A stretch of 64,000 nucleotides of DNA from Alphaproteobacteria bacterium (GTDB taxonomy: Bacteria > Pseudomonadota > Alphaproteobacteria > Micavibrionales > Micavibrionaceae): contig JAIXWE010000053.1 of the NCBI GenBank assembly GCA_027482195.1, forward strand, positions 3,308 to 67,307, written 5' to 3'. Under the pieces are notes generated by a model. It was given only the letters and a program-made list of their open reading frames with translations, made no database searches and was not told the origin of the DNA. How positions within the stretch are numbered: position 1 is the stretch's first letter; each line of letters opens with the position of its first letter. The translations under genes were made by a program, and so were the position numbers. Positions 1 to 64,000 of this stretch are shown here, piece after piece.

Positions 1-641
1 TGCTGATGTCGGTGTGGGGGTGGTCGATCATCATCCACAAACGCAACATGTTAAAAAAACTCAACCGCCGCGCGGATAAATTTGAAGATGCGTTTTGGTC
101 AGGTGAGCCGATGGATAAATTATATCAGCGTGTTAAAAAAAGCCCGTCTGATCCATTGCTCGCAACTTTCACTGCCGGCATGGAAGAATGGCAAGCGGGC
201 ATTTCGGCCGGAATTCCATCTTCCGAGAATTTGCAAGCAAGTTTAAAACAACGTGTGGAGCGCGCCATGTCGTTGGCGATTGTGCGTGAAATGCAAGGTG
301 TTGAACGCGGCATGACGTTTTTAGCCACGTGTGGATCCACCGCAACCTTTATCGGATTATTCGGAACCGTGTGGGGGATCATGCGATCGTTTATTGCCAT
401 TGCCGCGATGAATAATACGTCATTGGCCGTTGTGGCTCCGGGTATTGCTGAGGCCTTGTTTGCAACCGCCCTTGGCCTTGTTGCGGCCATTCCCGCCATG
501 GTCGGGTATAACATGTTTTCAACCGCGATCATGCGTTACGGCGACCGTCTTCAGGCTTTTTCAACTGAGTTCTCGGCAATCATGTCACGCCATCTTGATA
601 ATCAAGAGCGCGGCGGAACTTCACCACGGCGGGTGGCATAA
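1..641 (+). CDS. tolQ: TolQ, Tol-Pal inner-membrane proton channel subunit (5' end cut by window edge)
   Basis: The reading frame is open to base 1. MotA/TolQ/ExbB-type segments are present (GLFGTVWGIMRSF, IAEALFATALGLVAAIPA). It is followed directly by tolR-tolA-tolB. Confidence 0.9.
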   Translation, partial: LMSVWGWSIIIHKRNMLKKLNRRADKFEDAFWSGEPMDKLYQRVKKSPSDPLLATFTAGMEEWQAGISAGIPSSENLQASLKQRVERAMSLAIVREMQGVERGMTFLATCGSTATFIGLFGTVWGIMRSFIAIAAMNNTSLAVVAPGIAEALFATALGLVAAIPAMVGYNMFSTAIMRYGDRLQAFSTEFSAIMSRHLDNQERGGTSPRRVA

Positions 642-643
642 TC

Positions 644-1087
644 ATGGGTATGTCGATTCAACCAAATTCGGGCGGGAATGGGGCACGGCGTTATCGCCCG
701 ATGTCTGAGATTAACGTCACACCCTTCATTGATGTGATGTTGGTCTTGCTCATTGTGTTCATGGTAACGGCACCCTTATTGAATGCGGGTGTTCAGGTTG
801 ATTTGCCGAAATCTGAAGCCGCCGCCATTTCCACCTCTGACGACAAACCTTTGGAAGTATCCGTTGATAAGGGTGGGCAAATTTTCATTGGCGAAACAAA
901 AGTAACGCGGGACCAGCTTTTGGAAAAGCTCACGGCGATTGCCGGAAATAATTTTGAACAACGTATCTTCATTCGTGCGGACCAAGGAATTCCTTATGGT
1001 GATGTGATGGGTGTAATTGGTGCAATCAACAAGGCAGGTTACCGCAAGGTGGCTTTAATTTCTGAACCAACCGCGCAACGGCGTTAA
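644..1087 (+). CDS. tolR: TolR (ExbD/TolR family)
   Basis: 147 aa with a single N-terminal TM helix (INVTPFIDVMLVLLIVFMV). It starts 2 nt after tolQ. Confidence 0.9.
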   Translation: MGMSIQPNSGGNGARRYRPMSEINVTPFIDVMLVLLIVFMVTAPLLNAGVQVDLPKSEAAAISTSDDKPLEVSVDKGGQIFIGETKVTRDQLLEKLTAIAGNNFEQRIFIRADQGIPYGDVMGVIGAINKAGYRKVALISEPTAQRR

Positions 1088-1106
1088 ACTTTCACGGGTG
1101 TAAAAA

Positions 1107-2033
1107 ATGAATAACCCGCGCGATCAAAAACCCACCCCCGCACCAGCTGTTGATACCAGCCTGAAAAAACCTTTGACGGCGTCGATCCTTATTCATGTGG
1201 CGATTGTGATTATTGCCATCGTTGGCTTGCCACATTTTCAATCAGAAGAACAAATTATCGAAGCCGTTCCAATTGATTTGGTCGCGGATATTGGGGAGCT
1301 GACCTCCACCAACAAGCCACCCGTGAAAGCGCCACCCAAGGAAGAGCCAAAGAAAGAAGAACCGCCGCCCAAGGCGAAAGAGCCGCCAAAACCACCACCA
1401 ACACCTGAGAAAAAAGCGGAACCCCCGCCACAAGAAGAGTTAAAAGAACCACCGAAAAAGGAAGAAAAAACGGTGGAGGATTTGGTCGACGAACTCGCTC
1501 CCCCGAAAAAGGACGAGAAGAAAAAGCCTGAGCCGAAGAAGGAAGAGTCCAAGCCAAAACCAAAAGATGAGAGTAAAGAAAAAGCGAAAGAACAGAAGGA
1601 GGATTTTGACTCTCTTCTCAAGAATTTAACGCCAGAAGAATCGCAACAAGAAGCCACGGTGGGTGACGAAGAGCTTATGACCAGTGCGGAATCGTCACCG
1701 GATATCAGCCGCGTATCCGATATTCTCAGCATCTCGGAAATGGATGCGTTGCGTCAACAACTTGCGGGTTGTTGGAATATTATGGCGGGGGCGATGAATG
1801 CCGAAGATCTTAAGGTTGAAATTCGTGTGGAAGTGAACCCAGATCGGACGGTAAAATCGGCGCAGGTGGTTGACCAAAGGCGTTATAACAGCGATACTTT
1901 CTTCCGCGCAATGGCGGAGAGTGCGTTGCGGGCTGTGCAAAATCCGCGGTGTTCGCCCTTGCGTTTGCCAGAGGATAAATATTCCACATGGCGCACTATG
2001 ACGATTGTTTTTGATCCAAAGGATATGTTCTGA
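1107..2033 (+). CDS. tolA: TolA-like cell envelope integrity protein
   Basis: It has an N-terminal TM helix, a long Pro/Lys/Glu-rich linker and a globular C-terminal domain. It sits between tolR and tolB. Confidence 0.75.
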   Translation: MNNPRDQKPTPAPAVDTSLKKPLTASILIHVAIVIIAIVGLPHFQSEEQIIEAVPIDLVADIGELTSTNKPPVKAPPKEEPKKEEPPPKAKEPPKPPPTPEKKAEPPPQEELKEPPKKEEKTVEDLVDELAPPKKDEKKKPEPKKEESKPKPKDESKEKAKEQKEDFDSLLKNLTPEESQQEATVGDEELMTSAESSPDISRVSDILSISEMDALRQQLAGCWNIMAGAMNAEDLKVEIRVEVNPDRTVKSAQVVDQRRYNSDTFFRAMAESALRAVQNPRCSPLRLPEDKYSTWRTMTIVFDPKDMF

Positions 2034-3328
2034 TGACACGCTTTCTCTTTTTGTTTGTTGCCGCTTTGACATTTGCATTTCCCGTTCATGCGGAATTGCG
2101 CATTGATGTAAATCGCGGCGTGTCTGAACCGATCCCGATTGCGGTGACACGTTTTGTGGCCAAGGACTCTGCCGGCATTCCTTTGGCGGATGGAATTCCA
2201 TCGGTCATTACAAATAATTTGGAAGGCACAGGGTTATTTCGCCCGATTGATCCCAAGGCCTTTATTCAAGATGAAAATTCTTTACAAACCGAAGTGCGCT
2301 TTCCCGAATGGAAATCAATTAATGCGCAAGGTTTGGTAACGGGTGCGATTACCAAAGCCCCCGACGGACGTTTGCGGGTTGAGTTTCGTTTATTTGACGT
2401 GTTCGGCCAACAACAAATGTCTGGCATGGCCTATATGACCACGCCCCAAAATTGGCGGCGCATTGCACACATTATTTCTGATGAGATTTATAAACGCCTA
2501 ACCGGTGAAAATGGATATTTCGATTCACGTGTTGTTTATATTGCCGAAAGTGGCCCTGGTACCGCGCGTGTCAAACGTCTTGCGATTATGGATCAAGACG
2601 GTGCGAATAATCGTTTTCTCACCGATGGTGCGAACCTTGTTCTTACGCCGCGATTTTCTCCCAACCAACATGTTCTTGCTTATCTTGCTTATGTCGGTGG
2701 CAAGCCACGCGTTTACATCTATGATCTTCAAACGGGGAACCAACAAGTATTGGGTGATTTTCCCGGCATGACCTTTGCCCCGCGCTTTTCACCTGATGGT
2801 TCTAAACTCATTTTCTCGCTTGCACGCAATGGTAACACAGATTTGTATGCGATGGATCTAAGCTCACGGCGCACGCAACAATTAACCAATGATCCAAATA
2901 TTGACACCGCCCCAAGCTATTCTCCTGATGGGTCTCAAATTACTTTTGAATCGGATCGTGGTGGAACACAACAAATTTACGTGATGTCTGCGTCGGGCGG
3001 CAACCCGCGCCGCATCACCTTTGGCCAAGGGCGTTACGCGTCACCGGTGTGGTCACCGCGCGGCGATCTTATTGCCTTTACCCGCATGTATAAGGGGCAA
3101 TTTTACATTGGTGTGGTGCGCCCCGATGGAACCGGCGAGCGTTTGATCGCCAATGGTTTCCACATGGAAGGCCCCACATGGGCCCCCAATGGTCGCGTTC
3201 TTGCCTATTTTGTTGAGCAAGGTAACTCCGCAAAAATTTACAGTGTTGACATCACCGGGTTTAACCGCCGCGTGTTGAAAACAGCGGGCGATGCATCCGA
3301 TCCGGCATGGTCACCGATTAATCCGTAA
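2033..3328 (+). CDS. tolB: TolB periplasmic beta-propeller protein
   Basis: It has a signal peptide and repeated propeller blades (PRFSPDG, PSYSPDG, PVWSPRG, PTWAPNG). It overlaps the tolA stop by 1 nt. Confidence 0.95.
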   Translation: MTRFLFLFVAALTFAFPVHAELRIDVNRGVSEPIPIAVTRFVAKDSAGIPLADGIPSVITNNLEGTGLFRPIDPKAFIQDENSLQTEVRFPEWKSINAQGLVTGAITKAPDGRLRVEFRLFDVFGQQQMSGMAYMTTPQNWRRIAHIISDEIYKRLTGENGYFDSRVVYIAESGPGTARVKRLAIMDQDGANNRFLTDGANLVLTPRFSPNQHVLAYLAYVGGKPRVYIYDLQTGNQQVLGDFPGMTFAPRFSPDGSKLIFSLARNGNTDLYAMDLSSRRTQQLTNDPNIDTAPSYSPDGSQITFESDRGGTQQIYVMSASGGNPRRITFGQGRYASPVWSPRGDLIAFTRMYKGQFYIGVVRPDGTGERLIANGFHMEGPTWAPNGRVLAYFVEQGNSAKIYSVDITGFNRRVLKTAGDASDPAWSPINP

Positions 3329-3346
3329 CATAGGAAATAAAGGCAC

Positions 3347-3874
3347 ATGCAAGAGGAGCGCAATTTAACAGGCGAATATGTAAGTAACAGTATGCTGTAT
3401 ATGTGGCGTGCGATTATCTCAATTGCGCATATCGACCGTAAAATTGATCAAAGTGAGAAAGAACATTTTGAAAAAGTATTTCAAGCTTTATGGCGCGCAA
3501 AAAATCTTACCCAAGACCAGCTTGATATTTTGAAACAGGATTTAACCGCGCCTCAAGATACATTTGATATGTTGCGTCATATTAATGATCCCTCTTATCG
3601 CGGCCAGGTGATTACCTTCGCTTACAAGGTTGCGCGGCTTGATGGTAAAGTTGATCCGGACGAGAAAGCTGTTTTGGATAAGATGCATGCCCATATCACC
3701 GAAGGGTTGGACATGGCTCAGATCCGCTCACATGTCGCGGCGGTTGTGAAGCGTGAAATGTCGATGCATGATGTTAAAATGTCTATGAACCGCCCACAAT
3801 ATGATGAGGGGCTGGGTATTGCCGCACTCATTGATGATATTTTGCTCTTCTTCGGAATAGATCTTTACAGTTAA
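3347..3874 (+). CDS. Hypothetical protein, TerB-like (DjlA N-terminal-like) helical domain suspected
   Basis: 175-aa ORF. Two segments of the type HIDRKIDQSEKEHF and ARLDGKVDPDEKAVL recall the TerB aDG-x-i-x3-E repeat. This rests on motif recollection only. Confidence 0.4.
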   Translation: MQEERNLTGEYVSNSMLYMWRAIISIAHIDRKIDQSEKEHFEKVFQALWRAKNLTQDQLDILKQDLTAPQDTFDMLRHINDPSYRGQVITFAYKVARLDGKVDPDEKAVLDKMHAHITEGLDMAQIRSHVAAVVKREMSMHDVKMSMNRPQYDEGLGIAALIDDILLFFGIDLYS

Positions 3875-4332
3875 GTGAATTTTTCAAAACGGCGAATAAC
3901 CTCGCGGTAAGTCTCACACTTAAACGGTACGATTAAATCAAGCGTGTCTGGCAATGACACCCATTGCCAACGCGTAAATTCTTGGGGTTGATGCTTAAAG
4001 ATATCAATCTCAGAGTCATCGCCGCGAAAGCGAAGGGCGATCCAATGTTGTTCTTGCCCCACATATTTTCCCGCCCATAATTTTTTTTGAAGATCAGGTG
4101 GTAAATCATACCGCAATGGCGGTGTTGAGATTTCAAGAATGTCAACCGAGGTTATTCCTGTTTCCTCATAAAGCTCGCGCCGCGCCGCGGTCTCTAAATC
4201 TTCTCCTAAATCAATTCCACCTTGAGGCATTTGCCACGCGCCCAAATAATCACAACGTTCGCCTACGAAAACTTTTCCGTCTTTGTTGAAGACAGCCAAG
4301 CCAACACATGGTCGATAAAGAGGTTCAGTCAT
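3871..4332 (-). CDS. rppH: RNA pyrophosphohydrolase RppH (Nudix)
   Basis: Nudix box GGIDLGEDLETAARRELYEETGI. Size and N-terminus (YRPCVGLAVFN) are typical of RppH. Confidence 0.85.
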   Translation of the reverse strand: MTEPLYRPCVGLAVFNKDGKVFVGERCDYLGAWQMPQGGIDLGEDLETAARRELYEETGITSVDILEISTPPLRYDLPPDLQKKLWAGKYVGQEQHWIALRFRGDDSEIDIFKHQPQEFTRWQWVSLPDTLDLIVPFKCETYREVIRRFEKFT

Positions 4333-5408
4333 TTTTGATTGATATAAGCACTTAAAGGCGCGAGGGCGATATTTTTTTGTTCCAAGACGGAAAGGGAGTC
4401 TTTGATAGCTTGCGCCGTCACAGGTGTAAGGGGAAGCTGAAGAACGGCTTTACGGTTAGCTTCGGCATCACCTATTGCTTTTTGAATGTGCGCTGTGACT
4501 TCGGTAGGGGTTGAGATGAACGCAAAGTCACGTACGGCTATAGGAATTTTTCTGTTACTCGCGGCTTGCTCCAAACTTTGCGGTTGAGGTATAAAAGCAG
4601 CAAGTCCAAGCCCGCGCGCGTTTAATGATCTCAAAATATCTGAAAAAGAAACATCTTGTGGTGTCATAGATAAGGAACCACTCATGATTACGCCGGCATA
4701 TCCGGTCGCTCGCGCCAATGTTTTCAAAAAGCGTGTACGGTTTTCTTCCAAACTGTTTCCAACGCGCAACGTCAAAGGCCCCCAATCGGCATTATCCGTT
4801 GTTTGAAGTGGCAAGCTTAACCAGACTTCATGGGAATCTTCGCGCGCGGAGGTGGTCAGGCTTTGCGGATCATCCGTGTAAGGTGAAAGCGCTAATGTAA
4901 CGCCTGCGGGCAAATTCAAAGCCGCACCCGTCATGCGCCGTGACAAGCCAAAATCAGTCACAACAATTGCCAACATCGCCTTTGTCTCAGCGGGGGGAGA
5001 AAAGGGCGCAGAATAAGCTTTGAAAGGTGTGAGCCCGTCACTAGTGCGAATGATGGGTACAAGGCCCTGGGCTGTGCTTTCATGCAAGCCGGCGACCGCG
5101 TCTTCAACAACTTGCTTTTCAACAGTCTGCGGCGGCGGCGCAAGTGGTGCCGCAACATTTTGTGTTGCCGTTGACGGCGTTGGCGTGGGGGCCGTTGGTG
5201 AAGAAGGTACTGGGAGTTTATAGCTCAAAGTAATTTTTGAAAAATCTTGTTTGGGTTGATTGCCAAAAACGGCAAAACCCGCGAGCGTCAAGCTAAGAAG
5301 ACACACACCACCGAGAATCGTTCCAAGGAAAATGCGGCTGTGGAATACAGGCTCCAGAAAGCCAATTTGCGGAACAGGTGGTATGACGAAAGGAATTTTA
5401 AGCCCCAT
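4329..5408 (-). CDS. Divergent polysaccharide deacetylase family protein (YibQ-like)
   Basis: The C-terminal half has the pattern LAIVVTDFG...LPAGVTLALSPY...HEVWLSLPLQ, typical of YibQ-type proteins. It sits downstream of ctpA, as is usual in Alphaproteobacteria. I moved the start to the internal Met (MGLKIPF) to avoid a 35-nt overlap with ctpA. Confidence 0.65.
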   Translation of the reverse strand: MGLKIPFVIPPVPQIGFLEPVFHSRIFLGTILGGVCLLSLTLAGFAVFGNQPKQDFSKITLSYKLPVPSSPTAPTPTPSTATQNVAAPLAPPPQTVEKQVVEDAVAGLHESTAQGLVPIIRTSDGLTPFKAYSAPFSPPAETKAMLAIVVTDFGLSRRMTGAALNLPAGVTLALSPYTDDPQSLTTSAREDSHEVWLSLPLQTTDNADWGPLTLRVGNSLEENRTRFLKTLARATGYAGVIMSGSLSMTPQDVSFSDILRSLNARGLGLAAFIPQPQSLEQAASNRKIPIAVRDFAFISTPTEVTAHIQKAIGDAEANRKAVLQLPLTPVTAQAIKDSLSVLEQKNIALAPLSAYINQK

Positions 5409-5412
5409 TCGT

Positions 5413-6819
5413 TTATTTCCCTTTATCTTGATACAAGGCCAAGCCACGAAGCAAATCCATCGCGCGTTGCAGTTGATAATCCTGCTCCGCTTCTTTGCTT
5501 AAATTTGGTTTTTCATCAGAAGTCCCATCCTTTGATTCCGCATTGTCATTTGCAGGCGCTGCGGGGTCAGGAGATTCAGACTCATTTTCCTTGGGCTTCG
5601 CGCTATCAGGATTGGCTAACGCGCCCTTCAAATCTTCCTCGTGAAAACTTTTGTCATCAATTTTTTCAAGTTTTGCGGGTTCAACAATAATATCGGGATC
5701 AATTCCCTTTGCCTGAATTGAACGACCAGACGGTGTGTAATACCGCGCGGTGGTAAGGCGCATTGCTCCGTCTCCCGCCATGGGGATAACGGTTTGCACA
5801 GATCCTTTTCCGAAGGAACGCGTGCCCATGACAATGGCACGACGGTGATCTTGAAGCGCGCCCGAAACAATTTCAGCCGCAGACGCAGAACCACCATTGA
5901 TTAAAACAACCAACGGCAAACCTTTGGTCAGGTCGCCAGATGTCGCATAATCGCGCTTGATATCATTCGCATCACGTCCACGTGTGGAAACAATTTCACC
6001 TTTATCTAAGAACACATCTGAAACTGAAATGGCTTGATCCAATAAACCACCGGGATTGTTGCGAAGGTCGATCACATATCCCATCAATTTTGTGCCAGAT
6101 TCTTTTTCAATTTTTGCAATCGCATCCTTCAAGCCAATAAATGTGTTTTGGTTAAAGGTGGTGATACGCAAATATCCGATATTCCCGCCTTCCACGCGTG
6201 AGCGCACAGATTGAATTTTGATGACATCACGAACGATTTTCACCTCAATCGGTTCGGCCACATCTTTACGGCGGATGGTGAGTTTAACTGGCGAGCCAAC
6301 TTTGCCGCGCATTTTCTCGACGGCGTCCGATAAGGTCATGCCGATAATGGGTTTATCGTCAATTTGTACAATAAAATCACCCGATTTCACTCCAGCCTTA
6401 AAAGCAGGCGTGTCATCAATCGGCGAGACAACTTTTACCAAACCTTCTTCCATCGTGACTTCGATTCCTAAACCACCGAATTCCCCACGCGTTTGCGTGC
6501 GCATATCATCAAAATCTTTCATGTTGAGATAAGAGGAATGCGCATCAAGGCTGGTCAACATTCCGTTGATAGCATATTCGATCAGTTTCTCATCAGAAAC
6601 CTTGTCAACATATTGGGCGCGCACACGTTCAAACACATCTCCGAAAAGATTGAGCTGTTTATATGTTTCTTCCGGTGAAGATGGTGCGTCATCTTTTTTC
6701 TCTTCCTCATTCGAGGCGGTCACAGATTTTTCTTCTTGTTTTTTTTCTTGTGCCTGCGCCAAAGGAAAATGAACGAGACACAGCATGACAGCCAAAGACA
6801 AAAACAAACGCGTATTCAT
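5413..6819 (-). CDS. ctpA: Carboxy-terminal processing protease (S41)
   Basis: It has a signal peptide, a PDZ region, the catalytic Ser motif NGGSASAAEI and the Lys motif SFGKGSVQ. Confidence 0.95.
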   Translation of the reverse strand: MNTRLFLSLAVMLCLVHFPLAQAQEKKQEEKSVTASNEEEKKDDAPSSPEETYKQLNLFGDVFERVRAQYVDKVSDEKLIEYAINGMLTSLDAHSSYLNMKDFDDMRTQTRGEFGGLGIEVTMEEGLVKVVSPIDDTPAFKAGVKSGDFIVQIDDKPIIGMTLSDAVEKMRGKVGSPVKLTIRRKDVAEPIEVKIVRDVIKIQSVRSRVEGGNIGYLRITTFNQNTFIGLKDAIAKIEKESGTKLMGYVIDLRNNPGGLLDQAISVSDVFLDKGEIVSTRGRDANDIKRDYATSGDLTKGLPLVVLINGGSASAAEIVSGALQDHRRAIVMGTRSFGKGSVQTVIPMAGDGAMRLTTARYYTPSGRSIQAKGIDPDIIVEPAKLEKIDDKSFHEEDLKGALANPDSAKPKENESESPDPAAPANDNAESKDGTSDEKPNLSKEAEQDYQLQRAMDLLRGLALYQDKGK

Positions 6820-6842
6820 TTTAAAAATTCCTCACATGTTAT

Positions 6843-8057
6843 TTAGCTGCCAAGACCGGAAATCTTACGGGCGGGGTTAATCGGTTGACCGTTAAGTCGA
6901 AGTTCATAATAGAGGGTTGCGCGTGCACCGTCACCCCCCAGACTGCCTAAAGGTTCGCCCGAATCCACAGATTGGCCAACACGAACGCCAATGCGCCCCA
7001 AGCCCGCAACCAGACTATGGTAATTGTTTTTGTGTTCGAGCAAAATAATCGTGCCATAAGTCTTAAACGGGCCGGCATAACGCACAATTCCACCCAAGGG
7101 CGCAACCACAACTGACCCGGGGCGCGATTCAATGCGCACACCTTCGCTTGTCGCACCTATATTATCTTTCTCCCCAAAACTTGTGAGCAGTTTGCCAGCC
7201 ACCGGCATGCGCGAACTTCCCAACGCGGGAAGTGTTGCGTCAATCTTGTCATCATCAATTGCGGGGCGGCGCCGCGCTGGCGTGTCCCCGTCTTTCTTTT
7301 CTTTTGCGCGGGCACGCTTGCGCGCTTCGGCACGTTTTTGTTGTTCAAGTTTATCGATAAGGTCACGCAAATTTCTTGCTTGGCGCGACAAATTTGCGAT
7401 TGTTTGTTCTTGAGATTTTAAATCAGATTGCGTTTCGGTAAAAGCTTTCTGGCGCGCCTTCATCAAGGCATCCATTTTTTCTTTCTCAGTTTTAAGTTTT
7501 TCTGTTTGCCCCGCGATTTCTGTTTTATTTTCTTCCAAATCAGCTTGAATCTTTTCAAGTTCAGCAAGCTTATCTTTCAAAACAGCGGCTCGCGCATTTA
7601 ACTCAGGTACAATTGCACTTAAAACTGTGACCGCCTGTGCCGTTTCCAACGGTGCGCCCGGACGTGCGATGAGGGTTGACGGGGGAAGGCGGCGGATGCG
7701 CTCTAAGGCAATGATAAGATTGGCAAGTGCTGCGCGTTCTTTGTCGAGGCTTTCAACCAGATCATTTTTTTCTTTCGTTAACGACTCGAGTTTCTTTTCA
7801 AGTTCGGTAAGATTTTTTTGACTTTTTGATACTTTCTCCGTCGTCGATATAAGATTGGTTTTGAGACCTTTTACATCTTTGGCAAGATCGGCCACTTTTT
7901 TATTCAGCTCCTCTTGACGTTTTTTTTCTTTAGCGAGGCGTTTTTCAACTTCAGCGACAGACTCTTTTTTGGGCGGTGGGGACTTTTTTGACTCCGCTAA
8001 TACAGGCGCAGAAGAAAGCAAGAAAGAAAGGAAAATGAGTGTAAGAAATTTTTTCAT
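6843..8057 (-). CDS. Murein hydrolase activator EnvC-like, peptidase M23 domain protein
   Basis: It has a signal peptide, about 250 aa of coiled coil and a C-terminal LytM/M23 domain (GIVRYAGPFKTYGTIILLEH...YYELRLNGQPINP). Confidence 0.8.
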   Translation of the reverse strand: MKKFLTLIFLSFLLSSAPVLAESKKSPPPKKESVAEVEKRLAKEKKRQEELNKKVADLAKDVKGLKTNLISTTEKVSKSQKNLTELEKKLESLTKEKNDLVESLDKERAALANLIIALERIRRLPPSTLIARPGAPLETAQAVTVLSAIVPELNARAAVLKDKLAELEKIQADLEENKTEIAGQTEKLKTEKEKMDALMKARQKAFTETQSDLKSQEQTIANLSRQARNLRDLIDKLEQQKRAEARKRARAKEKKDGDTPARRRPAIDDDKIDATLPALGSSRMPVAGKLLTSFGEKDNIGATSEGVRIESRPGSVVVAPLGGIVRYAGPFKTYGTIILLEHKNNYHSLVAGLGRIGVRVGQSVDSGEPLGSLGGDGARATLYYELRLNGQPINPARKISGLGS

Positions 8058-8519
8058 TCAACCCTCGCGATGATAAGGGTGATTGCCAAGAATTTGTTGA
8101 GCGCGATAAATTTGCTCCAGCACCATAATGCGCACCATAAGATGCGGCCATGTTTGCTGCCCAAAACTCAAAAGCAAATTCGCTTGCGCGCGCACATCAT
8201 CCGTAAAGCCTTCCGCGCCGCCGATAAGAACAGATATTTTGCTGATCCCACTATTGCCAAGTTTTTGTAAGGTATGCGCGAAATCAAGACTACGTAAGCC
8301 GTCGCCGCGCTCGTCCATTGCAATCACAAAAGATTGTGGGTCAAGGCGTGCGAGCATTTGTTTCATTTCGTCTTGTTGCTGGGCTTTTGGATCTGTCACC
8401 CGGCTTTCAATTTCATGAATAGATACGGCCCAGCGCATCCGCTTTTGGTAATCATCCAAAAGTTCTGCCCACGGGCCTTTTTTGATTTTGCCAACGGCAA
8501 GGATGTCGATGCGAAACAT
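8058..8519 (-). CDS. rlmH: 23S rRNA (pseudouridine1915-N3)-methyltransferase RlmH
   Basis: 153-aa SPOUT-type protein with IGGAEGF and a conserved C-terminus (YRAQQILGNHPYHR). It sits next to rsfS and nadD. Confidence 0.9.
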   Translation of the reverse strand: MFRIDILAVGKIKKGPWAELLDDYQKRMRWAVSIHEIESRVTDPKAQQQDEMKQMLARLDPQSFVIAMDERGDGLRSLDFAHTLQKLGNSGISKISVLIGGAEGFTDDVRAQANLLLSFGQQTWPHLMVRIMVLEQIYRAQQILGNHPYHREG

Positions 8520-8560
8520 GACACCAGATTACGCAGTTTTACATGAAATTCAAACGGTGA

Positions 8561-8959
8561 TTATGCGTGGGATTGTGAGGGGCTCACAGATCTTGGTGGC
8601 CCATTTAATCCATGTGGACGCCACATTTTCTCAATATTATAAAACTCACGCACTTCGGGGCGGAAGATATGGACAATGATGTCATTGCAATCCACCACAA
8701 CCCAATCCCCTTGGGATTCGCCTTCGCTGCGTGGGGTGGGAAGCTTGAGGCTTTCATAAAGGTCGCGAATTTTTGAAGCAAGTGCCGACACCTGGCGTGA
8801 CGATGTTCCCGAAGCGATCACCATATAATCGGCCAAGGTTGAAAGGCCTTTAAGGTCGATGACTTCGATCTCACTTGCTTTGTTATCGTCGAGGGTTTGG
8901 ATCAGAAGAGTTTTGAGACGGTCAACCGTCAAAGATTGTGCGGGCGATAATGGTGTCAA
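8561..8959 (-). CDS. rsfS: Ribosome silencing factor RsfS
   Basis: Conserved core DYMVIASGTSSRQV...GDWVVVDCNDIIVHIF...REFYNIEKMW. Confidence 0.9.
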   Translation of the reverse strand: MTPLSPAQSLTVDRLKTLLIQTLDDNKASEIEVIDLKGLSTLADYMVIASGTSSRQVSALASKIRDLYESLKLPTPRSEGESQGDWVVVDCNDIIVHIFRPEVREFYNIEKMWRPHGLNGPPRSVSPSQSHA

Positions 8960-8963
8960 TGCG

Positions 8964-9554
8964 TCATATCTCCTTTGTGACTTCCTTCATTATACCGTGC
9001 TTTTGACTTGCGCGCAAATCACGGGATGCGAGGGGGTTGCGCGGAATATTTCGTAGTCTTTTCACATGGTTAGGGGATGGAAAACGAGCAAAGATTTTGC
9101 TGCGCCGCACAGGTTCCGTGCGCTCAAAAAAGACAAAAGGAACCAGGAGAGGGACATGTTGCCACCGATACCATCTATCAAATTCCGCGGCAATGTCATC
9201 ACCCGCAATCCAAATAAAGTGTGTGGTGGGAAAGAAAATTTCCAACTTTTTTAATGTGTGAAAGCTGCGTGACGTTGAGAATTTTTCTTCAAGTCGTGTG
9301 GCAATGAGCCGATGGTGAGAGCGTAAAGTTTTCTGCGCATCAAGAAATCTTTGTTCAAAATTTTCAGATTTTTCTTTAAGCGGATTTTGAGGAGAAACCA
9401 AAAACCACACCGCATCAAGATTGAGACGTTTAATGGCTTCGCGTGCAATGTGAATATGGCCATTATGAAGAGGATTAAACGACCCGCCCAATAAACCCAC
9501 ACGTTGCCCCGACCATGTGCGTCCAGAAAAACGATTAGGCTCAAACCGAGGCAA
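8964..9554 (-). CDS. nadD: Nicotinate-nucleotide adenylyltransferase
   Basis: Nucleotidyltransferase motif GGSFNPLHNGH. It belongs to the nadD-rsfS-rlmH cluster. Confidence 0.9.
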   Translation of the reverse strand: MPRFEPNRFSGRTWSGQRVGLLGGSFNPLHNGHIHIAREAIKRLNLDAVWFLVSPQNPLKEKSENFEQRFLDAQKTLRSHHRLIATRLEEKFSTSRSFHTLKKLEIFFPTTHFIWIAGDDIAAEFDRWYRWQHVPLLVPFVFFERTEPVRRSKIFARFPSPNHVKRLRNIPRNPLASRDLRASQKHGIMKEVTKEI

Positions 9555-10049
9555 TTAATTTAACCGGTTGAGTGATTGGGAAATGGATTGGTCCGTCAAT
9601 TTTTTAGACGATTCAGAATCCAATTTCTGGCTGATGATTTGACTTGCGGCGGACACAGCCAATTCCGTTGCATAGTGTATAAGATCAAGGCGTGTTTTTT
9701 CTTCCATGCGTCCAAGCTGTTCTTGTAGCATTTCTTCGCGGTGCGCCATTGTTCTTTGAAAATCCTGTTCGGCTTTTTCCTCAAGCTCACGCGCATGATG
9801 GCGGGCGGCCTCGATGATTTTTTGTGCCTCTTCATGCGCATGTTTTTGTTTGTCTTGATAATCCGCCAACATAATTTTGGCATCTTCGTGAAGTTGTTGT
9901 GCGTTTAAGATATCGGATTTGATCCGCTCAATTTTCCTATCAAGAACCGAGATAACGGAAGCGCGGCCAAATTTATAGGCGGCAAAAACGAAAATTATGA
10001 ACGAAAAGGCCGTCCAAATGGATGTATTGGTTTGCAAAAGTTCCATCAT
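9555..10049 (-). CDS. atpF: F0F1 ATP synthase subunit b
   Basis: 164 aa with an N-terminal TM helix followed by a long charged helix. It is last in the a-c-b'-b order typical of Alphaproteobacteria. Confidence 0.8.
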   Translation of the reverse strand: MMELLQTNTSIWTAFSFIIFVFAAYKFGRASVISVLDRKIERIKSDILNAQQLHEDAKIMLADYQDKQKHAHEEAQKIIEAARHHARELEEKAEQDFQRTMAHREEMLQEQLGRMEEKTRLDLIHYATELAVSAASQIISQKLDSESSKKLTDQSISQSLNRLN

Positions 10050-10051
10050 GA

Positions 10052-10735
10052 CTATGCTGCCTTTGCTTTATCATTTAAGGATTTGACCACGCGCTCCACC
10101 TGATCATTGTCTGGCGTAACACCCGCGATTTTTTGTGCAATCGATGAAGCGGCCTTGGCGACAATTCCGTCCATCTCTTTCATGATATCGTCATGAATTT
10201 TTTGAAGACGCTGATCTGTCTCTGCGATTTCTTTGTCATGATGGTTATGAAACAGCTGAAGAGCATGGCTGAGGCGTGACTTTGATTCCTCAGCTACGCG
10301 CGTGGCCGCATCATCTGCATCTTGAAGGGCTTTGGTCAACATCGACTCGTAGGCGGATTTTATATCTTCAGCCTGGTGCGATAATGTTTCCGCTTTATCT
10401 AAATAAGATTTGATATGTTCCTCGCGTGAGGAAACAACTTTTTCAATACGTGGTAATGCAAGTTTTCCAAAGAAAATATACATCGCCATGAAAGTCAGGC
10501 CGATCCAGAAAATCTGGTTCGGCCACCATTTGGGGTCAAATTGAGGAAGGCCCGCCGCTTTTTTTGTCAGGGCTTCAACCGGTGTTGTTGTGTCATCGGT
10601 TGACGTGACCAAGGGCGTTTCCGTCTCAACGGATAATGATGGTGCTGTGTCATTCAAGACAGGAGCCGTTTGCGCCCACGCAAAATGCAGCGGGGCACAT
10701 AAAAGGCACAAGGTAATGAAAAGACGCAACGCCAT
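10052..10735 (-). CDS. F0F1 ATP synthase subunit b' with an N-terminal extension of about 65 aa
   Basis: The core LPQFDPKWWPNQIFWIGLTFMAMYIFFGKLALPRIEKVV is the canonical b' N-terminus. It is preceded by a signal-peptide-like segment (MALRLFITLCLLCAPLHFAWAQ). Confidence 0.8.
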   Translation of the reverse strand: MALRLFITLCLLCAPLHFAWAQTAPVLNDTAPSLSVETETPLVTSTDDTTTPVEALTKKAAGLPQFDPKWWPNQIFWIGLTFMAMYIFFGKLALPRIEKVVSSREEHIKSYLDKAETLSHQAEDIKSAYESMLTKALQDADDAATRVAEESKSRLSHALQLFHNHHDKEIAETDQRLQKIHDDIMKEMDGIVAKAASSIAQKIAGVTPDNDQVERVVKSLNDKAKAA

Positions 10736-10753
10736 GTTCCTTATTACCTTTGA

Positions 10754-10978
10754 TTAAGCAAAGATAAGATAGAAAGAAACGAGCAAAGCAAAAATTGCCA
10801 AAGCTTCGGTCAAGGCGAAGGCCAAGAAGTATTTCTTGTCCAAAAACTCAGCGCAAGCAGGGTTACGGCTGACGGCTTCGTTGTAGGAAGAAAAGATGCG
10901 ACCCAAGGCCAAAGCAACCGCAAAAAGCGGGGTAAGGGCAACAACACCAGCAATAATTTTTACAACTTGAATATCCAT
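10754..10978 (-). CDS. atpE: F0F1 ATP synthase subunit c
   Basis: 74-aa two-helix hairpin with the conserved carboxylate helix (AFALTEALAIFALLVSF). Confidence 0.9.
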   Translation of the reverse strand: MDIQVVKIIAGVVALTPLFAVALALGRIFSSYNEAVSRNPACAEFLDKKYFLAFALTEALAIFALLVSFYLIFA

Positions 10979-11017
10979 TTTAATCTCCTTAGTTAGTTAA
11001 AATTCACTTTTTTCTGA

Positions 11018-11764
11018 TCAGTGTGCAAGCTCAACCGTATCTTTCAAATAAATGCAGGTGAGAATTGCAAACACATATGCCTGAAGATAGGCAATCAGAA
11101 ACTCAAATGCGATCAACAAAACATTGAACAAGGTTGGTAAAATGCCGAAGGCAACTCCAATTGTTCCCATTGATGCAAAAGTTAAACAAAATCCTGCAAT
11201 GACTTTTAGCAAAATGTGACCCGCCAGCATGTTCCCAAACAAACGAACAGCCAATGTCACAGGACGCACAAAGAACGAAACGATTTCAAGAGGAAGAATG
11301 ATGGGTGCAAGAAAAAGCGGCGTGCCTGGCGGAAAAAATAAGCTAAAGAAATGTGTGCCGTGTTTCATGAAACCGAATGTCAAAACACACAACATGACAA
11401 AAGTGGCCATCGCAAAATTGACAGCCAACTGCGCCGTGAACGTAAATGAGAAAGGCACAAGCCCCAAGGCGTTGCCCAAAAACACAGTCATAAACACCGT
11501 GAAGACAAGCGGAAAATATTCAAACCCTTTTGTCCCGATATTTTCACGCACCATGTTGGCGATAAATTCATACAAGGTTTCCGCAAAAGCTTGAAGGCGT
11601 GTGGGCACCAATTCCATGCGGCGTGTGGCAATTGTAAAAAATATGACGGAAACGGCAAAAGTGATCATCATCCAAAGGGATGAATTTGTGAAGGAGAGAT
11701 CTAAGCCCGCGACCTCAAGAGGGATAAGCGGTGTGATCTGAAATTGCTTTAAAGGATCGGCCAT
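11018..11764 (-). CDS. atpB: F0F1 ATP synthase subunit a
   Basis: Polytopic membrane protein with LAVRLFGNMLAGH (essential Arg). The start is set at the internal Met (MADPLKQF); the longer ORF runs back to 11854. Confidence 0.9.
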   Translation of the reverse strand: MADPLKQFQITPLIPLEVAGLDLSFTNSSLWMMITFAVSVIFFTIATRRMELVPTRLQAFAETLYEFIANMVRENIGTKGFEYFPLVFTVFMTVFLGNALGLVPFSFTFTAQLAVNFAMATFVMLCVLTFGFMKHGTHFFSLFFPPGTPLFLAPIILPLEIVSFFVRPVTLAVRLFGNMLAGHILLKVIAGFCLTFASMGTIGVAFGILPTLFNVLLIAFEFLIAYLQAYVFAILTCIYLKDTVELAH

Positions 11765-11783
11765 TTTTATGCCCTGTAAAAAG

Positions 11784-12140
11784 TTAAGGTCGGTCCATAT
11801 CAATGGGCGCAGTATTAGCGTTTTTTTGTCCTGTTTGCAACTGTTGAAATCCACTGGAAATCGACATGTTATTCATGACCCGCCAGACATTATAAAAACC
11901 CGTAAAAATGCCCAAAAAAAGCATAATCATAAAGCCAAAAGGCCGTGTATCAAAGATATGGTCAATGCCGAAACCGACCGCTCCGCTGGCTAAAATTGCG
12001 GCAATAAGCTCAACCCCGGCGCGCAGGCCTTGATTCTGGTTTTGTGCATCATTTTCACGGGTCTGGCTTTCGGAGAGGCCACCGGAAGATTTAGCGGCTT
12101 CAAGGCGCGCTCGAATATCTTCGATTTCCGGCCCGGTCAT
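11784..12140 (-). CDS. atpI: ATP synthase protein I (AtpI/AtpZ-like)
   Basis: 118-aa two-TM protein immediately upstream of atpB. Its start shares one base with the smc stop (TGATG). Confidence 0.6.
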   Translation of the reverse strand: MTGPEIEDIRARLEAAKSSGGLSESQTRENDAQNQNQGLRAGVELIAAILASGAVGFGIDHIFDTRPFGFMIMLFLGIFTGFYNVWRVMNNMSISSGFQQLQTGQKNANTAPIDMDRP

Positions 12141-15100
12141 CAGGCGGCTTCTTCAAGAAAATCGAATTTTTGCTGTAAATCAACCGACACCAATTGTGAC
12201 ACGCCGCGCTCTGCCATCGTGACACCATAAAGCCTGTTCATGCGCGCCATGGTGAGGCGGTGGTGGGTAATGATAATAAAGCGTGTTTTACATTGTTGCA
12301 CAATCTCTTCTAACAAGGTGCATACGCGATCAACGTTTGCATCATCAAGTGGCGCATCAATCTCGTCTAAAATACAGACAGGCGCGGGGTTGGTGAGGAA
12401 CATCGCGAAAATTAATGCCGTGGAGGCCAATGTTTTTTCACCACCCGATAGCAAAGAAAGTGACTGCAAAGATTTGCCGGGGGGCTGGGCATAAATTTCA
12501 AGTGACGCTTCAAGAGGATCATCAGATTCAATGAATGCCAAATGCGCAGATCCACCACCGAAAAGACGCGTAAACAAAACTTGGAAATGTTGATTGACGG
12601 TTTCAAACGCATTCATGAGACGCTCACGCGCCTCACGGTTCAATTTTTGGATGCCACCACGCAGTTCTTCGATCGCAGCAATTAAATCATTGCGCTCTTC
12701 GAGTAATTTTCCGGCTTGTTGCTCAATCTCCTGAGCCTCGACATCGGCGCGTAAATTCACAGGGCCCATGCCGTCACGTTCACGCACCAAGCGATCACGT
12801 TTTCCGCGCAGGCGATCAATTGGCTCTGCTTCCAACTTTTCACGGGTCATTGCGGATTGTTCCCACAAATCTTCCGGCGTGGTTACAAATTGGTCATGAA
12901 TGGATTGGCGCATAATCTCAATCGACCCAGAGGCAGATTCAAATTGTGCCATTGATTTTGCGCGTTGCTCGCGCTGATCCATCAAATTATTTTCGGCCGC
13001 CTTTAAGGCCTTTGTTGTTGCGTCCAGCTCCGCCTCAACCGAGGCTAATTTATCGGCCGCCGCATTTTTTGCGTTCTCAAGGCTTGCCAAAGCATCAAGA
13101 AGATTTTCACGAAGAATATTAATTTCCTTCGGGCGTTGTTTCAATTCTTCAAGCCGGGTTTTGGTTTGATTTTCGCGTTCCTCAAGTTGCTTGATCCGCT
13201 CGCGTGCACGAATGATGCGGTTTTGCAAATTGACACGTTCATCCGCGATATAACGCAAACGCGCATTGCGGCGTGATTGGTTTTGCTGAAAAATTTCAAG
13301 CTCGGTCGATGCAGATTGAAATTCCTCTTGTGCTTGTTTTAAATGAGCGCGACGTTGTTCAACATCATCTGTTTGACGTTGTGTGGAATCCTCATCAAAG
13401 CTTGAGAGCGAAGTGCGATGTGTTTGCACCGCGTCTTCAAGGCGCGCTTGATCGTCTTGTAACATCGCCAAATTTTCTTCAAGCTTGGCGAGCTCAGATT
13501 CAGAAGCAGAGCGCTTTTCAATTGTACGTTGAAGCTCAATACGCTTTACGTTTAATACGCGGTCCAATTCCCGCAAGGAATTTTCACATTTTTGAACCGC
13601 GTCACGCGCGTGGGTTAACTCAGATTGTGCAGTTTCAAGTGTTGATTCTGCGTGCGCAAACTCAGATTGCAATTGAGGCAATTGCGCATTCAAATCATCA
13701 TAACGGTTACGATTTTTAAGACGCATGGCGTTACGATCAACGGCTTCCGCCTTTAAACGCAATCCATCCCACCGCCAATAAGCCCCCGTGCGTGAAACAA
13801 TTGATTGCCCGGGTTTAAGATTTTGTGAAGCCGCATCGCCATCGGAATCCGTTTCAACATACCCGATAAAACCCAAGGCTGTTTTTAAAACATCTGGTGC
13901 ATTTACGTGTGGGATGAGAGGTTTTGCGGGTGCGGGAAGCTCAGGAATTTCGCGCACAGTCGCATGTGACCAAAACATCGCGGCCAGTGGGTCAGTGGAC
14001 GCGGTAAGCGTATCACCCAAGGCTTTTGATAAAGCGGTTTCAAAACCTTCGTCTGCCTTGATATCATCCAAGACTGGTCTGAAACCATCTTGTGATTCCG
14101 CTTTTAAAATTGTCTCTAATGTCTGGATTTCAGTTTGAAGTTTCGTGAGTTTTTCACGTGCAGATTGATGAAGTGTGCGGCTTTGTTCGACGTTGTGTTG
14201 CGCGGTGTCGTAAGTTGCACGCAAATTTTGTTCATCATCACGAATTTTTGTTTGTGATGTTTCCAAATTTTCAATCGCCTGTTGAAGTTCAGTGATGGGC
14301 AAAGACTCTGCTTGTTCCGCGCGGCGTTGCGAAATTTTTATTTTCAAATCATCGAGGCGCGCGCGGATTGAGCTTAGCCGGCTTTCGTCTTGGCTCAATT
14401 GATTTTGCAAGGTCGCGCGTGAAGCTTTGATATTTGCCGCTTGCTCCAAGGCTTGTTGGTAAAGCTCTTGGGCAACGCTTGCTTTTTCTTGAGCGTTTTG
14501 CTTGGCGGATGATAGCCGCTCAAGCTCATCATCAGATTGCGCGTTGATATTTAATTCTTCGGCCTCAGTTTCCAATTGTGCCAAAGTTTTACTATTTTCT
14601 TGGGCGCTTTGTTCTTCATGGGCGCGGTCGGAAACAGATTGGTTTAAAACTTCTGTGGCATCATGAATTTCTTTGCTAATGCGTGCTTCTTCGTCATCCA
14701 AGCGGCGCATTTCAAAATTTTGTGCTTGCCATGCGGCGGCCGTTTCGGCTTGCTTTTCACGAAGAGGGGGCAGCTCCGCACTTTGCGTTAAATGCGTGTT
14801 GGTGAGTTGCGCCACGGTCGCCATGTGTTCGGCAACCAAAAGCTCCGCTTCGCGTTGCGCTTTTTCAGCCGATGCTTTTGTATCTTGCGTGTGCATCCAC
14901 TCGGCCAAAGCGAGAAGAACTTCCAACTGGCGAATATTTTCCGATATATCTTTGTAACGCTTTGCTTGGCGGCTTTGGCGTTTGAGGCTGTCGAGTTGTG
15001 AATCTAAATTCGCAACAATATCTTGAAGGCGCGCAAGGTTGTTATCAGCGGCGCGCAGGCGCAATTCCGCTTCATGACGGCGCACATAAAGACCCGAAAC

Positions 15101-15610
15101 ACCCGCGGACTCTTCCAAAATTTGACGGCGCTCGGCAGGCTTTGCGTTAATAACGGCGGCAATACGTCCTTGTGAGACGATGGCCGTGGAATGTGCGCCA
15201 ATACCCATATCCGCAAATAACATTTGCACATCACGCGCGCGCACAGTCTTGCCATTGACGCTGTAGCTTGAGCCCATATCGCGCTCAATGCGTCTTACAA
15301 CTTCAATCTCATCGGTGGTATTAAAAATGGCGGGGGCGGTACGCTGCGTGTTATCCAGCACCAAAGAAACTTCCGCCGCGTTGCGCGCGGGGCGGGTTGA
15401 TGTTCCATTGAAAATGACATCATCCATACCTGTGCCGCGCAAACGCTTGGCCGAGGTTTCACCCATGACCCAGCTTAAAGCTTCCACCAGGTTGGATTTA
15501 CCACAACCATTCGGGCCAACAACGCCGGTGAGTCCCGGGCCAATATCCAAATCCGTCCGATCAACGAACGATTTAAAACCTTGCAAACGCAGTCGTGAAA
15601 AATTAGCCAT
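12140..15610 (-). CDS. smc: Chromosome segregation protein SMC
   Basis: Walker A GPNGCGKSN at the N-terminus, long coiled coils, signature LSGGEKTL and Walker B CILDEIDAPLD at the C-terminus. Confidence 0.95.
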   Translation of the reverse strand: MANFSRLRLQGFKSFVDRTDLDIGPGLTGVVGPNGCGKSNLVEALSWVMGETSAKRLRGTGMDDVIFNGTSTRPARNAAEVSLVLDNTQRTAPAIFNTTDEIEVVRRIERDMGSSYSVNGKTVRARDVQMLFADMGIGAHSTAIVSQGRIAAVINAKPAERRQILEESAGVSGLYVRRHEAELRLRAADNNLARLQDIVANLDSQLDSLKRQSRQAKRYKDISENIRQLEVLLALAEWMHTQDTKASAEKAQREAELLVAEHMATVAQLTNTHLTQSAELPPLREKQAETAAAWQAQNFEMRRLDDEEARISKEIHDATEVLNQSVSDRAHEEQSAQENSKTLAQLETEAEELNINAQSDDELERLSSAKQNAQEKASVAQELYQQALEQAANIKASRATLQNQLSQDESRLSSIRARLDDLKIKISQRRAEQAESLPITELQQAIENLETSQTKIRDDEQNLRATYDTAQHNVEQSRTLHQSAREKLTKLQTEIQTLETILKAESQDGFRPVLDDIKADEGFETALSKALGDTLTASTDPLAAMFWSHATVREIPELPAPAKPLIPHVNAPDVLKTALGFIGYVETDSDGDAASQNLKPGQSIVSRTGAYWRWDGLRLKAEAVDRNAMRLKNRNRYDDLNAQLPQLQSEFAHAESTLETAQSELTHARDAVQKCENSLRELDRVLNVKRIELQRTIEKRSASESELAKLEENLAMLQDDQARLEDAVQTHRTSLSSFDEDSTQRQTDDVEQRRAHLKQAQEEFQSASTELEIFQQNQSRRNARLRYIADERVNLQNRIIRARERIKQLEERENQTKTRLEELKQRPKEINILRENLLDALASLENAKNAAADKLASVEAELDATTKALKAAENNLMDQREQRAKSMAQFESASGSIEIMRQSIHDQFVTTPEDLWEQSAMTREKLEAEPIDRLRGKRDRLVRERDGMGPVNLRADVEAQEIEQQAGKLLEERNDLIAAIEELRGGIQKLNREARERLMNAFETVNQHFQVLFTRLFGGGSAHLAFIESDDPLEASLEIYAQPPGKSLQSLSLLSGGEKTLASTALIFAMFLTNPAPVCILDEIDAPLDDANVDRVCTLLEEIVQQCKTRFIIITHHRLTMARMNRLYGVTMAERGVSQLVSVDLQQKFDFLEEAA

Positions 15611-15612
15611 GA

Positions 15613-16518
15613 TTAAGGTGTCGTGCTCGCTGGCGCAGAGGTTGTTTCAGGAGCGGCAGCAGGAGTGGTCGTGGTCGGTGCAGGTGCGGCAGTGCCCTCA
15701 AGCTCCGCAATCACTTTTTCAAACTCCGTCAAAGGTTGATTGCCAATCAAAACTTTTGCGCCATCATTGAAAACAAATGAAGGGGTTGATTGAATTTTAT
15801 GTTTCAACGACGCGGCTTGCATATTCCCGACAATGCGTTTTCTTAAGATGTCATTTGCTAAACAGCTATCAAACTCTTCCGGTGACATGCCGGCCAAAGT
15901 TGCGTTTTGCTTTAAAAACTCCTGATAATTCGGAGCAAACGCCCATTTTTCCTGTTCTGCGAACAACAGTGACATAAAGCTTTCATATTTATCAACTGGC
16001 ATGCAGCGCAAAATCATCGAAGCATCAATTGCCGGTTGGTTTAATGGAAATTCTTTGAAGGTCAGTTGAACACGTCCCGTATCAATAAATTTCTTTTTGA
16101 ATTCAGGTAGTGAAGTTTTGTGAAATGTCGCGCAATGCCCACAGGTGAGCGAGCTGAACTCTGTAATCTTGACCGGAGCATTTTCATTTCCAATTGTGCG
16201 CGGTGCCATCATAAGATCGACTTTAGGGTCGGATGGTGCTTGCGGTACATCAGCCTCATTCATTGGCTCTGTCGCCGTTTGTGCCATCTCTAATGTTTTT
16301 GTGGGGACAACAACATTATTTTCTACTTGGGGTTCTGTTGGTGCTTGAGCTTCCGGAGTTGCGGGAGCGGTTTCAGTGACAGCAGGCGGTGCAGGCGGCA
16401 CATCTGATTTCTTGGCCAACAATGCGTATCCACCAATTCCAATGACGATCAAAGCGGCCACAATTGCGACGAGGCCAAAGGGGGATTTTTTCTTTTCACC
16501 AATATAATCATCAGACAT
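15613..16518 (-). CDS. DsbA-family thiol:disulfide oxidoreductase, membrane-anchored
   Basis: It has an N-terminal TM helix, a Pro/Ala/Thr-rich linker and a thioredoxin fold with the CGHC active site. Confidence 0.8.
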   Translation of the reverse strand: MSDDYIGEKKKSPFGLVAIVAALIVIGIGGYALLAKKSDVPPAPPAVTETAPATPEAQAPTEPQVENNVVVPTKTLEMAQTATEPMNEADVPQAPSDPKVDLMMAPRTIGNENAPVKITEFSSLTCGHCATFHKTSLPEFKKKFIDTGRVQLTFKEFPLNQPAIDASMILRCMPVDKYESFMSLLFAEQEKWAFAPNYQEFLKQNATLAGMSPEEFDSCLANDILRKRIVGNMQAASLKHKIQSTPSFVFNDGAKVLIGNQPLTEFEKVIAELEGTAAPAPTTTTPAAAPETTSAPASTTP

Positions 16519-16680
16519 GAGACACCTGCTGTGTAAGAATTATTTTCATAATTCGTGATTGTTATAAACATATTTTGTGTGTGGAGGCAGTGTAAGGAAA
16601 AACAGGGTCAAATTTCAAATAAAACCTTTCACGGATAGGTTTTATCCACATATAAGCTCTGAAAAAAAGCGTTTAAGTGA

Positions 16681-17850
16681 TTATTTTATAACCAAAAGAT
16701 CGACGCGGTCTGCGGGAGTTTCCCGTGTGTTGGCTCCCATGGCGCGCACATCCATGCGCCCTGATTCGATTCCTTGCTGTAAAAACCAGCTTCGGACCGA
16801 TAATCCGCGTGCGAGAGAGGTACGGCGTGCCGCCGATTGCCCGTCACTCGATTTGCCCGAGGCATAGGCAAGAATTTGCAAACGTGTTTTTTTATCAGCT
16901 TGAAGCTTGGGAAGAACGTCACTGCGCAAAATGGCTTCCTGATTTCTTTGAAGATCGGTCAACGCCGATGAAAATGCCACAGTCACAAGCGGCAAAGGAA
17001 TGGGAAGTGTTGGGCGTTGTTCCACGCTGGGTGGTGTAACACGCAACACGGATTTGCCGGACGCGGCACCGGGCGGTGCGACTTTTTTCGCGACATCATC
17101 CGCATCCGCTTCAACAAGATGATTTTGAATAGATTGATCAATGATTTTTTCAGACGGGCTGGGTGACGGAGCTTGGGGCGCGGAAGGAAGAGGGGGCAAG
17201 ACCTCTTGATCAACCGGGCGTGTGCGCGCCGCAGAAATTTTGGGTGCTGGTGAAGATGTTTTTTTCGGCGCAGGCTTTTCAACTTTTTCTTTTGGGGATT
17301 CTGTTTTGCGACTTGTGTTCGCTTTGGGTATTTCTGACTTTTTTGCCGGTTCCGCTTTTTTCTTAAGTTCCGTTGTCTTGGCTTTTGCGGGTGCTTCGGC
17401 GCGTTTCGTGGGGGGCGCAGGTGGTGCGATAAAGGCAGGTGGTTGTGCGGCTTCAACCGGTGTTGTCGGCACAACCGGCACAGCCACCGCGCGATCAGGC
17501 GTGGGGACGACAGTCACAGGATGTTGCAAAAGAGTCTCGGCCGAGGGCATTTGCGCCTTATTTACTTGATTAATCTGATTAACCGGGGGCGGCGTTGGTG
17601 GTTCTGGTTGAGGCTTAGGCTGAGCCTGTTGCGGCTGAGCTTGAACCTGAGGTTGAACGGGCGGTGTAAAAGCAGGGGGCGGAGGAATAATTTCCGCCGG
17701 GGGTGGTGGTGCGCCAAACATAGGAGGGGGCGAATAATTTTTCAGCTCCTGCAATTCACGTTGGCTTTGTTGCGCCAACGCAGGTGTCATCATAACACCA
17801 AAAGCGCACAGGCTATTGAGAGTCAGCCAAAAGATTTTTGATCGTGTCAT
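16681..17850 (-). CDS. Proline-rich OmpA-like C-terminal domain protein
   Basis: From the internal Met there is a signal peptide (MTRSKIFWLTLNSLCAFGVMMTPALA), then a long Pro/Gln/Ala/Lys-rich region. The C-terminus (LQILAYASGKS...SLARGLSVRSWFLQQGI...RMDVRAMG) resembles an OmpA/MotB peptidoglycan-binding domain. The gene overlaps the suhB 3' end. Confidence 0.6.
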   Translation of the reverse strand: MTRSKIFWLTLNSLCAFGVMMTPALAQQSQRELQELKNYSPPPMFGAPPPPAEIIPPPPAFTPPVQPQVQAQPQQAQPKPQPEPPTPPPVNQINQVNKAQMPSAETLLQHPVTVVPTPDRAVAVPVVPTTPVEAAQPPAFIAPPAPPTKRAEAPAKAKTTELKKKAEPAKKSEIPKANTSRKTESPKEKVEKPAPKKTSSPAPKISAARTRPVDQEVLPPLPSAPQAPSPSPSEKIIDQSIQNHLVEADADDVAKKVAPPGAASGKSVLRVTPPSVEQRPTLPIPLPLVTVAFSSALTDLQRNQEAILRSDVLPKLQADKKTRLQILAYASGKSSDGQSAARRTSLARGLSVRSWFLQQGIESGRMDVRAMGANTRETPADRVDLLVIK

Positions 17851-18607
17851 GCAATACCAAATTTGTTGCCAAAGGCATGTCGGAGTAAACGGGGTTTGCA
17901 TCGCCCGCCAATGAGATTATTTTACCGCCGGCTTCACGCACAATTAAACAACCTGCGGCAATATCCCATGGCTTGATGCCGCCTTCCCAAAAACCTTCAT
18001 AACGCCCCGCCGCCACATAGCATAAATCAAGGGCCGCGGCCCCCATACGACGAAAACCGGATGTTTGTGCAATAATACGGCTTATTTTGTTGAGCAATTC
18101 TTTTTGATCATCAACCGTACGGCGTGCCGCATCTCCACCGGCAATAAGTGCGGTGCTTAAATCCGCACGGGATGAAACGCGCAAGCGTTTTTGATCCATG
18201 AACGCGCCCGTGCCTTTTTCAGCCGTGAATGTTTCCTGGCGGACAGGATCCATGACAAGAGCCGAGATAATCTCACCCTTGCGCTCAAGTGCGATCGAAA
18301 TACACCAATGTGGAATGCCGTGTAAAAAATTATTGGTGCCATCAAGCGGATCAATAATAAAACGATGTTCACCATCGGTGCCTTTTAATTCGCCGGACTC
18401 TTCCATTAAAAAACCGAATGAAGAACGTGCTTTTGATAATTCCTCATAAATAATTTTCTCTGCGCGCTTATCGGCGGCTGAGACGAAATCAGCGGGGCCT
18501 TTGCGCGACACTTGAAGCTGTTCCACCTCGCCAAAATCACGGAGCAAAGATCGCGCCGCTTTTTCTGCGGCTTTCAACATGACATTTAAGTTTGCAGAGG
18601 GCTGCAT
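17813..18607 (-). CDS. suhB: Inositol monophosphatase family protein
   Basis: IMPase motifs IIDPLDGTNNF and WDIAAG. Confidence 0.9.
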   Translation of the reverse strand: MQPSANLNVMLKAAEKAARSLLRDFGEVEQLQVSRKGPADFVSAADKRAEKIIYEELSKARSSFGFLMEESGELKGTDGEHRFIIDPLDGTNNFLHGIPHWCISIALERKGEIISALVMDPVRQETFTAEKGTGAFMDQKRLRVSSRADLSTALIAGGDAARRTVDDQKELLNKISRIIAQTSGFRRMGAAALDLCYVAAGRYEGFWEGGIKPWDIAAGCLIVREAGGKIISLAGDANPVYSDMPLATNLVLHDTIKNLLADSQ

Positions 18608-18612
18608 GAGGG

Positions 18613-19182
18613 TTAATCCTTAAAGCGTTCAACGTAAGAGGCGTCTTCGGTTCTTACCACAATTTTTGTTCCTGTCTCGATGTGTGGTGGAACCATCGTA
18701 CGCAAACCATTATCAAGTATGGCGGGTTTATAAGAGGATGATGCCGTTTGTCCTTTGACCACAGGTTCGGCTTCAACAACCTCGCAAACAACAGTATCGG
18801 GGAGTTCGACACCCAACGGTGTGCCTTCATGAGTCTCAATAATAACTTGCATGCCTTCTTTCAAAAATTCCACACCCGGAGAGCCGATAATTTCTGATGG
18901 CACATTCAGTTGCTCAAAATTCGATTGATTCATGAACGTGTAATTTTCACCATCATTGAAAAGATATTGATAGTCGTCTTGCTCCAAACGCGCGCGCTCA
19001 ACCACTTCTTGGGTGCGAAAGCGCACATTGTCTTTCGTGCCGGATTTCACATCGCGCATTTCAACTTGAATAACAGAAGCTCCCTTACCGGGCTGCATGA
19101 TCTCGGAGTGGGTCACGGCCCACAACTTTCCGTTATAATCAATGACATGACCTTTGCGCAGGGTGATCGCATTTACTTTCAT
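18613..19182 (-). CDS. efp: Elongation factor P
   Basis: 189 aa with the conserved loop MQPGKGASVIQVEMRD. Confidence 0.95.
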   Translation of the reverse strand: MKVNAITLRKGHVIDYNGKLWAVTHSEIMQPGKGASVIQVEMRDVKSGTKDNVRFRTQEVVERARLEQDDYQYLFNDGENYTFMNQSNFEQLNVPSEIIGSPGVEFLKEGMQVIIETHEGTPLGVELPDTVVCEVVEAEPVVKGQTASSSYKPAILDNGLRTMVPPHIETGTKIVVRTEDASYVERFKD

Positions 19183-19207
19183 ATTATGGAATTCCTTAGT
19201 TGGATTT

Positions 19208-19675
19208 TTATTTCGTACTTGGCTTTCTTAATATGCCTTGTGCAATCTTTTCAAGCCGTTTTCTTAAATCAGGATCTGTGACTTCGGCCATCATCTCAGA
19301 AAGCCTTTCAATATCGACGTTTTTATCCGGCGTTCTTATGTTGGGGGCGGAGGATTGTTGCACATTATCATGGATGAATTTGATGTCTTTCACAAAATTC
19401 TCACCAAAAACTTGATTGAGTCGCTCAAGAATCAAACCTTTTTGATAATGAAGAACGGTGGAATCCGCACTGCTTGCGGCAATATCTAAAAGCGCGTGCG
19501 CTTTTTCGCCTTCCTTTTTTGGCTTGCGGTAATGCACTTTAAGGGGCTGTGTTTTTGAGGCCATCTCAGGACCCATGACAAAATCCCAATGACTTAAAAC
19601 GCGCGACAAAGACACGAATTTTTTTGCAAAAAAATCCTGTGTGAGTTTTGAAACGGAATCAGAAGCCAAGCGCAT
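19208..19675 (-). CDS. DUF721 (DciA-like) domain protein
   Basis: Its size and its position divergent from mutY match the DUF721 protein commonly found there in Alphaproteobacteria. The N-terminal region (LSRVLSHWDFVMGPEMA) fits that family as I recall it. Confidence 0.5.
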   Translation of the reverse strand: MRLASDSVSKLTQDFFAKKFVSLSRVLSHWDFVMGPEMASKTQPLKVHYRKPKKEGEKAHALLDIAASSADSTVLHYQKGLILERLNQVFGENFVKDIKFIHDNVQQSSAPNIRTPDKNVDIERLSEMMAEVTDPDLRKRLEKIAQGILRKPSTK

Positions 19676-19698
19676 GATTTTATTCTATAACCTAATTT

Positions 19699-20751
19699 AT
19701 GTCTCAACGTCACGCTTTTCCGTCCAAGGCCTTTCAAAACGCACTTTTACGTTGGTATGATCACCATGCCCGCACATTACCGTGGCGTGCAGTGCCCGGT
19801 CAAACACCCAACCCTTATCATGTTTGGCTCTCTGAAATTATGTTACAACAGACAACGGTTGCGGCTGTTGGGCCTTATTTTCAAAAATTCACCCAGATAT
19901 GGCCAAATGTTCACGCACTTGCCAAAGCCAACCCTGAGCGCGTGATGAAAGAATGGGCGGGTCTTGGTTATTATGCGCGGGCGCGAAATCTTATCGCGTG
20001 CGCACAACAAATCACACAAGAATATGGCGGTGTTTTTCCTCAAGAGGAATTGGATCTTTTAAAATTGCGCGGCGTTGGACCGTATACGGCGGCGGCCATT
20101 GCAGCGATTGCATTCAATAAACAGGCGGTTGTGATTGATGGAAATATTGAGCGCGTGACGGCGCGTCTTTTTCGCATTCAAAAACCTCTTCCAAGCTCAA
20201 AACCTCTGATCCGTCATCATGCTATGGATCTTTTCAAAAATATAAAACGCAGTGGTGATTTTGCACAAAGCTTGATGGATTTGGGCGCAACAATTTGCAC
20301 ACCACAAAATCCCAAATGTTCAGAGTGCCCAGTGAAAAATTTTTGTGAAGCGTTCGAGAAGGGAGATGCGGCACTTTATCCGCTTAAAAATAAGAAGAAA
20401 AAAATTCCTGTGCGTGAAGGAAAAGTTTTTTGGCTGACTAAAAACAAGCAACTTGTTTGTGAAGTCAGGGAAAAAGACCGTATGTTAGGGGGTATGTTGG
20501 GCCTTCCGACAACGGATTGGGATTTAAAACATGATGCGAGTGATGTGAATCGTGATGCATTCAAGGCGATTGATACCGGCCTTTCCATCACGCACACCTT
20601 CAGCCATTTCAAATTGATTTTAAAGATTTATGCGGCGCAAGTAAAAGTTTTACCGAAAAAGAACATGAAATTTATTCCTATTCACGATATTCTTGACTCA
20701 GGTTTGCCAAGTTTATTTCAAAAAGTGGCCAGAAAGATGATCACGTCATGA
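19699..20751 (+). CDS. mutY: A/G-specific adenine DNA glycosylase MutY
   Basis: HhH-GPD core (WLSEIMLQQTTV, GLGYYARARNL, LRGVGPYTAAAI) and an Fe-S cluster loop CTPQNPKCSECPVKNFC. Confidence 0.9.
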   Translation: MSQRHAFPSKAFQNALLRWYDHHARTLPWRAVPGQTPNPYHVWLSEIMLQQTTVAAVGPYFQKFTQIWPNVHALAKANPERVMKEWAGLGYYARARNLIACAQQITQEYGGVFPQEELDLLKLRGVGPYTAAAIAAIAFNKQAVVIDGNIERVTARLFRIQKPLPSSKPLIRHHAMDLFKNIKRSGDFAQSLMDLGATICTPQNPKCSECPVKNFCEAFEKGDAALYPLKNKKKKIPVREGKVFWLTKNKQLVCEVREKDRMLGGMLGLPTTDWDLKHDASDVNRDAFKAIDTGLSITHTFSHFKLILKIYAAQVKVLPKKNMKFIPIHDILDSGLPSLFQKVARKMITS

Positions 20752-21491
20752 TAAAAAGAATTATTACTTTTTTATGTGTTTTTTTCTCTCTTCTACCTGT
20801 TTGTGCGAAGGCCGAGGAAAAAAACTTTGTTGATACAAGTTATACAAATCTTGTGAGGCTTTATGCCGCAATGAATACTTACAATTGGGATGATCCGGCG
20901 GTGATTGATTCCTATCTACGTGTGGTTGAATGCCCATTATTCAAAGATTTTGCGAAAGACGAATTTGAATGGCAAAAAGTTCGCGTGGCGACAAAACAAC
21001 ATCTTTTGCAAAATAAATCTTCCTTTTCCAATCACTTTGAATTCGTGCGCTCCCTTCATTTAGAGGCTTATGATTTTAATCTTGGCGGATTTAAAGTGAG
21101 GAATGAAGATATTCTTCTCCCCACGACACGCATGTTGGTTTCCGCAAATAGTGCCGGGAGTGTTTCAGACTGCGCTCTTGATAATTTGGGTGTGATTACT
21201 TTGCATTTTCCATTGAATATGGTGCTTTCTTTTGAGCGGCCGCTTGAACTGTCTTTTGTTCCTGTGTCTCAAGAGATTGCAGAAAAATATTTAAAGATGT
21301 TACAAGAAAATAAAAGGTCGCGGCAAAAAGAACGTCTCGCTTATCTGCGTCTTCGTTTCAAAGCACAGCAAGCTCAGCCCATATTAAAAGATGGATCAGA
21401 CAGCTTCGCGCATGTTTATGGGGATTTATTGGCGGTGGATGTCTTCGCGGATAAAGAGCTCACACTACCGCTTTATAGCAAGAAATTTTAA
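20748..21491 (+). CDS. Hypothetical secreted protein
   Basis: It has a signal peptide (ITFLCVFFSLLPVCAKA). It is coupled to mutY by a 4-nt overlap. I recognise no motif. Confidence 0.5.
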   Translation: MIKRIITFLCVFFSLLPVCAKAEEKNFVDTSYTNLVRLYAAMNTYNWDDPAVIDSYLRVVECPLFKDFAKDEFEWQKVRVATKQHLLQNKSSFSNHFEFVRSLHLEAYDFNLGGFKVRNEDILLPTTRMLVSANSAGSVSDCALDNLGVITLHFPLNMVLSFERPLELSFVPVSQEIAEKYLKMLQENKRSRQKERLAYLRLRFKAQQAQPILKDGSDSFAHVYGDLLAVDVFADKELTLPLYSKKF

Positions 21492-21528
21492 GTAGAATGC
21501 CTTAGGAGTAAAGCGCGTAATTGGTGAA

Positions 21529-22772
<1,244 letters not shown>

Positions 22773-22773
22773 T

Positions 22774-23376
22774 TCAAGCGGATTTTAAATGACAAAGCGG
22801 AGCAAAACTCATCCGGTGATGGGGGCTGGGCCCATAATGGGCGATTGCTTGAAGATGGTGTGCGGTGCCATAACCCGCATTGCTCTTCCATCCATAATGC
22901 GGGAATTCTTCGTGGAGTTTATGCATCAAGCGGTCACGCGTCACTTTGGCAATAATCGAGGCGGCGGCGATTGAAATTGATTTTTGGTCTCCTTTTATCA
23001 AACAGCGCGCCTGAATAGGGAAGGCAGGGGGTACATGATTTCCATCAATCAATGCATGCTCACACTCGAAATTCATCGCGTGATAGGCGCAACGCATAGC
23101 TTGGAAAGTTGATTGCAAAATATTGATACGATCAATGTCATCCGGTTGCACAATTCCAATTCCGGTATGCGCATTTTCTTTTATCTGCTCAAAAAGCCTC
23201 TCACGTTTTGAGGAAGATAATTTTTTGCTATCATGAACTTCATTCCAAAAATTTAGGTGACGCACATCATGTGGAACAAAAACGCATGCAGCGACTACAG
23301 GCCCGGCAAGGGGGCCGCGGCCAGCCTCATCTAGGCCACAGATATGATTTTTTTCCTCATGCGAGAAATCAGGCAT
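22774..23376 (-). CDS. rnhB: Ribonuclease HII
   Basis: N-terminal GLDEAGRGPLAGPVV and DSKKLS motifs. Confidence 0.9.
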   Translation of the reverse strand: MPDFSHEEKNHICGLDEAGRGPLAGPVVAACVFVPHDVRHLNFWNEVHDSKKLSSSKRERLFEQIKENAHTGIGIVQPDDIDRINILQSTFQAMRCAYHAMNFECEHALIDGNHVPPAFPIQARCLIKGDQKSISIAAASIIAKVTRDRLMHKLHEEFPHYGWKSNAGYGTAHHLQAIAHYGPSPHHRMSFAPLCHLKSA

Positions 23377-25990
23377 CTAATGTTTTACTCGCAATTTCAA
23401 AGCAGTTTGGTGAAAGATTGGGGTGAGCTTTGATCTGTTGTAAAACGCTTCTCATTTTTTCTTGCCGCTCAGGTGCAAAGCGTTTCCAGTCACGTAGCGC
23501 AGATAAAAGACGCGAAGCGAGAGAGGGGTTAAAGCCATCACATTCCAAAACAATTTTGTGAAGTAAGTTGTAGCCATCACCGCGCGCATCGTGAAAAGCA
23601 ACAGGATTGTTTAAAAAGAAAGCCCCGTACAATGATCGCGCGCGGTTAGGATTGCGCAAGGTAAATTCGGGGTGGCGACTCAGCTTCTCAATGTCCTCTA
23701 ATACATTTTCTCTGGAGCTTACGGCTTGTGATGAAAACCATTTATCGGCCACCAACGGGTGAGTTTTAAAGCGGTTATAAAAGTCTGAAATGATAGCCGC
23801 GCGTCCCTCAGAATTGCTGTCAATAATGACACCAAACGCGGTCATGCGATCTGTCATGTTGTTGGATGAATCATAAAGATCTTTTGCAATTGTAAAACCT
23901 TGGTCTTTTTCAACATAGCTCAAAAAGCGAAGCATGATTTTCTTTAAGGCGCGATCCGCCATCGATTTTGGATCAGTATTATACTGTGTGATTGTGCTCA
24001 AAGAATTATAGAGATCTAAAATTAAGGCATGATATTTCTGTGCAATCTCAGTTTTAAATGAGATGAGTGCTTGATGAATTTTGTCTGGGTTCACCACTGT
24101 GCGATCTTGCGCAAGCAAGTTAAAATCAGGCAAAGTCAGCATGCGTGCCAAAAGCGCGCGGTCGCGATGTGCATCTTTTGCTTGGTGCAACAAATTTTCA
24201 ATGATGTTGAGAAGGCCTGTTGCATCAGGCTTTTCTGAATTATTTTCAAGTGAATCAATAAGGTCATGCATATGACGCGCATAAAGCATCTGCAAAGAAT
24301 CCCATCTGACAAATCCATCTGTGTCATGCACAGCGAGGAAGCCAAGCTCATCAAAATTTAAATTACTGGTTATTTTTACCGGCGCAGAGAATCCACGAAA
24401 TATAGATGGCACAGGTTTTGATGAAATATTTTCAAACTCAAAAACTTGTTTCTCTTCTTTTAAATGCAGAACAGCTTCATGAATTTTGGTTCCATCTTGT
24501 GAGAAAAGTGCGGTTGAAATGGGAATGTGAAGCGGTTTTTTATCAATCTGGCCAGGTGTTGGCGGCGTTGATTGTGTGAATGTGATGGCGGCGATTTTTT
24601 TTGAAGGATCAAAAGAAAATTCGGCGTGGACATGGGGGGTGCCCGCCTGGGAATACCACAGTTTAAACTGAGATAAATCAATATTTGAAGCGTCCGCCAT
24701 GCACGCTACAAAATCATCACAGGTGACGGCGTGTCCATCAAATCGATCAAAATATAAATCGGTACCTTTGCGGAAATTCTCTAGCCCAAGAAGATTGCGT
24801 TGCATGCGAATAACTTCGCCGCCTTTCTCATAGACGGTCATGGTATAAAAATTATTGATCTCAATAAAACTATCGGGGCGAATGGGGTGGGCAAGAGGGC
24901 CTTGATCTTCGGGGAATTGACGTGTGCGTAACATGACAACATCATCAATGCGTTTGACATCACGTGAATTCATATCGGATGAAAATTCTTGTTCACGAAA
25001 AACGGTGAAGCCCTCTTTCAAAGATAATTGAAACCAATCGCGGCATGTGACGCGGTTGCCCGACCAATTGTGAAAATACTCATGCGCAACAACGGCTTCA
25101 ACATTCAAAAAGTCCATATCCGTCGCAGTTTCTGGGGCTGCCAACACAAGGGCGGTGTTGAAAATATTCAAAGATGTATTCTCCATCGCACCAAAATTAA
25201 AATCAGAAACGGCAACAATGTTAAAGCGGTTTAATTGATATTCACGTCCGTAAACTTCTTCATCCCACGCAAAAGATTTCTTAAGAGATTCCATAGCGTG
25301 ATCACATTGGCTTTGATCGCCATCGCGTACATAAATGCGTAAATCAACAATGCGTCCGGACATTGTTGTGAAACTATCTTGAACGTATTTTAAATCGCCG
25401 GCCACAAGCGCAAAAAGATAAGAAGGTTTCGGATAGGGGTCGTGCCATTGCGTGAAATGGCGTTGATTTTCTAACAGGCCTTCGTCCATCAAATTTCCAT
25501 TTGATAAAAGCACGGGGTGTTTGGTTTTATCTGCTTCAATGCGCACGTTAAAAACACTTAAATTATCAGGGCGATCGATGGCATAGGTAATGCGGCGAAA
25601 TCCTTCCGGTTCGCATTGCGTGCAATATGTTCCGTTTGATTGGTAAAGCCCCTCGAGAGATAAATTTTTTGACGGGTCAATGCGTGTTGTTATCTCAAGG
25701 GAAAATTTATCATCGGTGGGCGTGATGACTAATTTGCCGTCTAACTTCTGACATTCAATTTCTTGAAATTTATTTATTACGAATTCATACATCACGGACA
25801 AGAGCTCCATATTCTCGCCATTGAGAATAAGGGGACGGGTATCGCCTTCGTGATTTTTCACGAAGGTTGTTCTACACACAACGTCCGTATAATCATCAAA
25901 AATTTTGAAAACCAAATTAATCTCAGGTGCAAGCCAATCTGGCTTTTGATAGTCTTTGAGATAAATAATTTGAGGGGTTTCTGATCGCAT
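23369..25990 (-). CDS. pepN: Aminopeptidase N (M1)
   Basis: GAMEN exopeptidase motif, HEYFHNWSGN zinc motif and a downstream LSLKEG. Confidence 0.95.
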   Translation of the reverse strand: MRSETPQIIYLKDYQKPDWLAPEINLVFKIFDDYTDVVCRTTFVKNHEGDTRPLILNGENMELLSVMYEFVINKFQEIECQKLDGKLVITPTDDKFSLEITTRIDPSKNLSLEGLYQSNGTYCTQCEPEGFRRITYAIDRPDNLSVFNVRIEADKTKHPVLLSNGNLMDEGLLENQRHFTQWHDPYPKPSYLFALVAGDLKYVQDSFTTMSGRIVDLRIYVRDGDQSQCDHAMESLKKSFAWDEEVYGREYQLNRFNIVAVSDFNFGAMENTSLNIFNTALVLAAPETATDMDFLNVEAVVAHEYFHNWSGNRVTCRDWFQLSLKEGFTVFREQEFSSDMNSRDVKRIDDVVMLRTRQFPEDQGPLAHPIRPDSFIEINNFYTMTVYEKGGEVIRMQRNLLGLENFRKGTDLYFDRFDGHAVTCDDFVACMADASNIDLSQFKLWYSQAGTPHVHAEFSFDPSKKIAAITFTQSTPPTPGQIDKKPLHIPISTALFSQDGTKIHEAVLHLKEEKQVFEFENISSKPVPSIFRGFSAPVKITSNLNFDELGFLAVHDTDGFVRWDSLQMLYARHMHDLIDSLENNSEKPDATGLLNIIENLLHQAKDAHRDRALLARMLTLPDFNLLAQDRTVVNPDKIHQALISFKTEIAQKYHALILDLYNSLSTITQYNTDPKSMADRALKKIMLRFLSYVEKDQGFTIAKDLYDSSNNMTDRMTAFGVIIDSNSEGRAAIISDFYNRFKTHPLVADKWFSSQAVSSRENVLEDIEKLSRHPEFTLRNPNRARSLYGAFFLNNPVAFHDARGDGYNLLHKIVLECDGFNPSLASRLLSALRDWKRFAPERQEKMRSVLQQIKAHPNLSPNCFEIASKTLDA

Positions 25991-25999
25991 TGTTTGCCT

Positions 26000-27046
<1,047 letters not shown>

Positions 27047-27054
27047 TCATAGTT

Positions 27055-27083
27055 AAAACAAAACCCCGTAAAAAGTTACGGGG
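27055..27083 (-). terminator. Rho-independent terminator downstream of rpmA
   Basis: On the minus strand, an 8-bp perfect stem CCCCGTAA/TTACGGGG with a 4-nt loop is followed by TTTTGTTTT, 30 nt after the rpmA stop. Confidence 0.7.
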
Positions 27084-27112
27084 TTAAGTGCATTGAACAT
27101 TAAAATAGTGTC

Positions 27113-27382
27113 TTAGGCGGCAACATCGTTCGCAGGAACGACATGCACAACAGGAACGCCACCCGCTTGACGCGAGAAAGCAACCTTACCATCAATAAGA
27201 GCAAAGATTGTGTGATCTTTTCCAAGACCAACGCCTTTGCCGGGGCGGAATTTTGTTCCGCGCTGGCGCACGATGATGTTACCAGCCAAAACATCCTGAC
27301 CACCGAAACGCTTTACGCCAAGACGCTGAGCATTTGAATCGCGACCGTTACGGGAACTACCGCCTGCTTTCTTATGTGCCAT
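27113..27382 (-). CDS. rpmA: 50S ribosomal protein L27
   Basis: [17 protein letters not shown]-terminus. Confidence 0.95.
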
Positions 27383-27406
27383 ATGAAATCTCCTTAAATC
27401 CTATAA

Positions 27407-27721
27407 TTATGCTGCTTTGATGTCTTTGATCTTCAGGGTTAATAAATCCTGACGATGGCCGTTTTTACGGCGGGAGTTTTGACGGCGACGTTTTTTGAAA
27501 ACGATCAATTTTGGGCCGCGGGTTTCCGCAACCACTTCGGCCGTCACGGACGCACCCGCAATCACAGGGGCTCCGACGGTGGTCTTTGCACCATCCGAAA
27601 TCAACAAAACATCGGTTAAATTGATGATATCACCCGCTTTTGCATCCAAAAGCTCAACGGTAATTTTACTATCTTTGGTAACTTTATACTGTTTTCCACC
27701 AGTGCGAATAACCGCAAACAT
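27407..27721 (-). CDS. rplU: 50S ribosomal protein L21
   Basis: [15 protein letters not shown]-terminus. It lies upstream of rpmA. Confidence 0.95.
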
Positions 27722-27844
27722 CGTACTTTCCTTTCGTAAACCTATGATTCTATTGCCATAGTCCTGCTCAAAACAGGTCTTTTTGTGGTTTGTGCCCCGC
27801 TTATAAACAATTCCGTAACGATCGTCAAGTTAAGTTAAAGGGGC

Positions 27845-29407
27845 ATGACAACGACCCCCGCCTTTTCCGCCCAGCGCGACCAAGACCTTATATTACCCGT
27901 CGATCTTCGCAAGAAGGTCTTACCCGCCATTACAATATATGGGGATAGTCATGGTAAGGATCTGGCCAAAATCCTTTGGGGGTTGGTCGCGGGGCAGGAT
28001 ATTCGGTTCTTAACCCCTCAAACCGAAGATGAATTATTCATTCATGCTTATAACAGTGCGCTGGTTTTCATTGTCACCGAAAACCTCGAAGACCAGAAAT
28101 TGGCCATGGCAAAGCGTGTGTGGGAATATCCAGGCGTGGTGGCGGATATTATCGCCATAACCCCAGAGCCGGAGATCAGACAGCGGCTTCATATGATGGC
28201 TCATGATTTTGACGCGATTTTTAATTGGGAAATTTTACAGCTTCCGGAGTTTAAGCGTGTTTTCGACCAAAAATTGCGCAAGGGAATCTTGCGGTTAGAA
28301 GCGCGCATTCAACAAGATGAATACCGAGCCTTCCAAGGATTTTTATCTGCAAGTGCCGACGCTTTTATTGTTTTTGATAAAGATCGAAAAGTTTTCTTTG
28401 TGTCGGATCATTACCTCTCTCTTTATCCTAAAAATGCCCATGGTTTTGTGCGTGGCGTGCCGGTACAGAGAGTTTTTGAATCCGTCTCCGATGAGATGGG
28501 GATCCGCAAAGGTCATGCTGATTATGTGGCGTTGAAGGAATTTTGGCTTGGTATGAAGGGGGAGCGTGAGATTTATTTAGATGACGGGCGTTTCATGCGC
28601 ATGACGGCAATGCCGCTGCCCGATGGTCAGGGGACAATTATCTCGATGACCGACATTACCAATTATAAACGCCAAGAAGAAAAACTTGAGAAAGCGTTGA
28701 GCAACGAGCAAGAAGCCAGCGCACTTCAGAAACAATTTATCAGCATGGTCAGCCATGAATTTCGTACCCCCTTAACAATTGTTGATGGGAATGCACAAAT
28801 TTTAGAACGGCGTATTGATAAAATGGGGCGGGAAGAGATCGGCACGCGCCTCAAACGTATTCGTTCGGCTGTGTCACGCTTGGTGAGCATGATGGAGGCG
28901 GTTTTATCTTCGAATATGCTGCGCACCGGGAAGCTCGATCTTCATTTGGAAGAGTTTAATTTGAAAGAATTGATTGAGCAGATGTGCGAGGAGCAGCAAG
29001 ATTTAAGCCGTGATCATAAAATCACAACACATTTTGAGAATGTGCCTGATCTGGTTATGATGGACCGTAAGGTCATGACCTTGATCATAACCAACTTGCT
29101 ATCAAATGCGGTGAAGTTTTCTATCGAAAATCCTTTTGTAAATATGATCGTCAAAAATACAGATTCTGGCCTCTCGATTGATGTGCAAGATAACGGGGTG
29201 GGGATCCCCCAAAATGAATTGCCGCGCATTTTTGATCGTTTTTATCGCGCCACGACCTCAAGCGGAATTACCGGTTCCGGTGTCGGGTTGTCACTTGTTT
29301 ACGATCTCATTGATTTGCATCAGGGAACAATTTCCGTTGAAAGTGATATAGGCAAAGGAACCTGTTTCAAGCTATACTTTCCGCATCAGAAAGATGATTC
29401 GAAATGA
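27845..29407 (+). CDS. Cytoplasmic sensor histidine kinase (N-terminal receiver-like region, PAS, HisKA, HATPase_c)
   Basis: H box SHEFRTPL, N box LLSNAVKFS, G1 DNGVGIP and G2 GSGVGLSLV. I see no TM helix. A PAS-like segment lies around residues 160-280. Confidence 0.85.
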   Translation: MTTTPAFSAQRDQDLILPVDLRKKVLPAITIYGDSHGKDLAKILWGLVAGQDIRFLTPQTEDELFIHAYNSALVFIVTENLEDQKLAMAKRVWEYPGVVADIIAITPEPEIRQRLHMMAHDFDAIFNWEILQLPEFKRVFDQKLRKGILRLEARIQQDEYRAFQGFLSASADAFIVFDKDRKVFFVSDHYLSLYPKNAHGFVRGVPVQRVFESVSDEMGIRKGHADYVALKEFWLGMKGEREIYLDDGRFMRMTAMPLPDGQGTIISMTDITNYKRQEEKLEKALSNEQEASALQKQFISMVSHEFRTPLTIVDGNAQILERRIDKMGREEIGTRLKRIRSAVSRLVSMMEAVLSSNMLRTGKLDLHLEEFNLKELIEQMCEEQQDLSRDHKITTHFENVPDLVMMDRKVMTLIITNLLSNAVKFSIENPFVNMIVKNTDSGLSIDVQDNGVGIPQNELPRIFDRFYRATTSSGITGSGVGLSLVYDLIDLHQGTISVESDIGKGTCFKLYFPHQKDDSK

Positions 29408-29775
29408 AAAAAATTATTCTGCTTGTTGAAGACGAAAAAGAATTATGTGACATCCTTCAAGATGAATTGGGTGCGCAAGGTTATATGGTTGTGACCGCAC
29501 GTAATGGCGAAGAGGGCCTTAAAAAACTTCAGGAAGTTGAGCCTCACCTCATTATATGTGATCGCGCTATGCCGATTATGTCGGGGTACCAACTTTTGGA
29601 ACGTATTCGCGGGTCTTATCCGCAATATAATGATCTTCCCTTCATCTTCTTAACGGCAATGTCCGATCCGCGTGATCGCCATTCCGTGTCCCATTTGGAA
29701 CCCACGGCCTATATTGAAAAACCTGTGGATTTTGATCGCCTCTCGCAAGCAATCCGTAAGGCGTTAGGGGAATAA
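29404..29775 (+). CDS. Single-domain response regulator (CheY-like receiver)
   Basis: LVEDE acidic pocket, phospho-acceptor region IICDRAMP, FLTAMSD and conserved Lys (IEKPVD). It is coupled to the kinase by a 4-nt overlap. Confidence 0.85.
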   Translation: MKKIILLVEDEKELCDILQDELGAQGYMVVTARNGEEGLKKLQEVEPHLIICDRAMPIMSGYQLLERIRGSYPQYNDLPFIFLTAMSDPRDRHSVSHLEPTAYIEKPVDFDRLSQAIRKALGE

Positions 29776-29780
29776 GCCTT

Positions 29781-30287
29781 ATGCGTTTTTTTGTTGTTTT
29801 GTTTGGTATCTTTTTTCTCACCGCCTGTGCAACGTCACCATCACCTCTTGTGCGTGCGGGTCACCAGGCTGATTTGATCACTGTTGATAAATCAGAAAAA
29901 AAGTTGGTCTTGTGGCAAGAAGGAAAAGTTTTAAAAAATTATAATATTCTTGCATTCGGTGCAAACCCCGTTGGTCACAAACAATATGAAGGAGATGAGC
30001 GCACACCCGAAGGTGATTATTTCATCAGCCGTAAAAACCCGAGCAAGAAATTTCAAAAATTTCTAAATATTTCCTACCCTAATGAAGATGACAAAAAACG
30101 TGCGAAAGCGCTTGGAAAATCTCCCGGCGGTTTTGTTGGTATTCATGGTGACAAGGGCGGGGTTGAAGGCTTTTTTGATCGCTTTGATCCAAGATGGACG
30201 GATGGGTGCATCACCGTGCGCAATCATGAGATTGAAGAAATTTACCAATTGGTCCCGGTTGGCACGCGGATTATCATTTCCCCTTAA
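29781..30287 (+). CDS. L,D-transpeptidase (YkuD) family lipoprotein
   Basis: Lipobox LTAC and a YkuD core (GIHG..., catalytic Cys context TDGCITV). Confidence 0.75.
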   Translation: MRFFVVLFGIFFLTACATSPSPLVRAGHQADLITVDKSEKKLVLWQEGKVLKNYNILAFGANPVGHKQYEGDERTPEGDYFISRKNPSKKFQKFLNISYPNEDDKKRAKALGKSPGGFVGIHGDKGGVEGFFDRFDPRWTDGCITVRNHEIEEIYQLVPVGTRIIISP

Positions 30288-30301
30288 GTTACATTTCTTC
30301 A

Positions 30302-30316
30302 TGAAACTGTGTTTCA
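30302..30316. promoter_or_regulatory. Perfect 15-bp palindrome TGAAAC-TGT-GTTTCA (candidate operator)
   Basis: Read directly. The bottom strand reads CGTGAAACACAGTTTCA, so this site belongs to the CGTGAAA(C/T) motif family. Confidence 0.55.
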
Positions 30317-30326
30317 CGGTAATAAT

Positions 30327-30342
30327 ATTTTACGTGAAATTT
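30327..30342 (+). repeat. Left copy of a 16-bp perfect inverted repeat ATTTTACGTGAAATTT
   Basis: It is identical to the reverse complement of 45359-45374. Confidence 0.9.
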
Positions 30343-30349
30343 TTAAAAG

Positions 30350-30357
30350 CGTGAAAC
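30350..30357 (+). promoter_or_regulatory. CGTGAAAC motif copy upstream of ORF 30534
   Basis: AAAAGCGTGAAACAC, read directly. Confidence 0.45.
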
Positions 30358-30533
30358 ACAAAAAACATCAAAAAAAATAAAGTTTTATAATGGTTTTTAT
30401 GAGCTGAATAAGCCCGAGAAAGCTTCATTTTTTTCTTGCTCAAAATTCTACATTCAGTGAAAGCTCATATATATGTTAGACGCAGTTCACACTCATCACC
30501 TAATTAGTCCATAGAATTTAAGAAGGATTTCGC

Positions 30534-31550
30534 ATGGGGTTGCCAACCGGAATTATAAAACAAGATTGGGTTCGGCATTCTGCTCCACAATCCGATAATG
30601 TTTCTCTCCCTCCTAAAAAAGATGGTCAATTTTATATTTCGTCGAATGGTTCGATTTTTCGTCACTATAAACATGAAGATGATCGTTTAATTCTTGCTCC
30701 CGCAAATGTGATTGTACATGAAAAAAATAAAAGCGCGAATGATCGCAATAAGCGCGAAATGTTAGAGCGACTTCGTTTGCTGATTGAGATGCGTGATTTG
30801 GTCATGAATATATTACATCTTCAAGAAAAAACACCTGACGATTCTGTTTTGTCTCCGTGGCAAGATTTACAAAAAACTTTGAAAAAAAAGTATGGTATTT
30901 TTTTAGAAACTTTCGGCCCAATTTATAAAACGGAAAGTGATCATTCTTATCCAAACTTAAGAAAATTTCGTAAAGATCCTGATGGGCACCGTGTTGCTTC
31001 CTTGATTGAAAGTTGCGATGACTTAAAAAATCATACTGGCGTTGGTGATATTTTTAACCCGCGCGTTCTCGCACATAACAGTGATGGTCTTGCGTTGACG
31101 AGTCATCATCAAAGCCTAATAGAGATTCCTCAATCGAGGAATTTCTTAAAACCATGTTTTGTGTTATCAGAAGAAAATTTTTTCCCCTTCATGCGTCAAT
31201 TTTTCAAGCTTCATCCTTTGGCAAATCTTTTCGTCATTGATCAAGATCAATGGATTGATGATGGCGCGAAATTGTCAGTTGATGAAAAAATGGAACGCTT
31301 TGTAAATAAGGTTAATAATAATTCATGGGATGGCATTTTAATCATGCCAGTTCATTTTAAAAAGTTGGTCAAGCACAAGTATTTTGATCTCATGAATGTG
31401 GATCATTATTTCATCGATGAATCTATTCAGTCACATACAATTGATGCGGCCGCCAAGATTGACGAGAGTCTTATATCTAAATTTACGGTGCCGGAGAGTA
31501 AGAAGCCCCCGCGCGCGGCATGTTATGATCCACCATCTCTCGCGGCGTAG
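30534..31550 (+). CDS. Hypothetical protein, possibly a collapsed remnant of a mobile-element methylase/SNF2-type helicase fusion gene
   Basis: 338-aa ORF with colinear short blocks (EMRDLVMNILHLQE, LKKKYGIF, FRKDPDGHRVASLIE, GDIFNPR, WDGILIMPVHF, VDHYFIDESIQ). These recall the linker and DExH-box region of those large proteins. No Walker A and no methylase motifs are present. The 3' end overlaps the convergent gene by 68 nt. Confidence 0.4.
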   Translation: MGLPTGIIKQDWVRHSAPQSDNVSLPPKKDGQFYISSNGSIFRHYKHEDDRLILAPANVIVHEKNKSANDRNKREMLERLRLLIEMRDLVMNILHLQEKTPDDSVLSPWQDLQKTLKKKYGIFLETFGPIYKTESDHSYPNLRKFRKDPDGHRVASLIESCDDLKNHTGVGDIFNPRVLAHNSDGLALTSHHQSLIEIPQSRNFLKPCFVLSEENFFPFMRQFFKLHPLANLFVIDQDQWIDDGAKLSVDEKMERFVNKVNNNSWDGILIMPVHFKKLVKHKYFDLMNVDHYFIDESIQSHTIDAAAKIDESLISKFTVPESKKPPRAACYDPPSLAA

Positions 31551-32655
31551 CAAAAAACGGGTTAGTATCCTGTGTAGTTAAAATCGATCGATCAAATTCA
31601 CATGCATGGCCTTGTTGATCCGCAATAAATTGTAAAAGCTGACGTCTAAAACGATAACTGGTTCCATAGGCGATTTTTTCACAAACCTCTTCACCTAAAA
31701 TCTCTCGTGCCGCATTATATAATAGCGCGGCATCAGCTTCGTTATCATTACCACCTGAGAATTTGGGAGCGCGCTGCGTGTTATTGGCCAGATTAAAATC
31801 GCGTATCGCAAACAACATTGGCAATGCACGTGGTAAAAATCCGGTGTCCTTGGGAACAAAGTCATGATAGGGCGGCTTTGCCGCCGCACCGGTGGATGTT
31901 TTTGGCATATCCGTTCCGCATTCCAAACTCATGATAGTTGAATCATAAACGCTTCGGAAATAATCTGCGCCGTAAACAACATTGCGACTTGCATAGGCGT
32001 GCACCGAAACTTTTTGAATAGATTTCCATGTAAACTTTGTTTGCAAACGTGCCTCTTGTTCCGCCATCAAAATGCGGCGTACTTTTTCATGATCGCCGTC
32101 CATCCATGCTTCATAATTTATAACAGAATCGAAATCGACAGGATTGGAGACATCTTTCAATTTTTCCCAAGCATGAGCAATTTGTCGTTTTGCATCATCT
32201 GGATTCAAAAACCCGTGCGGATAACCTAAAACAACAGCAATACCAACATTCGGATAATCTTTTAAAAATTCAATAAGGGGGGTGATTTTATCCGTGTAGC
32301 CATTATCACCAAAATCTCCCCACGTACAGACGGCGCGCATCGGGAAAGGATACGTGGCCTCTCGCGCCATGCGTGTCATCCATTCTTTTGGTTCGTTGCG
32401 CGTGTTGCGTAATGTTGTGTGGTCTGTGCGCGCCAAAACCCACTCCATTCTTTCTGCAGTAATTTCAGGGTGAGAAAAATATTGCGCGTAATGATCTGCA
32501 ATTTGGCAAGATCTAAAATAAATCTCCCGCGCATGCTCACGTTGTGATGATAGGGAATCTTTGATGGAAAGACTTGTAAATACAGGAGAGGGGGCAATGG
32601 GGGGAGTGCTAGGTACAGATGATTTGAGCAACATGACAATCCCCACAACAGTCAA
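31483..32655 (-). CDS. Deoxyribose-phosphate aldolase (DeoC/DERA) family protein, divergent, with an N-terminal extension
   Basis: It is colinear with E. coli-type DeoC: TDHTTL (MDLTTL), GIAVVLGYPHGFLNPDD (IATVTNFPHGNDD), VDFDSVINY (VDVVFPY), MPKTSTG (FIKTSTG, Schiff-base Lys at 31900-31902), APKFSGG (GFKPAGG) and YRF. The track start is TTG, and the first in-frame ATG is at 32634. Confidence 0.6.
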   Translation of the reverse strand: MTVVGIVMLLKSSVPSTPPIAPSPVFTSLSIKDSLSSQREHAREIYFRSCQIADHYAQYFSHPEITAERMEWVLARTDHTTLRNTRNEPKEWMTRMAREATYPFPMRAVCTWGDFGDNGYTDKITPLIEFLKDYPNVGIAVVLGYPHGFLNPDDAKRQIAHAWEKLKDVSNPVDFDSVINYEAWMDGDHEKVRRILMAEQEARLQTKFTWKSIQKVSVHAYASRNVVYGADYFRSVYDSTIMSLECGTDMPKTSTGAAAKPPYHDFVPKDTGFLPRALPMLFAIRDFNLANNTQRAPKFSGGNDNEADAALLYNAAREILGEEVCEKIAYGTSYRFRRQLLQFIADQQGHACEFDRSILTTQDTNPFFATPREMVDHNMPRAGASYSPAP

Positions 32656-32715
32656 AAATTTATCCTAGCTTTAGCTAACAAATTCGTGATGTCTTTACAA
32701 GAAAACATTGGTTAA

Positions 32716-32744
32716 CGTGAAACAGTTTAAAGCGTGAAACAGTT
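32716..32744 (+). promoter_or_regulatory. Two perfect copies of CGTGAAACAGTT spaced 17 bp start to start, in the divergent promoter region
   Basis: The copies at 32716-32727 and 32733-32744 are identical 12-mers. They lie between the DERA-like gene (minus strand) and the giant-protein operon (plus strand). Confidence 0.6.
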
Positions 32745-32876
32745 CGGCTTTTCTTGAGTTTATCGCATCTAAAAGTTCGAAAAAAATCATCCCAATTTAT
32801 TTTGTTAGGTGATGCTAATTTAAGTTGACGGCTAAAGTTTTTTTGATTTAAAGGAGGACTATCAGAATATTTTAAT

Positions 32877-35561
32877 GTGTCACGCATCACCAAGAAAGTT
32901 ATAGAGATGGAAACACCTCTTGTAACCACGGCAAGCAAGTGGATAACAACGCAACCGCGTTATCCGGGTGATTTATTCCACAATTTCGATTTATATTATC
33001 CCAAACCTGATTACACGGATGACTATTGGAAGGCGCAACATATTAATGCGGAAACCATGGCGTCTTTTGAATCGCGCTCAAAATGGGCCTATATCAACCA
33101 AGCCATGTTTTATGCTTCTGCTTCAAGTGGGCGTGCGGCCTATGATATGGCACGGCGCTATCCTGAAAAAATATTGATCGGAAGTCGCAAATTTACAACA
33201 CCAGATGACGAACAATTTATGACGATTCAGTGTTTGAAATCAGCCCTTGATTCAAACGCACTGATGGGTCCTTTTGTATTAGCCCAAAATTACCGTGATA
33301 ATATGATTGCAGCAGGAATTGCTGCGCAAAATCTCACTGATCCACGCACGGGGGAGCGCAATGTTTATATTGTTGGGCCGCCGCATCGTGAAGCTTTTAT
33401 TCGCAGTTTGAAGCAATACCCGACATTATTGCGGGGTGCTGGTTACGAAGATGCAACATTCGAAATTCACTTCTGGGGGCCTTTTTGCACATTTGATGTG
33501 ACGCACGGCATTTATTCGGGGGATCATGCATGGTCGCGTAATGCTGCGATGGAAAAAGCTTCTGCGCTCGCTACTCAATATGGTGTTCCATTAATTTCAA
33601 TGTATCGCAGTGGTCGCGGATGTGCCGTTGTCGATATTTACAATCAATCTATCTCTCCGCTTGATCAAGCATGGGAAGATGCACGCCACATTGTTGATGT
33701 GGTTGGCCAGACTGTCCGGTTTAATGGCTCCGATTATTTCTTCCGTACTGAAGCAGCCGTCATGTTGTTGCTCACGCGCTTTTTATACGATGATTATGTG
33801 CGTAACGGAACGGGGGATCTTGTTCCAAGCTTAATGGATCCGGCGGTAAAGGCACATTATGCTTCGCCGGGTGAAATTGAAAAAATGGATATTTTGAAAC
33901 GCCATATGCTTCCCTATATGGCGAATTTTTGTAATTGGCCGACATTGCATCGCGCATTAAATAATGATCCTGCGTTAAAAGCTTACTGGGAAGAGAATGT
34001 TATTCCTCATTACGGGCAGATGGATAACAAAGCGGAAACGGAAGCAAAGATTCTAAGCTATCTTCCGCGCGGCGGTTGTGCTGATCAAGATTTGATGAAA
34101 AAAGTTTCTGAGTTGCGCGATCCGCGTAGCAAAAGTGTGTTTATGTCTTCATCAAATGAGAACGCACAATTTGCAAAACCGCCCATGTCACAAGGATTGC
34201 ATGAAGAAGCGTTTTCATCTGAATACGATCCGCTTATTTTTAATGACCGCAACTTTGCACGATTAAATGCAACATCAAATCCTAACCAAGATCCATCACC
34301 AACACATTACAGTTTTGAACAATCGGCAGCCATTATGGTTTTGGCGGGCTTTCGTAATAAAGGTTTGGTGCCTTTTGACGCGCCGCGGACATTATTATTT
34401 CTCGATGGTGCAAGCCAAGGTGAAATGCCTAAAAAATTCCGTGAAGATAAAGGCGTGTCTCATCCATCAGAAATGGGTGCAATATTTGATGTTTTATCAC
34501 GCGGTGGTGAAAACTTTGCCGAAAGTGTAGGTGAAGAAAATGCAGCAAATTTAAAAGATTTAACCCGGCGGATGATGTTTCATCCTTCTTTTGAGTTATG
34601 GCGCAAAAAACATGGTGTGGGTAATATTATTCCTGTATCTGATTTTTCGGCTGCTTTTGCCCAATTTGAAGGGCGGCGCGAAGCAACGAATACGGAAGTG
34701 CACGAAGCCATTGATGCGCGCGGGTCGATGAAAATAACTTCGGCCACGAGTGAGGCGACAGTGCGCCGTTATATTGCCGTCGAAGCACAGGGAATAGTTA
34801 TTCCGAGTGGCGATATTGATGAACGCAGCTATCGTTACATCACAGATGGTGTCTTGGCAACGATCGGTAAAACACCGCGCCCAAATTCTGGTGGTAAATA
34901 TCAATTCGAGTTTTTCTTGAAATCATCCGGTGATGATCAGATTAAAAAACTTGATTTGGCTGATTTGATTATCCTTGTTGGGCTTCAAGTTAAGTCTGAT
35001 TTAGAAAAAAAGACGCCGGCAAAACTAAAAGATCGTTATGTATCAATGGCGCGGCTACTCAATATCTATGAATATCTTATTGATCCTGCGCAACGGAATC
35101 AGGTTTACAAACGTGACTCATTATCTGGTGCAGATTCTCAGAAAAGCATAATTGATTGGAAGCAAGTTGATCCTGATTTTAGTGAATTTATAACCTATAC
35201 CCCCACTTTTGATATTTCTATTTTTGATAAAGATGAAGAATATCAAAAATTTTCAAATAATACATTGGACTTGCAAACATATTTATTTGATCCCGTGCAA
35301 AAATCAAAACTGGTTCAAATGATATGGGCATGGATGGTGGCTGCACCCATTAAGGTGCGAGAAATTGGTAAGGATATGCCAACACGTGGAAATTTATTAG
35401 CGCGGGCGATTAAGGATTTTGACGATCGTGATTTGATTGATCTGCCTAGTGAGTACCGCGACGCCAAGAAATGGTGGGAAGGCATGAACGCGCGGCAGCG
35501 TAAAGAGTTTTTTGAGCAAGGAACTATTCATTTACAAGGGCCCGCAGTTGATGTGCGTTAA
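32877..35561 (+). CDS. Hypothetical large protein (894 aa), first gene of the giant-protein operon
   Basis: Long uninterrupted ORF in which I recognise no catalytic or nucleotide-binding motif. The start is ambiguous: GTG at 32877, or ATG at 32907 preceded by a 9-codon mini-ORF. Confidence 0.6.
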   Translation: MSRITKKVIEMETPLVTTASKWITTQPRYPGDLFHNFDLYYPKPDYTDDYWKAQHINAETMASFESRSKWAYINQAMFYASASSGRAAYDMARRYPEKILIGSRKFTTPDDEQFMTIQCLKSALDSNALMGPFVLAQNYRDNMIAAGIAAQNLTDPRTGERNVYIVGPPHREAFIRSLKQYPTLLRGAGYEDATFEIHFWGPFCTFDVTHGIYSGDHAWSRNAAMEKASALATQYGVPLISMYRSGRGCAVVDIYNQSISPLDQAWEDARHIVDVVGQTVRFNGSDYFFRTEAAVMLLLTRFLYDDYVRNGTGDLVPSLMDPAVKAHYASPGEIEKMDILKRHMLPYMANFCNWPTLHRALNNDPALKAYWEENVIPHYGQMDNKAETEAKILSYLPRGGCADQDLMKKVSELRDPRSKSVFMSSSNENAQFAKPPMSQGLHEEAFSSEYDPLIFNDRNFARLNATSNPNQDPSPTHYSFEQSAAIMVLAGFRNKGLVPFDAPRTLLFLDGASQGEMPKKFREDKGVSHPSEMGAIFDVLSRGGENFAESVGEENAANLKDLTRRMMFHPSFELWRKKHGVGNIIPVSDFSAAFAQFEGRREATNTEVHEAIDARGSMKITSATSEATVRRYIAVEAQGIVIPSGDIDERSYRYITDGVLATIGKTPRPNSGGKYQFEFFLKSSGDDQIKKLDLADLIILVGLQVKSDLEKKTPAKLKDRYVSMARLLNIYEYLIDPAQRNQVYKRDSLSGADSQKSIIDWKQVDPDFSEFITYTPTFDISIFDKDEEYQKFSNNTLDLQTYLFDPVQKSKLVQMIWAWMVAAPIKVREIGKDMPTRGNLLARAIKDFDDRDLIDLPSEYRDAKKWWEGMNARQRKEFFEQGTIHLQGPAVDVR

Positions 35562-35585
35562 TGATGATGATAAGTACGGAGTTAC

Positions 35586-38500
35586 GTGATGGTTAAGTTT
35601 TCTGATGCACTGACAGAAAACTACTCACTTGATATGTGGTTGCGGCGTTTGGGGCTTTGGCGTCATAAGCCAATTGGTTTAATGACGATTGATGAACGAA
35701 AAGCATATCTTCATTCAAATGCCTTCTCAAAACCTCTTGTTTTAACGGGATCCTCTTACGACCCTGAAGGCTATCAGCTCATCAGCATGATGTCGCTTAC
35801 GCACTATGATCATGTAAGTGGTATTCTTGATGATAAAATTATTTATTGGCGACACACATTGGATGATGATGTTGATGAAGCAGGTAAAATTCCATTTCAG
35901 GATTATTTTGTTTTAGGGATACGCGGTGTCCGTGATGATCACCTAACGGGTGAGGGTGTTCCGGTTATTGTGCCGGATCAAATCTGGTGGAACGGGAATT
36001 TGGTCTTTAATGGTCCAGCAAATGGGGGGCGTCATGATCCGGAGCGCCCTGAACAACAACGTCAAATTAATCGCTATCTTGAGATGAGTCAGCAAGTTAA
36101 AGAGCATTTAAATAGAGGTTTGCCGCTTGAAAAAATTGGCCATGTGTTCTCACAAGATGTGTTGAGTGATCATTTCTCTGCGCGCGCTCTTGGGGGCGCG
36201 CCTTTCTTGCGTGGTTTAAGCTCATCAGGATGGGATAACGTGGAGCGGCTTCTTGGGGCAAATTTTGTTGACTTGTTTCAAAAAGAAGATCAGAGAATTT
36301 CATTTCGTCTTCCATCCTTACCTGAAATCTCTTCACTTGATCGCTTAAAAGCTCTTCATGGTTTTTATATCAACAGTGTGGAGCCAATACGCTGTTTAAG
36401 TGAGCAATGGGATAAATATGCCTCTGATATGCGCACGGGAATGGGTTATGTCACAGAAACGAATTACTTTTTTGATGAACAAAAGCAACGTCATATTTTT
36501 TCAGTGCGTATTGCCTCAGAAAATCCACCTAAGGATATGCCAAAATTTGAGCCATATGAATTAATACGCCTTGAATATACTCAGGGTGAGGATGTTTTTA
36601 CGCTGGAAGATTCATTCTTTATGGGTGTCAAAGATAAGAAATATCAAAAAAATAGTGATTTTTTAAGTCTTATTGGGGCTTTGCAAGATACAAATCAAGC
36701 CCTATCTGAGCGCATTTTTCCTGATTATCAATCTATTTTAATGCGCAATAAACTTCATAATCGTATTAGTGAATTTCGCATGCCGCCAAAATTATCAGAC
36801 GGGGGCGAGGCGTTGTGGATTCCATTATGGGGAACCAATATGCGCAAAACGATTGAAGAGTTTGGGGATGGTATTGGTGGTGGAAATTTATTTATGCATC
36901 GTGGGCGTGATGATGATAACCACCTTGATGAAATTGCCGTGCTACATGGCTTGCCGTATCAGCCGGGAAGCCCAGACTCGAATTATAAAGGTGCACAGCC
37001 GAGTTTAGTGCCTTATCTTGATGCCTTGCGCCGTGGTGCGATCATCATTGATCACATTCACTTTGATCACTCAACAATTGAGTTTTATGCGACACAAAAG
37101 GATCAAAGTGGTAACGGTTGGTTCAAAGGGCAAAAAATTATTTGTAAAGGTATAGATGCCTATATCATGAAAAATCGTCTTTTGCGCCTGGGTGTTAAGC
37201 AAGATCAGTGGCCAGAATTTATTGAATTTGATCGTGATGATGCGTTTGCGCGTTACCCCAATCTCTTTAAAGATAGAAACGGAAATTTTGCTTATCGCAT
37301 TCAAGATGAAAAAGGCAACACGCGCGGATGGAATCAGATTTGTAAAGATGGAACAAGCCATTCAGCGTTGACGGACTCTTACCTTATTACAATGTGTTAT
37401 AATAATAATTTACTTGATACCTATTATATCGATAGTGATGCGAACGGGCTTAACGACAACGGATGGAAATTTGCAGAAGACGGCCAATTTGCGCTTGAAG
37501 GCATTGATGGAATTACACGCGAAGATTTATTGAAAGCTGTTAAGTCAGAAGATAAATTATATATCTCACTAGAAGAGCCGACAGGAATTACGCGTACTGG
37601 GCGTTGTTCTACACCTGAGCAATTCAAAGATACATTCCGTGCATTAGAAAAAGCATTACCCGAAGGCTTTGCGCATGGCGTCATTCCTTTTTCAACCAAT
37701 CATTTGGAATATCAAGCTATTCGTGAAGTATGGGCCGAAAAAGATACGTTGCGGCATACGACAGCGGTTGGCGCCAACGCCCAATTGCGGGATACGGCAT
37801 TAAATATATATGGGGTCAATCCTAAACTTGATTTGCGCACAGTGACTATTGCGCATGATCATATTCCGCAATTAGTTTATGAGCTTTTATATGATGGCAT
37901 GATTGATTTCATGATAAAGGCTGAGAAAAAAGCGTTACGACAGTCAAAAAGAGAATACGAAAGCAGAACATTAGATGAGATTTTAAATGATGATGTGGTG
38001 TATCAAAAAGTAAAAGCAATTTTTGATACTCATAAAGATAATTTTGATCATGGCGTATCGCAACCGATTGAGTTTTATAATGGATTTTTGAATAACCAAG
38101 ACGGTGATTTAACAAAATTGATGCAATCATGGTTGCGCAAATATACCAAAGTATTTTGGGAAGGTGCAGATAAATTATCAACCGCATATAATGGAAATAC
38201 GTGCAATTTTATGCTGTCTAAACTAATAAGCAAAGGGATGGTCACATTTGACTCCCGTTGCGGTCACAATGATTACAATATGTATCAAGCCATTATGGTG
38301 AAGCAAGACCACGCTTCTGTTCACGGTGTGCGTACCGCAAAACGCACCAAAAGATTTAGAAATGACTATGGACAGCTTGGCTTTATTTCAACTGACCCAT
38401 TGGGGACTTCGGACAGTCGCTTCGGGTCAATGTCGCGTTTTGCAAATGGTGACTCACTCTTTGACTATGATGAATTTGTGCGTAACACAGGTTACAAGAT

Positions 38501-39335
38501 TGATCCTGAGAAACTTATTCTCACAGTGACACAAACCGCGAGCATGGGATCTGATGCATGGAAATCTCAAGATCAGCTTATGCAGAAAATTTCACATGAC
38601 CGTGGTGTGACAGTTTTTTGTGCGATTGATGACGGCTTTAAAATCTATAATCCGCGTGAGCATCGCGCGCGCTATGAAGCGATGTGTCGTGAAGAAGGAT
38701 GGAGCTTCACGGGCGACGGTCGCATGATGTATATTCATGCTGCGCATTCGCACATTCAAGGTCACAGGCGTGAGCAAGATATGCGGGATAAAATGACTGA
38801 CCCCCGCTATAAACCAAAATTGGTGGAAGTCATTCATTGCCCAAGTGTTGAGAGTTTGAATATTCTTAAAAATGTCGTGCGTGATGCGGGTCATCGCATG
38901 ACGATCAAAGAGCCGGAAAATAATATCGCGCGCGCATGCGAGTGGGATGAGAAAACACAATCTTATAACATGATTGATAAAGACTATTTAAGTGAACGGA
39001 TGATGTTAATCAATTGGGCCGCAAAATATGGTCAGATGTATAATTGGGTTGTAACAATGACCGAGGCAATTGTGATGCCAAAACGTGGTGGTGCACGGGC
39101 TGATCCACTTACAATGCGGTCACATTTATGTAGCGAGTTCCAGCAACAAACCGCATTGCGAAACACAGCAAGCTGGATAAGACCAAAATTTGGTAACAGT
39201 AGCCGTGGGCGAGCTTTAGGGCCTGCGCCCGCCGATATTCGTGAGGAGGGTGGAGCTCCGCCTGCTCCTATGATGACCGATATGTTACGCCGCGCCTTAA
39301 TATCAAGCTCCGCACGGAGATTGCAGAATGTTTGA
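35586..39335 (+). CDS. Giant protein (1249 aa) with an RNase J-like metallo-beta-lactamase/beta-CASP core
   Basis: GGAG lies 8 nt before the ATG at 35589 (GTG at 35586). The HxHxDH motif IIIDHIHFDHS is at 37053-37070. RNase J-like blocks occur in order: WIPLWGTN..IGGGNLF, SLVPYLDAL, GTSHSALTDSYLI, YYIDSDANG, HIQGHRREQDM. About 400 N-terminal residues have no motif I recognise. Confidence 0.6.
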   Translation: MMVKFSDALTENYSLDMWLRRLGLWRHKPIGLMTIDERKAYLHSNAFSKPLVLTGSSYDPEGYQLISMMSLTHYDHVSGILDDKIIYWRHTLDDDVDEAGKIPFQDYFVLGIRGVRDDHLTGEGVPVIVPDQIWWNGNLVFNGPANGGRHDPERPEQQRQINRYLEMSQQVKEHLNRGLPLEKIGHVFSQDVLSDHFSARALGGAPFLRGLSSSGWDNVERLLGANFVDLFQKEDQRISFRLPSLPEISSLDRLKALHGFYINSVEPIRCLSEQWDKYASDMRTGMGYVTETNYFFDEQKQRHIFSVRIASENPPKDMPKFEPYELIRLEYTQGEDVFTLEDSFFMGVKDKKYQKNSDFLSLIGALQDTNQALSERIFPDYQSILMRNKLHNRISEFRMPPKLSDGGEALWIPLWGTNMRKTIEEFGDGIGGGNLFMHRGRDDDNHLDEIAVLHGLPYQPGSPDSNYKGAQPSLVPYLDALRRGAIIIDHIHFDHSTIEFYATQKDQSGNGWFKGQKIICKGIDAYIMKNRLLRLGVKQDQWPEFIEFDRDDAFARYPNLFKDRNGNFAYRIQDEKGNTRGWNQICKDGTSHSALTDSYLITMCYNNNLLDTYYIDSDANGLNDNGWKFAEDGQFALEGIDGITREDLLKAVKSEDKLYISLEEPTGITRTGRCSTPEQFKDTFRALEKALPEGFAHGVIPFSTNHLEYQAIREVWAEKDTLRHTTAVGANAQLRDTALNIYGVNPKLDLRTVTIAHDHIPQLVYELLYDGMIDFMIKAEKKALRQSKREYESRTLDEILNDDVVYQKVKAIFDTHKDNFDHGVSQPIEFYNGFLNNQDGDLTKLMQSWLRKYTKVFWEGADKLSTAYNGNTCNFMLSKLISKGMVTFDSRCGHNDYNMYQAIMVKQDHASVHGVRTAKRTKRFRNDYGQLGFISTDPLGTSDSRFGSMSRFANGDSLFDYDEFVRNTGYKIDPEKLILTVTQTASMGSDAWKSQDQLMQKISHDRGVTVFCAIDDGFKIYNPREHRARYEAMCREEGWSFTGDGRMMYIHAAHSHIQGHRREQDMRDKMTDPRYKPKLVEVIHCPSVESLNILKNVVRDAGHRMTIKEPENNIARACEWDEKTQSYNMIDKDYLSERMMLINWAAKYGQMYNWVVTMTEAIVMPKRGGARADPLTMRSHLCSEFQQQTALRNTASWIRPKFGNSSRGRALGPAPADIREEGGAPPAPMMTDMLRRALISSSARRLQNV

Positions 39336-42300
39336 CAAGAACAATCAACGCATCGCACGTAAACGATTTTTATGGCCACAAGTCACGCGCGGTGAGTTAA
39401 TGAACTTGACGATTGATTTTGAAACAAGCGGTTTGGATCGCCAAAATGTCCCTTATGCAACAAAATCATACTCTTTTACTACAGAATATGGGGATGCTCT
39501 GACTGATTTTGCGGGAAACTATTTAAACTCGGCTCAAATTTTTCCGCGTCGTCCTGATTGGTTGGTTGCACAAACACCGGCATTGATCTTACAGCGTACA
39601 CCAACGGGGCCTGCGGATTTAGATGACGAATCTCGGATTCCTTATTCTCAAGCGTGGGCGGCAATTTCATGGCGTATTGAACAAGCTATGTTCGCCTATG
39701 ACCAATTTGGCCATCCGACGAACATTATTTCAATCGCTGACTATGATAAAAGTTTTAAGCACGGCCAAAAAGATGCTATTGAGACTGTCATTGATATTCC
39801 TCTTTTGGATGATAACGGGGAAATCGTTTATGACTTAAGATACCATCCTGAACGCCGCAAAATTTCATATCGAATTGATAGAGATCCGCAAAGCCCTTAT
39901 TACCGTGTCCCGCATAATATTTATTACAAAGACAAAGATGATAAATCGTTATGGAAATGGGTTGATCCAAGCTTATACGTTGATTTTTATAATGCTCGTT
40001 TTGATTTGCCGCATTTGCGGATGCAACTCTATCGCACCGGATCGGATCCCCAGGATACAACATTTTTATATGCACGCGGTACACCAAGCAACAAACAACG
40101 CAAGCGCGGCCATATTGTTGATGTCCGCCACGTGGCTTACGCTACGGCTCTTTACGGACCGCAAGGTGAGCAAGGCTTAAATCTTGGTCGCATTATTGAT
40201 GAACGTGGCCGTATAAGAAATTCCGAGGCCTTATCAGCCTATCTATCCTCGAATTCCAATTTTGAGAATCCAATGCGTTTGATAAAGCAAGGTATCTTTA
40301 TGCCAGATGGGTCTTTGCATGATCCTAATATGGATCATGGCGCAGCCTACGATGCCCTTGGTACGGTTGCATTACGTAACCATTGTTGGGATATTGCGCC
40401 GTGGGTGTGCGCCGAAGTGGTGCGTCAATCCGATGATAATGACCGCCGTCATTTTTTAATGCGCCAAGATCCGGTCCGTACGATCTTTCCGCTTTATACA
40501 TTGCCGCGCCGTCAAGAAGGCTTAAGTCACAGCGATCAACTTTATTGGTATTTGGGCAATGATAATGCGCTTGGAGATTTCAAGGATGACATTTTTCTGC
40601 GCGTGGACGGCAAATTAAGGCACGAGACATACAAAGAAAAATTATTGAAGGATTTATCTGTTGAAGAGTGGGTCGAATATCTTTCCTTAAAGGTCACGTC
40701 ATCAGATCCTGATCGCGCCGTAAGAATGGAATCGCATCGTTTGGCACCACCTGCTTTTGCTTTTGATGATGTTGTCAACTACACATCCCAGGGCGGTAAA
40801 TATAAATCGCGCTTTAAAGATTTATCGCAAGACATCAAATATATCACTGAGAACGAACAAATGCGGGAACGTATTTTCTCAGCTATCGCATTAAAAAATG
40901 AAGTGCGTCGCAAAAATGCACATGTGCCTCATGTCAAACTTTTAGAGGATGAATTGCCATCCCAATACTCTATCGAAGTAAGTTTTCAAGACGATGCACG
41001 ACGTGAGGAGCAGCGGCAGCAGTTTATAAAGTCGGGTTATAAAGGGCCAGAAATTCAGCCAGGCATTTTAGATACAATCAAAAATGCCATGGATAATGTC
41101 TATAAATTTCAACGTCAAATTGACTCGGCGTCTAGACGTTTATGCTTGAAGGCTCATCCAATTGACTTTTTTAAAGATTATGAACTCGATGATTTTGCTC
41201 ACATGCAGGATCCAGATATTGCCGCTGTTCTTCAAAATTATACTGATTTATGCGAACGTGTTTATAGCATTTATAAAAAGAAGGAGTCTTCTTATAAAGA
41301 CTTTCTTGATGAGATTGTAAATCCTGTGACTGGTGGATCTTTCTTTAAAAAGGGACGATTTAAAGCACAAACGGTTGGACAAGCATTTTATTTTCGCAAA
41401 GAGTTGATGCGCCGTGCCCTTAATGATTATGATATCTTACTATCCTATAAAGGTTCGGACACGCATAAAAAATCATATATTGAAGGAGTGGTTGATAAAA
41501 AAGTTTATTCCTTATCGCATCGCGGTAAGCAACTTTTTCTCTTTGCCGACCCAGATAATGGTGTTCAGGGATCACAGCCATTTTTAGTCGATGAATATGG
41601 CCGGAGATTGGAACTATCCTACATTAAGTCTATTTCTCCGCGTGATGCGATTAATCTGCTTGTAAATGAAAATAAATGGGAAATCCGTTTTTATCGTCTA
41701 AGATCAGATCCAACAATTTTAAGGCTGGCTCAGCGGGCGCTTGATCTAGACATGGGTAATATTATCCCGCCCGCTATTTTGCACATGTATCAGGCAGATA
41801 AAAGAAACCGCCATCTGATCCTTCCGAACGAGACACCAACAACGTCACGTATTCCGACATTACTCACAGACGAAATTGACATTACGCGGCTTGAAATTGC
41901 TGCATCCAGTCAATCGCCTTTGATTTTGGAGCGCGCAGAAGATTCTGCATTATCGGTTGCCGCGCGCCTGATCAAGCAAGATGAGTCATGGCGTATTTTA
42001 TCAAACTCACGTGCTTATAATACAGAAATGACATCTTCTGCCTTGAGTTGGCAGCCATGTTTATCTGCTGCTATGTTTGACCCTGTAAGTAATTTGCCTT
42101 ACGAGTTTATCGAGCATCTTATTCCGCGTGATAGCTCAAAAGATTTTGAGGATGATCCTAATATTATCATCATTGATGTTCCGGTATGGCATGCGCATTA
42201 CCCTATCGAGCAATATGACCCGCGTCTTCCTTTTCGCGGCCTGGTTATAGATGATATTCCAAAATATCAACGCGAACTTATCCGCGAGAATCGCCGCCAT

Positions 42301-43107
42301 GTTGTTATTCGTGTCAAAGAAACGGGGCAAATGTTTGCATGTGGGCGAACATCGCTTCATACCGTTCAATCAAATGATAAATCATTTTCAAGTATTCTTG
42401 AGAAGGCCAGTAATGATTACCTGCAATCCGGCCACAAACTTTCGGATAAAAAAAATCTTTTGTTTTTGGGAATTGAAAAACTATACCCGATAGCAAATAC
42501 CCGCCCGATTGATCAATCTTACCAGTCCTTATCACTTGCCAGCCCTCAATTTTATGGCCTTGTATCGCCGTGTTTTGCAAATTTACGGGACACATTTTTA
42601 ACAGCAGCTATTGTCCCATATGATTACGCATCACAACGTTTTATGAAGGGGGATCCTATCCACTTGCATGAAATGGAAGGACAAATTTTTGCGTCATCTA
42701 ATGGGCAGCGTAATCCCAACACAGGGCATATGTATGAATCTATCCTCGATGATATCAAGGGGGTTGACGAGAATGGTAATAAGCAAGGCATTACAATCGA
42801 GCAAATAATGCGCGACATTCGAAGTGGTGACTTGTCATCGGAATTTGTGAGAGCGGCCGGATTTTTAGGCCCTGATCATTTGGAGCAACATCTGCACGAT
42901 TGGACGGCGGCGCGTTTTAAATCAAATCCAGATCAGGAAAAATTTTTATTATGTTCCTTTGCACCGGTGAATGAGGTTTACCGTGAAACAGGAAGGGAGA
43001 AAGATAATAAATGGGTTTATTTTGATGGTCTTTCTGTACCAAGGGCGGCCATTTCGTGGGATGGGCAAATGCCACCACCTCAAAGTTATCGGCGGGTTTT
43101 TGTATAA
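39328..43107 (+). CDS. Giant protein (1259 aa) with an N-terminal exonuclease I (SbcB)-like DEDDh 3'-5' exonuclease domain
   Basis: Exo I motif IDFETSGLD (39412-39438), Exo II FYNARFDLPHL (39985-40017) and Exo III HGAAYDALGTVAL (40336-40374). The start overlaps the upstream stop by 8 nt (ATGTTTGA). About 900 C-terminal residues have no motif I recognise. Confidence 0.6.
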   Translation: MFDKNNQRIARKRFLWPQVTRGELMNLTIDFETSGLDRQNVPYATKSYSFTTEYGDALTDFAGNYLNSAQIFPRRPDWLVAQTPALILQRTPTGPADLDDESRIPYSQAWAAISWRIEQAMFAYDQFGHPTNIISIADYDKSFKHGQKDAIETVIDIPLLDDNGEIVYDLRYHPERRKISYRIDRDPQSPYYRVPHNIYYKDKDDKSLWKWVDPSLYVDFYNARFDLPHLRMQLYRTGSDPQDTTFLYARGTPSNKQRKRGHIVDVRHVAYATALYGPQGEQGLNLGRIIDERGRIRNSEALSAYLSSNSNFENPMRLIKQGIFMPDGSLHDPNMDHGAAYDALGTVALRNHCWDIAPWVCAEVVRQSDDNDRRHFLMRQDPVRTIFPLYTLPRRQEGLSHSDQLYWYLGNDNALGDFKDDIFLRVDGKLRHETYKEKLLKDLSVEEWVEYLSLKVTSSDPDRAVRMESHRLAPPAFAFDDVVNYTSQGGKYKSRFKDLSQDIKYITENEQMRERIFSAIALKNEVRRKNAHVPHVKLLEDELPSQYSIEVSFQDDARREEQRQQFIKSGYKGPEIQPGILDTIKNAMDNVYKFQRQIDSASRRLCLKAHPIDFFKDYELDDFAHMQDPDIAAVLQNYTDLCERVYSIYKKKESSYKDFLDEIVNPVTGGSFFKKGRFKAQTVGQAFYFRKELMRRALNDYDILLSYKGSDTHKKSYIEGVVDKKVYSLSHRGKQLFLFADPDNGVQGSQPFLVDEYGRRLELSYIKSISPRDAINLLVNENKWEIRFYRLRSDPTILRLAQRALDLDMGNIIPPAILHMYQADKRNRHLILPNETPTTSRIPTLLTDEIDITRLEIAASSQSPLILERAEDSALSVAARLIKQDESWRILSNSRAYNTEMTSSALSWQPCLSAAMFDPVSNLPYEFIEHLIPRDSSKDFEDDPNIIIIDVPVWHAHYPIEQYDPRLPFRGLVIDDIPKYQRELIRENRRHVVIRVKETGQMFACGRTSLHTVQSNDKSFSSILEKASNDYLQSGHKLSDKKNLLFLGIEKLYPIANTRPIDQSYQSLSLASPQFYGLVSPCFANLRDTFLTAAIVPYDYASQRFMKGDPIHLHEMEGQIFASSNGQRNPNTGHMYESILDDIKGVDENGNKQGITIEQIMRDIRSGDLSSEFVRAAGFLGPDHLEQHLHDWTAARFKSNPDQEKFLLCSFAPVNEVYRETGREKDNKWVYFDGLSVPRAAISWDGQMPPPQSYRRVFV

Positions 43108-43402
43108 TCTATTTCCGTTTTACTTTTTCAGTTTGTAATTTACCTGCATCATAATTGGGGTAGCGTAAATTTTTTTTCAGCCAATAATTAAAAAGTGTAA
43201 ACGCGTTTTTAGAGCGTTTTTAATTTTTGGAAATGAAAATCACGGATTTTCGCCAAAAAGCAAGTCCCCCTGATTAAGGTCTTGGTTAAGGCGTTGTAAA
43301 TATTGATTATAATTTATCTCAAATTCAAAATAGTTTCCATAATGTTTACGTTGATTTAACCTCCAGTGACTATCCTTAGAATCGTTCTGGGGAGAATAGA
43401 CA

Positions 43403-44455
43403 ATGGCCTTGTATCGGCAAGAAACAGGAAAATTCAAAATTGACGAGCGCGAGATCGATGCGACGTTACGTGGTGACGTTTTGCCATTACACACCGCGCC
43501 ATCATTGTCTCAAGATGAAGACGAAGCAATAGAAAATGAGGCAGGTTTTGGTGAGGGTCATACCCGTACGCGTGCCGCGTTATCAGAGTTTACAAATGCT
43601 GATCCGTTAAATGCCGCCGGTGCAGCGGAGAAATTGCGCCGCGATATTAACAGCCCACTTAACATCGGTGGTGGTGGCGGTGCGCTTTACACCGAAGATA
43701 AAAATCCATGGGGTCAAAACAAAGACGAGAAAAAAGACGACGTTGCCCAAAACGCCATGGGGGATATGGTTGAGCAAGCGCAAGAAAGTTTAAAGCGCGA
43801 TCGTGAGGTCATGCAACGCCAACGTGAAGAGCAATGGGCGAACATGATGAACGATGAATACGGCATCAACCTGACACCGGGGCAGTGGAAGCGCGTTGAA
43901 GATATCATGTCGGACGATTCCAAGCGCAAAAAACACTTTGATGATTTGCAAAAGAAAAATGGGTGGACAGACAAACAACGCGACGAAGCCGAAAAGGCAG
44001 CGATGGAGATTATTCGCCTCAAACAACTTTATGCCCAAGGGAAGATTTCCGAAGATGAACTTAAAAAACGCATGGGCGATCTCAAAGCCGAAAACCCAAC
44101 AGCTTTTAAAGATGCAGGAAAATCTGTTGAAGCAATCAGCGAATTTGATAGTAAGGATGCCAGTACAAAAATTACTGATGCAAGCGCACAATCGCGCGTG
44201 AAACAAACCGATGATGTTCAGGTTGCACGTGTTGAACAGAAAGCAGAGGTGAAAGCGTTACCATCCGGAACCCCGCAGTCCCAAAGTGATGTATCATTTG
44301 GGCGGGCACAATTTCCAACCGCTCCAAACGCGACGAATGATTTTAGCGCGGTGAATAATCCACAACCTGCAAAAGTTGAGACAGCACCAGCGGCACAACC
44401 AAACCCGGTACAGATAGCGAGCATTGAGCGCAAATTTGACGCCGTCGCGTTGTAA
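43403..44455 (+). CDS. Hypothetical highly charged protein (350 aa)
   Basis: GGGGAG lies 8 nt upstream of the ATG. The centre is rich in Lys/Glu/Asp/Gln helical sequence and the tail is Pro/Ala/Gln-rich. I recognise no motif. Confidence 0.5.
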   Translation: MALYRQETGKFKIDEREIDATLRGDVLPLHTAPSLSQDEDEAIENEAGFGEGHTRTRAALSEFTNADPLNAAGAAEKLRRDINSPLNIGGGGGALYTEDKNPWGQNKDEKKDDVAQNAMGDMVEQAQESLKRDREVMQRQREEQWANMMNDEYGINLTPGQWKRVEDIMSDDSKRKKHFDDLQKKNGWTDKQRDEAEKAAMEIIRLKQLYAQGKISEDELKKRMGDLKAENPTAFKDAGKSVEAISEFDSKDASTKITDASAQSRVKQTDDVQVARVEQKAEVKALPSGTPQSQSDVSFGRAQFPTAPNATNDFSAVNNPQPAKVETAPAAQPNPVQIASIERKFDAVAL

Positions 44456-44472
44456 AATCAAAGATTATAAAA

Positions 44473-45291
44473 TCAGGGATTAAGAGCCGCCAAGGTGGTG
44501 GGGGCTGATGATGTGCTCGCCGCCGCAACTTGTGGTCCTTTATAAAAAACGCTTGCAAGTTCAGTCGGGCGCGTTGCGGATGTTGTCGCCATAGTGCGCG
44601 TTACACCATCGCCATCAACAAAATGAATCCCCCCCTGACGGGTTGGCAAAGCATTCGGGCTATAACCAAAAATAAGGCGTGGGCCATAACGCTCACCGCC
44701 CTTTTCGGGGACTAATGTATCAGCCACAATCGCAACGCGATACCCGGCGGCATAACGTTTGGGAAGGCTTTCATCATTAACAGCCGCGCTTCCGAACGTA
44801 TCACGTGCCAATGCCGCGCGTGAAACGGCCGGGTCAATGCCGGTTAAGGCGGCTTGAGGAATGCGGTCAGATCCAGGGCCCGAAGTTGGGAAAACTTTGA
44901 TATTCGCCATAGTGATACCAACACAGGCCTTTGTCGGGGCGGATATAAAATCATACCCCACACCATTTTTTATGCCGCGTGACGCGGGCAATGTGCCATC
45001 GGCGTTGGGTTGAATTTTAAGGGGTGAATTAAAAGCAACGACATAGCCGCGTGAGCCGTTTGCGTTTGAATAAAAAATTTGACCGTCTTCGCCAATATTT
45101 TGTTGGTTGCCCATATAAATAGGAGCCATTTTTTCAGCACCTAGCTCGGTGCGCAATTGCGCGATTTCCGCATCACCATTGTAGCATTTTTCTTCCACTG
45201 CCGCATTTACCGCGGTTGCACCTGCGCAGATGGCAAACGCGAAGGCGGCTGCTGTTTTTGCGGTTTTCAAAGCTAAAGATGTGCGTGTCAT
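44473..45291 (-). CDS. Hypothetical secreted protein
   Basis: From the internal Met there is a clear signal peptide (MTRTSLALKTAKTAAAFAFAICAGATAVNA). I recognise no motif. The ORF extends to 45360. Confidence 0.5.
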   Translation of the reverse strand: MTRTSLALKTAKTAAAFAFAICAGATAVNAAVEEKCYNGDAEIAQLRTELGAEKMAPIYMGNQQNIGEDGQIFYSNANGSRGYVVAFNSPLKIQPNADGTLPASRGIKNGVGYDFISAPTKACVGITMANIKVFPTSGPGSDRIPQAALTGIDPAVSRAALARDTFGSAAVNDESLPKRYAAGYRVAIVADTLVPEKGGERYGPRLIFGYSPNALPTRQGGIHFVDGDGVTRTMATTSATRPTELASVFYKGPQVAAASTSSAPTTLAALNP

Positions 45292-45358
45292 GGCAATCAC
45301 CAATTTGTTTTTGTTTCTTGAATGCTTAAGACTATATATCAAAACACCCCGTCTTGGC

Positions 45359-45374
45359 AAATTTCACGTAAAAT
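45359..45374 (-). repeat. Right copy of the 16-bp perfect inverted repeat (AAATTTCACGTAAAAT on the plus strand)
   Basis: It is the reverse complement of 30327-30342. It lies 68-83 nt upstream of the ATG at 45291 and 59 nt from the tRNA-Ser 3' end. Confidence 0.9.
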
Positions 45375-45432
45375 GCGGGTTTGCGTCCGGCAAGGCGGCA
45401 CACTCAGGTAACGGGGGCGGGGGCTAAGCAAA

Positions 45433-45522
<90 letters not shown>

Positions 45523-45695
45523 TAAACCGCTGCGTAAACTGCTAAATTTTTCCTGCTTTGTCAAATCATTCCCTTTTATTCATATATTCATAAAACCTAA
45601 TTTCTGGGGATGAGGGTCATTTAACCCGCGCATTGGCCTTTTAAAAATGTCATCATAACGCCGCAAGAATCACTCCAGAATTTCAAAAGGTTGTC

Positions 45696-46757
45696 ATGAA
45701 ACATTGGTTACGGTCTGTTTTTGTCTTGGCTGCGTTGGCTTTTTCCTCTCCTGCGGCGGCACAAAACGCCAACACATTTGATATTTGGTTGCAGAATTTT
45801 AAAAAGGAAGCCCGTGCCCAGGGGATATCTGACACCACCTTAAATCAGGCTTTTCAAAATGTGCGCCCGATTGAGCGTGTGATTGAGCTGGATCGCAAAC
45901 AGCCGGAACGCAAAATCGGTTTTAATGAGTATCAGCAAAAAACCATGACAGCCCAACGTGTGGCCGAAGGCCGCCGCTTGCTGGCGGAGCATTGGACAAC
46001 GTTAAAGCGCATTGAAAAACAATACGGGGTTCAGGCGCAGTATATTGTCGCATTATGGGGCATGGAAACCAGTTACGGGCGCAATACGGGTGGGTTTGAC
46101 ATTATCGCGTCCTTATCCACCTTGGCGTGGGAAGGGCGGCGCGGGCCTTATTTCCGTGGGGAGCTTTTGAAAGCGTTGCGCATTCTGCAAGAAGGCCACG
46201 TGTCTCGCGCTGATTTCAAAGGATCATGGGCGGGTGCGATGGGACAAGTGCAATTCATGCCGTCCAGTTGGAAATCTTACGCGGTTGATGATGATGGCGA
46301 TGGGCACCGCAATATTTGGACATCAAAACGCGATGCGTTTGCTTCCGCCGCCAATTACTTATCACAACGCGGCTGGCAATATGGTCAAAGCTGGGGCCAA
46401 CAGGTGAGAGTGCCGCAAGGCTTTTCAAAAAATTTGATGGATCGGAACGTCCGAAAAACTGCGGCTGAATGGGCGCGTTTGGGGGTTCGAAAATTTGATG
46501 GGTCGGCGTTGAATGTCAAAGATACGACGCTTTTTTATTTGGTGGAACCACGCGGCGGTGACGGCCAGGTGTTTATGGGGGGGCCAAATTTACAAACCAT
46601 CATGTCGTGGAACAACTCAAACTTTTTTGCGATCACTGTGGGGGAATTGGCGGATCAAATTGCGGCAAAGGACGGTGCAAAGCCCGCACAAAAACCTGTG
46701 CCTTCCGTATTGCCCGCGATCACCATTCAACCACCCACTAATCACTATAACAATTAA
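45696..46757 (+). CDS. Lytic murein transglycosylase (MltB-like)
   Basis: It has a signal peptide, the catalytic region ALWGMETSYG and QFMPSSW. Confidence 0.85.
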   Translation: MKHWLRSVFVLAALAFSSPAAAQNANTFDIWLQNFKKEARAQGISDTTLNQAFQNVRPIERVIELDRKQPERKIGFNEYQQKTMTAQRVAEGRRLLAEHWTTLKRIEKQYGVQAQYIVALWGMETSYGRNTGGFDIIASLSTLAWEGRRGPYFRGELLKALRILQEGHVSRADFKGSWAGAMGQVQFMPSSWKSYAVDDDGDGHRNIWTSKRDAFASAANYLSQRGWQYGQSWGQQVRVPQGFSKNLMDRNVRKTAAEWARLGVRKFDGSALNVKDTTLFYLVEPRGGDGQVFMGGPNLQTIMSWNNSNFFAITVGELADQIAAKDGAKPAQKPVPSVLPAITIQPPTNHYNN

Positions 46758-46772
46758 GATAATGAGAGTTTT

Positions 46773-47711
46773 ATGATGAAAAGATTTTTTCTTTTGGCGT
46801 TGACGATGATGTCACTTTCCGCATGTTCGGAAGTGGAACTTTTTTCGCATGCGGTGAAAACATCGCGTGAGCCCGCGGTCGGGTCGGTGACACAACAAGG
46901 TACGTTCAAGGTCGGAAAAACATACACCGTGCTTGGGCAAACTTACACCCCGCGCGAGACTTATAGTTTCTCAGAAACCGGAATTGCATCATGGTACGGC
47001 CCCGGCTTTCATAAAGGCCGCACCGCATCGGGTGAGGTGTATGATAAATATGAAATGACGGCCGCGCACCGCACGCTGCAAATGCCGTCACTGGTGCGCG
47101 TGACCAATTTGGACAATGGACGTTCGGTGATTGTCCGCGTCAATGATCGCGGGCCATTTAAGCGCGGGCGGGTCATTGATGTTTCCAAACGTGCGGCCGA
47201 AATGTTGGGCATGATTGGCACGGGCACGGCCAAGGTGCGTATTGATTTATTGCCAGTTGAAAGCCGTATCATTGCCGAGGCCGCCAAAACGGGCATGAGC
47301 ACGAAGGGGGCGGAGGTTGCGATGAATCAAACTGGGCGTTTGCCTGATGAAATTATCCGCGCAGGCGGCGGCGGTGCATTGCAACCTGTGTCAATTCAAA
47401 CGGCATCCGCAAATGTGCCAGGGCATGTTGCAGGGGGCAATTTTTATCCTGATCCGGTTGTGACACAAATGCCCGTTACGCCATCGCAAATTTATGTGCA
47501 AGTCGGGGCGTTCGGGTCTCAAGAAAATGCACAAAAATTAGTCAGCCGTTTGGCAAGCGTGGGTCAGGCGACGGTGTATCCATCGAACATGGCGGGGCGC
47601 ACCATTTACCGCGTACGCCTTGGCCCGCTTGACAGTGTGAACAGAGCCGATAATGTGCTCTCGCGTGTGATTGCTGCGGGTCACAATGATGCAATTATTA
47701 CAGTTCAATAA
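46773..47711 (+). CDS. rlpA: Septal ring lytic transglycosylase RlpA (DPBB + SPOR)
   Basis: Lipobox LSAC, DPBB core GIASWYGPGFHKGRTASGE...VRVNDRGPF and a C-terminal SPOR domain (YVQVGAFGSQENAQKL). Confidence 0.9.
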   Translation: MMKRFFLLALTMMSLSACSEVELFSHAVKTSREPAVGSVTQQGTFKVGKTYTVLGQTYTPRETYSFSETGIASWYGPGFHKGRTASGEVYDKYEMTAAHRTLQMPSLVRVTNLDNGRSVIVRVNDRGPFKRGRVIDVSKRAAEMLGMIGTGTAKVRIDLLPVESRIIAEAAKTGMSTKGAEVAMNQTGRLPDEIIRAGGGGALQPVSIQTASANVPGHVAGGNFYPDPVVTQMPVTPSQIYVQVGAFGSQENAQKLVSRLASVGQATVYPSNMAGRTIYRVRLGPLDSVNRADNVLSRVIAAGHNDAIITVQ

Positions 47712-47738
47712 TAAAATTTAAGGACGGAGTTTTTTGAT

Positions 47739-48887
47739 ATGAATCGTTTGGGTTTTCTTTTTTGTGTTGTGTGCATGTTGTGTGCGGTCGTTTCTCCGGC
47801 ACTGGCCATTACCCCACCGGAAACAACGGCGGAAGAAGCTTTCATCCTCGATGATGCAACCGGCTCGGTTCTTTATGCGAAAAATGCGGATGTCAGAATG
47901 CCAACATCATCCATGTCAAAAGTGATGACGATGATTGTTGTTTTTGACGCGCTGCGCTCGGGTAAAATCTCCCTCAATCAAGAATTGCCGGTGTCGGAAA
48001 AAGCATGGCGCATGCAAGGCTCCAAGATGTTTGTTGATATCAACACACCCGTGAAGGTGGAAGATTTGATCCGCGGAGTGATTGTGCAATCGGGCAATGA
48101 TGCCTGCATCGTTTTGGCGGAAGGTATCGCGGGAACGGAAGAAAATTTTGCTGCACTGATGAACTCTAAGGCAAAAGAAATTGGTATGACAAATTCCAAT
48201 TTCATGAATGCGAGCGGTTGGCCAGATCCTAATCACTACTCAACGGCTCAAGACCTTGCGATCATGGCGCGCTATTTAATTGATAACTACCCCGAGGAAT
48301 ATAAATATTATTCCGAGCGTGAATTTACCTTTAATAATATCAAGCAAGGCAATCGTAACCCGTTATTATATTCTTATCCTGGCGCGGATGGTGTGAAAAC
48401 AGGCCATACGGAAGAAGCGGGTTACGGTCTCATCGGCTCGGCTGTTCAAAATGACCGTCGTGTTATCATGGTGATTAATGGAACGCCGGACATGCAAGCA
48501 CGCGCGGATGAAGCGCGTAAATTAATTGATTGGTCATTGAAAAGTTTTCGCAATGTTCATGTCTCGAAAAAAGGTGATCCGGTGACGGATGCACCTGTTG
48601 TTTTGGGAACGGAAACGGCTGTGACGTTGGTGGCGGATCGTGATGTCGTCATGACACTTCCCGCTGTGGGCAAGGTGGATATTAAAATGCAAGCTGTTTT
48701 CCCCGCACCACTTGTGGCACCCGTGAAAAAAGATACGCCGGTTGGAAAATTGGTTGTGACAATTCCAAATATGCCAACGCAAGAAATTCCTCTTATTGCT
48801 TCTGCGGATGTTGCCGCGAAACCATTTTTTGCGAGCGCTTTGGAAAAATTCATGATCCGCCTTGTGGGGGTTCCGAAATATCAATGA
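47739..48887 (+). CDS. D-alanyl-D-alanine carboxypeptidase (S11, PBP5/6-like)
   Basis: SxxK (SMSK), SGN and KTG motifs in the correct order, plus a signal peptide. Confidence 0.9.
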   Translation: MNRLGFLFCVVCMLCAVVSPALAITPPETTAEEAFILDDATGSVLYAKNADVRMPTSSMSKVMTMIVVFDALRSGKISLNQELPVSEKAWRMQGSKMFVDINTPVKVEDLIRGVIVQSGNDACIVLAEGIAGTEENFAALMNSKAKEIGMTNSNFMNASGWPDPNHYSTAQDLAIMARYLIDNYPEEYKYYSEREFTFNNIKQGNRNPLLYSYPGADGVKTGHTEEAGYGLIGSAVQNDRRVIMVINGTPDMQARADEARKLIDWSLKSFRNVHVSKKGDPVTDAPVVLGTETAVTLVADRDVVMTLPAVGKVDIKMQAVFPAPLVAPVKKDTPVGKLVVTIPNMPTQEIPLIASADVAAKPFFASALEKFMIRLVGVPKYQ

Positions 48888-49543
48888 AAGGTTTCTTCAT
48901 CACACTTGAAGGCGGGGAAGGGGCCGGAAAAAGCACACTGGCGCGCCATCTTCACAGTGTGTTGACGGGGCGTGGCCATCAAGTTCTTCTCACCCGTGAG
49001 CCGGGTGGCACGCCGACAGCGGAACGCATTCGTGACATTCTTGTGCAAAGATCCGAAGAAAATTTATCGGCGCAAACTGAAACACTTCTTTTATATGCCG
49101 CGCGTGATGTGCATGTGCGCAATGTGATTAAGCCTGCTTTGGCGGCGGGGTTTGTTGTGATTTGTGATCGCTTTGCTGACTCAACATTGTGTTACCAAGG
49201 CTACGCACAAGGCTTAGATTTGAATTGGATTCAAAATCTTCATACGCAGATTTTGGGTGATTTTTCACCAGATCTCACGTTTCTTCTTGATCTTCCCGTG
49301 AACGAAGGTTTGGCGCGTTCTTTGAAGCAAAAACAAAATACCAACGATGCGCGCGAGGGCAAAGAAGACAGATTTGAATCAAAAGATATTTCTTTTCATG
49401 AGAAATTACGCCAAGGATTTTTGACATTGGCTCAGCAAAATCAGCATCGTTTTGTTATTTTGAATGCGCAAGATAAATCGGAAGATGTCGCGCACAAGGC
49501 GTTGGCGGAATTAAAAGCACGTGGAATTTTCAATGCTGTTTGA
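48884..49543 (+). CDS. tmk: Thymidylate kinase
   Basis: P-loop EGGEGAGKST and TREPGGT. Confidence 0.9.
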   Translation: MKGFFITLEGGEGAGKSTLARHLHSVLTGRGHQVLLTREPGGTPTAERIRDILVQRSEENLSAQTETLLLYAARDVHVRNVIKPALAAGFVVICDRFADSTLCYQGYAQGLDLNWIQNLHTQILGDFSPDLTFLLDLPVNEGLARSLKQKQNTNDAREGKEDRFESKDISFHEKLRQGFLTLAQQNQHRFVILNAQDKSEDVAHKALAELKARGIFNAV

Positions 49544-50666
49544 TCTTGAAGATCCCGAAGAAGATAATGTGTTTCTTGAGGATGAAAATCCACATCACAC
49601 TGATCTAACCCCAGCGCAACATGATTTTTTTGGTCATGAAAATGTTGAACGCCAAGTGGTTGAGATGATCAACAATGATCGTTTACCGCACGCGCTTATT
49701 TTATCCGGAATGGAAGGGGTGGGAAAGGCAACCTTTGCCTTTCGTCTTGTGCGGTTCTTGTTAACCCGCGCGCCGGATAACGAGGACTCACTTTTTGGTG
49801 CGCCTGAGAAAATAAAAATTGAAAATTTAACGTCGCCATTATCCCATCCGGCGCAAGCACAAATTTCAAGTGGTGGCCATCCAGATTTATTGTCAATTGA
49901 GCGCGGTTGGGATGATAAAAAAGATCGCCGCCGTGCCCAACTTGATGTGGATGAAATTCGCAAAATTGTCCCTTTTCTACGGCGTACTGCGGCTTATGAC
50001 GGTGGATATCGTATTGTCGTGATTGATGATTGCGATACAATGAATCGCAATAGCCAAAATGCATTGCTGAAAATTTTAGAAGAGCCACCAGAAAAAACAC
50101 TTCTTATTCTCATCACCCATCGTTTGGGTGCGTTGTTGCCGACAATTCTTTCACGCGCGGCGGTGTTAAATTTTCAACCTTTGTCTGATGTACAAATTCA
50201 AAACGCGCTGCAATCACGTGGTATAAAGCTGACGCATACGGAGTTGGGCTTTGTTACAGATTATGCGCAGGGAAGCCTAGGAAATGCGTTAATGATTGCT
50301 CAGGAACATGCGCTTTTGATGATTCAGGACTCCTTTAATTTTTTCAAATCCCCTTCATTCGATTGGTCAAAGATTCAAATTTTCGCCGAAGCTTTGGCGA
50401 TGAAATCATCCATCAATGATGACATGCAAAAGTTATTTATCGAATCTCATATTTTTCTTGCGGATGTTGCGGCCAAAATCGGCATGCTCGATAAACCGTT
50501 GCCGGCGTGGATGGAAGGATTTGCTTTTCTTACATCGCGCCACGGTAATAAGCTTGAATTAGGGGAGAGATTACGCCATCTTAAATCTCTAACTTATCAG
50601 GGAAATCTTGATCGCCGCTTTTTGGTCATGGAATCCTATCGCCTTTGGGAAGAAATCTGCGCATGA
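49521..50666 (+). CDS. holB: DNA polymerase III subunit delta'
   Basis: The pattern HALILSGMEGVGKATFA and the context between tmk and metG fit holB. The start could also be the Met at 49533. Confidence 0.8.
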   Translation: MEFSMLFDLEDPEEDNVFLEDENPHHTDLTPAQHDFFGHENVERQVVEMINNDRLPHALILSGMEGVGKATFAFRLVRFLLTRAPDNEDSLFGAPEKIKIENLTSPLSHPAQAQISSGGHPDLLSIERGWDDKKDRRRAQLDVDEIRKIVPFLRRTAAYDGGYRIVVIDDCDTMNRNSQNALLKILEEPPEKTLLILITHRLGALLPTILSRAAVLNFQPLSDVQIQNALQSRGIKLTHTELGFVTDYAQGSLGNALMIAQEHALLMIQDSFNFFKSPSFDWSKIQIFAEALAMKSSINDDMQKLFIESHIFLADVAAKIGMLDKPLPAWMEGFAFLTSRHGNKLELGERLRHLKSLTYQGNLDRRFLVMESYRLWEEICA

Positions 50667-52210
50667 ATAACAATTTTTATATCACAACACCGATATACTA
50701 CGTGAATGATAAGCCGCATTTGGGTCATGTTTACACAACGGTGGCATGTGATGTTTTGGCGCGGTTTCATCGTCTTGATGGGCGTGATGTTTATTTTCTC
50801 ACCGGCACAGACGAGCATGGATTGAAAGTCAAACAAGCGGCCGAGAAAGCCGAGATGGATCCGCAAAGTTTTACGGACAAGGTTTCACAAAATTTTCGTG
50901 ATTTGTGTCCACTCATGAATTATTCCAACAATGATTTTATTCGCACAACCGAAGGGCGTCACATCAAAGCGTGTCAGCATTTGTGGAATCTCTTGGTGGA
51001 GAAGGGGGCAATTTATCTTGATACCTACTCCGGATGGTATGCCGTGCGTGATGAGGCTTATTACGGCGAGGATGAATTAACCACGCGTGCAGATGGTGTA
51101 AAAGTTGCACCATCTGGCGCCGAAGTGACATGGATGACGGAAGAAAGTTATTTTTTCAAACTCTCTGATTTTCAAGATCGCCTTTTGAAATTTTACGAAG
51201 ATAACCCGCGTTTTGTAATGCCGGAGTCGCGCTTTAACGAAGTGAAAAGCTTTGTAAAATCTGGCTTGAAAGATTTATCGGTGTCGCGCACAACCTTTGA
51301 TTGGGGCGTTCCCGTGCCGGGTCATCCGCAACATGTGATGTATGTGTGGATTGATGCTTTGACGAATTACATTACGGCACTTGGTTATCCTGATGAACAA
51401 AATGACTTATTCAAAAATTTTTGGCCGCAAGCCATTCATGTGGTTGGTAAAGATATTCTGAGATTTCACGCTGTCTATTGGCCGGCATTTTTAATGGCGG
51501 CGGACTTACCATTGCCCCAGCAAATTTTTGCCCACGGATGGTGGACGATTGAAGGGCAAAAAATGTCGAAATCTCTCGGGAATGTTATTGCACCATCCGA
51601 CTTGATTGCACGTTATGGTGTCGATGCGGCGCGCTATTTCATGCTGCGTGAAGTGCCGTTTGGATCGGATGGTGATTTTTCACATCTTCAAGCGGTTAAC
51701 CGCATTAATAATGACCTTGCAAATGGTTTGGGGAATTTGTGTCAACGCACTTTGTCGTTTATTTACAAGAATTGTGAAGCAAAAATTCCGCAACCACAGG
51801 TATTCACAAAAGAGGATGAGGGGCTTTTAAATCTTGCGCGCACGGCCACACTTGAAAAAGTGCGCGAAGAGTTGGGGCAGTTTCGATTTCATCGTGCCTT
51901 TGAACAAATTTGGTCGGTGGTTGATTTGGCAAATGGCTATATTGATTCTCAAGCTCCGTGGGCTTTGAAAAAAACGGATCTCGGGCGCATGAATACGGTC
52001 TTATATGTCTTGTGTGAATCAATCCGCTGTCTTGCAATTTTGATCCAACCCATTATGCCGGAAAAGGCAAAATCAATGCTGGCGCAATTATCCTTGCCCG
52101 AAAATTTTTCCTTTGATCAACTGGCAACGCCGTTGCAACCCGGTGTTGTCATTCCCCAACCGCAAGGAATTTTTCCGCGTATTGAAACACCCGAACACCA
52201 TGTTGGTTAA
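50663..52210 (+). CDS. metG: Methionine--tRNA ligase
   Basis: HIGH-type motif (PHLGHVYT) and KMSKS. The start is set at the ATG forming an ATGA overlap with the holB stop; the ORF extends to 50645. Confidence 0.95.
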   Translation: MNNNFYITTPIYYVNDKPHLGHVYTTVACDVLARFHRLDGRDVYFLTGTDEHGLKVKQAAEKAEMDPQSFTDKVSQNFRDLCPLMNYSNNDFIRTTEGRHIKACQHLWNLLVEKGAIYLDTYSGWYAVRDEAYYGEDELTTRADGVKVAPSGAEVTWMTEESYFFKLSDFQDRLLKFYEDNPRFVMPESRFNEVKSFVKSGLKDLSVSRTTFDWGVPVPGHPQHVMYVWIDALTNYITALGYPDEQNDLFKNFWPQAIHVVGKDILRFHAVYWPAFLMAADLPLPQQIFAHGWWTIEGQKMSKSLGNVIAPSDLIARYGVDAARYFMLREVPFGSDGDFSHLQAVNRINNDLANGLGNLCQRTLSFIYKNCEAKIPQPQVFTKEDEGLLNLARTATLEKVREELGQFRFHRAFEQIWSVVDLANGYIDSQAPWALKKTDLGRMNTVLYVLCESIRCLAILIQPIMPEKAKSMLAQLSLPENFSFDQLATPLQPGVVIPQPQGIFPRIETPEHHVG

Positions 52211-52212
52211 TC

Positions 52213-53010
52213 ATGTGGGTCGATAGTCATTGCCACATCACGCATAAAAACATCACAGAGCTTGGTGATGTGAACAGCTTGGTGTCCGCGGCGAGGGAGC
52301 AGAATGTGATGGCGATGTTGGTCATTAATTGCCGCATTGTTGAAGAATTGCCCACACTTCTCGATGCCGTTCATTCCCATGAAAATTTATGGTGCACGGT
52401 GGGCACGCACCCGCATGATGCAGGAGATGAGAATGAAAAATTAATCACAGAAGAAAACATCATCGATATTATCAACACACACAAAAAAATTATTGGCGTG
52501 GGTGAGTCTGGGCTTGATTACCATTATAATTTTTCGTCACCCGAGGATCAGCATATATCTTTTCGCAAGCATATTCGCGTTTGCCGTGATCTTGATATCC
52601 CACTTGTGGTTCACGCGCGCGAAGCGGATGACGATATTATCCGTTTAATTCGCGAGGAAACAAACGGGAAGGGGGTGCGCGGCATCATGCATTCTTTTTC
52701 ATCGTCTGAAAAAATGTGTATGGAAGCCTTGGAGTTAGGCTTTCACATTTCTTTTTCGGGTATGATTACGTTTAAAAATGCGCAAAATTTACGTGATATT
52801 GCGGCCAAAGTGCCATTGGAAAGATTGTTGGTTGAAACCGATGCGCCTTATTTGGCACCCGAGCCTTACCGCGGCAAAATTAATCAGCCGGCTTATGTGC
52901 CTCATACGGGAAAAATTCTAGCACAGCTTAAAAATATATCTTCCGAAGAAATGGCGATGCAAACAACGGAAAATTTTTTCAATCTTTTTGAGCGCGCCGT
53001 GAGAGTTTGA
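52213..53010 (+). CDS. TatD-family metal-dependent hydrolase
   Basis: N-terminal DSHCH and GESGLDYHY motifs. Confidence 0.9.
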   Translation: MWVDSHCHITHKNITELGDVNSLVSAAREQNVMAMLVINCRIVEELPTLLDAVHSHENLWCTVGTHPHDAGDENEKLITEENIIDIINTHKKIIGVGESGLDYHYNFSSPEDQHISFRKHIRVCRDLDIPLVVHAREADDDIIRLIREETNGKGVRGIMHSFSSSEKMCMEALELGFHISFSGMITFKNAQNLRDIAAKVPLERLLVETDAPYLAPEPYRGKINQPAYVPHTGKILAQLKNISSEEMAMQTTENFFNLFERAVRV

Positions 53011-53810
53011 TGGAACAGAATATCGGTCACGCTATCATTCTTGGTTGCGGATGTTCAAAAGGAACGCCGCAAATTGGTAATGAGTGGGGAGCGTGCGACC
53101 CGCTTGAGCCAAAAAATTTCCGCACACGTCCAAGTATTGCCATTCAAAAAAATGGAAAAACTTTAATTATCGATACGGGCCCGGATTTTCACATGCAAAT
53201 TAATCGTGAAAATATTCGCCATATTGACGGTGTTTTATATACGCATGCACATTCGGATCATGTTGCGGGAATTGATGAACTGCGCAGTTTTTTTGACCGC
53301 ACACGAAAAAGAGTTCCGGTTCTCTCAGATGAAAAGACGCTTAACGAGCTGCGTCAACGCTTTTCCTTTGTCTTTGAACAAAGCAGTGTTTTATATGCGG
53401 CCGCCGCCGAGGCTCATATTTTGCAAAACAACCTTCAATCTTTTGCGGGTATTGATTTTACACCCTTCACGCAAGATCATGGTTTGTCAACAACGCTTGG
53501 TTTTCGTTTTGGCGATTTTGGATATTCAACCGACATGATCACCCTTGATGATCATGCGATTGGAGTTCTCAATGGTGTTGAAAATTGGCTAGTTGATGGA
53601 GCCAATTTGTATGAAGAGCGTATCTTTGTTCATTCAAATTTAAAACGGATTTTAGAGCTTCAAGAAAAAGTTCAAGCAAAAAATATTTACCTGACTCATC
53701 TTAAAAATAATTTGGATTATCAAACATTATGCCGTGATTTGCCGATCTTTATTCGCCCAGCCTTTGACGGTCAGAAAATCCAAATAAAATGGGGTCAAAA
53801 TGCGGGTTGA
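53007..53810 (+). CDS. MBL-fold metallo-hydrolase (PhnP-like)
   Basis: HAHSDH motif. It sits after tatD, as is common in Alphaproteobacteria. Confidence 0.7.
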   Translation: MMEQNIGHAIILGCGCSKGTPQIGNEWGACDPLEPKNFRTRPSIAIQKNGKTLIIDTGPDFHMQINRENIRHIDGVLYTHAHSDHVAGIDELRSFFDRTRKRVPVLSDEKTLNELRQRFSFVFEQSSVLYAAAAEAHILQNNLQSFAGIDFTPFTQDHGLSTTLGFRFGDFGYSTDMITLDDHAIGVLNGVENWLVDGANLYEERIFVHSNLKRILELQEKVQAKNIYLTHLKNNLDYQTLCRDLPIFIRPAFDGQKIQIKWGQNAG

Positions 53811-54858
53811 TGCATTTGATTTTACGCTTCCGGAATCATTGATTGCATTAAGACCGGTTGAGCCGCGCCATCATGCGCGGATGATGGCAGTGCTGGGCGA
53901 AGATATAAAAGACAATCATGTTTATGATTTGCCAAAAATACTCACAAAAAATGATATTCTGGTTTTTAATGATACCAAGGTTTTGCCGGCGCAACTTTAC
54001 GGGCGATGTGGCGATAAAACGATGGAATGCAATTTGCACAAACGTATATCGCCAATTTCTTGGAAGGCCTTTGTCAAGAAATCACGTAAATTTAATGTCG
54101 GTGATGTGATTCAATTTGGTGATGGCGCACTTGTTGCCAAAATTATTGCGAAATCTGATACGCACCAAATTGGTGAAATTGATTTGGAATTTGATGTTAA
54201 ACCGGGCGAGCTTGAGGCAAAATTGCATGAGGTTGGGATGATGCCGTTACCGCCTTATATTGCGGCGCGTCGCAACATCGATGCGCAAGATAATGGCGAT
54301 TATCAAACGATTTTTGCAAAAAATGAGGGTGCGGTCGCCGCGCCAACAGCCTCATTACATTACACGCCCGAGCTTTTGGCCGCGTTGGATGATGCGGGAA
54401 TTGCGCGTGTTACGTTAACTTTGCATGTTGGGGCTGGCACGTTCTTGCCGGTTAAGGTTGAGGACACTAATGACCATAAAATGCACGCCGAATGGGGTTT
54501 GATCACGCCAGAGGTGGCCGCAACTTTGAACAAAGTGCGGGAAAATGGCGGGCGGATTGTGGCTGTGGGCACAACCGTCTTACGGCTTTTGGAATCGGCG
54601 GTTGATGAGAGTGGTATCATTCAACCATTTTCCGGTGATACAGATATTTTCATCACGCCGGGGTTTCAATTTCGCGCCGTTGATATTTTGCAAACAAATT
54701 TTCATCTTCCGCGTTCAACGCTTTTTATGTTGGTGTCGGCCTTTGCGGGTCTTGATACAATGCGCAAAGCCTATAACCATGCGATTGATCATCAATATCG
54801 CTTTTATTCCTATGGTGATTCCAGTTTGTTATTTCGACAGACATCTTATATTCCATAA
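53800..54858 (+). CDS. queA: S-adenosylmethionine:tRNA ribosyltransferase-isomerase
   Basis: Conserved N-terminus FDFTLPESLIA, PLPPYI and C-terminal FYSYGDSSL. Confidence 0.95.
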   Translation: MRVDAFDFTLPESLIALRPVEPRHHARMMAVLGEDIKDNHVYDLPKILTKNDILVFNDTKVLPAQLYGRCGDKTMECNLHKRISPISWKAFVKKSRKFNVGDVIQFGDGALVAKIIAKSDTHQIGEIDLEFDVKPGELEAKLHEVGMMPLPPYIAARRNIDAQDNGDYQTIFAKNEGAVAAPTASLHYTPELLAALDDAGIARVTLTLHVGAGTFLPVKVEDTNDHKMHAEWGLITPEVAATLNKVRENGGRIVAVGTTVLRLLESAVDESGIIQPFSGDTDIFITPGFQFRAVDILQTNFHLPRSTLFMLVSAFAGLDTMRKAYNHAIDHQYRFYSYGDSSLLFRQTSYIP

Positions 54859-54889
54859 TATATATTATCACACTAGAATAAAATATGAT

Positions 54890-56197
54890 TTAAGCAGGAG
54901 CAGGAATAAACTGCCCTATATTTTCGCGTGCTAATCTTTGTAGCCTGTGATCGCTCAAGCCCCTCAACATGGGTGCATAAAACGTGGTCATGCTGTTTGC
55001 ATGCTTAAAGCACATCTTGCCCATAGTGGTTAAATTGGGAAGTCTAACTTCTTTGAGATTGCTCGCATATTTAAGACAGCCCTTCCCCATTGTGACCAAG
55101 GCTGCCGCATGAAATTCAGTCAAATCATTGGCGTGGAAAAAACACCAATTTCCCATAGAGACCAAATGAGGAGCGCTAAATATACTCAGGCCGCGAGCAT
55201 TTTGAAGGCACTTGCTGCTCATAGATTTTAAATGAGGAAGGTTAAGAGTCTTGATTTGTGACTTATCAGCACCGATGAGTAGGGTGTCCCCCAACATGAG
55301 GTTGCCGTTTCTGATACGTAAGTTATTATTACCGCCATAAATGCGGTTAAAATCATCGGCGAAGCTATCTTGAGATCGAGGGTCAATCTTTATCAGAATT
55401 TTCTTTTTGTTATCAAACAAGAACTCATCAAATAGGGCATCGCCATTCGATAAATCAACCTCGTGGATAATTCCATTTTTTACCCAAGCTTGATCTCCGT
55501 AATAGATATTATTTCTCTCAAGGTTATATTTAAAAATCTTCTTACCGCAAAGCGCATAGCCGGACGTCAAAGTGACTTTGGACTGTGAAAATTCAACATT
55601 AAAATAAGTTCTTAATGCAACCGACAAACCTTCAATAATGTTGTCAGGATTGCTATCAAATGTATGGTCAGAACCTACGACGGAATGATTATAGCGATTT
55701 TTGATACTTATAAATCCGCCTTTTTTCAGCATTTGAATAGAAATGACGGATGTGCCATAGGAGTCTTGGCGTTGTTCTTTTCCTCTAAAATCTTCACGTT
55801 TAAGTTCATCTGCATCTTCACGAATTGCATGAACAATATAATATTTTTCGTGACGTGCGTGGTCATTAAATGTGCATAGCAACTCACCAGATTTAAAATA
55901 CTTCTTGATACTATTTTGCTTTTCCAATGTGTCGGCATAGAATGCCGTGTAACCTGCTTGCTCAAGCAATATAAAGGGGTCTTCTGGCTCGCAAGGATTC
56001 AAGCCATCATCATTCGTATTCAATAAGCTCATTAAGTAAGGTAATAATGGCTGAGCATTATCGCCCGCGTGTCGGAGGATGGGAATAATATCTGGGATTG
56101 ATAAAATACCGTTATGGTGATTCCGCAAGGTCTGAGCGAAGCGCTCTCCTTTGAGTCTTTTCAGGCGTTTGTAATTATTTTCTGCTATGGTATTCAT
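54890..56197 (-). CDS. Hypothetical protein with C-terminal BspA/TpLRR-type leucine-rich repeats
   Basis: Four to five tandem repeats of about 22 aa of the form L..MG..CF..A..L..F.AP fill the last 110 residues. I recognise nothing in the 320-aa N-terminal part. Confidence 0.55.
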   Translation of the reverse strand: MNTIAENNYKRLKRLKGERFAQTLRNHHNGILSIPDIIPILRHAGDNAQPLLPYLMSLLNTNDDGLNPCEPEDPFILLEQAGYTAFYADTLEKQNSIKKYFKSGELLCTFNDHARHEKYYIVHAIREDADELKREDFRGKEQRQDSYGTSVISIQMLKKGGFISIKNRYNHSVVGSDHTFDSNPDNIIEGLSVALRTYFNVEFSQSKVTLTSGYALCGKKIFKYNLERNNIYYGDQAWVKNGIIHEVDLSNGDALFDEFLFDNKKKILIKIDPRSQDSFADDFNRIYGGNNNLRIRNGNLMLGDTLLIGADKSQIKTLNLPHLKSMSSKCLQNARGLSIFSAPHLVSMGNWCFFHANDLTEFHAAALVTMGKGCLKYASNLKEVRLPNLTTMGKMCFKHANSMTTFYAPMLRGLSDHRLQRLARENIGQFIPAPA

Positions 56198-56282
56198 TCT
56201 AATTATGCCTAATAATTTTTATGTTATAAATAAATCACGCTTTTGTGCTATGTCAATAAATTTATGCAATAAGGAATTCACG

Positions 56283-57092
56283 ATGAAAACCAATAAAATA
56301 GTATCAAATACCCACCGCCCTATTGAACAGCTTGTGACGATCATGTCTCGCTTGCGTGACCCACAAAAAGGCTGTCCGTGGGATGTCGAGCAAGATTTTA
56401 AGTCGATTGCGCCATACACTTTGGAAGAAGCCTATGAAGTGGTTGATGCGATTGAAAAAAATGACATGCCGGCCTTGAAAGATGAATTGGGTGATCTTTT
56501 GCTTCAGGTTGTCTTTCACGCGCAAATGGCTGAAGAAGCTGGGCTTTTTACCTTTGATGATGTGGCTAAATTTGTGACAGATAAGATGATTTCGCGCCAC
56601 CCGCATGTTTTCGGTGATGCGCATGTGACAACGGCCGAGGGTGTTTTAACGCAATGGGAAGACCTTAAGGCCTTGGAAAAAAAGGATAAACTGCCACAAA
56701 ACTCAATTTTGGATGACGTGCCGGTGGCGCACACGGCCCTTGTGCGCGCCCAGAAGATACAGAAAAAAGCCGCGAAAGTTGGCTTTGATTGGCCGGATAC
56801 CGCGCCCATCTTTGATAAAATAGAAGAAGAAATTAATGAATTAAAACAAGCAGTTGTAGATAAATCTTCAAGTGAAATCGAAGAAGAATTGGGCGATATT
56901 TTATTCGCGGTTGTGAATTTGGGACGGAAATTAGGCGTTGATTCTGAAACGGCCCTTCGTCAATGTAATAACAAATTTTATAAGAGATTCAATGGGATAG
57001 AAAATCAAGTTAAATTAGAAAATAAAGATTTTAGCGATTACACATTGGAAGAATTGGAAAAAATCTGGCAAGATCAGAAAAGAAAAGCTTAA
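56283..57092 (+). CDS. mazG: Nucleoside triphosphate pyrophosphohydrolase MazG
   Basis: Tandem MazG domains (CPWDVEQDFKSIAPYTLEEAYEVVDAI; EELGDILFAVVNL). The start is set at the internal Met (MKTNK); the ORF extends to 56187. Confidence 0.9.
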   Translation: MKTNKIVSNTHRPIEQLVTIMSRLRDPQKGCPWDVEQDFKSIAPYTLEEAYEVVDAIEKNDMPALKDELGDLLLQVVFHAQMAEEAGLFTFDDVAKFVTDKMISRHPHVFGDAHVTTAEGVLTQWEDLKALEKKDKLPQNSILDDVPVAHTALVRAQKIQKKAAKVGFDWPDTAPIFDKIEEEINELKQAVVDKSSSEIEEELGDILFAVVNLGRKLGVDSETALRQCNNKFYKRFNGIENQVKLENKDFSDYTLEELEKIWQDQKRKA

Positions 57093-58408
57093 ACCACCCC
57101 ATCAAGCTCCTTTTTAAACAGTTTTTCGAAGCGTGCTGCTGCCGATTCCTCCATCCGCGCGGTTATTTTTAGTACAGTGCCGTACTGTAATTCGGTCATT
57201 TTTTTGACATGGGCATGGCGATGAAGCCAGGCCAGAGCCTTGCCATTTTCGGGTGAAATTTTGAATATGTAATCTTTGTGATGAACACTGAGCTTCTCAT
57301 CAATCAGAGTTAACAGACGGTCAAGCCCATCCCCGCTCAGCGCGGAAATGGCAATGTAACTTCCGTTAAAATCACGATGGCGGGTAATGTGATGATCAGG
57401 ATTTGAAATGGCATCCATTTTATTCCACACCTCAACAATGCGTGGGTCTGTGTGGTAATCAAGCCCCAATTCGGCCAAGACATTCATCACGTCTTCGCGT
57501 TGCGCTTCCAAATCATCCGACGCCACATCGCGCACGTGCAAAATGACATCGGCATCCAAAACTTGTTCCAAGGTCGCCCGAAACGCCGCGACAAGTTGCG
57601 TGGGCAAATTCGCAATGAACCCCACCGTGTCGGATAAAATAATCATCCGCCCACTGGGGAGTTTGAGTTGCCGCAAGGTCGGATCAAGTGTGGCAAACAC
57701 CATATCTTCGGCCAACACATTTGCTTTTGTTAAGCTGTTAAATAAGGTGGATTTGCCGGCGTTCGTATATCCCACCAGGGCAACGACTGGAAAAGGAACC
57801 CTCTCCCGCTTATGCCGCGCCAGATCACGCGTGCGTTTTACCTCGTGAAGTTGCAATTTCAACCGTGCAATGCGGTCATCAATCATGCGGCGGTCAATTT
57901 CCAATTGGGTTTCACCGGGCCCGCCCATAAACCCACCCCCGCCACGTTGGCGTTCAAGGTGAGTCCATGATTTCACAAGCCGTGAGCGTTGATATTGCAA
58001 TGCGGCCAATTCCACCTGAATTTTCCCCTCACGCGTTTGCGCTCGGGCACCGAAAATTTCAAGAATAAGCCCCGTGCGGTCAATGACCTTGATCCCCCAT
58101 GTTTTTTCCAAATTTCTTTGTTGCACGGGGGAAAGCGCAAAATTAATGATCACCACATCGGGTTTTTCATCTGTGGCATCTAATTTCTCGCGAAAGGAAT
58201 CGCACGCCCCCTTCCCCAACAAGGTTGAAGGCGTGATGTTGTAAACGGTCGATGTTTCAAACGCGGTCGTTTTTAAATTGATGGCTTTGGCAAGGCTTTG
58301 CGCCTCGGCAATTTCTGATTGAAGATCGCGTTCAAAATCACGTTGCAGGTTTTTGGGCGTTTTGCGAAACACCGGATGAATGATCCAGCAACGTGGTTGA
58401 GAATTCAC
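57089..58408 (-). CDS. hflX: GTPase HflX
   Basis: HflX N-terminal domain plus G motifs GYTNAGKST, DTVGF and NKMD. It lies downstream of hfq. Confidence 0.95.
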   Translation of the reverse strand: MNSQPRCWIIHPVFRKTPKNLQRDFERDLQSEIAEAQSLAKAINLKTTAFETSTVYNITPSTLLGKGACDSFREKLDATDEKPDVVIINFALSPVQQRNLEKTWGIKVIDRTGLILEIFGARAQTREGKIQVELAALQYQRSRLVKSWTHLERQRGGGGFMGGPGETQLEIDRRMIDDRIARLKLQLHEVKRTRDLARHKRERVPFPVVALVGYTNAGKSTLFNSLTKANVLAEDMVFATLDPTLRQLKLPSGRMIILSDTVGFIANLPTQLVAAFRATLEQVLDADVILHVRDVASDDLEAQREDVMNVLAELGLDYHTDPRIVEVWNKMDAISNPDHHITRHRDFNGSYIAISALSGDGLDRLLTLIDEKLSVHHKDYIFKISPENGKALAWLHRHAHVKKMTELQYGTVLKITARMEESAAARFEKLFKKELDGVV

Positions 58409-58420
58409 GAGTTTGAAAAC

Positions 58421-58684
58421 TTATTCAGAAATTGCTTTTCCGTCACTCTCTCCTGTTTCTTCATCATGTAACGACAACGGGCCAGAAGGCATGATGGTGG
58501 AGATGGCATGTTTGTAAACAAGCTGAATTTGGCTATCACGGCGAAGCAACATTGAGAAATTATCAAACCATGTGACAATTCCTTGAAGCTTGACACCATT
58601 GATAAGAAAAACGGTGACGGTGTGCTTTTCTTTACGAATTTTGTTGAGGAACACATCTTGGATGTTCGGATTTTTATCGGTCAT
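58421..58684 (-). CDS. hfq: RNA chaperone Hfq
   Basis: Sm motifs ([29 protein letters not shown]). Confidence 0.95.
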
Positions 58685-58756
58685 TTTTTTATTGTCCTTA
58701 TTGTTGTTTTTGTTGTCTGAAACCTAAGGAATTACGCCTCTTTTAGCAAGGGGATT

Positions 58757-59416
58757 TCAAAGAATTTTTTGACAGATTTCAAGCAAATGACCACAATTTT
58801 TTGCAACAATCACGGGATTATGGACGCCGACTTGCGCGGCTGTGCAATACCCATGTTCAATAAAAACGGGTGCACATTGTGCCGCCTTTGCCGCGATCAT
58901 ATCGGTATCGGTATCACCGACATACCATATATCGGGCCCAGATTTTATATTCAGAATATCTAATGCATAAAGAATAGAATCAGGCGCGGGTTTATCACGC
59001 GCGGCAACACCCGCCCCCACAGTAACATCAAAAAAATGATTCCATGTCAAATGTGAGATTTCTTTTTTTAAAATGTGATCGCGTTTATTGCTGACAACAC
59101 CAATGGTAATATTTTTTTCCTTGAGAAGATCTAAAAGTCTCTCCGCATCCTGCATTGCATAAAGTGTGGTGAGATGATTTTCTTCGACAAAGGCGAGATG
59201 GATTTTTAAAGCCTCTTCCGTTTTCTCGCCAAAAATTTTTGGGAAGGCTTCACGGGCAGAGCCACGGATATTTTTTTGTGCGTCTTCTTCCGTCCATAAC
59301 GGCATATTAAAATGTGAAAAAACGTGATTATATGCGTTGAGAATGAGTTTACTGGTTTCCGCCAACGTGCCGTCCCAGTCAAATAAAATTGCGCGCGGCT
59401 TATTGGTATTTATCAT
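58757..59416 (-). CDS. HAD-superfamily hydrolase (phosphoglycolate phosphatase-like)
   Basis: HAD motif I (FDWDGTL), motif II (VVSNK) and motif IV (VGDTDTD). Confidence 0.75.
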   Translation of the reverse strand: MINTNKPRAILFDWDGTLAETSKLILNAYNHVFSHFNMPLWTEEDAQKNIRGSAREAFPKIFGEKTEEALKIHLAFVEENHLTTLYAMQDAERLLDLLKEKNITIGVVSNKRDHILKKEISHLTWNHFFDVTVGAGVAARDKPAPDSILYALDILNIKSGPDIWYVGDTDTDMIAAKAAQCAPVFIEHGYCTAAQVGVHNPVIVAKNCGHLLEICQKIL

Positions 59417-60801
59417 GCGGCTTCGTCTTCGCGTTCAGTCGTTGAAATGTTGAGGGATTTGAGTTTGCGATGAAGGGCCGAGCGTTCCATTTCAACAAAA
59501 TGCGCGGTTTTTGAAATATTCCCATTAAAGCGATTGATTTGCGAAAGAAGATATTGGCGTTCAAACACTTCGCGCGCTTCACGCAACGGTAAAGACATCA
59601 AATCTTCACCCAAATTACTTTTTAAAGTTTGCGGAATGGTTTGGGCAATTTCTTGAGGGAGGTGATCAACCTGAACCGCTTGCGTCTCTGCGCCCTGCCC
59701 CATAATCATCAACCACTCAATCATGTTTTTTAATTGGCGGACATTGCCCGGCCAAGGATAGGCCAGGAGCGCAGAAAGTGCAGACGCTGTAAATTCCCGA
59801 CGCGGCAGACCTGATTGTGCGGCATAAGCCGCCATAAAATGTTCACACAAAAGCGGAATATCATCGCGGTGATCGCGCAAAGGCGGCACCGAAACCGGAA
59901 TGACATTCAAACGATAAAAAAGATCTTCGCGGAATGCGCCTTGGGTAATGCATTGTGCAAGATCGCGGTTGGTCGATGCAAGAATGCGCACATCGACTGT
60001 GACCAAATGATCGCCATTCACACGCATGAAATTTTGTTCTTGAAGAACGCGTAAAATTTTCCCTTGCGTTTCAAGGGGCATGTCCGCGACTTCATCCAAC
60101 AACAACGTGCCGCCATCGGCCCGTTCCAACATGCCGTAATGAATAATGCCTTTGTCTTCAGAACCAAAAAGATCGGATTCCAAGCGTTCGGGATTTAAAC
60201 TGGCGCAATTGATAATTTGAAAGAGACCTTGAGATCGTGCGGACATGTTATGAATGGCGCGCGCGACAATTTCTTTCCCCGCACCGGCCTCGCCCGTAAT
60301 CAGCACACGGCTGTTTGTGGCGGCAACCCGCGCGATGATCGATTTTAAATTTTGCAACGTGTGCGATTCCCCAATCAAGGGTGAATCAACGGACGCTTGC
60401 GCGCGCAGAAGTTCAACCTCGCGCTTGAGTTTGGAAGATTCAAGCGCGCGTTCCAGCATCAATAAAAGGCGATCTGTCTTAAAAGGTTTCTCAATAAAAT
60501 CATAAGCGCCGCGTTGAATGGCTGTCACCGCCGTTTCAATCGTCCCATGTCCAGAGATCATAATGACAGGAAGATGTTTGTGCGTTTTCTTGACCGTTTC
60601 AAGAATTTGAAGTCCGTCATGCTCACTGTTTTGAAGCCAGATATCCAATATGATCAACGAAGGCGTGCGCGTTTCAATTTGCGCATAGGCTTCTTTTGCG
60701 TGTGCAGCTTCACGCACGCTGTAACCCTCATCTTCGAGTATACCGCGGATGAGTGCGCGGATATCGGATTCATCATCAACAATTAAAATATCTTCACGCA
60801 T
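59413..60801 (-). CDS. ntrX: Two-component sigma-54-type response regulator NtrX
   Basis: It has a receiver domain (VDDE, LDIWL), an AAA+ domain (GEAGAGKE, LLLDEV) and a C-terminal HTH. It lies downstream of ntrY. Confidence 0.85.
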   Translation of the reverse strand: MREDILIVDDESDIRALIRGILEDEGYSVREAAHAKEAYAQIETRTPSLIILDIWLQNSEHDGLQILETVKKTHKHLPVIMISGHGTIETAVTAIQRGAYDFIEKPFKTDRLLLMLERALESSKLKREVELLRAQASVDSPLIGESHTLQNLKSIIARVAATNSRVLITGEAGAGKEIVARAIHNMSARSQGLFQIINCASLNPERLESDLFGSEDKGIIHYGMLERADGGTLLLDEVADMPLETQGKILRVLQEQNFMRVNGDHLVTVDVRILASTNRDLAQCITQGAFREDLFYRLNVIPVSVPPLRDHRDDIPLLCEHFMAAYAAQSGLPRREFTASALSALLAYPWPGNVRQLKNMIEWLMIMGQGAETQAVQVDHLPQEIAQTIPQTLKSNLGEDLMSLPLREAREVFERQYLLSQINRFNGNISKTAHFVEMERSALHRKLKSLNISTTEREDEAA

Positions 60802-63043
60802 GCTCTGCCTCTTTTTCCTCTAATGGCAAGCGTAATGTGATCCGCGCGCCATGGTCAAGATTTTGAAAATGAATCTGGCCTTTATGATCTTCCAAAATCT
60901 TTTTCACAATTGCCAAACCTAAACCCGTTCCTTTTTCACGTAAAGTGACATAAGGCTCTGTCAAGCTTTGCGGATCGCGGTCTTTGGGAAGTCCTATGCC
61001 ATTATCTTCGATGGAAATATCCAACCACTCATTCTGTGTTGTCACTGTGAGGGAAATTTTCCCAGCTGGCTCAGGTGTTTTTTGTAAACGCGCCGTTACG
61101 GAATCAAGGGCGTTGGTGATAATATTCGTTACGGCTTGGCGTATTTGTTGATCATCACACATAAGGTTGTTGGCGGCCGGATGAGACGCGAAATCAAAAC
61201 GAATATCAGGATGAGCTTGCTTATTGAGTATAAAAATATCTTGCAAAATGCGGTTGATATTATGGGGTTTCATTACGGCTTCCGGCATGCGCGCAAAAGA
61301 TGAAAATTCATTGACCATATGGCCAATATCACCCACATGTTTGACGATGGTATCAATGCATTGGCTGAAAATTGCTTGCTCCGATTCCGGAATACTTGTG
61401 AGATATTTGCGCTTAAGACGCTCTGCGGAAAGTTGAATTGGTGTCAGGGGGTTTTTTATTTCATGCGCGATACGCCGCGCTACATCTGACCATGCCGCTT
61501 TGCGTTGAGCAGATTGCAAATCTGTAATATCATCAAGTGTGATAATGGCTCCTTGGTCGGACTCACCAATGAGTTCAATCGCAATTTTTACAAGTAAAAC
61601 GCGCATACTTTTTTCACCCGTGTGGTGGGTGCATTCCGCTTGGGTAATTTTGTTTGATCGTTCATAAGCGCGGGGCAAGATTTCTTCCAGTTGTGGCAAA
61701 ATCTCAATAGCTTTTTTTTTTTTTTTTTGTGAGGTGCTTTGCCCAAGAATTTCGGCCGCCGAGTGATTGGCGAGTGTGATCATCCCCGCTTTATCCACGC
61801 TGATAATCCCTGATGATACGCCGGATAAAACAGTTTCGGTAAAGTGACGGCGTTGATCAAGAAGTTTGTTGACCGTCATTAAATCTGTTCTTTGTTGCAT
61901 GATTTGACTGGTCATACGATTAAACGAGCGCGCAAGATGATCAAATTCTTCCAAACCGCTATTCTCAGAAACGCGCGCGGTTAAATCTCCGCCCCTCACG
62001 CGATCAGAAACATCAATCAATCCAGAAATTGGTGTGGCAAGTTTGCGTGCAAACACAAGTCCAAACCACATGGATGATAAAAGTAAGACCAAAGCCACAA
62101 CGATATAAATCGCGGTTACGGTCAAACGCAAACCCGCATAACGCGTTGCGGCTTCGTCATATAGTTTGACGGCTTCACGCGTTTTTGAGACATGGTTCAA
62201 GACATTTGCCTCAACCTTACGTCCCACAAAAAGATAGGTATTGGTAAAGTTACGCAATTTTGTCATTGCGCGCACTCTGTCGTCATCTGTGTCCGTTAAA
62301 AGAACCACCTCACCTTTATCAACAGTATCAAAAGAAAAATCACTAATCTCATTTTGTGAGAAATTTTGATTAAGGCCGATGCGGATCATGGTTTCGCCGC
62401 CGCGCTGAAAAATAATGACTTCGGGCAGGTTACGCAAAAATGATTGCGTTTGAATAAATTGATTGAAATTTGCGGGGTTTGAAATAATTTGTGAGGCCGA
62501 GCGATCAATATCATTGGCCATGGCTAAAATATCGGCACGAATGACTTGTTGATGTTCTTGTAAATACGCTTCCGCAACCTCGCGCGACTCCGTGACGGCG
62601 GTGCGAATGCGATCCGAAAACCAGGATTGAACGCCATAGTGAAAAAAGAAAAGGGAGAACACCGTCATGATCAAGGCCGGAGCAATCGCCAGCAATCCAA
62701 AAATATAAACAAAGCGCACATGAAGGCGTGCACCAGGAATTCCGCGCCGCCATATATTTAAAAGTGCGGCAACGCGCCGCCCCACCAAAATCATCAATGT
62801 CAGCAAAATAACAAGGTCAATGTTCAAAAGCCAAATCACTGCGTCAGCATTCGTGCCAAAGGGCGGCATGGAATTTAAAGCGGCGTAGGTGGCAAATCCG
62901 GCCGCCAAAGCCGCGAGCGAAAGAAAAAGGGCAAGCTTGCCTTCCCATGATGATCCAACACGATCACGCAGTCGCCAAAGCCGCAAGGGGAGCCGAAGGC
63001 TTGAAAAAAAATTACGTTGTGACAAATTTTTCAACATGAGCAA
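60794..63043 (-). CDS. ntrY: Sensor histidine kinase NtrY
   Basis: It has N-terminal TM helices, HAMP and PAS domains, an H box (AHEIKNPLTPI) and HATPase motifs (DNGIGLP, GTGLGLAIV). Confidence 0.85.
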   Translation of the reverse strand: MLMLKNLSQRNFFSSLRLPLRLWRLRDRVGSSWEGKLALFLSLAALAAGFATYAALNSMPPFGTNADAVIWLLNIDLVILLTLMILVGRRVAALLNIWRRGIPGARLHVRFVYIFGLLAIAPALIMTVFSLFFFHYGVQSWFSDRIRTAVTESREVAEAYLQEHQQVIRADILAMANDIDRSASQIISNPANFNQFIQTQSFLRNLPEVIIFQRGGETMIRIGLNQNFSQNEISDFSFDTVDKGEVVLLTDTDDDRVRAMTKLRNFTNTYLFVGRKVEANVLNHVSKTREAVKLYDEAATRYAGLRLTVTAIYIVVALVLLLSSMWFGLVFARKLATPISGLIDVSDRVRGGDLTARVSENSGLEEFDHLARSFNRMTSQIMQQRTDLMTVNKLLDQRRHFTETVLSGVSSGIISVDKAGMITLANHSAAEILGQSTSQKKKKKAIEILPQLEEILPRAYERSNKITQAECTHHTGEKSMRVLLVKIAIELIGESDQGAIITLDDITDLQSAQRKAAWSDVARRIAHEIKNPLTPIQLSAERLKRKYLTSIPESEQAIFSQCIDTIVKHVGDIGHMVNEFSSFARMPEAVMKPHNINRILQDIFILNKQAHPDIRFDFASHPAANNLMCDDQQIRQAVTNIITNALDSVTARLQKTPEPAGKISLTVTTQNEWLDISIEDNGIGLPKDRDPQSLTEPYVTLREKGTGLGLAIVKKILEDHKGQIHFQNLDHGARITLRLPLEEKEAEHA
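61712..61728 (-). repeat. 17-nt homopolymeric A tract (T on the plus strand) inside ntrY, encoding QKKKKK
   Basis: Counted directly: T17 at 61712-61728. It is by far the longest homopolymer I saw in the window. Confidence 0.9.
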
Positions 63044-63086
63044 AATATCCCTGTTCCTTGATGAAAAAGCAAGCTAAACCAGTATT

Positions 63087-64000
63087 ATGAATGGTTTTTG
63101 TGCAATCATTACCGCGGCTGGAAGCGGTTTACGCTTAGGAGGAGAGCGCCCCAAGCAATTTGCACCCTTAGGTGCTGGTCAGGTTGTGTTGCACCACAGT
63201 ATAAAAGTTTTTTTACAACATCCTCAGCTTAAAAAACTTGTTTGTGTTTTGCCCGATACTTCTGATGATTTTCTAAAATATATCCCGCAAGATCCGCGTA
63301 TTGCTGTGTGTGGTGGGGCAGATACGCGCGCGGCGAGTGTGAAGGCCGGTGTTGATTTTCTCAATCATTCGCAACATGAAGGAATTGTTTTCATTCATGA
63401 TGCCGCCCGCCCGTTTGTGAGCCTCGACCTTATCAACCGCATTTTAAAAAAAATGGAACAGCATAAATCTGTCTGCCCCGTTATTCCGGTGCGTGACACC
63501 TTGCGCCGCAATGATCAAGATATTCTTCAAGATACGCTTGACCGAACACAGATGGTGCAAATTCAAACACCGCAAGCCTTTATGTTAGACGATATTCTCA
63601 AGGCCTATCAAAATGTGCCAGATTATAAATCATATACTGATGAAAGCTCGTTGATGAGTGCGGCTGGCTTTGATGTTGTTTCAATTTTAGGTGATGCAAA
63701 AAATTTTAAAATCACTTACCCAGAGGATTTGGAATTAGCGCGTGCTGTGGTATCTTCGGCTAAGATGATAAAAACAGGTTTTGGATATGATGTGCATGCA
63801 TTTTCACATGATGAGGCTGGGCCCGTCATGTTGTGTGGTGTGCCCATCCCTCACCCGCACCGTTTAAAAGGTCATTCAGATGCGGATGTTGCCCTTCATG
63901 CTATATGTGACGCGATTTTTGGCGTTTTGGGCGATGGGGATATTGGTACACATTTCCCGCCGTCTGATCCGCAATGGAAAAATGCGGCAAGCCAAATTTT
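63087..64000 (+). CDS. ispDF: Bifunctional IspD/IspF (MEP cytidylyltransferase / MEcPP synthase), 3' end cut by window edge
   Basis: Hand translation from the ATG at 63087 gives MNGFCAIITAAGSGLRLGGERPKQFAPL (IspD). In the same frame, KTGFGYDVHAF...GHSDADVALHAICDAIFG (IspF) starts at 63771. The frame is open to the window end and is absent from the ORF track because it has no stop. Confidence 0.9.
   Translation, partial: MNGFCAIITAAGSGLRLGGERPKQFAPLGAGQVVLHHSIKVFLQHPQLKKLVCVLPDTSDDFLKYIPQDPRIAVCGGADTRAASVKAGVDFLNHSQHEGIVFIHDAARPFVSLDLINRILKKMEQHKSVCPVIPVRDTLRRNDQDILQDTLDRTQMVQIQTPQAFMLDDILKAYQNVPDYKSYTDESSLMSAAGFDVVSILGDAKNFKITYPEDLELARAVVSSAKMIKTGFGYDVHAFSHDEAGPVMLCGVPIPHPHRLKGHSDADVALHAICDAIFGVLGDGDIGTHFPPSDPQWKNAASQI

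What the first reader, a model, noticed from the sequence alone, without database searches (positions are those of the whole stretch)
30288..45432. 15-kb accessory block of unknown-function genes abutting the 3' end of tRNA-Ser(UGA)
Every gene left of 30287 and right of 45433 is a recognisable core gene. The seven ORFs in between are not.
- The 3' end of the tRNA faces the block, which is the classical geometry of tRNA-targeted islands.
- Spot G+C counts suggest lower GC inside the block. Lines starting at 36601 and 41281 give 18/60 and 22/60. Flanking lines starting at 2941 and 13021 give 29/60 and 33/60. This is a handful of lines, not a systematic measurement.
- Against a recent mobile origin, I see no integrase, transposase or tRNA-fragment direct repeat.
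- ORF 30534 looks like the wreck of a conjugative-element or phage gene.
Together these suggest an old, domesticated insertion that kept a specific cargo.
Basis: partly seen in the sequence, partly recalled or inferred. Interest (0 to 1): 0.8.

Follow-up and report, generated by a model that had tools for sequence, protein, structure and literature searches.

The report
Rare nuclease cassette beside tRNA-Ser
The 15-kb block is a real accessory region built around a rare, apparently undescribed gene cassette: two giant nucleic-acid-degrading enzymes, a partner protein of unknown fold, a sugar-cleaving aldolase and the stump of a phage-type helicase. It most likely destroys DNA such as invading DNA, but this has not been tested.

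Summary
tRNA-Ser(UGA) at 45433-45522 (minus strand) points its 3' end at seven ORFs that match no Pfam, NCBIfam or PADLOC model above threshold. There is no integrase and no tRNA-fragment repeat.

The block is not one unit. Positions 30.3-43.1 kb hold a conserved cassette:
- O1: a 338-aa stump of a ~1460-aa DarB-type SWI2/SNF2 helicase.
- O2: a DERA-like class I aldolase.
- O3: 884 aa, confident model, no structural match.
- O4: a 1249-aa RNase J-like beta-CASP nuclease.
- O5: a 1259-aa Exonuclease I-like DEDDh exonuclease.

O6 and O7 are orphans with host-like composition.

The cassette has lower GC3 than the rest of the window (0.36 vs 0.43, p=8e-4). It recurs in about 14 loci of uncultured, partly Micavibrio-like Alphaproteobacteria, always between different housekeeping genes. 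It lies within 2.5 kb of a tRNA gene in 6 of 14 loci. It is missing from a syntenic HK-RR...tRNA-Ser-MltB locus.

O3-O4-O5 is the invariant core. O4 and O5 overlap by 8 nt and are fused into one 2503-aa protein elsewhere.

Best reading: an eroded tRNA-linked island carrying an uncharacterised dual-polarity nuclease machine, probably directed at foreign DNA. Function is inferred, not shown.

The parts
30288..30533 (.). Left boundary / upstream region of O1, with the palindrome TGTTTCACG-N31-CGTGAAACA (30308-30360)
   Evidence: CGTGAAAC occurs 8 times in the window (2.8 expected), 7 of them inside the block.
30534..31550 (+). O1: 338-aa remnant of a ~1460-aa DarB-type SWI2/SNF2 helicase. The ATPase core is lost.
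   Evidence: PHROG 10089 'DarB-like antirestriction', 7.7e-9. tblastn of the intact helicase L012:3998-8386 matches only its residues 41-221. Weak hits to DEAD/DEAH helicases of conjugative Rhizobiales plasmids. Lowest GC3 in the window, 0.327.
31483..32655 (-). O2: DERA/DeoC-like class I aldolase (TIM barrel), divergent from O3
   Evidence: The family profile hits deoxyribose-phosphate aldolases in PDB at 5e-14. The KTSTG Schiff-base lysine, the Asp and the second Lys are conserved in 7 of 8 homologues. The TIGR00126 score is far below cut-off.
32656..32906 (.). Divergent O2/O3 intergenic region with two direct CGTGAAACAGTT copies (32716-32740)
   Evidence: The motif is not conserved in the same region of other loci.
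32877..35561 (+). O3: 884-894 aa protein of unknown fold, first gene of the invariant triad (database start 32907)
   Evidence: 23 homologues, none with Pfam. AF2 pLDDT 86, pTM 0.86. No Foldseek match at E<0.001 in PDB or BFVD. Homologues precede O4-like genes in the distant loci L095, L096 and L098 (hhalign 99.4, 98.1 and 96.5%).
35586..39335 (+). O4: 1249-aa RNase J-like beta-CASP metallo-beta-lactamase nuclease with a ~430-aa N-terminal domain of unknown function (database start 35589)
   Evidence: Invariant H490-x-H492-x-D494-H495. Sub-threshold Lactamase_B_2 hits in 4 of 8 members. hhalign 100% (E 9e-105, full length) to a wider family, of whose 31 scanned members 19 hit Lactamase_B_2 and 12 hit RNase_J_b_CASP.
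39328..43107 (+). O5: 1259-aa Exonuclease I (SbcB)-like DEDDh 3'-5' exonuclease with a ~550-aa unmatched C-terminal half. It overlaps O4 by 8 nt (ATGTTTGA).
   Evidence: D30, E32, D226, H337 and D342 are invariant. AF2 pLDDT 81. Foldseek top hits are E. coli ExoI 1fxx at 1.6e-8 (prob 1.0, TMt 0.61) and 4hcb. hhalign to SbcB gives E 0.008. Junction sequence. O4-O5 fusion P0106.
43403..44455 (+). O6: 350-aa low-complexity orphan, not part of the cassette
   Evidence: No homologue in any cassette locus. GC 0.48 and GC3 0.44, host-like. Only a weak SHOCT hit.
44473..45360 (-). O7: ~272-295 aa orphan with a signal-peptide-like N-terminus, not part of the cassette. AAATTTCACGTAAAAT lies upstream (45359-45374).
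   Evidence: Best promoter-like site at 45360-45331.
45433..45522 (-). tRNA-Ser(UGA), right boundary. Its 3' end faces the block.
   Evidence: ARAGORN. Rfam RF00005, 60.6 bits.

Best explanation
The block is the eroded remnant of a tRNA-linked genomic island.

**Shown**
- Its cargo (30.3-43.1 kb) is a conserved cassette found in a few uncultured, partly Micavibrio-like Alphaproteobacteria.
- The invariant core is the triad O3-O4-O5:
  - O3 is a protein of unknown fold.
  - O4 is a giant RNase J-type beta-CASP nuclease.
  - O5 is a giant Exonuclease I-type DEDDh exonuclease.
- The O4 and O5 genes are translationally coupled here. Elsewhere they are fused into one protein.
- In one subclade the triad is joined by a divergently transcribed DERA-like aldolase (O2) and a DarB-type SWI2/SNF2 ATPase.
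- In this genome the ATPase is reduced to a 338-aa stump (O1).
- O6 and O7 are unrelated lineage-specific genes lying between the cassette and the tRNA.

**Inferred**
- O3, O4 and O5 form one complex that degrades DNA from both ends. O4 would cut and digest 5'->3'. O5 would digest the 3'-ended single strand processively.
- The SWI2/SNF2 motor, where present, would translocate on DNA and feed it to the nucleases.
- The aldolase would act on deoxyribose-phosphate or abasic-type products through a Schiff-base lysine.
- The most likely biological role is destruction of foreign (phage or plasmid) DNA, that is, an undescribed defence-like system.
- Here it probably runs in the helicase-less mode seen in several relatives, or it is decaying.

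**Confidence.** The figure of 0.45 is for the whole statement including the defence role. The anatomy alone (an accessory cassette of these enzyme types with O3-O4-O5 as its core) I hold at about 0.85.
For: **Enzyme assignments**
- O2.
- O4.
- O5.
- Helicase. Background on DarB-type SWI2/SNF2 ATPases of phages and conjugative elements: PMC5512222.

**Cassette conservation.** The order helicase/O2(-)/O3/O4/O5 is kept in L001-L006, L009 and L012.

**Triad as core**
- It occurs alone in L010, where ClpB is the upstream gene.
- It occurs at ~20% identity in L095, L096 and L098.

**Physical coupling of O4 and O5**
- 8-nt overlap ATGTTTGA.
- Similar overlaps or 0-3-nt gaps between the two genes in L001, L002, L004 and L005 (28 nt in L003).
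- The 2503-aa fusion P0106.

**Accessory nature**
- GC3 0.36 vs 0.43.
- Extreme rarity of the families.
- A different housekeeping context at every locus.
- Absence from the syntenic locus L072.

**tRNA link.** 6 of 14 loci have a tRNA within 2.5 kb (P about 1e-4 to 1e-3). Counting the three tRNA-Asn loci once gives 4 of 12 (P 0.005-0.02).

**DNA rather than RNA.** ExoI is a ssDNA exonuclease. DERA chemistry is deoxyribose-specific. DarB-type ATPases are dsDNA translocases (established knowledge; PMC5512222).
Against: - No PADLOC model matches any of the five proteins except a weak DrmD hit on the ATPase motif.
- None of the ~14 loci lies in a recognisable defence island. Neighbours are housekeeping genes.
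- No copy was found in plasmids, in viral contigs (IMG/VR) or in JGI metagenome contigs with the O5 patterns.
- There is no methyltransferase or other obvious self/non-self discriminator.
- No integrase or att repeat is present at any locus.
- The loci are so divergent (20-46% identity) that different contexts could also come from genome rearrangement after vertical descent.
- RNase J enzymes are classically RNases.
- The helicase is dead here, so the system may be non-functional in this genome.
- Nothing has been tested experimentally.
Confidence: 0.45

Rival explanations
1. Nutritional nucleic-acid catabolism or salvage. In predatory or host-dependent Alphaproteobacteria the nucleases would reduce acquired DNA to mononucleotides. 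The DERA-like enzyme would channel deoxyribose-5-phosphate into central metabolism.
For: Two loci come from Micavibrio-type MAGs (taxonomy). O2 keeps the full DERA catalytic triad. Two processive exonucleases of opposite polarity would yield mononucleotides. All genomic neighbours are housekeeping or metabolic genes.
Against: - None of O2-O5 has a signal peptide (reading), although prey DNA is outside the cell.
- A metabolic route would not need 1250-aa nucleases, a DarB-type SWI2/SNF2 ATPase or an unknown 890-aa partner.
- The cassette is far too rare to be a general predatory trait.
- O2 scores far below the DeoC equivalog cut-off and is missing from the distant triads.
Confidence: 0.17
2. 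A DNA repair or end-processing machine (resection, crosslink repair or abasic-site repair) that is a lineage-specific chromosomal trait rather than a conflict system.
For: Beta-CASP nucleases include DNA-repair enzymes such as SNM1/Artemis, and ExoI acts in mismatch repair and recombination (established knowledge). A Schiff-base lysine enzyme could act as an AP or dRP lyase. One neighbour in L001 is a UDG and one in L096 is an Ogt-type DNA_binding_1 protein.
Against: No alphaproteobacterial LexA box (GTTC-N7-GTTC) occurs in any O2/O3 intergenic region. Distribution is patchy and composition atypical. The helicase is of the phage / conjugative-element type. The helicase and O2 have been lost repeatedly.
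Confidence: 0.13
3. An RNA-degradosome-like complex. It would combine an RNase J-type 5'-3' RNase, a DEDDh 3'-5' RNase, an SF2 helicase and a moonlighting metabolic enzyme, by analogy with degradosomes that carry enolase, PFK or aconitase.
For: The O4 relatives hit the RNase J beta-CASP model specifically. Many DEDDh enzymes are RNases: Orn and REXO2 appear among the lower Foldseek hits. The component list parallels the Bacillus degradosome (established knowledge).
Against: The O5 fold match is specifically to the three-domain ssDNA exonuclease ExoI, at E 1.6e-8 against 0.1 or worse for RNases. The ATPase is SWI2/SNF2 DarB-type, not DEAD-box. The aldolase is deoxyribose-type.
Confidence: 0.08
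4. Not an insertion at all. The seven genes would be ancestral lineage-specific genes, the low GC3 would reflect low expression of very long genes, and the tRNA proximity would be coincidence or old shared synteny.
For: There are no mobility genes or att repeats. No close relative genome exists for comparison: all proteins are singleton clusters at 90% identity. Three of the six tRNA-adjacent loci share tRNA-Asn. One flank window has equal tetranucleotide deviation.
Against: The cassette is absent from the syntenic HK-RR...tRNA-Ser-MltB locus of L063/L072. Four different tRNA species are involved. The families are orders of magnitude rarer than their host clade. The GC3 shift stops exactly at the cassette boundary, since O6 and O7 are host-like.
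Confidence: 0.12

Closest known systems
Ribonuclease J / beta-CASP metallo-beta-lactamase nucleases
   Same: O4 keeps the HxHxDH zinc motif. It is homologous over its full length to a family whose members hit Pfam RNase_J_b_CASP and Lactamase_B models and carry RNase J-like motifs (TGTQGE, IPGNE, HxxGH).
   Different: O4 is about twice the size and has a conserved ~430-aa N-terminal domain of unknown function. It does not itself reach any Pfam threshold. It is always paired with an ExoI-like gene. The substrate is probably DNA (inferred).
E. coli Exonuclease I (SbcB), DEDDh family
   Same: All five DEDDh catalytic residues are invariant. The AF2 model matches the whole three-domain ExoI structure (1fxx, E 1.6e-8, TMt 0.61).
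   Different: O5 has large insertions in the exonuclease domain and ~550 extra C-terminal residues with no structural match. It has no Pfam RNase_T or ExoI-C hit. It is translationally coupled or fused to a beta-CASP nuclease.
Deoxyribose-phosphate aldolase (DeoC/DERA)
   Same: O2 has the TIM-barrel profile match (5e-14) and the Asp / Schiff-base Lys (KTSTG) / second Lys triad.
   Different: O2 has ~390 aa against ~250, with N- and C-terminal extensions. It scores 20 bits against the 117-bit equivalog cut-off. It is encoded with nucleases, not in a deo operon.
DarB-type SWI2/SNF2 ATPase of phage and conjugative-element polyvalent proteins (PMC5512222)
   Same: The intact cassette helicase aligns over ~80% of its length with 'DarB-like antirestriction' proteins of Ralstonia and other phages (E 1e-38 to 1e-48). 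O1 hits PHROG 10089.
   Different: It is a stand-alone ~1460-aa protein with no methyltransferase partner. It is chromosomal, not virion-associated or plasmid-borne. In the window only the N-terminal ~200 residues survive.
tRNA-linked genomic islands
   Same: The tRNA 3' end faces the block. Composition is atypical, occurrence is patchy, and tRNA proximity recurs in other genomes.
   Different: No integrase and no direct repeat of the tRNA 3' end at any locus. 2.3 kb of host-like genes separate the cassette from the tRNA.
Helicase-nuclease anti-phage systems (for example DISARM, Druantia, Hachiman, Gabija)
   Same: The logic is the same: an SF2 motor plus nucleases in a rare, patchily distributed cassette. 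There is a weak DrmD match at the ATPase motif.
   Different: No component matches any PADLOC model. The gene content differs. It is not located in defence islands. Defence activity is untested.

Membership tests
tRNA-targeted integrative genomic island | Lies next to the 3' end of a tRNA gene | tested here: met
   The tRNA-Ser 3' end is at 45433, 73 nt from the O7 start and 2326 nt from the O5 stop. 6 of 14 cassette loci have a tRNA within 2.5 kb.
tRNA-targeted integrative genomic island | Encodes a tyrosine or serine integrase | tested here: not met
   No integrase hit in Pfam, NCBIfam or PHROGs for any ORF of the block. None is listed in the gene tables of the loci from the look-up of encoding contigs. 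L006-L010 were not scanned for integrases.
tRNA-targeted integrative genomic island | Direct repeat of the tRNA 3' segment at the far boundary (attL/attR) | tested here: not met
   No tRNA-derived match of 13 nt or more anywhere in the window. None in L008 or L006.
tRNA-targeted integrative genomic island | Atypical composition and variable presence among relatives | tested here: met
   GC3 0.36 vs 0.43, p=8e-4. Absent from syntenic L063/L072. No close relatives exist for a finer test.
RNase J / beta-CASP MBL nuclease (O4) | HxHxDH metal-binding motif | tested here: met
   H490, H492, D494 and H495 are invariant in 9 sequences.
RNase J / beta-CASP MBL nuclease (O4) | Passes a curated MBL or beta-CASP profile | tested here: inconclusive
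   O4 itself has no hit. Family members have sub-threshold Lactamase_B_2 hits. The distant homologue P0093 passes RNase_J_b_CASP at 30.6 bits against a cut-off of 27. The link is by hhalign, 100%.
RNase J / beta-CASP MBL nuclease (O4) | 5'-3' exo- and endonuclease activity | not testable with these tools
   Needs biochemistry.
Exonuclease I (SbcB) / DEDDh (O5) | DEDDh catalytic residues in Exo I-III motifs | tested here: met
   D30, E32, D226, H337 and D342 are invariant in 17 sequences.
Exonuclease I (SbcB) / DEDDh (O5) | Three-domain ExoI fold (exonuclease, SH3-like, helical) | tested here: met
   Foldseek 1fxx E 1.6e-8, prob 1.0, TMt 0.61, and 4hcb 1.6e-7. The hhalign alignment runs through ExoI residues 93-354.
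Exonuclease I (SbcB) / DEDDh (O5) | Passes curated sequence profiles (RNase_T, Exonuc_X-T_C) | tested here: not met
   No Pfam hit in any of 17 members even at E<=5.
Deoxyribose-phosphate aldolase (O2) | Catalytic Asp, Schiff-base Lys and second Lys | tested here: met
   DxDSV, KTSTG and KFSGG are conserved in 7 of 8 homologues, including the window.
Deoxyribose-phosphate aldolase (O2) | Equivalog-level score (TIGR00126) | tested here: not met
   20.3 bits against a cut-off of 117.3. O2 is DERA-like, not DeoC.
DarB-type SWI2/SNF2 helicase (O1) | Intact ATPase core (ResIII/SNF2 and Helicase_C) | tested here: not met
   Only residues 41-221 of the 1462-aa protein are recognisable in the window. 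The intact copy has ResIII at 482-594.
Known anti-phage defence systems (PADLOC v2) | Component proteins match system models | tested here: not met
   No hits for O1-O7. The only hit for an intact cassette is DrmD at 8e-4 on the ATPase motif.
Known anti-phage defence systems (PADLOC v2) | Protects against phage or plasmid | not testable with these tools
   Needs experiments.

The most novel reading that the evidence does not exclude
The O3-O4-O5 triad would be a previously undescribed multi-subunit DNA-destroying machine of bacteria. It would combine a beta-CASP 5'-3' nuclease, an ExoI-type 3'-5' exonuclease and a subunit of a new fold. It would act as a new type of immune system. In one subclade it would have recruited a phage-derived SWI2/SNF2 motor and a DERA-like aldolase that chemically processes the deoxyribose of the destroyed DNA. 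That enzymatic step is not known from any defence system.
Probability: 0.3. Interest if true: 0.8.

Novelty: new variant of a known kind. Interest (0 to 1): 0.62.

Why it matters
If the reading is right, four things follow.
- It adds an unrecognised helicase-nuclease cassette to the catalogue of bacterial conflict and DNA-processing systems. The cassette is invisible to Pfam, NCBIfam and PADLOC.
- It supplies a confidently modelled 890-aa protein with no structural relative.
- It shows how giant derivatives of two housekeeping nucleases (RNase J and ExoI) can be welded into one machine. The gene fusion is evidence for this.
- It puts forward an aldolase as a possible new kind of partner for nucleases.

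For genome annotation, it turns seven 'hypothetical proteins' into a defined, searchable cassette. It also documents an island that has lost its mobility genes and is now losing its motor protein.

Tried and rejected
- Routine profile searches (Pfam, NCBIfam, PADLOC, PHROGs) on the seven ORFs gave almost nothing.
- Single-sequence and profile searches of O3, O4 and O5 against PDB sequences gave nothing.
- The full 17-sequence alignment was too divergent for the genome scan.
- The O5 patterns found no relatives in viral or JGI metagenome contigs, or in plasmids.
- The first representative search failed because the profile exceeded 1200 positions.
- I looked for att-like tRNA repeats in the window, L008 and L006 and found none.
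- The 16-nt perfect inverted repeat that brackets the block (30327 / 45359) could have been a terminal inverted repeat. I rejected it as evidence because about 3 such pairs are expected by chance in 64 kb.
- I tested for a shared operator or an alphaproteobacterial LexA or CtrA box in O2/O3 intergenic regions across loci and found none.
- I tested whether O3, O4 and O5 are paralogous to each other. They are not.
- I looked for housekeeping orthologues shared between the window and cassette loci to calibrate divergence. None was usable.
- Exact look-ups show the genome has no relative at 90% identity or above. A fine-scale presence/absence comparison was therefore impossible.
- Literature searches for DUF8437 and for a beta-CASP + ExoI + helicase system found no description.

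Full report
**1. Observation**

ARAGORN and Rfam place a single tRNA in the window: tRNA-Ser (anticodon tga) at 45433-45522 on the minus strand. Its 3' end therefore faces leftwards into the block.

Seven ORFs lie between the YkuD L,D-transpeptidase gene (29781-30287) and the tRNA:

| ORF | Coordinates | Strand | Length |
|---|---|---|---|
| O1 | 30534-31550 | + | 338 aa |
| O2 | 31483-32655 | - | 390 aa |
| O3 | 32877-35561 | + | 894 aa (884 from the database start 32907) |
| O4 | 35586-39335 | + | 1249 aa |
| O5 | 39328-43107 | + | 1259 aa |
| O6 | 43403-44455 | + | 350 aa |
| O7 | 44473-45360 | - | 295 aa |

None reaches a curated threshold in Pfam, NCBIfam or PADLOC. The only notable hit is PHROG 10089, 'DarB-like antirestriction', for O1 at 7.7e-9.

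Measured systematically, the composition signal is real but modest, and it is confined to part of the block.
- GC is 0.425 in the block against 0.456 in the flanks. The lowest-GC 15-kb window of the whole 64 kb starts at 29001.
- GC3 of O1-O5 is 0.33-0.385, against a mean of 0.433 (sd 0.048) for the 42 other long ORFs in the GC3 list, O6 and O7 excluded (Mann-Whitney p=8e-4).
- O6 and O7 have host-like GC3 of 0.44.
- Tetranucleotide deviation peaks at 35-42.5 kb but is matched by one flank window.

No tRNA-derived repeat of 13 nt or more exists anywhere in the window.

**2. The block is composite; its core is a conserved cassette**

O5 has only 17 relatives among 5.8 billion protein clusters. 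All are 1250-1380 aa and none has Pfam domains. O4 has 8 relatives and O3 has 23.

I fetched the contigs that encode these relatives, and five loci from GTDB genomes. The GTDB records are titled 'uncultured Micavibrio sp.', 'Pseudobdellovibrionaceae bacterium' and 'Alphaproteobacteria bacterium'. NCBI files Micavibrio under Pseudobdellovibrionaceae.

The same gene order recurs: a ~1400-1480-aa helicase, then an O2 homologue on the opposite strand, then O3, O4 and O5 homologues. In L001 the helicase instead follows O5.

O6 and O7 have no homologue in any of these loci. The cassette therefore ends at about 43.1 kb. It is separated from the tRNA by 2.3 kb of host-like sequence.

**3. What the genes are**

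*O1.* It aligns only to residues 41-221 of the intact 1462-aa helicase of L012. The ResIII/SNF2 ATPase core (residues ~480-600 onwards) is gone.
- The intact protein aligns over about 80% of its length with 'DarB-like antirestriction' proteins of Ralstonia and other phages (E 1e-38 to 1e-48). In phage Cimandef this is a 4545-aa polyvalent protein encoded next to a virion structural-protein gene.
- O1 also hits DEAD/DEAH helicases in the accessory regions of conjugative Rhizobiales plasmids.
- These ATPases belong to the SWI2/SNF2 clade, are thought to translocate on dsDNA, and are normally paired with an adenine methylase (PMC5512222). No methylase is present here.

*O2.* A profile of eight homologues hits deoxyribose-phosphate aldolases in PDB at 5e-14.
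- The catalytic Asp, the Schiff-base Lys (KTSTG) and the second Lys (KFSGG) are kept in 7 of 8 sequences. The eighth has lost all three together.
- It scores far below the DeoC equivalog cut-off. It is DERA-like, not DeoC.

*O4.* The motif H490-x-H492-x-D494-H495 is invariant. Four of eight members give sub-threshold Lactamase_B_2 hits.
- A profile search of 1.84 billion representatives finds only 86 proteins.
- Of the 31 more distant ones scanned, 19 hit Lactamase_B_2 and 12 hit RNase_J_b_CASP. P0093 scores above the gathering threshold.
- Their consensus carries motifs that I recognise as RNase J-like: ITHxHLDH, TGTQGE, IPGNE and HxxGH (my reading).
- hhalign links the two sets over the full length, including the ~430-aa N-terminal domain (100%, E 9e-105).

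*O5.* The DEDDh residues D30, E32, D226, H337 and D342 are invariant.
- The AF2 model of residues 1-1200 has pLDDT 81 and pTM 0.76.
- Its top structural matches are E. coli Exonuclease I: 1fxx at E 1.6e-8 (probability 1.0, TM 0.61 on the target) and 4hcb. All other exonucleases score 0.03 or worse.
- hhalign against SbcB agrees weakly (E 0.008).
- The C-terminal ~550 residues are well modelled but match nothing.

*O3.* The AF2 model is confident (pLDDT 86, pTM 0.86). It has no Foldseek match at E<0.001 in PDB or BFVD. Three insignificant BFVD hits to XRN exonucleases are noted only as a lead.

O3, O4 and O5 are not related to each other.

**4. The invariant core and its coupling**

The helicase and O2 are dispensable.
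- L008 also has only an N-terminal helicase stump, and it lacks O2.
- L010 has ClpB where the helicase would be.

The triad O3-O4-O5 persists at about 20% identity in three distant loci.
- L095: O3-like 738 aa (hhalign 99.4%), O4-like P0093, and an O5-like ORF at 13509-16874.
- L098: proteins of 807, 1180 and 1207 aa (hhalign 96.5% and 99.8%).
- L096/L097: the O3-like gene (98.1%) is followed by a single 2503-aa protein. Its N-terminal half is O4-like and its C-terminal half is O5-like (99.7%).

In the window O4 and O5 overlap by 8 nt (ATGTTTGA). The two genes also overlap or lie within 3 nt of each other in L001, L002, L004 and L005; in L003 they are 28 nt apart. Fusion plus translational coupling is standard evidence that two proteins act together.

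**5. Accessory and tRNA-linked?**

Every locus has different neighbours, all housekeeping:
- cysDN and purL
- argG
- an RND efflux pump
- fatty-acid oxidation genes
- glmUS
- pyrD-like

No locus has an integrase.

A metagenomic relative, L063/L072, keeps the window's synteny. Its histidine kinase is 45% identical and its response regulator 56% identical, and these are followed by tRNA-Ser(tga)-MltB-RlpA-DacC-Tmk. Between them it carries an acyl-CoA dehydrogenase, a CorC-type transporter and a Fic/DOC gene instead of the cassette.

A tRNA gene lies within 2.5 kb of the cassette in 6 of 14 independent loci:

| Locus | tRNA |
|---|---|
| window | Ser-tga |
| L001 | Val |
| L006 | Asn |
| L007 | Ser-gct |
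| L008 | Asn |
| L096 | Asn |

In five of the six (all but L006) the tRNA 3' end faces the cassette.

Under a uniform tRNA density of one per 50-80 kb this has P of about 1e-4 to 1e-3. Counting the three tRNA-Asn loci once gives 4 of 12, P 0.005-0.02.

However, no att repeat is detectable, and the loci are too divergent to exclude old shared synteny.

All 15 window proteins found by exact look-up are singleton clusters at 90% identity. Only the MltB sequence has a near-identical partner, on a 2-kb contig. No close relative genome is available for a decisive presence/absence test.

**6. Mechanism**

Shown:
- the enzyme superfamilies
- the conserved order
- the coupling and fusion of O4 and O5
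- the rarity of the families
- the compositional offset
- the tRNA proximity
- the decay of the helicase in this genome

Inferred:
- O3-O4-O5 is one complex.
- It attacks DNA from both polarities. O4 would work as a beta-CASP endo/5'-3' nuclease and O5 as a processive ExoI-type 3'-5' ssDNA exonuclease.
- The SWI2/SNF2 motor, where present, delivers or exposes the substrate.
- O2 uses its Schiff-base lysine on deoxyribose-phosphate or abasic-type products.

DNA is favoured over RNA for three reasons. The O5 fold match is specific to ExoI. O2 has DERA-type chemistry. The ATPase is of the DarB type.

The most likely role is destruction of foreign DNA, in the manner of a defence system. This rests on analogy only. 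Against it:
- there are no PADLOC matches;
- the cassette does not sit in a defence island;
- there is no self/non-self discriminator;
- there are no plasmid or phage copies.

The rivals are nutritional DNA catabolism in predatory hosts, a DNA-repair machine, an RNA-degradosome-like complex, and a native non-inserted locus. They are listed with their tests in the rival explanations.

In this genome the cassette either works in the helicase-less mode seen in L010, L095, L096 and L098, or it is on its way to decay. O1 has the lowest GC3 in the window.

**7. Comparison, novelty and verdict**

Each assignable component is a highly divergent member, or a relative, of a known superfamily: RNase J/beta-CASP, ExoI/DEDDh, DERA, and DarB-type SWI2/SNF2. 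Several fail the curated family thresholds (see the membership table).

The combination matches no system in PADLOC. I found no paper describing it. O3 has no structural relative in the libraries available.

I rate it a new variant of a known kind: a helicase-nuclease accessory cassette on an eroded tRNA-linked island.

Interest is moderate to high. The cassette is rare, coherent and experimentally tractable, but its function is unproven.

**8. Seen in passing**

The octamer CGTGAAAC is concentrated in the block: 7 of its 8 window copies, against 2.8 expected for the whole window.
- It forms a palindrome upstream of O1.
- It forms a tandem pair in the O2/O3 intergenic region.
- A related site lies upstream of O7.
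- It is not conserved at other loci.

It may be a host-specific operator that ties O7 to the cassette. A 16-nt perfect inverted repeat brackets the block, but the number of such pairs is at chance level.

Noticed in passing
window 30308-30360, 32716-32740, 45359-45374 (also 42982, 44197, 44819): The octamer CGTGAAAC occurs 8 times in the window (2.8 expected; 2 of 100 shuffles reach 8), 7 of them inside the block. It forms a palindrome upstream of O1 and a tandem pair in the O2/O3 divergent intergenic region. A related TTTCACGT site lies just upstream of the best promoter-like site of O7. It is not conserved in the equivalent regions of other loci. It may be a host-specific operator.
   Followed up: partly
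window 30327-30342 and 45359-45374: A perfect 16-nt inverted repeat (ATTTTACGTGAAATTT / AAATTTCACGTAAAAT) brackets the whole 15-kb block. About 3 such pairs are expected by chance in 64 kb and 4 are seen, so only its position is suggestive.
   Followed up: yes
L096:5942-13453 (= L097:3507-11018), protein P0106: A 2503-aa protein is a natural fusion of an O4-like beta-CASP nuclease and an O5-like ExoI-type exonuclease. It is preceded by an O3-like gene and a 150-aa ORF.
   Followed up: yes
L004:1678-2910 (minus strand): This O2 homologue has lost all three DERA catalytic residues at once (D->H, K->R, K->H). The rest of the cassette is intact.
   Followed up: no
L008:2746-3498: A second, independent-looking truncation of the helicase to its N-terminal ~250 residues, in a locus that also lacks O2. 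The N-terminal domain may be retained for a reason, or 3' deletions may simply be common.
   Followed up: partly
L095:9495-9923, L096:5493-5945: Distant triads carry a conserved-position small ORF (142-150 aa, no Pfam) between the O3-like and O4-like genes. It is absent from the window's cassette.
   Followed up: no
L072:6718-7824: In the syntenic relative the gene nearest tRNA-Ser, about 1.1 kb from it, on the side where the window has the block is a Fic/DOC (DUF4172-Fic) protein. This suggests the site is a variable spot in this lineage.
   Followed up: no
O3 model m322d22d1853f (window 32907-35561): Three insignificant BFVD hits (E 0.8-3.6) are to XRN 5'-3' exonucleases of giant viruses. 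There is no such hit in the 50 PDB hits listed. This is a lead only.
   Followed up: no
whole window: All 15 proteins found by exact look-up, core genes included, are singleton clusters at 90% identity in a 15-billion-protein collection. Only MltB has a near-identical partner, on a 2-kb contig. The source genome (a 77.6-kb NCBI contig) belongs to a very poorly sampled lineage.
   Followed up: partly
L006:15145-15219, L008:1813-1887, L096:2419-2493: tRNA-Asn(gtt) sits next to the cassette in three loci, including one of the distant fused-type loci. This could be either a preferred insertion site or old synteny.
   Followed up: partly

What the first reader, a model, noticed from the sequence alone, without database searches (positions are those of the whole stretch)
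30302..32744. CGTGAAA(C/T) motif family concentrated in the island's promoter regions
Intergenic copies read directly from the sequence:
- Bottom strand of the perfect palindrome TGAAACTGTGTTTCA (30302-30316, extended CGTGAAAC at 30311-30318).
- CGTGAAAT at 30333.
- CGTGAAAC at 30350.
- Two identical 12-mers CGTGAAACAGTT at 32716 and 32733, 17 bp apart.
- CGTGAAAT on the bottom strand at 45361-45368.
These sit upstream of ORF 30534, between the divergent DERA-like gene and giant operon, and upstream of the secreted-protein gene. Three more exact CGTGAAAC copies lie inside island coding sequence (42982, 44197, 44819). In an unaided eye scan I found no exact CGTGAAAC outside 30.3-44.9 kb. This looks like a shared operator for an unidentified regulator. 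No DNA-binding protein is evident in the block.
Basis: seen in the sequence. Interest (0 to 1): 0.65.

Follow-up and report, generated by a model that had tools for sequence, protein, structure and literature searches.

The report
parS-half-site repeats in three island promoters
A short DNA word identical to half of the bacterial centromere site parS is repeated at regular 16-17 bp steps in front of three gene units of a low-GC island, so it is probably a shared docking site for one unidentified DNA-binding protein, though nothing here shows binding or regulation.

Summary
CGTGAAAC occurs 8 times against 2.7±1.6 expected (0 of 300 shuffles). Three CGTGAAAY within 60 bp never occurred in shuffles. 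One copy outside the island (13791) was missed. The four coding copies fit chance.

The seven intergenic copies are more ordered than reported. They sit on a 16-17 bp lattice, four upstream of ORF 30534, two between the DERA-like gene and the giant operon, and one abutting a sigma-70-like -35 hexamer of the secreted-protein gene. Regions A and B share a 27-mer (23/27). Regions A and D share an exact 16-mer in inverted orientation.

The core CGTGAAACA is nine consecutive bases of parS (TGTTTCACGTGAAACA), and one copy is a 14/16 parS. My best reading is an operator array for a protein encoded outside the window, with a ParB-family protein the leading candidate. This is inference only.

Against it: seven homologous cassettes in other metagenomes lack the motif, no regulator lies nearby, and no RNA data exist.

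The island is a rare, uncharacterised five-gene nuclease/helicase cassette, and ORF 30534 is the decayed helicase. Interest is moderate.

The parts
30300..30307 (+). site s0, CATGAAAC (one mismatch), left arm of the perfect palindrome 30302-30316; lattice dyad 30300.5
30311..30318 (-). site s1, CGTGAAAC(A). The 16-mer 30310-30325 TGTTTCACGGTAATAA has a perfect left parS half (12/16). Dyad 30317.5
30327..30342 (+). site s2, 16-mer ATTTTACGTGAAATTT (core CGTGAAAT at 30333-30340). It is an imperfect palindrome ATTTyACGTrAAAT. The parS-frame 16-mer 30326-30341 matches parS at 12/16. Dyad 30333.5
30343..30358 (+). site s3, TTAAAAGCGTGAAACA (core at 30350-30357). It is 15/16 identical to site s5. 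Dyad 30350.5. With s2 it forms composite A, 30332-30358
32709..32724 (+). site s4, TGGTTAACGTGAAACA, a 14/16 match to parS (core at 32716-32723). Dyad 32716.5. It lies 82 bp upstream of the DERA-like ATG at 32634
32726..32741 (+). site s5, TTTAAAGCGTGAAACA (core at 32733-32740). Dyad 32733.5. With s4 it forms composite B, 32715-32741, which matches composite A at 23/27. It lies 174 bp upstream of the g1 ATG at 32907
45359..45374 (-). site s6, ATTTTACGTGAAATTT, an exact inverted copy of s2 (core at 45361-45368). It directly abuts the -35 hexamer of the promoter-like site below
45331..45360 (-). sigma-70-like promoter TTGCCA-N18-TATAGT (10/12) for the secreted 272-aa protein (ATG 45291). The s6 dyad falls at about -42 to -44 from the inferred start
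   Evidence: the position relative to the start is inference
30534..31550 (+). ORF 30534 (338 aa), a decayed remnant of the cassette's 1300-1480-aa SNF2/DarB-like helicase. Residues 1-248 align to 1-277 and residues 206-288 to 516-598 of the L002 protein. The rest is lost
31483..32634 (-). DERA-like (DeoC/LacD-type) aldolase gene, divergent from the giant operon. The KTSTG motif holds invariant K252/T253/S254/G256 (390-aa P0001 numbering), and I infer K252 to be the Schiff-base lysine
32907..43107 (+). giant operon. g1 (884 aa) has a confident model with no PDB fold match. g2 (35586-39335) has an invariant HxHxDH motif. g3 (39328-43107) has invariant DxE and H-x4-D motifs
42982..42989 (+). coding copy of CGTGAAAC (codons R-E-T of g3). 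With 44197 (+), 44819 (+, antisense to ORF 44473-45291) and 13791 (+, antisense in the putative smc) it is judged chance
45433..45522 (-). tRNA-Ser(TGA), marking the right edge of the low-GC block. No tRNA-derived repeat is present at the left edge

Best explanation
The seven intergenic CGTGAAAY copies are binding sites for one sequence-specific DNA-binding protein encoded outside the window. They are arranged as abutting 16-17 bp units: four in front of the helicase remnant, two between the DERA-like gene and the giant operon, and one touching the -35 hexamer of the secreted-protein promoter.

Occupancy of these arrays would couple transcription of the three units. At the secreted-protein promoter the geometry fits -35 occlusion or class-II-type activation. 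At the other two regions the arrays lie 140-230 bp upstream of the start codons.

The core CGTGAAACA is nine consecutive bases of the ParB site parS. The T-variant contains the P1 box-A heptamer ATTTCAC. One copy is a 14/16 parS. The most likely binder is therefore a ParB-type helix-turn-helix protein, either the host's own ParB acting on 'half-parS' clusters or a paralogue.

Shown here: the sites, their non-randomness, their lattice, and their identity to the parS half-site. Inferred: binding, the identity of the protein, and the direction of regulation.
For: Enrichment and clustering:
- CGTGAAAC 8 against 2.7 expected, 0 of 300 shuffles.
- A triple within 60 bp in 0 of 300 shuffles.
- 7 of 10 intergenic hits with up to one mismatch lie in three island regions.

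Order beyond the 8-mer:
- Dyad spacings are 17, 16 and 17 in region A and 17 in region B.
- The composite 27-mers match at 23/27, with all mismatches outside the heptads.
- s3 and s5 are 15/16 identical (read).
- s2 and s6 share an exact 16-mer in inverted orientation (2 of 500 shuffles).

All sites are upstream of genes, and s6 abuts a 10/12 sigma-70-like promoter.

parS identity:
- 32709-32724 matches at 14/16.
- 30310-30317 is a perfect left half.
- Four copies match parS positions 8-16 exactly.

Precedent:
- Chromosomal ParB of P. aeruginosa and several other species occupies hundreds of GTTTCAC/GTTCCAC half-parS sites (PMC7022226, section 4).
- P1 parS is built from heptamer A-boxes and hexamer B-boxes (PMC5016525).
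- The same 9-mer occurs as tandem direct repeats in intergenic regions of many unrelated viral contigs. This suggests that repeats of this half-site are used as a unit in other elements.
Against: - No binding or expression data exist. Only low-coverage DNA runs hold this sequence.
- The motif and any parS-like word are absent from the corresponding intergenic regions of seven homologous cassettes: L001-L003, L015-L018 and L020 (L016 and L019 are the same contig). It is therefore not an inherent part of the cassette.
- No candidate regulator and no parAB genes were recognised in the window. Not every ORF was scanned against a domain library.
- Only one site approaches a full parS. Most are half-sites in direct orientation, and the 30302-30316 palindrome has the half-sites everted relative to parS.
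- A 17-bp step puts neighbouring sites on different faces of the helix, which is unusual for cooperative regulators.
- The 13-mer shared by regions A and B is not rare on its own (76 of 500 shuffles reach 13 or more).
- The review notes that half-parS binding may not account for ParB's transcriptional effects.
Confidence: 0.45

Rival explanations
1. Relic of duplication. A short promoter-region segment was copied between the three regions, and a 17-bp unit was duplicated in tandem. The similarity is history and nothing binds it.
For: - Regions A and B align over 47 nt at 72% (family D1).
- Two-copy tandem repeats arise easily by slippage.
- The motif is lineage-specific.
- A shared 13-mer between AT-rich intergenic regions is not rare.
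Against: - Identity is confined to the heptads while the flanks differ in six copies.
- All 4 mismatches of the 27-mer pair fall outside the 14 heptad positions (about 0.04 by chance, my calculation).
- Copies occur in both orientations and in three regions up to 15 kb apart.
- Similarity stops abruptly after the second core.
- Tandem Repeats Finder sees no 17-bp array, so the spacers are not copies.
Confidence: 0.2
2. A genuine secondary ParB loading site whose role is chromosome organisation (ParB nucleation, SMC recruitment, bridging) rather than control of the island's promoters.
For: - 32709-32724 matches parS at 14/16.
- parS-type sites are accepted with one or two mismatches (own knowledge).
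- The half-parS bridging model is set out in PMC7022226.
- Perfect parS abutted by a second near-parS at a 17-bp step exists in viral contigs.
Against: - Two or more hits with up to 3 mismatches occur in 11 of 100 shuffles.
- No parAB genes were recognised among the window's ORFs and the GC skew shows no switch, so there is no sign of an origin-proximal position.
- The placement of all sites upstream of genes is not explained by this reading.
Confidence: 0.1
3. Recombination or transposition sites of a mobile island, that is, end-binding sites for a transposase or arm-type sites for an integrase.
For: - The block has lower GC and lies beside the tRNA-Ser 3' end.
- The exact 16-mer sits near both edges in inverted orientation.
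- There are several sites at one end and one at the other.
Against: - The island holds no integrase or transposase gene.
- There is no tRNA-derived direct repeat and no target-site duplication (flanks read).
- Sites s0 and s1 lie outside the left 16-mer.
- The region B pair is 2.4 kb inside the block.
- Homologous cassettes sit in unrelated contexts without the motif.
Confidence: 0.05
4. An RNA-level or structural element, such as a hairpin acting as a terminator or leader.
For: 30308-30360 folds at -16.7 kcal/mol, z = -3.6, and lies just after the stop codon of the YkuD gene.
Against: - No T-run follows on either strand.
- Region B has no structure above background (z = +0.6), so structure is not the shared property.
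- Rfam finds only the tRNA.
Confidence: 0.04
5. Pure chance in AT-rich intergenic DNA.
For: The 8-mer was chosen after inspection. The 7-mer is not enriched. Other k-mers rank higher for intergenic bias.
Against: 0 of 300 shuffles reach either the count or the local triple, and the 16-mer match has p of about 0.004. Both long matches share the same core.
Confidence: 0.02

Closest known systems
half-parS sites bound by chromosomal ParB (P. aeruginosa and several other species; PMC7022226, section 4)
   Same: The heptamer is identical: GTTTCAC is the reverse complement of GTGAAAC. The sites lie away from any recognisable parAB locus, and some lie in promoter regions.
   Different: The sites here are clustered on a 16-17 bp lattice in three neighbouring promoter regions, with extra conserved bases (C before, A after). 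In P. aeruginosa the sites are scattered singly and mostly inside genes. No ParB data exist for this organism.
parS, the 16-bp ParB centromere TGTTTCACGTGAAACA
   Same: Nine consecutive bases are identical in four copies, one copy matches at 14/16, and one has a perfect left half.
   Different: Most copies are half-sites in direct orientation. They are not next to parAB or an origin within the window, and they are placed upstream of genes.
P1/P7 plasmid parS, built from heptamer A-boxes and hexamer B-boxes around an IHF site (PMC5016525; the box-A sequence ATTTCAC is from my own knowledge)
   Same: The T-variant CGTGAAAT contains ATTTCAC. The heptamers are used in both direct and inverted orientation within one locus.
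   Different: No B-box or IHF site was recognised, and no plasmid or partition genes are present.
KorB-OB operator network of IncP-1 plasmids (own knowledge; mentioned in PMC7022226, section 10)
   Same: A ParB-family protein acts as a global repressor through sites in several promoters of one element, some overlapping the -35 and some up to about 190 bp upstream.
   Different: OB is a different 13-bp palindrome used singly, and the regulator is encoded on the element itself.
omega-protein heptad arrays of pSM19035 (own knowledge; PMC9499535 surfaced in the search but was not read)
   Same: Arrays of short repeats in direct and inverted orientation lie in promoter regions and serve as both operator and centromere.
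   Different: Those heptads are contiguous (7-bp step) and are bound by a ribbon-helix-helix protein.

Membership tests
parS (chromosomal ParB centromere) | 16-bp palindrome within about 2 mismatches of TGTTTCACGTGAAACA | tested here: inconclusive
   One site matches at 14/16 (32709-32724). The others match at 9-12/16. Two or more hits with up to 3 mismatches occur in 11 of 100 shuffles.
parS (chromosomal ParB centromere) | lies in the origin-proximal domain, usually near parAB | tested here: not met
   No ParA or ParB was recognised among the window's ORFs (not every ORF was scanned). Cumulative GC skew rises without a switch. The rest of the genome is unavailable.
parS (chromosomal ParB centromere) | bound by ParB, with CTP-dependent spreading | not testable with these tools
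   Needs ChIP-seq or in-vitro binding.
half-parS sites | heptamer GTTTCAC or GTTCCAC | tested here: met
   Four intergenic copies contain exact GTTTCAC (s1, s3, s4, s5). s0 (CATGAAAC) carries GTTTCAT, and two copies carry ATTTCAC.
half-parS sites | ParB occupancy in vivo | not testable with these tools
   No ChIP data. The organism is known only from a freshwater metagenome.
operator of a dedicated regulon | the same site upstream of two or more transcription units | tested here: met
   Three of four island intergenic regions carry it.
operator of a dedicated regulon | site conserved upstream of orthologous genes | tested here: not met
   Seven homologous cassettes lack it. The closest is only 57% identical at protein level, so the test is weak.
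operator of a dedicated regulon | cognate regulator encoded nearby | tested here: not met
   No DNA-binding domain was found in the island. The neighbouring response regulator is receiver-only.
ECF-sigma promoter (-35 TGAAAC, -10 CGT, about 16-nt spacer; own knowledge of the sigma-W consensus) | 16-17 nt between the AAC and CGT elements | tested here: not met
   The spacer between TGAAAY and the next CGT is 9 nt. No CGT lies 16-17 nt after the second copy (read).
intrinsic terminator (for the 30302-30316 palindrome and the 30308-30360 hairpin) | GC-rich stem followed by a T-run | tested here: not met
   The hairpin is significant, but the stem is AT-rich and an A-run follows. The hit (30306-30320) has only 3 GC pairs and a weak tail.
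mobile-element ends or att sites | terminal inverted repeats with target duplication, or a direct repeat of the tRNA 3' end, plus a recombinase gene | tested here: not met
   A 16-bp inverted pair is present, but there is no duplication, no tRNA-derived repeat and no recombinase.
Agrobacterium vir box TNCAATTGAAAY (own knowledge) | 12-bp box | tested here: not met
   Only TGAAAY matches. The upstream half differs in all copies.

The most novel reading that the evidence does not exclude
The host's ParB, or a ParB-like CTPase encoded elsewhere, has been recruited as a sequence-specific silencer or insulator of a horizontally acquired nuclease/helicase cassette. It would act through arrays of half-parS sites laid on a 17-bp lattice in each of the cassette's promoters. 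Half-parS clusters would then be a dedicated transcriptional device rather than incidental binding sites.
Probability: 0.15. Interest if true: 0.7.

Novelty: new member of a known kind. Interest (0 to 1): 0.4.

Why it matters
If the arrays are bound by a ParB-type protein, this would be a clear natural case of half-parS clusters used as promoter operators. The biological meaning of half-parS binding is stated to be an open question in the ParB literature (PMC7022226), and this case would make it testable with three short probes.

Whatever the binder, the motif marks three transcription units as a probable co-regulated set. The cassette they surround is rare and uncharacterised (18-23 homologues among 5.8 billion clustered proteins). 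Its proteins include one with a confident fold that has no solved relative.

If the motif turns out to be a duplication relic, the finding is ordinary.

Tried and rejected
- Exact-protein look-ups of window genes returned nothing, because the window's contig is masked in that index.
- The first genome-contig scan with the single DERA-like protein found no relatives.
- A metagenome scan for the composite CGTGAAAYN5WAAAGCGTGAAAC gave 11 loci and no relative of the window. Five are the coding sequence of the SmpB C-terminal tail (KRETIKKRET). The others are unrelated.
- Sequencing runs are three freshwater DNA runs at about 6x word depth. They show no RNA and no informative variants in the motif regions.
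- A search for a lineage-specific motif shared between the helicase-upstream and divergent regions of other cassettes found only a 14-mer in L002. It is tied to the ribosome-binding region and was not recovered in the upstream region scanned in L002's close relative L018.
- ECF-promoter, terminator, vir-box, CtrA-box and att/TIR readings were rejected on spacing or missing parts.
- The giants gave nothing in Pfam at E up to 10, PADLOC, NCBIfam, PDB sequence search, or plasmid and phage tblastn.
- A homologue search with ORF 30534 returned only itself.
- Its single-sequence AlphaFold model is unusable (pLDDT 34), so the winged-helix question for the remnant stays open.
- A literature search for the new Pfam names found nothing.
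- Related words CGTAAAC and CGTAAAT show no pattern.
- Rfam finds nothing at the phage repeats.
Full report
OBSERVATION

Every coordinate in the finding is right. The perfect palindrome TGAAACTGTGTTTCA lies at 30302-30316. CGTGAAAC is on the bottom strand at 30311-30318, CGTGAAAT is at 30333, and CGTGAAAC is at 30350. The two CGTGAAACAGTT 12-mers lie at 32716 and 32733. CGTGAAAT is on the bottom strand at 45361-45368. The coding copies are at 42982, 44197 and 44819.

One exact CGTGAAAC outside the island was missed. It lies at 13791, antisense inside the 1156-aa ORF 12140-15610, which I read as SMC from its N-terminus.

STATISTICS

- CGTGAAAY occurs 14 times against 7.8±2.6 expected, and 2 of 100 shuffles reach 14.
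- CGTGAAAC occurs 8 times against 2.68±1.59 expected, and 0 of 300 dinucleotide-preserving shuffles reach 8.
- Three CGTGAAAY within 60 bp never occurred in 300 shuffles.
- Half of the exact copies lie in the 5% of the window that is intergenic (p = 4e-4). This is not the most intergenic-biased word in the window.
- Allowing one mismatch, 10 of 79 hits are intergenic, and 7 of those are in the three island regions.
- The bare 7-mer GTGAAAC is not enriched (13 against 9.4).
- The four coding copies match expectation. They lie in different frames or strands: R-E-T in g3, V-K in the 350-aa ORF, and antisense at 44819 and 13791. I treat them as chance.

ANATOMY BEYOND THE 8-MER

I place a dyad between the C and G of each CGTGAAA.

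- Region A (30288-30533) holds four sites at 30300.5, 30317.5, 30333.5 and 30350.5, giving steps of 17, 16 and 17 bp.
- Region B (32635-32906) holds two sites, at 32716.5 and 32733.5, a step of 17 bp.
- A 27-mer is shared. It reads ACGTGAAATTTTTAAAAGCGTGAAACA at 30332 and ACGTGAAACAGTTTAAAGCGTGAAACA at 32715 (23/27). All four mismatches fall outside the two heptads.
- The downstream units TTAAAAGCGTGAAACA and TTTAAAGCGTGAAACA are 15/16 identical.
- The upstream unit of region A, ATTTTACGTGAAATTT (30327-30342), recurs exactly and inverted at 45359-45374. A shared word that long arose in 2 of 500 shuffles of the intergenic regions.

Across six copies the flanks differ while CGTGAAA is invariant. 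That is the signature of a constrained site rather than a copied segment.

Region A can fold into a strong hairpin (z = -3.6). Region B cannot (z = +0.6). Sequence, not structure, is what the regions share.

GENE CONTEXT

The block from 30.3 to 45.4 kb has lower GC than its flanks and ends at the 3' side of tRNA-Ser(TGA). To its left lie a PAS histidine kinase, a receiver-only response regulator and a YkuD L,D-transpeptidase.

Inside the block are these genes:
- ORF 30534
- the DERA-like gene, with a weak deoC hit and a precomputed PF01791 hit in one homologue
- three giant ORFs
- a 350-aa ORF
- a signal-peptide protein of 272 aa

Homologues of the DERA-like protein are rare. There are 17 beyond the window's own protein, at 38-57% identity. 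In eight loci the DERA-like gene has the same divergent neighbours, a roughly 890-aa protein and one or two roughly 1270-aa proteins as far as each contig reaches. In six of the eight a convergent helicase follows (full-length, 1300-1480 aa and SNF2-like, in four; cut by the contig end in L015 and L016). L001 has no helicase there, and L020 was not examined. The host records are named Alphaproteobacteria bacterium, Micavibrio sp. and Pseudobdellovibrionaceae MAGs.

ORF 30534 is the decayed helicase of this cassette. Its residues 1-248 align to 1-277 and its residues 206-288 to 516-598 of the L002 protein, and the rest is gone. It also hits a DarB-like PHROG.

Across six orthologues, g2 keeps an invariant HxHxDH motif (H490, H492, D494, H495). 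g3 keeps DxE (D30, E32) and H-x4-D (H337, D342). I read these as a metallo-beta-lactamase-fold hydrolase and a DEDDh-type exonuclease. That reading rests on motifs only, because no profile library supports it.

g1 gives a confident AlphaFold model (pLDDT 86, pTM 0.86) with no PDB fold match (best E = 0.55, TM below 0.15). The cassette has no match in plasmid or phage records or in PADLOC.

IS THE MOTIF PART OF THE CASSETTE?

No. None of the homologous loci has CGTGAAAC, GTGAAA clusters or parS-like words in the corresponding intergenic regions. There is also no general habit of a lineage-specific word shared by the two promoter regions. The motif is therefore specific to this lineage. That points to a host-encoded binder rather than a cassette-encoded one, or to no function at all.

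No domain library finds a DNA-binding protein in the island. The only such regulator recognised among the ORFs I scanned or could name by eye is NtrX. The helicase remnant cannot be excluded. Its full-length homologues carry a precomputed N-terminal 'WH_1' hit, but its own model is unusable.

WHAT THE WORD IS

CGTGAAACA is positions 8-16 of the ParB site parS, TGTTTCAC|GTGAAACA (own knowledge; the sequence recurs throughout the ParB papers retrieved).

- Site 32709-32724, TGGTTAACGTGAAACA, is a 14/16 parS.
- 30310-30317 is a perfect left half.
- The other units score 9-12/16.
- The T-variant contains ATTTCAC, the box-A heptamer of P1 parS (own knowledge; the A-box and B-box architecture is described in PMC5016525).

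A review of chromosomal ParB reports that P. aeruginosa ParB and several other ParBs occupy hundreds of 'half-parS' heptamers, GTTTCAC or GTTCCAC. It calls the significance of this unresolved (PMC7022226).

In IMG/VR contigs the same 9-mer forms tandem direct repeats in intergenic DNA. About 2 pairs per spacing are expected by chance. These repeats lie next to terminase, portal or primase genes in contigs of 35-68% GC. Three unrelated contig families carry a perfect parS abutted by a near-parS at a 17-bp step. These observations show that repeats of this half-site are used as a unit elsewhere. They do not show that the 17-bp step is preferred.

MECHANISM

My best reading (confidence 0.45) is that the seven sites are an operator family for one protein encoded outside the window.

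At the secreted-protein gene the site abuts the -35 hexamer of a 10/12 sigma-70-like promoter (TTGCCA-N18-TATAGT). This puts its centre near -42 to -44, a position that fits either occlusion or class-II activation.

In regions A and B the arrays lie 174-234 bp upstream of the helicase-remnant and g1 start codons, and 82 bp upstream of the DERA-like ATG. I could not place convincing promoters there.

A ParB-type helix-turn-helix protein is the leading candidate for the binder, at about 0.2 on its own. That estimate rests purely on sequence identity and precedent.

Rivals, in order:
- a duplication relic (0.2)
- a true secondary ParB loading site serving chromosome organisation (0.1)
- mobile-element end or att sites (0.05), since there is no recombinase, no target duplication and no tRNA repeat
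- an RNA hairpin (0.04)
- chance (0.02)

VERDICT

The 'shared operator' interpretation is reasonable but unproven, and it is weakened by the lack of conservation and of any expression or binding data.

The added value of this second look has three parts:
- the 16-17 bp lattice
- the extended 16-mer and 27-mer matches
- the recognition that the word is the parS half-site, which turns 'unidentified regulator' into a specific, cheap experiment

As a class of thing, a repeated cis-element in neighbouring promoters, it is a new member of a known kind. Interest is 0.4.

Noticed in passing
window 30534-31550: ORF 30534 is not an intact gene of unknown function. It is a decayed remnant (an internal deletion of roughly 250 aa plus loss of the C-terminal roughly 800-1100 aa) of the 1300-1480-aa SNF2/DarB-like helicase that accompanies this cassette in other metagenomes. 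Its 3' end overlaps the DERA-like gene.
   Followed up: yes
window 31483-43107; loci L001-L003, L015-L018, L020: A conserved, rare and unannotated five-gene cassette. It comprises three large proteins of about 890, 1270 and 1280 aa, a divergent DERA-like aldolase and a convergent SNF2-like helicase. g2 has an invariant HxHxDH motif. g3 has invariant DxE and H-x4-D motifs. This suggests a nucleic-acid-processing system, possibly defence. Only 18-23 homologues were found in 5.8 billion protein clusters, in Alphaproteobacteria, Micavibrio and Pseudobdellovibrionaceae MAGs. There was no hit in PADLOC, plasmids or phages.
   Followed up: partly
window 32907-35561 (g1, 884 aa): The AlphaFold model from 23 homologues is confident (pLDDT 86, pTM 0.86). 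Foldseek finds no solved structure resembling it (best E = 0.55, TM below 0.15). It may be a new fold or domain arrangement.
   Followed up: partly
viral loci L036, L041, L045, L049, L051, L052, L066, L082, L100, L110, L127 and others: CGTGAAACA occurs as tandem direct repeats with a preferred 12-13 bp step in intergenic regions of many unrelated phage contigs (GC 35-68%). They usually lie beside terminase, portal or primase genes. L036 has six copies at 3332-3405, followed by a second repeat family (GCGTAGTCA). No Rfam family matches, and the binder is unknown.
   Followed up: partly
viral loci L022, L026, L028, L030, L031, L039; L033, L038; L035: A perfect parS, TGTTTCACGTGAAACA, is directly abutted by a second 14/16 parS at a 17-bp step in low-GC viral contigs. 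This is the same step as in the window's arrays. The pattern searched imposed the step, so no enrichment is claimed.
   Followed up: partly
L002 9784-9795 and 9987-10000; L015 9781-9790 and 9981-9990; L018 (same sequence as L002): In the leader of the DERA-like gene, a CCCTGTT word about 200 nt upstream is complementary to the AACAGGGA ribosome-binding region in several loci (three sequences from two distinct lineages). It may be an anti-Shine-Dalgarno pairing or regulatory leader. No equivalent was recognised in the window copy.
   Followed up: no
L005-L007, L011, L014 (e.g. L005 481-506): The DNA pattern CGTGAAAC-N9-CGTGAAAC also arises from the conserved C-terminal tail of SmpB (KRETIKKRET) in low-GC metagenome contigs. 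This is a coding look-alike that would contaminate any database scan for the motif.
   Followed up: yes
window 27845-30287: A PAS histidine kinase, a receiver-only response regulator (no output domain) and a YkuD L,D-transpeptidase lie immediately left of the island, all on the same strand. The pair cannot itself bind DNA but could feed a regulator encoded elsewhere.
   Followed up: no
window 43108-43402 and 22699-22773: These two intergenic regions share the 14-mer AGCGTAAATTTTTT. It resembles site s2 with one G missing (CGT-AAATTTTT against CGTGAAATTTTT). This is probably chance in AT-rich DNA.
   Followed up: partly
window 54890-56197: A 435-aa protein with BspA-type leucine-rich repeats sits among housekeeping genes. 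This feature is often seen in host-associated or predatory bacteria.
   Followed up: no

Follow-up and report, generated by a model that had tools for sequence, protein, structure and literature searches.

RNase J enzymes are mainly ribonucleases and are 450-560 aa in length; SNM1 and Artemis, which are repair nucleases, are likewise beta-CASP enzymes. In Haloferax volcanii, an RNase J-type nuclease is physically joined with exonucleases of opposite polarity in the RecJ3/RecJ4-aRNase J complex, which acts on RNA and single-stranded DNA (ssDNA) and is important when cells recover from DNA damage (PMC10470531). E. coli exonuclease I (ExoI, SbcB) is a 459-aa, ssDNA-specific enzyme with dRPase activity (PMC2943613) that works alone. 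AddAB and RecBCD combine a motor, nucleases for two strand polarities and a large motif-less subunit, while DISARM (DrmD), BREX (BrxH) and Druantia place a large SF2 helicase with big uncharacterised partners. Here we describe a locus from an uncultivated alphaproteobacterium, contained in a window of 64,000 nucleotides (the whole stretch of DNA analysed), which encodes highly divergent relatives of RNase J and ExoI side by side.

Three very large ORFs, A, B and C, were found on the + strand, all running in one direction, and are taken to be co-transcribed (Table 1). ORFs as long as these could hardly arise by chance, and homologues covering the full length of the module proteins exist at 31-47% identity. 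As read from the sequence, the stop codon of A (35559-35561) is followed by a GGAG at 35578-35581 and by two possible starts of B, GTG at 35586 and ATG at 35589. The end of B and the start of C overlap in ATGTTTGA at 39328-39335, and the two genes overlap or almost abut in most loci compared. The ORFs, their positions and both junctions were confirmed as given in a preliminary description of this DNA, as was the size of C; the lengths reported there for A and B, which counted from the GTG codons, are each slightly reduced when the starts of homologues and the public gene calls are followed. None of the three proteins had a match in Pfam, NCBIfam, PHROGs or PADLOC.

Table 1. Coordinates of the module and its neighbouring features within the window.
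Feature	Position	Strand	Length	Basis or remark
Helicase remnant	30534..31550	+	338 aa	tblastn with L001 helicase
DERA (DeoC)-like class I aldolase	31483..32655	-	390 aa	PDB profile search, orthologues
Putative divergent promoter/operator region	32656..32906	.		sequence reading
Gene A, ORF from GTG	32877-35561	+	894 aa	
Gene A, likely start M11	32907..35561	+	884 aa	homologue starts and public gene call
Gene B, from GTG	35586-39335	+	1249 aa	
Gene B, probable start ATG	35589	+	1248 aa	public gene call
MBL motif 2, HIHFDH (HxHxDH), B residues 490-495	37053..37070	+		translation; invariant in 16 homologues including two deep clades
Gene C, from ATG	39328-43107	+	1259 aa	
DFE motif, C residues 30-32	39415-39423	+		translation

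The AF2 model of the gene B product (pLDDT 66 overall, 70-90 in the core) consists of an N-terminal region of ~400 aa with mostly beta structure, an RNase J-like MBL/beta-CASP core at residues ~405-1130 interrupted by a large helical insert (~760-930), and a C-terminal tail which is disordered yet conserved. Foldseek comparison with the PDB matched this model to the archaeal RNase J structures 5hab, 5ws2 and 5haa (E 6e-7 to 1e-6, TM(target) 0.62-0.65, prob 1.0), with aCPSF1, FttA and Cas14 next in rank. Residues H490, H492, D494, H495, H592, D618, S703, T704, H1056, G1059, H1060 and H1084 were invariant across 16 homologues, and the motifs are colinear with those of RNase J (HxHxDH, H(592)S, D618, S-T-N, HxxGH, H1084). 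Within the family, the Pfam RNase_J_b_CASP model was matched by two distant homologues and Lactamase_B_2, weakly, by 7 of 12. The Foldseek result on the predicted structure, the invariant motif residues and the Pfam matches of the distant homologues support the assignment of B as a very divergent RNase J-type beta-CASP metallo-beta-lactamase. In contrast to RNase J, to which it is only ~9% identical and whose Pfam models miss the window protein, B is ~1250 aa long, with ~400 additional N-terminal residues, a ~170-aa helical insert in beta-CASP and the conserved disordered tail, and is invariably encoded between A and C.

Gene C was modelled with greater confidence (pLDDT 81, pTM 0.76). Residues ~20-710 form an enlarged three-domain module resembling ExoI in the AF2 model, with Foldseek matches to 1fxx (E 1.6e-8; 694 columns, TM(target) 0.61) and to 4hcb_B (1.6e-7) that span all three ExoI domains (exonuclease, SH3-like and helical). 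The DEDDh site (D30, E32, D226, H337, D342) includes the motifs NxxFD at 222-226 and HxxxxD at 337-342 and was invariant in 21 homologues. Direct hhalign comparison with E. coli SbcB gave a weak match, colinear across the ExoII, ExoIII and C-terminal segments, and weak Foldseek matches included Orn and REXO2; none of 12 homologues matched the Pfam RNase_T or ExoI C-terminal-domain models. The 1fxx match and the invariance of the DEDDh residues support C as a very divergent exonuclease I-type DEDDh nuclease. It is 12% identical to E. coli ExoI, insertions extend the 459 aa of that enzyme to ~700 aa, and a further ~550 C-terminal residues (~711-1259) make up a region, modelled with confidence as helical plus alpha/beta, that has invariant acidic residues of its own (D950, E998, E1050). 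Unlike ExoI, C is translationally coupled to a second nuclease, B. Both the RNase J-like core in B and the SbcB-type start of C had been proposed in the preliminary description, and both are borne out by the structural matches and by the invariance of the metal-ligand and catalytic residues. The recognised part of C proved larger than the DEDDh core noted there, extending to the whole ExoI architecture.

With respect to gene A, 23 close homologues were found, and 75 representatives (50% clustering) among 1.84 billion proteins. The best-conserved stretch lies at residues ~60-335 and contains the motif GDxxxSRNxxxE; S220, E226 and G236 were invariant in 37 deep relatives. No Pfam, NCBIfam, PHROG, PADLOC or PDB match was obtained with A or its relatives, in keeping with the earlier view of a first protein without motif, and A is classed as an orphan: no relative with a known fold could be detected.

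Upstream and divergently oriented lies an aldolase gene whose product had no Pfam match. Its profile matched only deoxyribose-phosphate aldolases (DERA, DeoC) in the PDB (E 6e-6), with alignment of the KTSTG and D-x-V motifs; the Schiff-base lysine (K252) and its partners D176 and K298 are kept, and the protein shares 51-52% identity with its orthologues in L001 and L002. It differs from DERA (~220-260 aa) in its N- and C-terminal extensions, in scoring below Pfam DeoC detection and in being encoded beside nucleases and not in a deoCABD operon. A DeoC-family gene adjoins A-B-C in 8 of 10 main-clade lineages (all except L012 and L003/L009) and also in L014, a deep clade whose copy is matched by Pfam DeoC (E 8e-8); the link with the adjacent aldolase, noted earlier for this locus, is thereby strengthened. 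In the intergenic region, CGTGAAACAGTT occurs twice as a direct repeat (32716-32727 and 32733-32744); after it come the -35-like TTTTCTTG, which is common to the equivalent regions of six loci, and an AGGAGG at 32853-32858.

A further component was overlooked in the preliminary description, which recognised A-B-C correctly but as a module of three genes. In other genomes a full SF2 helicase of 1300-1480 aa, SNF2/ResIII-like and with a C-terminal half weakly matching the DrmD and BrxH models (E 1e-9), is linked to A-B-C; counting the decayed window copy, this holds for 9 of 10 main-clade lineages, with variable position (downstream of C in L002). The L001 helicase detected the window copy by tblastn (46% identity, E 6e-34; 35% identity, E 7e-12), and reciprocally the remnant matched the helicases of eight loci, though it had no Pfam match. 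Helicase residues ~39-208 and ~516-599 are fused in frame in this remnant, which lacks RecA2 and the C-terminal two-thirds; its GC3 (0.327) is the lowest of the window. Neither the helicase nor the aldolase is therefore obligatory: L003/L009 lack both, L012 lacks the aldolase, and in the window the helicase has decayed.

All related loci recovered had the order A-B-C, among them the 10 main-clade lineages and two clades only ~20-24% identical (hhalign E 4e-51 and 9e-48), and the three genes always occurred together. The distribution is rare and patchy. Housekeeping genes flank the module in the window and in the main-clade neighbourhoods, and no integrase, transposase or other defence gene was present in any of the ten latter. 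In L006, L011 and L012 the flanks are syntenic and the module proteins 50-64% identical, compared with 64-74% for neighbouring enzymes; judged by these sequences, this clade shows vertical inheritance. No phage, plasmid or viral-contig relative was found. These three observations leave the suggested inheritance from a mobile element unsupported, and in its behaviour the module resembles a stable chromosomal function, not a mobile island. The GC3 of the module is lower by ~1.5 SD than that of the rest of the window, and a tRNA-Ser is found 2.3 kb downstream; both would fit an old horizontal acquisition. Elsewhere, a Gabija-like OLD-ATPase/UvrD pair lies at 7 kb from the distant relative L013, a DEAD-box helicase is encoded two genes upstream in L014, L002 has a UDG gene near the module, and some relatives' genomes carry a DotI/IcmL gene and SET-domain proteins.

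No described system matching the module was found in the literature or among PADLOC defence models, in agreement with the earlier claim that none couples these nuclease families, and A-B-C with the aldolase-like gene and the large helicase would constitute an undescribed nucleic-acid-degrading module. The Haloferax complex has DHH-family RecJ as partner whereas C is of the DEDDh ExoI type; it is archaeal, with subunits of ordinary size, and lacks a helicase, an aldolase and an A-like subunit. The likeness to AddAB and RecBCD is one of functional analogy only, by which a RecC-like role is proposed for A: those enzymes use PD-(D/E)xK nucleases and SF1 helicases, the module beta-CASP, DEDDh and SF2 folds, and no match between them was seen in sequence or structure searches. 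In contrast to DISARM, BREX and Druantia, the module has no methyltransferase, PLD or DUF1998 partner and does not lie in a defence island.

The combination of helicase, nucleases and large orphan nonetheless resembles DISARM- or Druantia-type architecture, and the module may, although we think it rather unlikely, provide an undescribed anti-phage or anti-plasmid immunity in which the helicase senses or translocates on foreign DNA, the two nucleases destroy it and A acts as sensor. The DrmD/BrxH similarity, the patchy distribution, the piecemeal loss of parts (helicase here, aldolase in L012), the low GC3 with a tRNA-Ser close by and the Gabija-like neighbours of L013 are all consistent with immunity. 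Against it stand the lack of any PADLOC match for A, B, C or the aldolase, the housekeeping surroundings free of integrase, transposase and other defence genes, vertical inheritance between genomes whose housekeeping enzymes are just 64-74% identical, and the lack of phage, plasmid or viral-contig relatives. We also know of no precedent for a DERA-type aldolase in defence systems. Export of the proteins as effector nucleases of a host-associated bacterium, raised in the preliminary description, is very improbable. The great size of the proteins, the lack of annotated homologues, and the DotI/IcmL and SET-domain genes of some relatives' genomes would suit it, but no N-terminal signal peptide is present in the translations of A, B or C and the module has no secretion genes linked to it. 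The strict gene order, the translational coupling and the association with genes for a helicase and a metabolic enzyme indicate a complex inside the cell.

A machine that repairs DNA or processes its ends (acting, for example, at abasic or sugar-damaged sites, crosslinks or double-strand ends), comparable to the RNase J/RecJ complex or AddAB, would draw on the stable chromosomal context, the UDG gene of L002 and the repair nucleases among beta-CASP enzymes; the Schiff-base lysine of the aldolase would then act on deoxyribose-phosphate residues. ExoI, with its dRPase activity, takes part in several repair pathways (PMC2943613), and the Haloferax complex serves recovery from DNA damage (PMC10470531). 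This explanation is a doubtful one: repair would yield mere traces of deoxyribose-phosphate, no SOS-box-like GTTC-N7-GTTC was seen on reading the upstream regions of the loci, and the absence of the module from the vast majority of bacteria means that it cannot serve a general repair need. RNA decay or transcription clearing, in which a helicase would join an RNase J-type 5'-3' torpedo and a 3'-5' exonuclease as in RNase J-helicase degradosomes, appears improbable. RNases are the top matches of B and are numerous among DEDDh enzymes, and C weakly matches Orn and REXO2; beta-CASP torpedo roles are known (reviewed in PMC8501993), and L014 has its DEAD-box helicase. However, C fits multi-domain, ssDNA-specific ExoI far better (E 1e-8, versus 0.1 or worse for RNases), the linked aldolase belongs to deoxyribose metabolism, and the module helicase is SNF2/ResIII-like, not DEAD-box.

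We tentatively favour, at somewhat short of even confidence, a reading in which A, B and C together form one large nuclease assembly of the cytoplasm, with DNA, degraded in both polarities, as its most likely substrate and with a link to deoxyribose-phosphate disposal. Their coupling is suggested by the conserved order and the B/C overlap or near-abutment, and the linkage of helicase and aldolase genes in most lineages and the stable chromosomal setting also speak for this reading; DNA is favoured over RNA by the match of C to ExoI across all domains and by the linked DERA, whose substrate arises solely from deoxyribonucleotides. RNase J enzymes being mainly RNases, B could act on RNA, and conversion of dNMPs to deoxyribose-5-phosphate needs an extra N-glycosidic cleavage step. 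The orphan status of A, the absences of aldolase and helicase, the low GC3 with the tRNA-Ser, and the one distant relative beside a Gabija-like pair also count against this assembly. Within it, the helicase, decayed here, would unwind or translocate and feed both nucleases, B cutting or chewing 5'->3' at a two-metal RNase J-type beta-CASP site and C chewing single strands 3'->5' at its DEDDh site. A may be scaffold, regulator or substrate selector, and the divergent aldolase would clear deoxyribose-5-phosphate, the eventual product of degradation. The cellular role of such an assembly may lie in bulk DNA turnover, salvage or end processing.

The three-gene layout put forward in the preliminary description, with large co-directional genes in close succession, was borne out by the open reading frames of the window, which encode an orphan protein (A), an RNase J-like protein (B) and an exonuclease I-like protein (C). 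The A/B spacer contains a GGAG (35578-35581) followed by a GTG at 35586 and an ATG at 35589, and the B/C junction is formed by the overlap ATGTTTGA. Homologues and public gene calls suggest that translation of A more likely starts at M11 (32907), giving 884 aa, and that of B at the ATG, giving 1248 aa. None of the three proteins had a match at E <= 1 in Pfam, NCBIfam or PADLOC or at E <= 0.05 in PHROGs, and no related chain was found when their family profiles were compared with PDB sequences. Paralogy among A, B and C was ruled out by hhalign probabilities below 3%. Coordinates of the features are collected in the table.

Features of the module and its surroundings, in window coordinates
Feature	Coordinates	Strand	Remark
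SMC	12140-15610	-	ordinary chromosomal neighbour
Aminopeptidase N	23369-25990	-	ordinary chromosomal neighbour
PAS histidine kinase, response regulator and YkuD transpeptidase	27845-30287	+	upstream of module
Helicase remnant, 338 aa	30534-31550	+	in-frame; helicase residues ~39-208 fused to ~516-599
DERA-like aldolase	31483-32655	-	divergent from A; conserved at 51-52% identity
12-nt direct repeat CGTGAAACAGTT	32716-32727 and 32733-32744		17 nt apart; divergent promoter region; from sequence
A	32877-35561	+	ORF read in window
B	35586-39335	+	ORF read in window
HxHxDH motif, HIHFDH	37053-37070		B residues 490-495; from translation
B tail	38970-39332		B residues ~1130-1249
C	39328-43107	+	ORF read in window
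C-terminal region of C	41458-43104		C residues ~711-1259
ORF	43403-44455		low-complexity, acidic/lysine-rich
ORF	44473-45360		hydrophobic N-terminus
tRNA-Ser (anticodon TGA)	45433-45522	-	2.3 kb downstream of C
MltB-RlpA-DacC cell-wall cluster	45696-48887	+	downstream of module

Homologues were counted in a word-indexed search of 5.8 billion proteins, which returned 8 for B (31-45% identity to the window protein), 17 for C (34-46%) and 23 for A (32-47%), all of them from metagenomes or from MAGs labelled 'Alphaproteobacteria bacterium'. The three families are rare and unannotated. The suspected co-occurrence of the three was confirmed in ten independent main-clade loci (the window, L001/L004, L002, L003/L009, L005, L006/L007, L008, L010, L011 and L012, slashes joining handles of one lineage), with the order A-B-C found in 10/10 wherever the contig reached far enough and with B and C overlapping or nearly abutting in most. 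Searched exhaustively with HMMER, the A profile yielded 75 representatives among 1.84 billion proteins, including a distant clade of proteins of 720-970 aa. The contexts of two deeply divergent relatives, L013 and L014, again had the arrangement A'-(small gene)-B'-C', where B' and C' aligned to B and C by hhalign with E values of 4e-51 and 9e-48 at an identity of only 21-24%, and a third contig with a distant relative had A'-B'. Because the order recurs in these distant clades, the A-B-C triad is a strictly linked unit of ancient origin. In L013 and L014 the small genes lying between A and B were rejected as split-off pieces of either protein. L014 carries clade-specific small genes (314 aa; two of 94 aa) at 12904-13848 and 21617-22209 (+), unrelated to A or B, and a DEAD-box helicase gene at 7007-8254 (-), two genes upstream of its module. 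Scans with B patterns, which capture close relatives only, gave one locus each in GTDB representative genomes and JGI metagenomes.

Assignment of B to the RNase J type, as made in the preliminary description, was supported by fold, invariant motifs and the Pfam scores of its relatives. The AF2 model, built with 8 diverse sequences, had a pLDDT of 66 overall and mostly 70-90 for residues ~405-1130. Searched against the PDB with Foldseek, it gave 11 matches at E <= 0.001, all to beta-CASP nucleases and all with probability 1.0; ten were RNase J, aCPSF1 or FttA (E 6e-7 to 2e-5; archaeal RNase J, E 6e-7, TM(target) 0.62-0.65) and the eleventh was the type VII CRISPR nuclease Cas14 (E 2.7e-4). MBL motifs 2-4 are present, with the metal-ligand residues H490, H492, D494, H495, H592 and D618 the same in all 16 homologues compared, the two deep clades included. 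Beta-CASP motifs B and C are likewise present as H1056-x-x-G1059-H1060 and H1084, invariant in 16 homologues, which we take to be colinear with the RNase J motifs HxSGH and PxHGE. At the candidate motif A position, E714, some homologues have D or R instead, and the invariant S703-T704 beside it is reminiscent of the RNase J Ser-Asn segment. The window protein, having no Pfam match at E <= 1, did not reach a curated threshold; the L013 B' was the only homologue to pass RNase_J_b_CASP (30.5 bits, cut-off 27), the L014 B'' fell just under that cut-off, and Lactamase_B_2 gave a weak, below-threshold match in 7/12 homologues. In the model the core is predicted to be interrupted by a large helical insert; the N-terminal ~400 residues were poorly modelled, mostly as beta structure, and the C-terminal tail is conserved and predicted to be disordered. 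A motif SARQR..GPS.ADIQ..GG.P.GP is kept in this tail across homologues and could be a partner-docking peptide.

The AF2 model of C, built with 17 sequences, had a pLDDT of 81 and a pTM of 0.76, and its only significant Foldseek matches in the PDB were to E. coli exonuclease I (TM(target) 0.57-0.61), led by 1fxx (E 1.6e-8, TM(target) 0.61, 694 columns) and including 4hcb_B (E 1.6e-7). Since the alignment runs over ~700 columns for a target of 459 residues, the match covers all ExoI domains, and the model has the three-domain ExoI architecture of exonuclease, SH3-like and helical C-terminal domains. Other DEDDh enzymes (Orn, REXO2, TREX1) matched only at E >= 0.1. The ExoI, ExoII and ExoIII motifs were all found, and the DEDDh residues D30, E32, D226, H337 and D342, on whose conservation the proposed exonuclease depended, were invariant in 21 homologues. 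Sequence comparison gave less: no Pfam match was found in 12/12 homologues, the C profile retrieved no ExoI or DEDDh chain from PDB sequences (the best matches were unrelated proteins with E no lower than 0.28), and aligning the C family to E. coli SbcB with hhalign gave an E value of 0.008 and a probability of 5%, not significant alone, with an alignment that was weak yet colinear through ExoII, ExoIII and C-terminal helical segments. The C-terminal ~550 residues were confidently modelled, helical and then alpha/beta, with D950, P952, E998, G1000, E1050 and P1054 invariant. This region had no structural match among the PDB or BFVD matches listed, and against viral structures the C model gave weak DEDDh matches and none for its C-terminal half; a second catalytic or binding site may lie in this region.

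For A, profiles of 23 and of 37 sequences found no relative in the PDB, and Pfam scans of 37 relatives one by one gave no consistent family. Conservation peaks at residues ~60-335, and in the deep alignment S220, E226 and G236 alone survive (motif GDxxxSRNxxxE).

The module is larger than the three genes of the preliminary description, as an aldolase gene and an SF2 helicase gene also belong to it. The aldolase gene was found beside A-B-C in 8/10 main-clade lineages. Its profile matched only deoxyribose-phosphate aldolase structures in the PDB (E 6e-6); K252 (KTSTG), D176 and K298 (KFSGG) were invariant in 3 orthologues, K252, the Schiff-base lysine, and D176, the catalytic Asp, align to DERA motifs, and K298 may by motif resemblance be the Lys partner. 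Pfam DeoC gave no match at E <= 0.05 for the window aldolase or 7 other main-clade orthologues scanned. In L014 a different, Pfam-positive DeoC gene (32.6 bits against a threshold of 23.8) lies directly upstream of the deep-clade triad. In seven lineages the helicase gene, encoding 1300-1480 aa, is next to that of the aldolase, and in L002 it lies downstream of C; its product matches ResIII, SNF2-related and Helicase_C domains by local Pfam search and WH_1, DUF8437 and Helicase_dom in precomputed Pfam annotation. In the window a 338-aa ORF, with the lowest GC3 there (0.327), is a remnant of this gene left by in-frame deletion, and its 3' end overlaps that of the aldolase gene by 68 nt. The window genome is thus a helicase-decayed version with the A, B, C and aldolase genes intact.

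Promoter and terminator scans gave no more sites than shuffled sequence, and the upstream regions that were read showed no alphaproteobacterial SOS box. Just downstream of the CGTGAAACAGTT repeat is an element, TTTTCTTG, which turns up in the corresponding region of 6 loci, and the repeat region is a candidate operator. Several loci (L001, L003/L009, L005) share a motif TTTTCCAAAA(A) in the intergenic region upstream of A, less than ~100 nt from its start codon; its exact form is absent from the window.

Whether the module is a housekeeping-like DNA-processing system or a mobile defence system was judged from its surroundings. Housekeeping genes flank all main-clade loci, with no integrase, transposase or known defence gene adjacent, and searches of phage and plasmid collections (megablast, tblastn) and scans of viral contigs with all three families found no relatives. 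Three loci (L006, L011 and L012) have flanking synteny in common, and their module proteins share 50-64% identity against 64-74% for the neighbouring decarboxylases, which together indicates vertical inheritance under purifying selection. Counted against a stable vertical history were the GC3 of the module genes (32001-43107), which at ~0.36 is ~1.5 SD below the 0.437 +/- 0.049 of the other 34 window ORFs, and a Gabija-like neighbour in L013. The host loci of relatives range from 41 to 59% GC. On the strength of the stable chromosomal context we rank a housekeeping-like role above mobile defence. The Gabija-like pair (OLD-type TOPRIM ATPase and UvrD helicase) is located at 1-2380 in L013, 7 kb upstream of A'-B'-C', and divergent DUF4886, amidohydrolase-like and dihydroorotate-dehydrogenase-family genes lie directly upstream of A'. 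In one clade DotI/IcmL (type IVB secretion) and SET-domain genes occur near the module (L011 207-746; L006 1773-2165; L012 2831-3301), which hints at a host-associated lifestyle of these bacteria. Rfam over the window found nothing besides a tRNA, and the two ORFs between C and tRNA-Ser are lineage-specific, without relatives in the other loci.

The analysis shows two nuclease active sites, both intact and expected to differ in polarity, in proteins that are strictly linked with A and frequently linked with an aldolase of DERA type and an SF2 motor. We infer that A, B, C and their partners form a single DNA-degrading assembly. In such an assembly the helicase would expose strands, C would remove the 3'-ended strand in the manner of the ssDNA-specific ExoI, B would remove or cut the 5'-ended strand, and the aldolase would dispose of deoxyribose-5-phosphate. 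ExoI also has dRPase activity (PMC2943613), and the RNase J of Haloferax has exonucleases of the opposite polarity as partners in a complex related to DNA damage (PMC10470531). Against a single DNA-degrading machine, some lineages do without the helicase and some without the aldolase, and the step from dNMP to deoxyribose-5-phosphate has no assigned enzyme; speculatively, it could conceivably be performed by A. RNase J enzymes are, moreover, mainly RNases. DNA turnover or salvage, repair and immunity are the candidate physiological roles.

RecBCD and AddAB combine PD-(D/E)xK nucleases with SF1 motors, whereas the module has beta-CASP and DEDDh nucleases and an SF2 helicase (ResIII, SNF2, Helicase_C). 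PADLOC-DB v2 gave no match at E <= 1 for A, B, C, the aldolase or neighbours, and the PADLOC matches of the helicase were to the generic SF2 C-terminal part only; literature searches on the helicase Pfam domain name and on the domain combination found no description. As neither a PADLOC model nor the literature matched it, the module was classed as a novel form within the general helicase-nuclease kind, and it has a fair chance of proving a categorically new system when A and the link to the aldolase come to be understood. B and C join the RNase J and ExoI structural families as new members, expanded and extremely divergent; they share the folds and most of the motifs, although they fall below the curated sequence thresholds. 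A fuller reading, which we regard as possible and rather doubtful, is that the five genes encode a helicase-driven nuclease of both polarities, a machine of a previously unknown kind, with an orphan 884-aa subunit of new fold or activity (e.g., substrate recognition or base-sugar bond cleavage), that directly couples exonucleolytic DNA destruction to deoxyribose breakdown and would serve as a dedicated intracellular pathway from DNA to central metabolism or as an immune system of a new class.

Normally small, stand-alone enzymes, RNase J and exonuclease I occur here in expanded forms, tied to one another and to an orphan protein, a helicase and a deoxyribose-phosphate aldolase-like enzyme. No curated family library recognizes any of the three core proteins; for annotation the module supplies three protein families that are new, and for mutagenesis its catalytic residues are clear. 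We know of no earlier case of nucleases genetically coupled to sugar disposal, of which the module would be the first if it is one machine; it would then also represent a new solution for processive nucleic-acid destruction. More than 5000 protein residues are maintained under purifying selection as one module in these poorly known, uncultivated Alphaproteobacteria.
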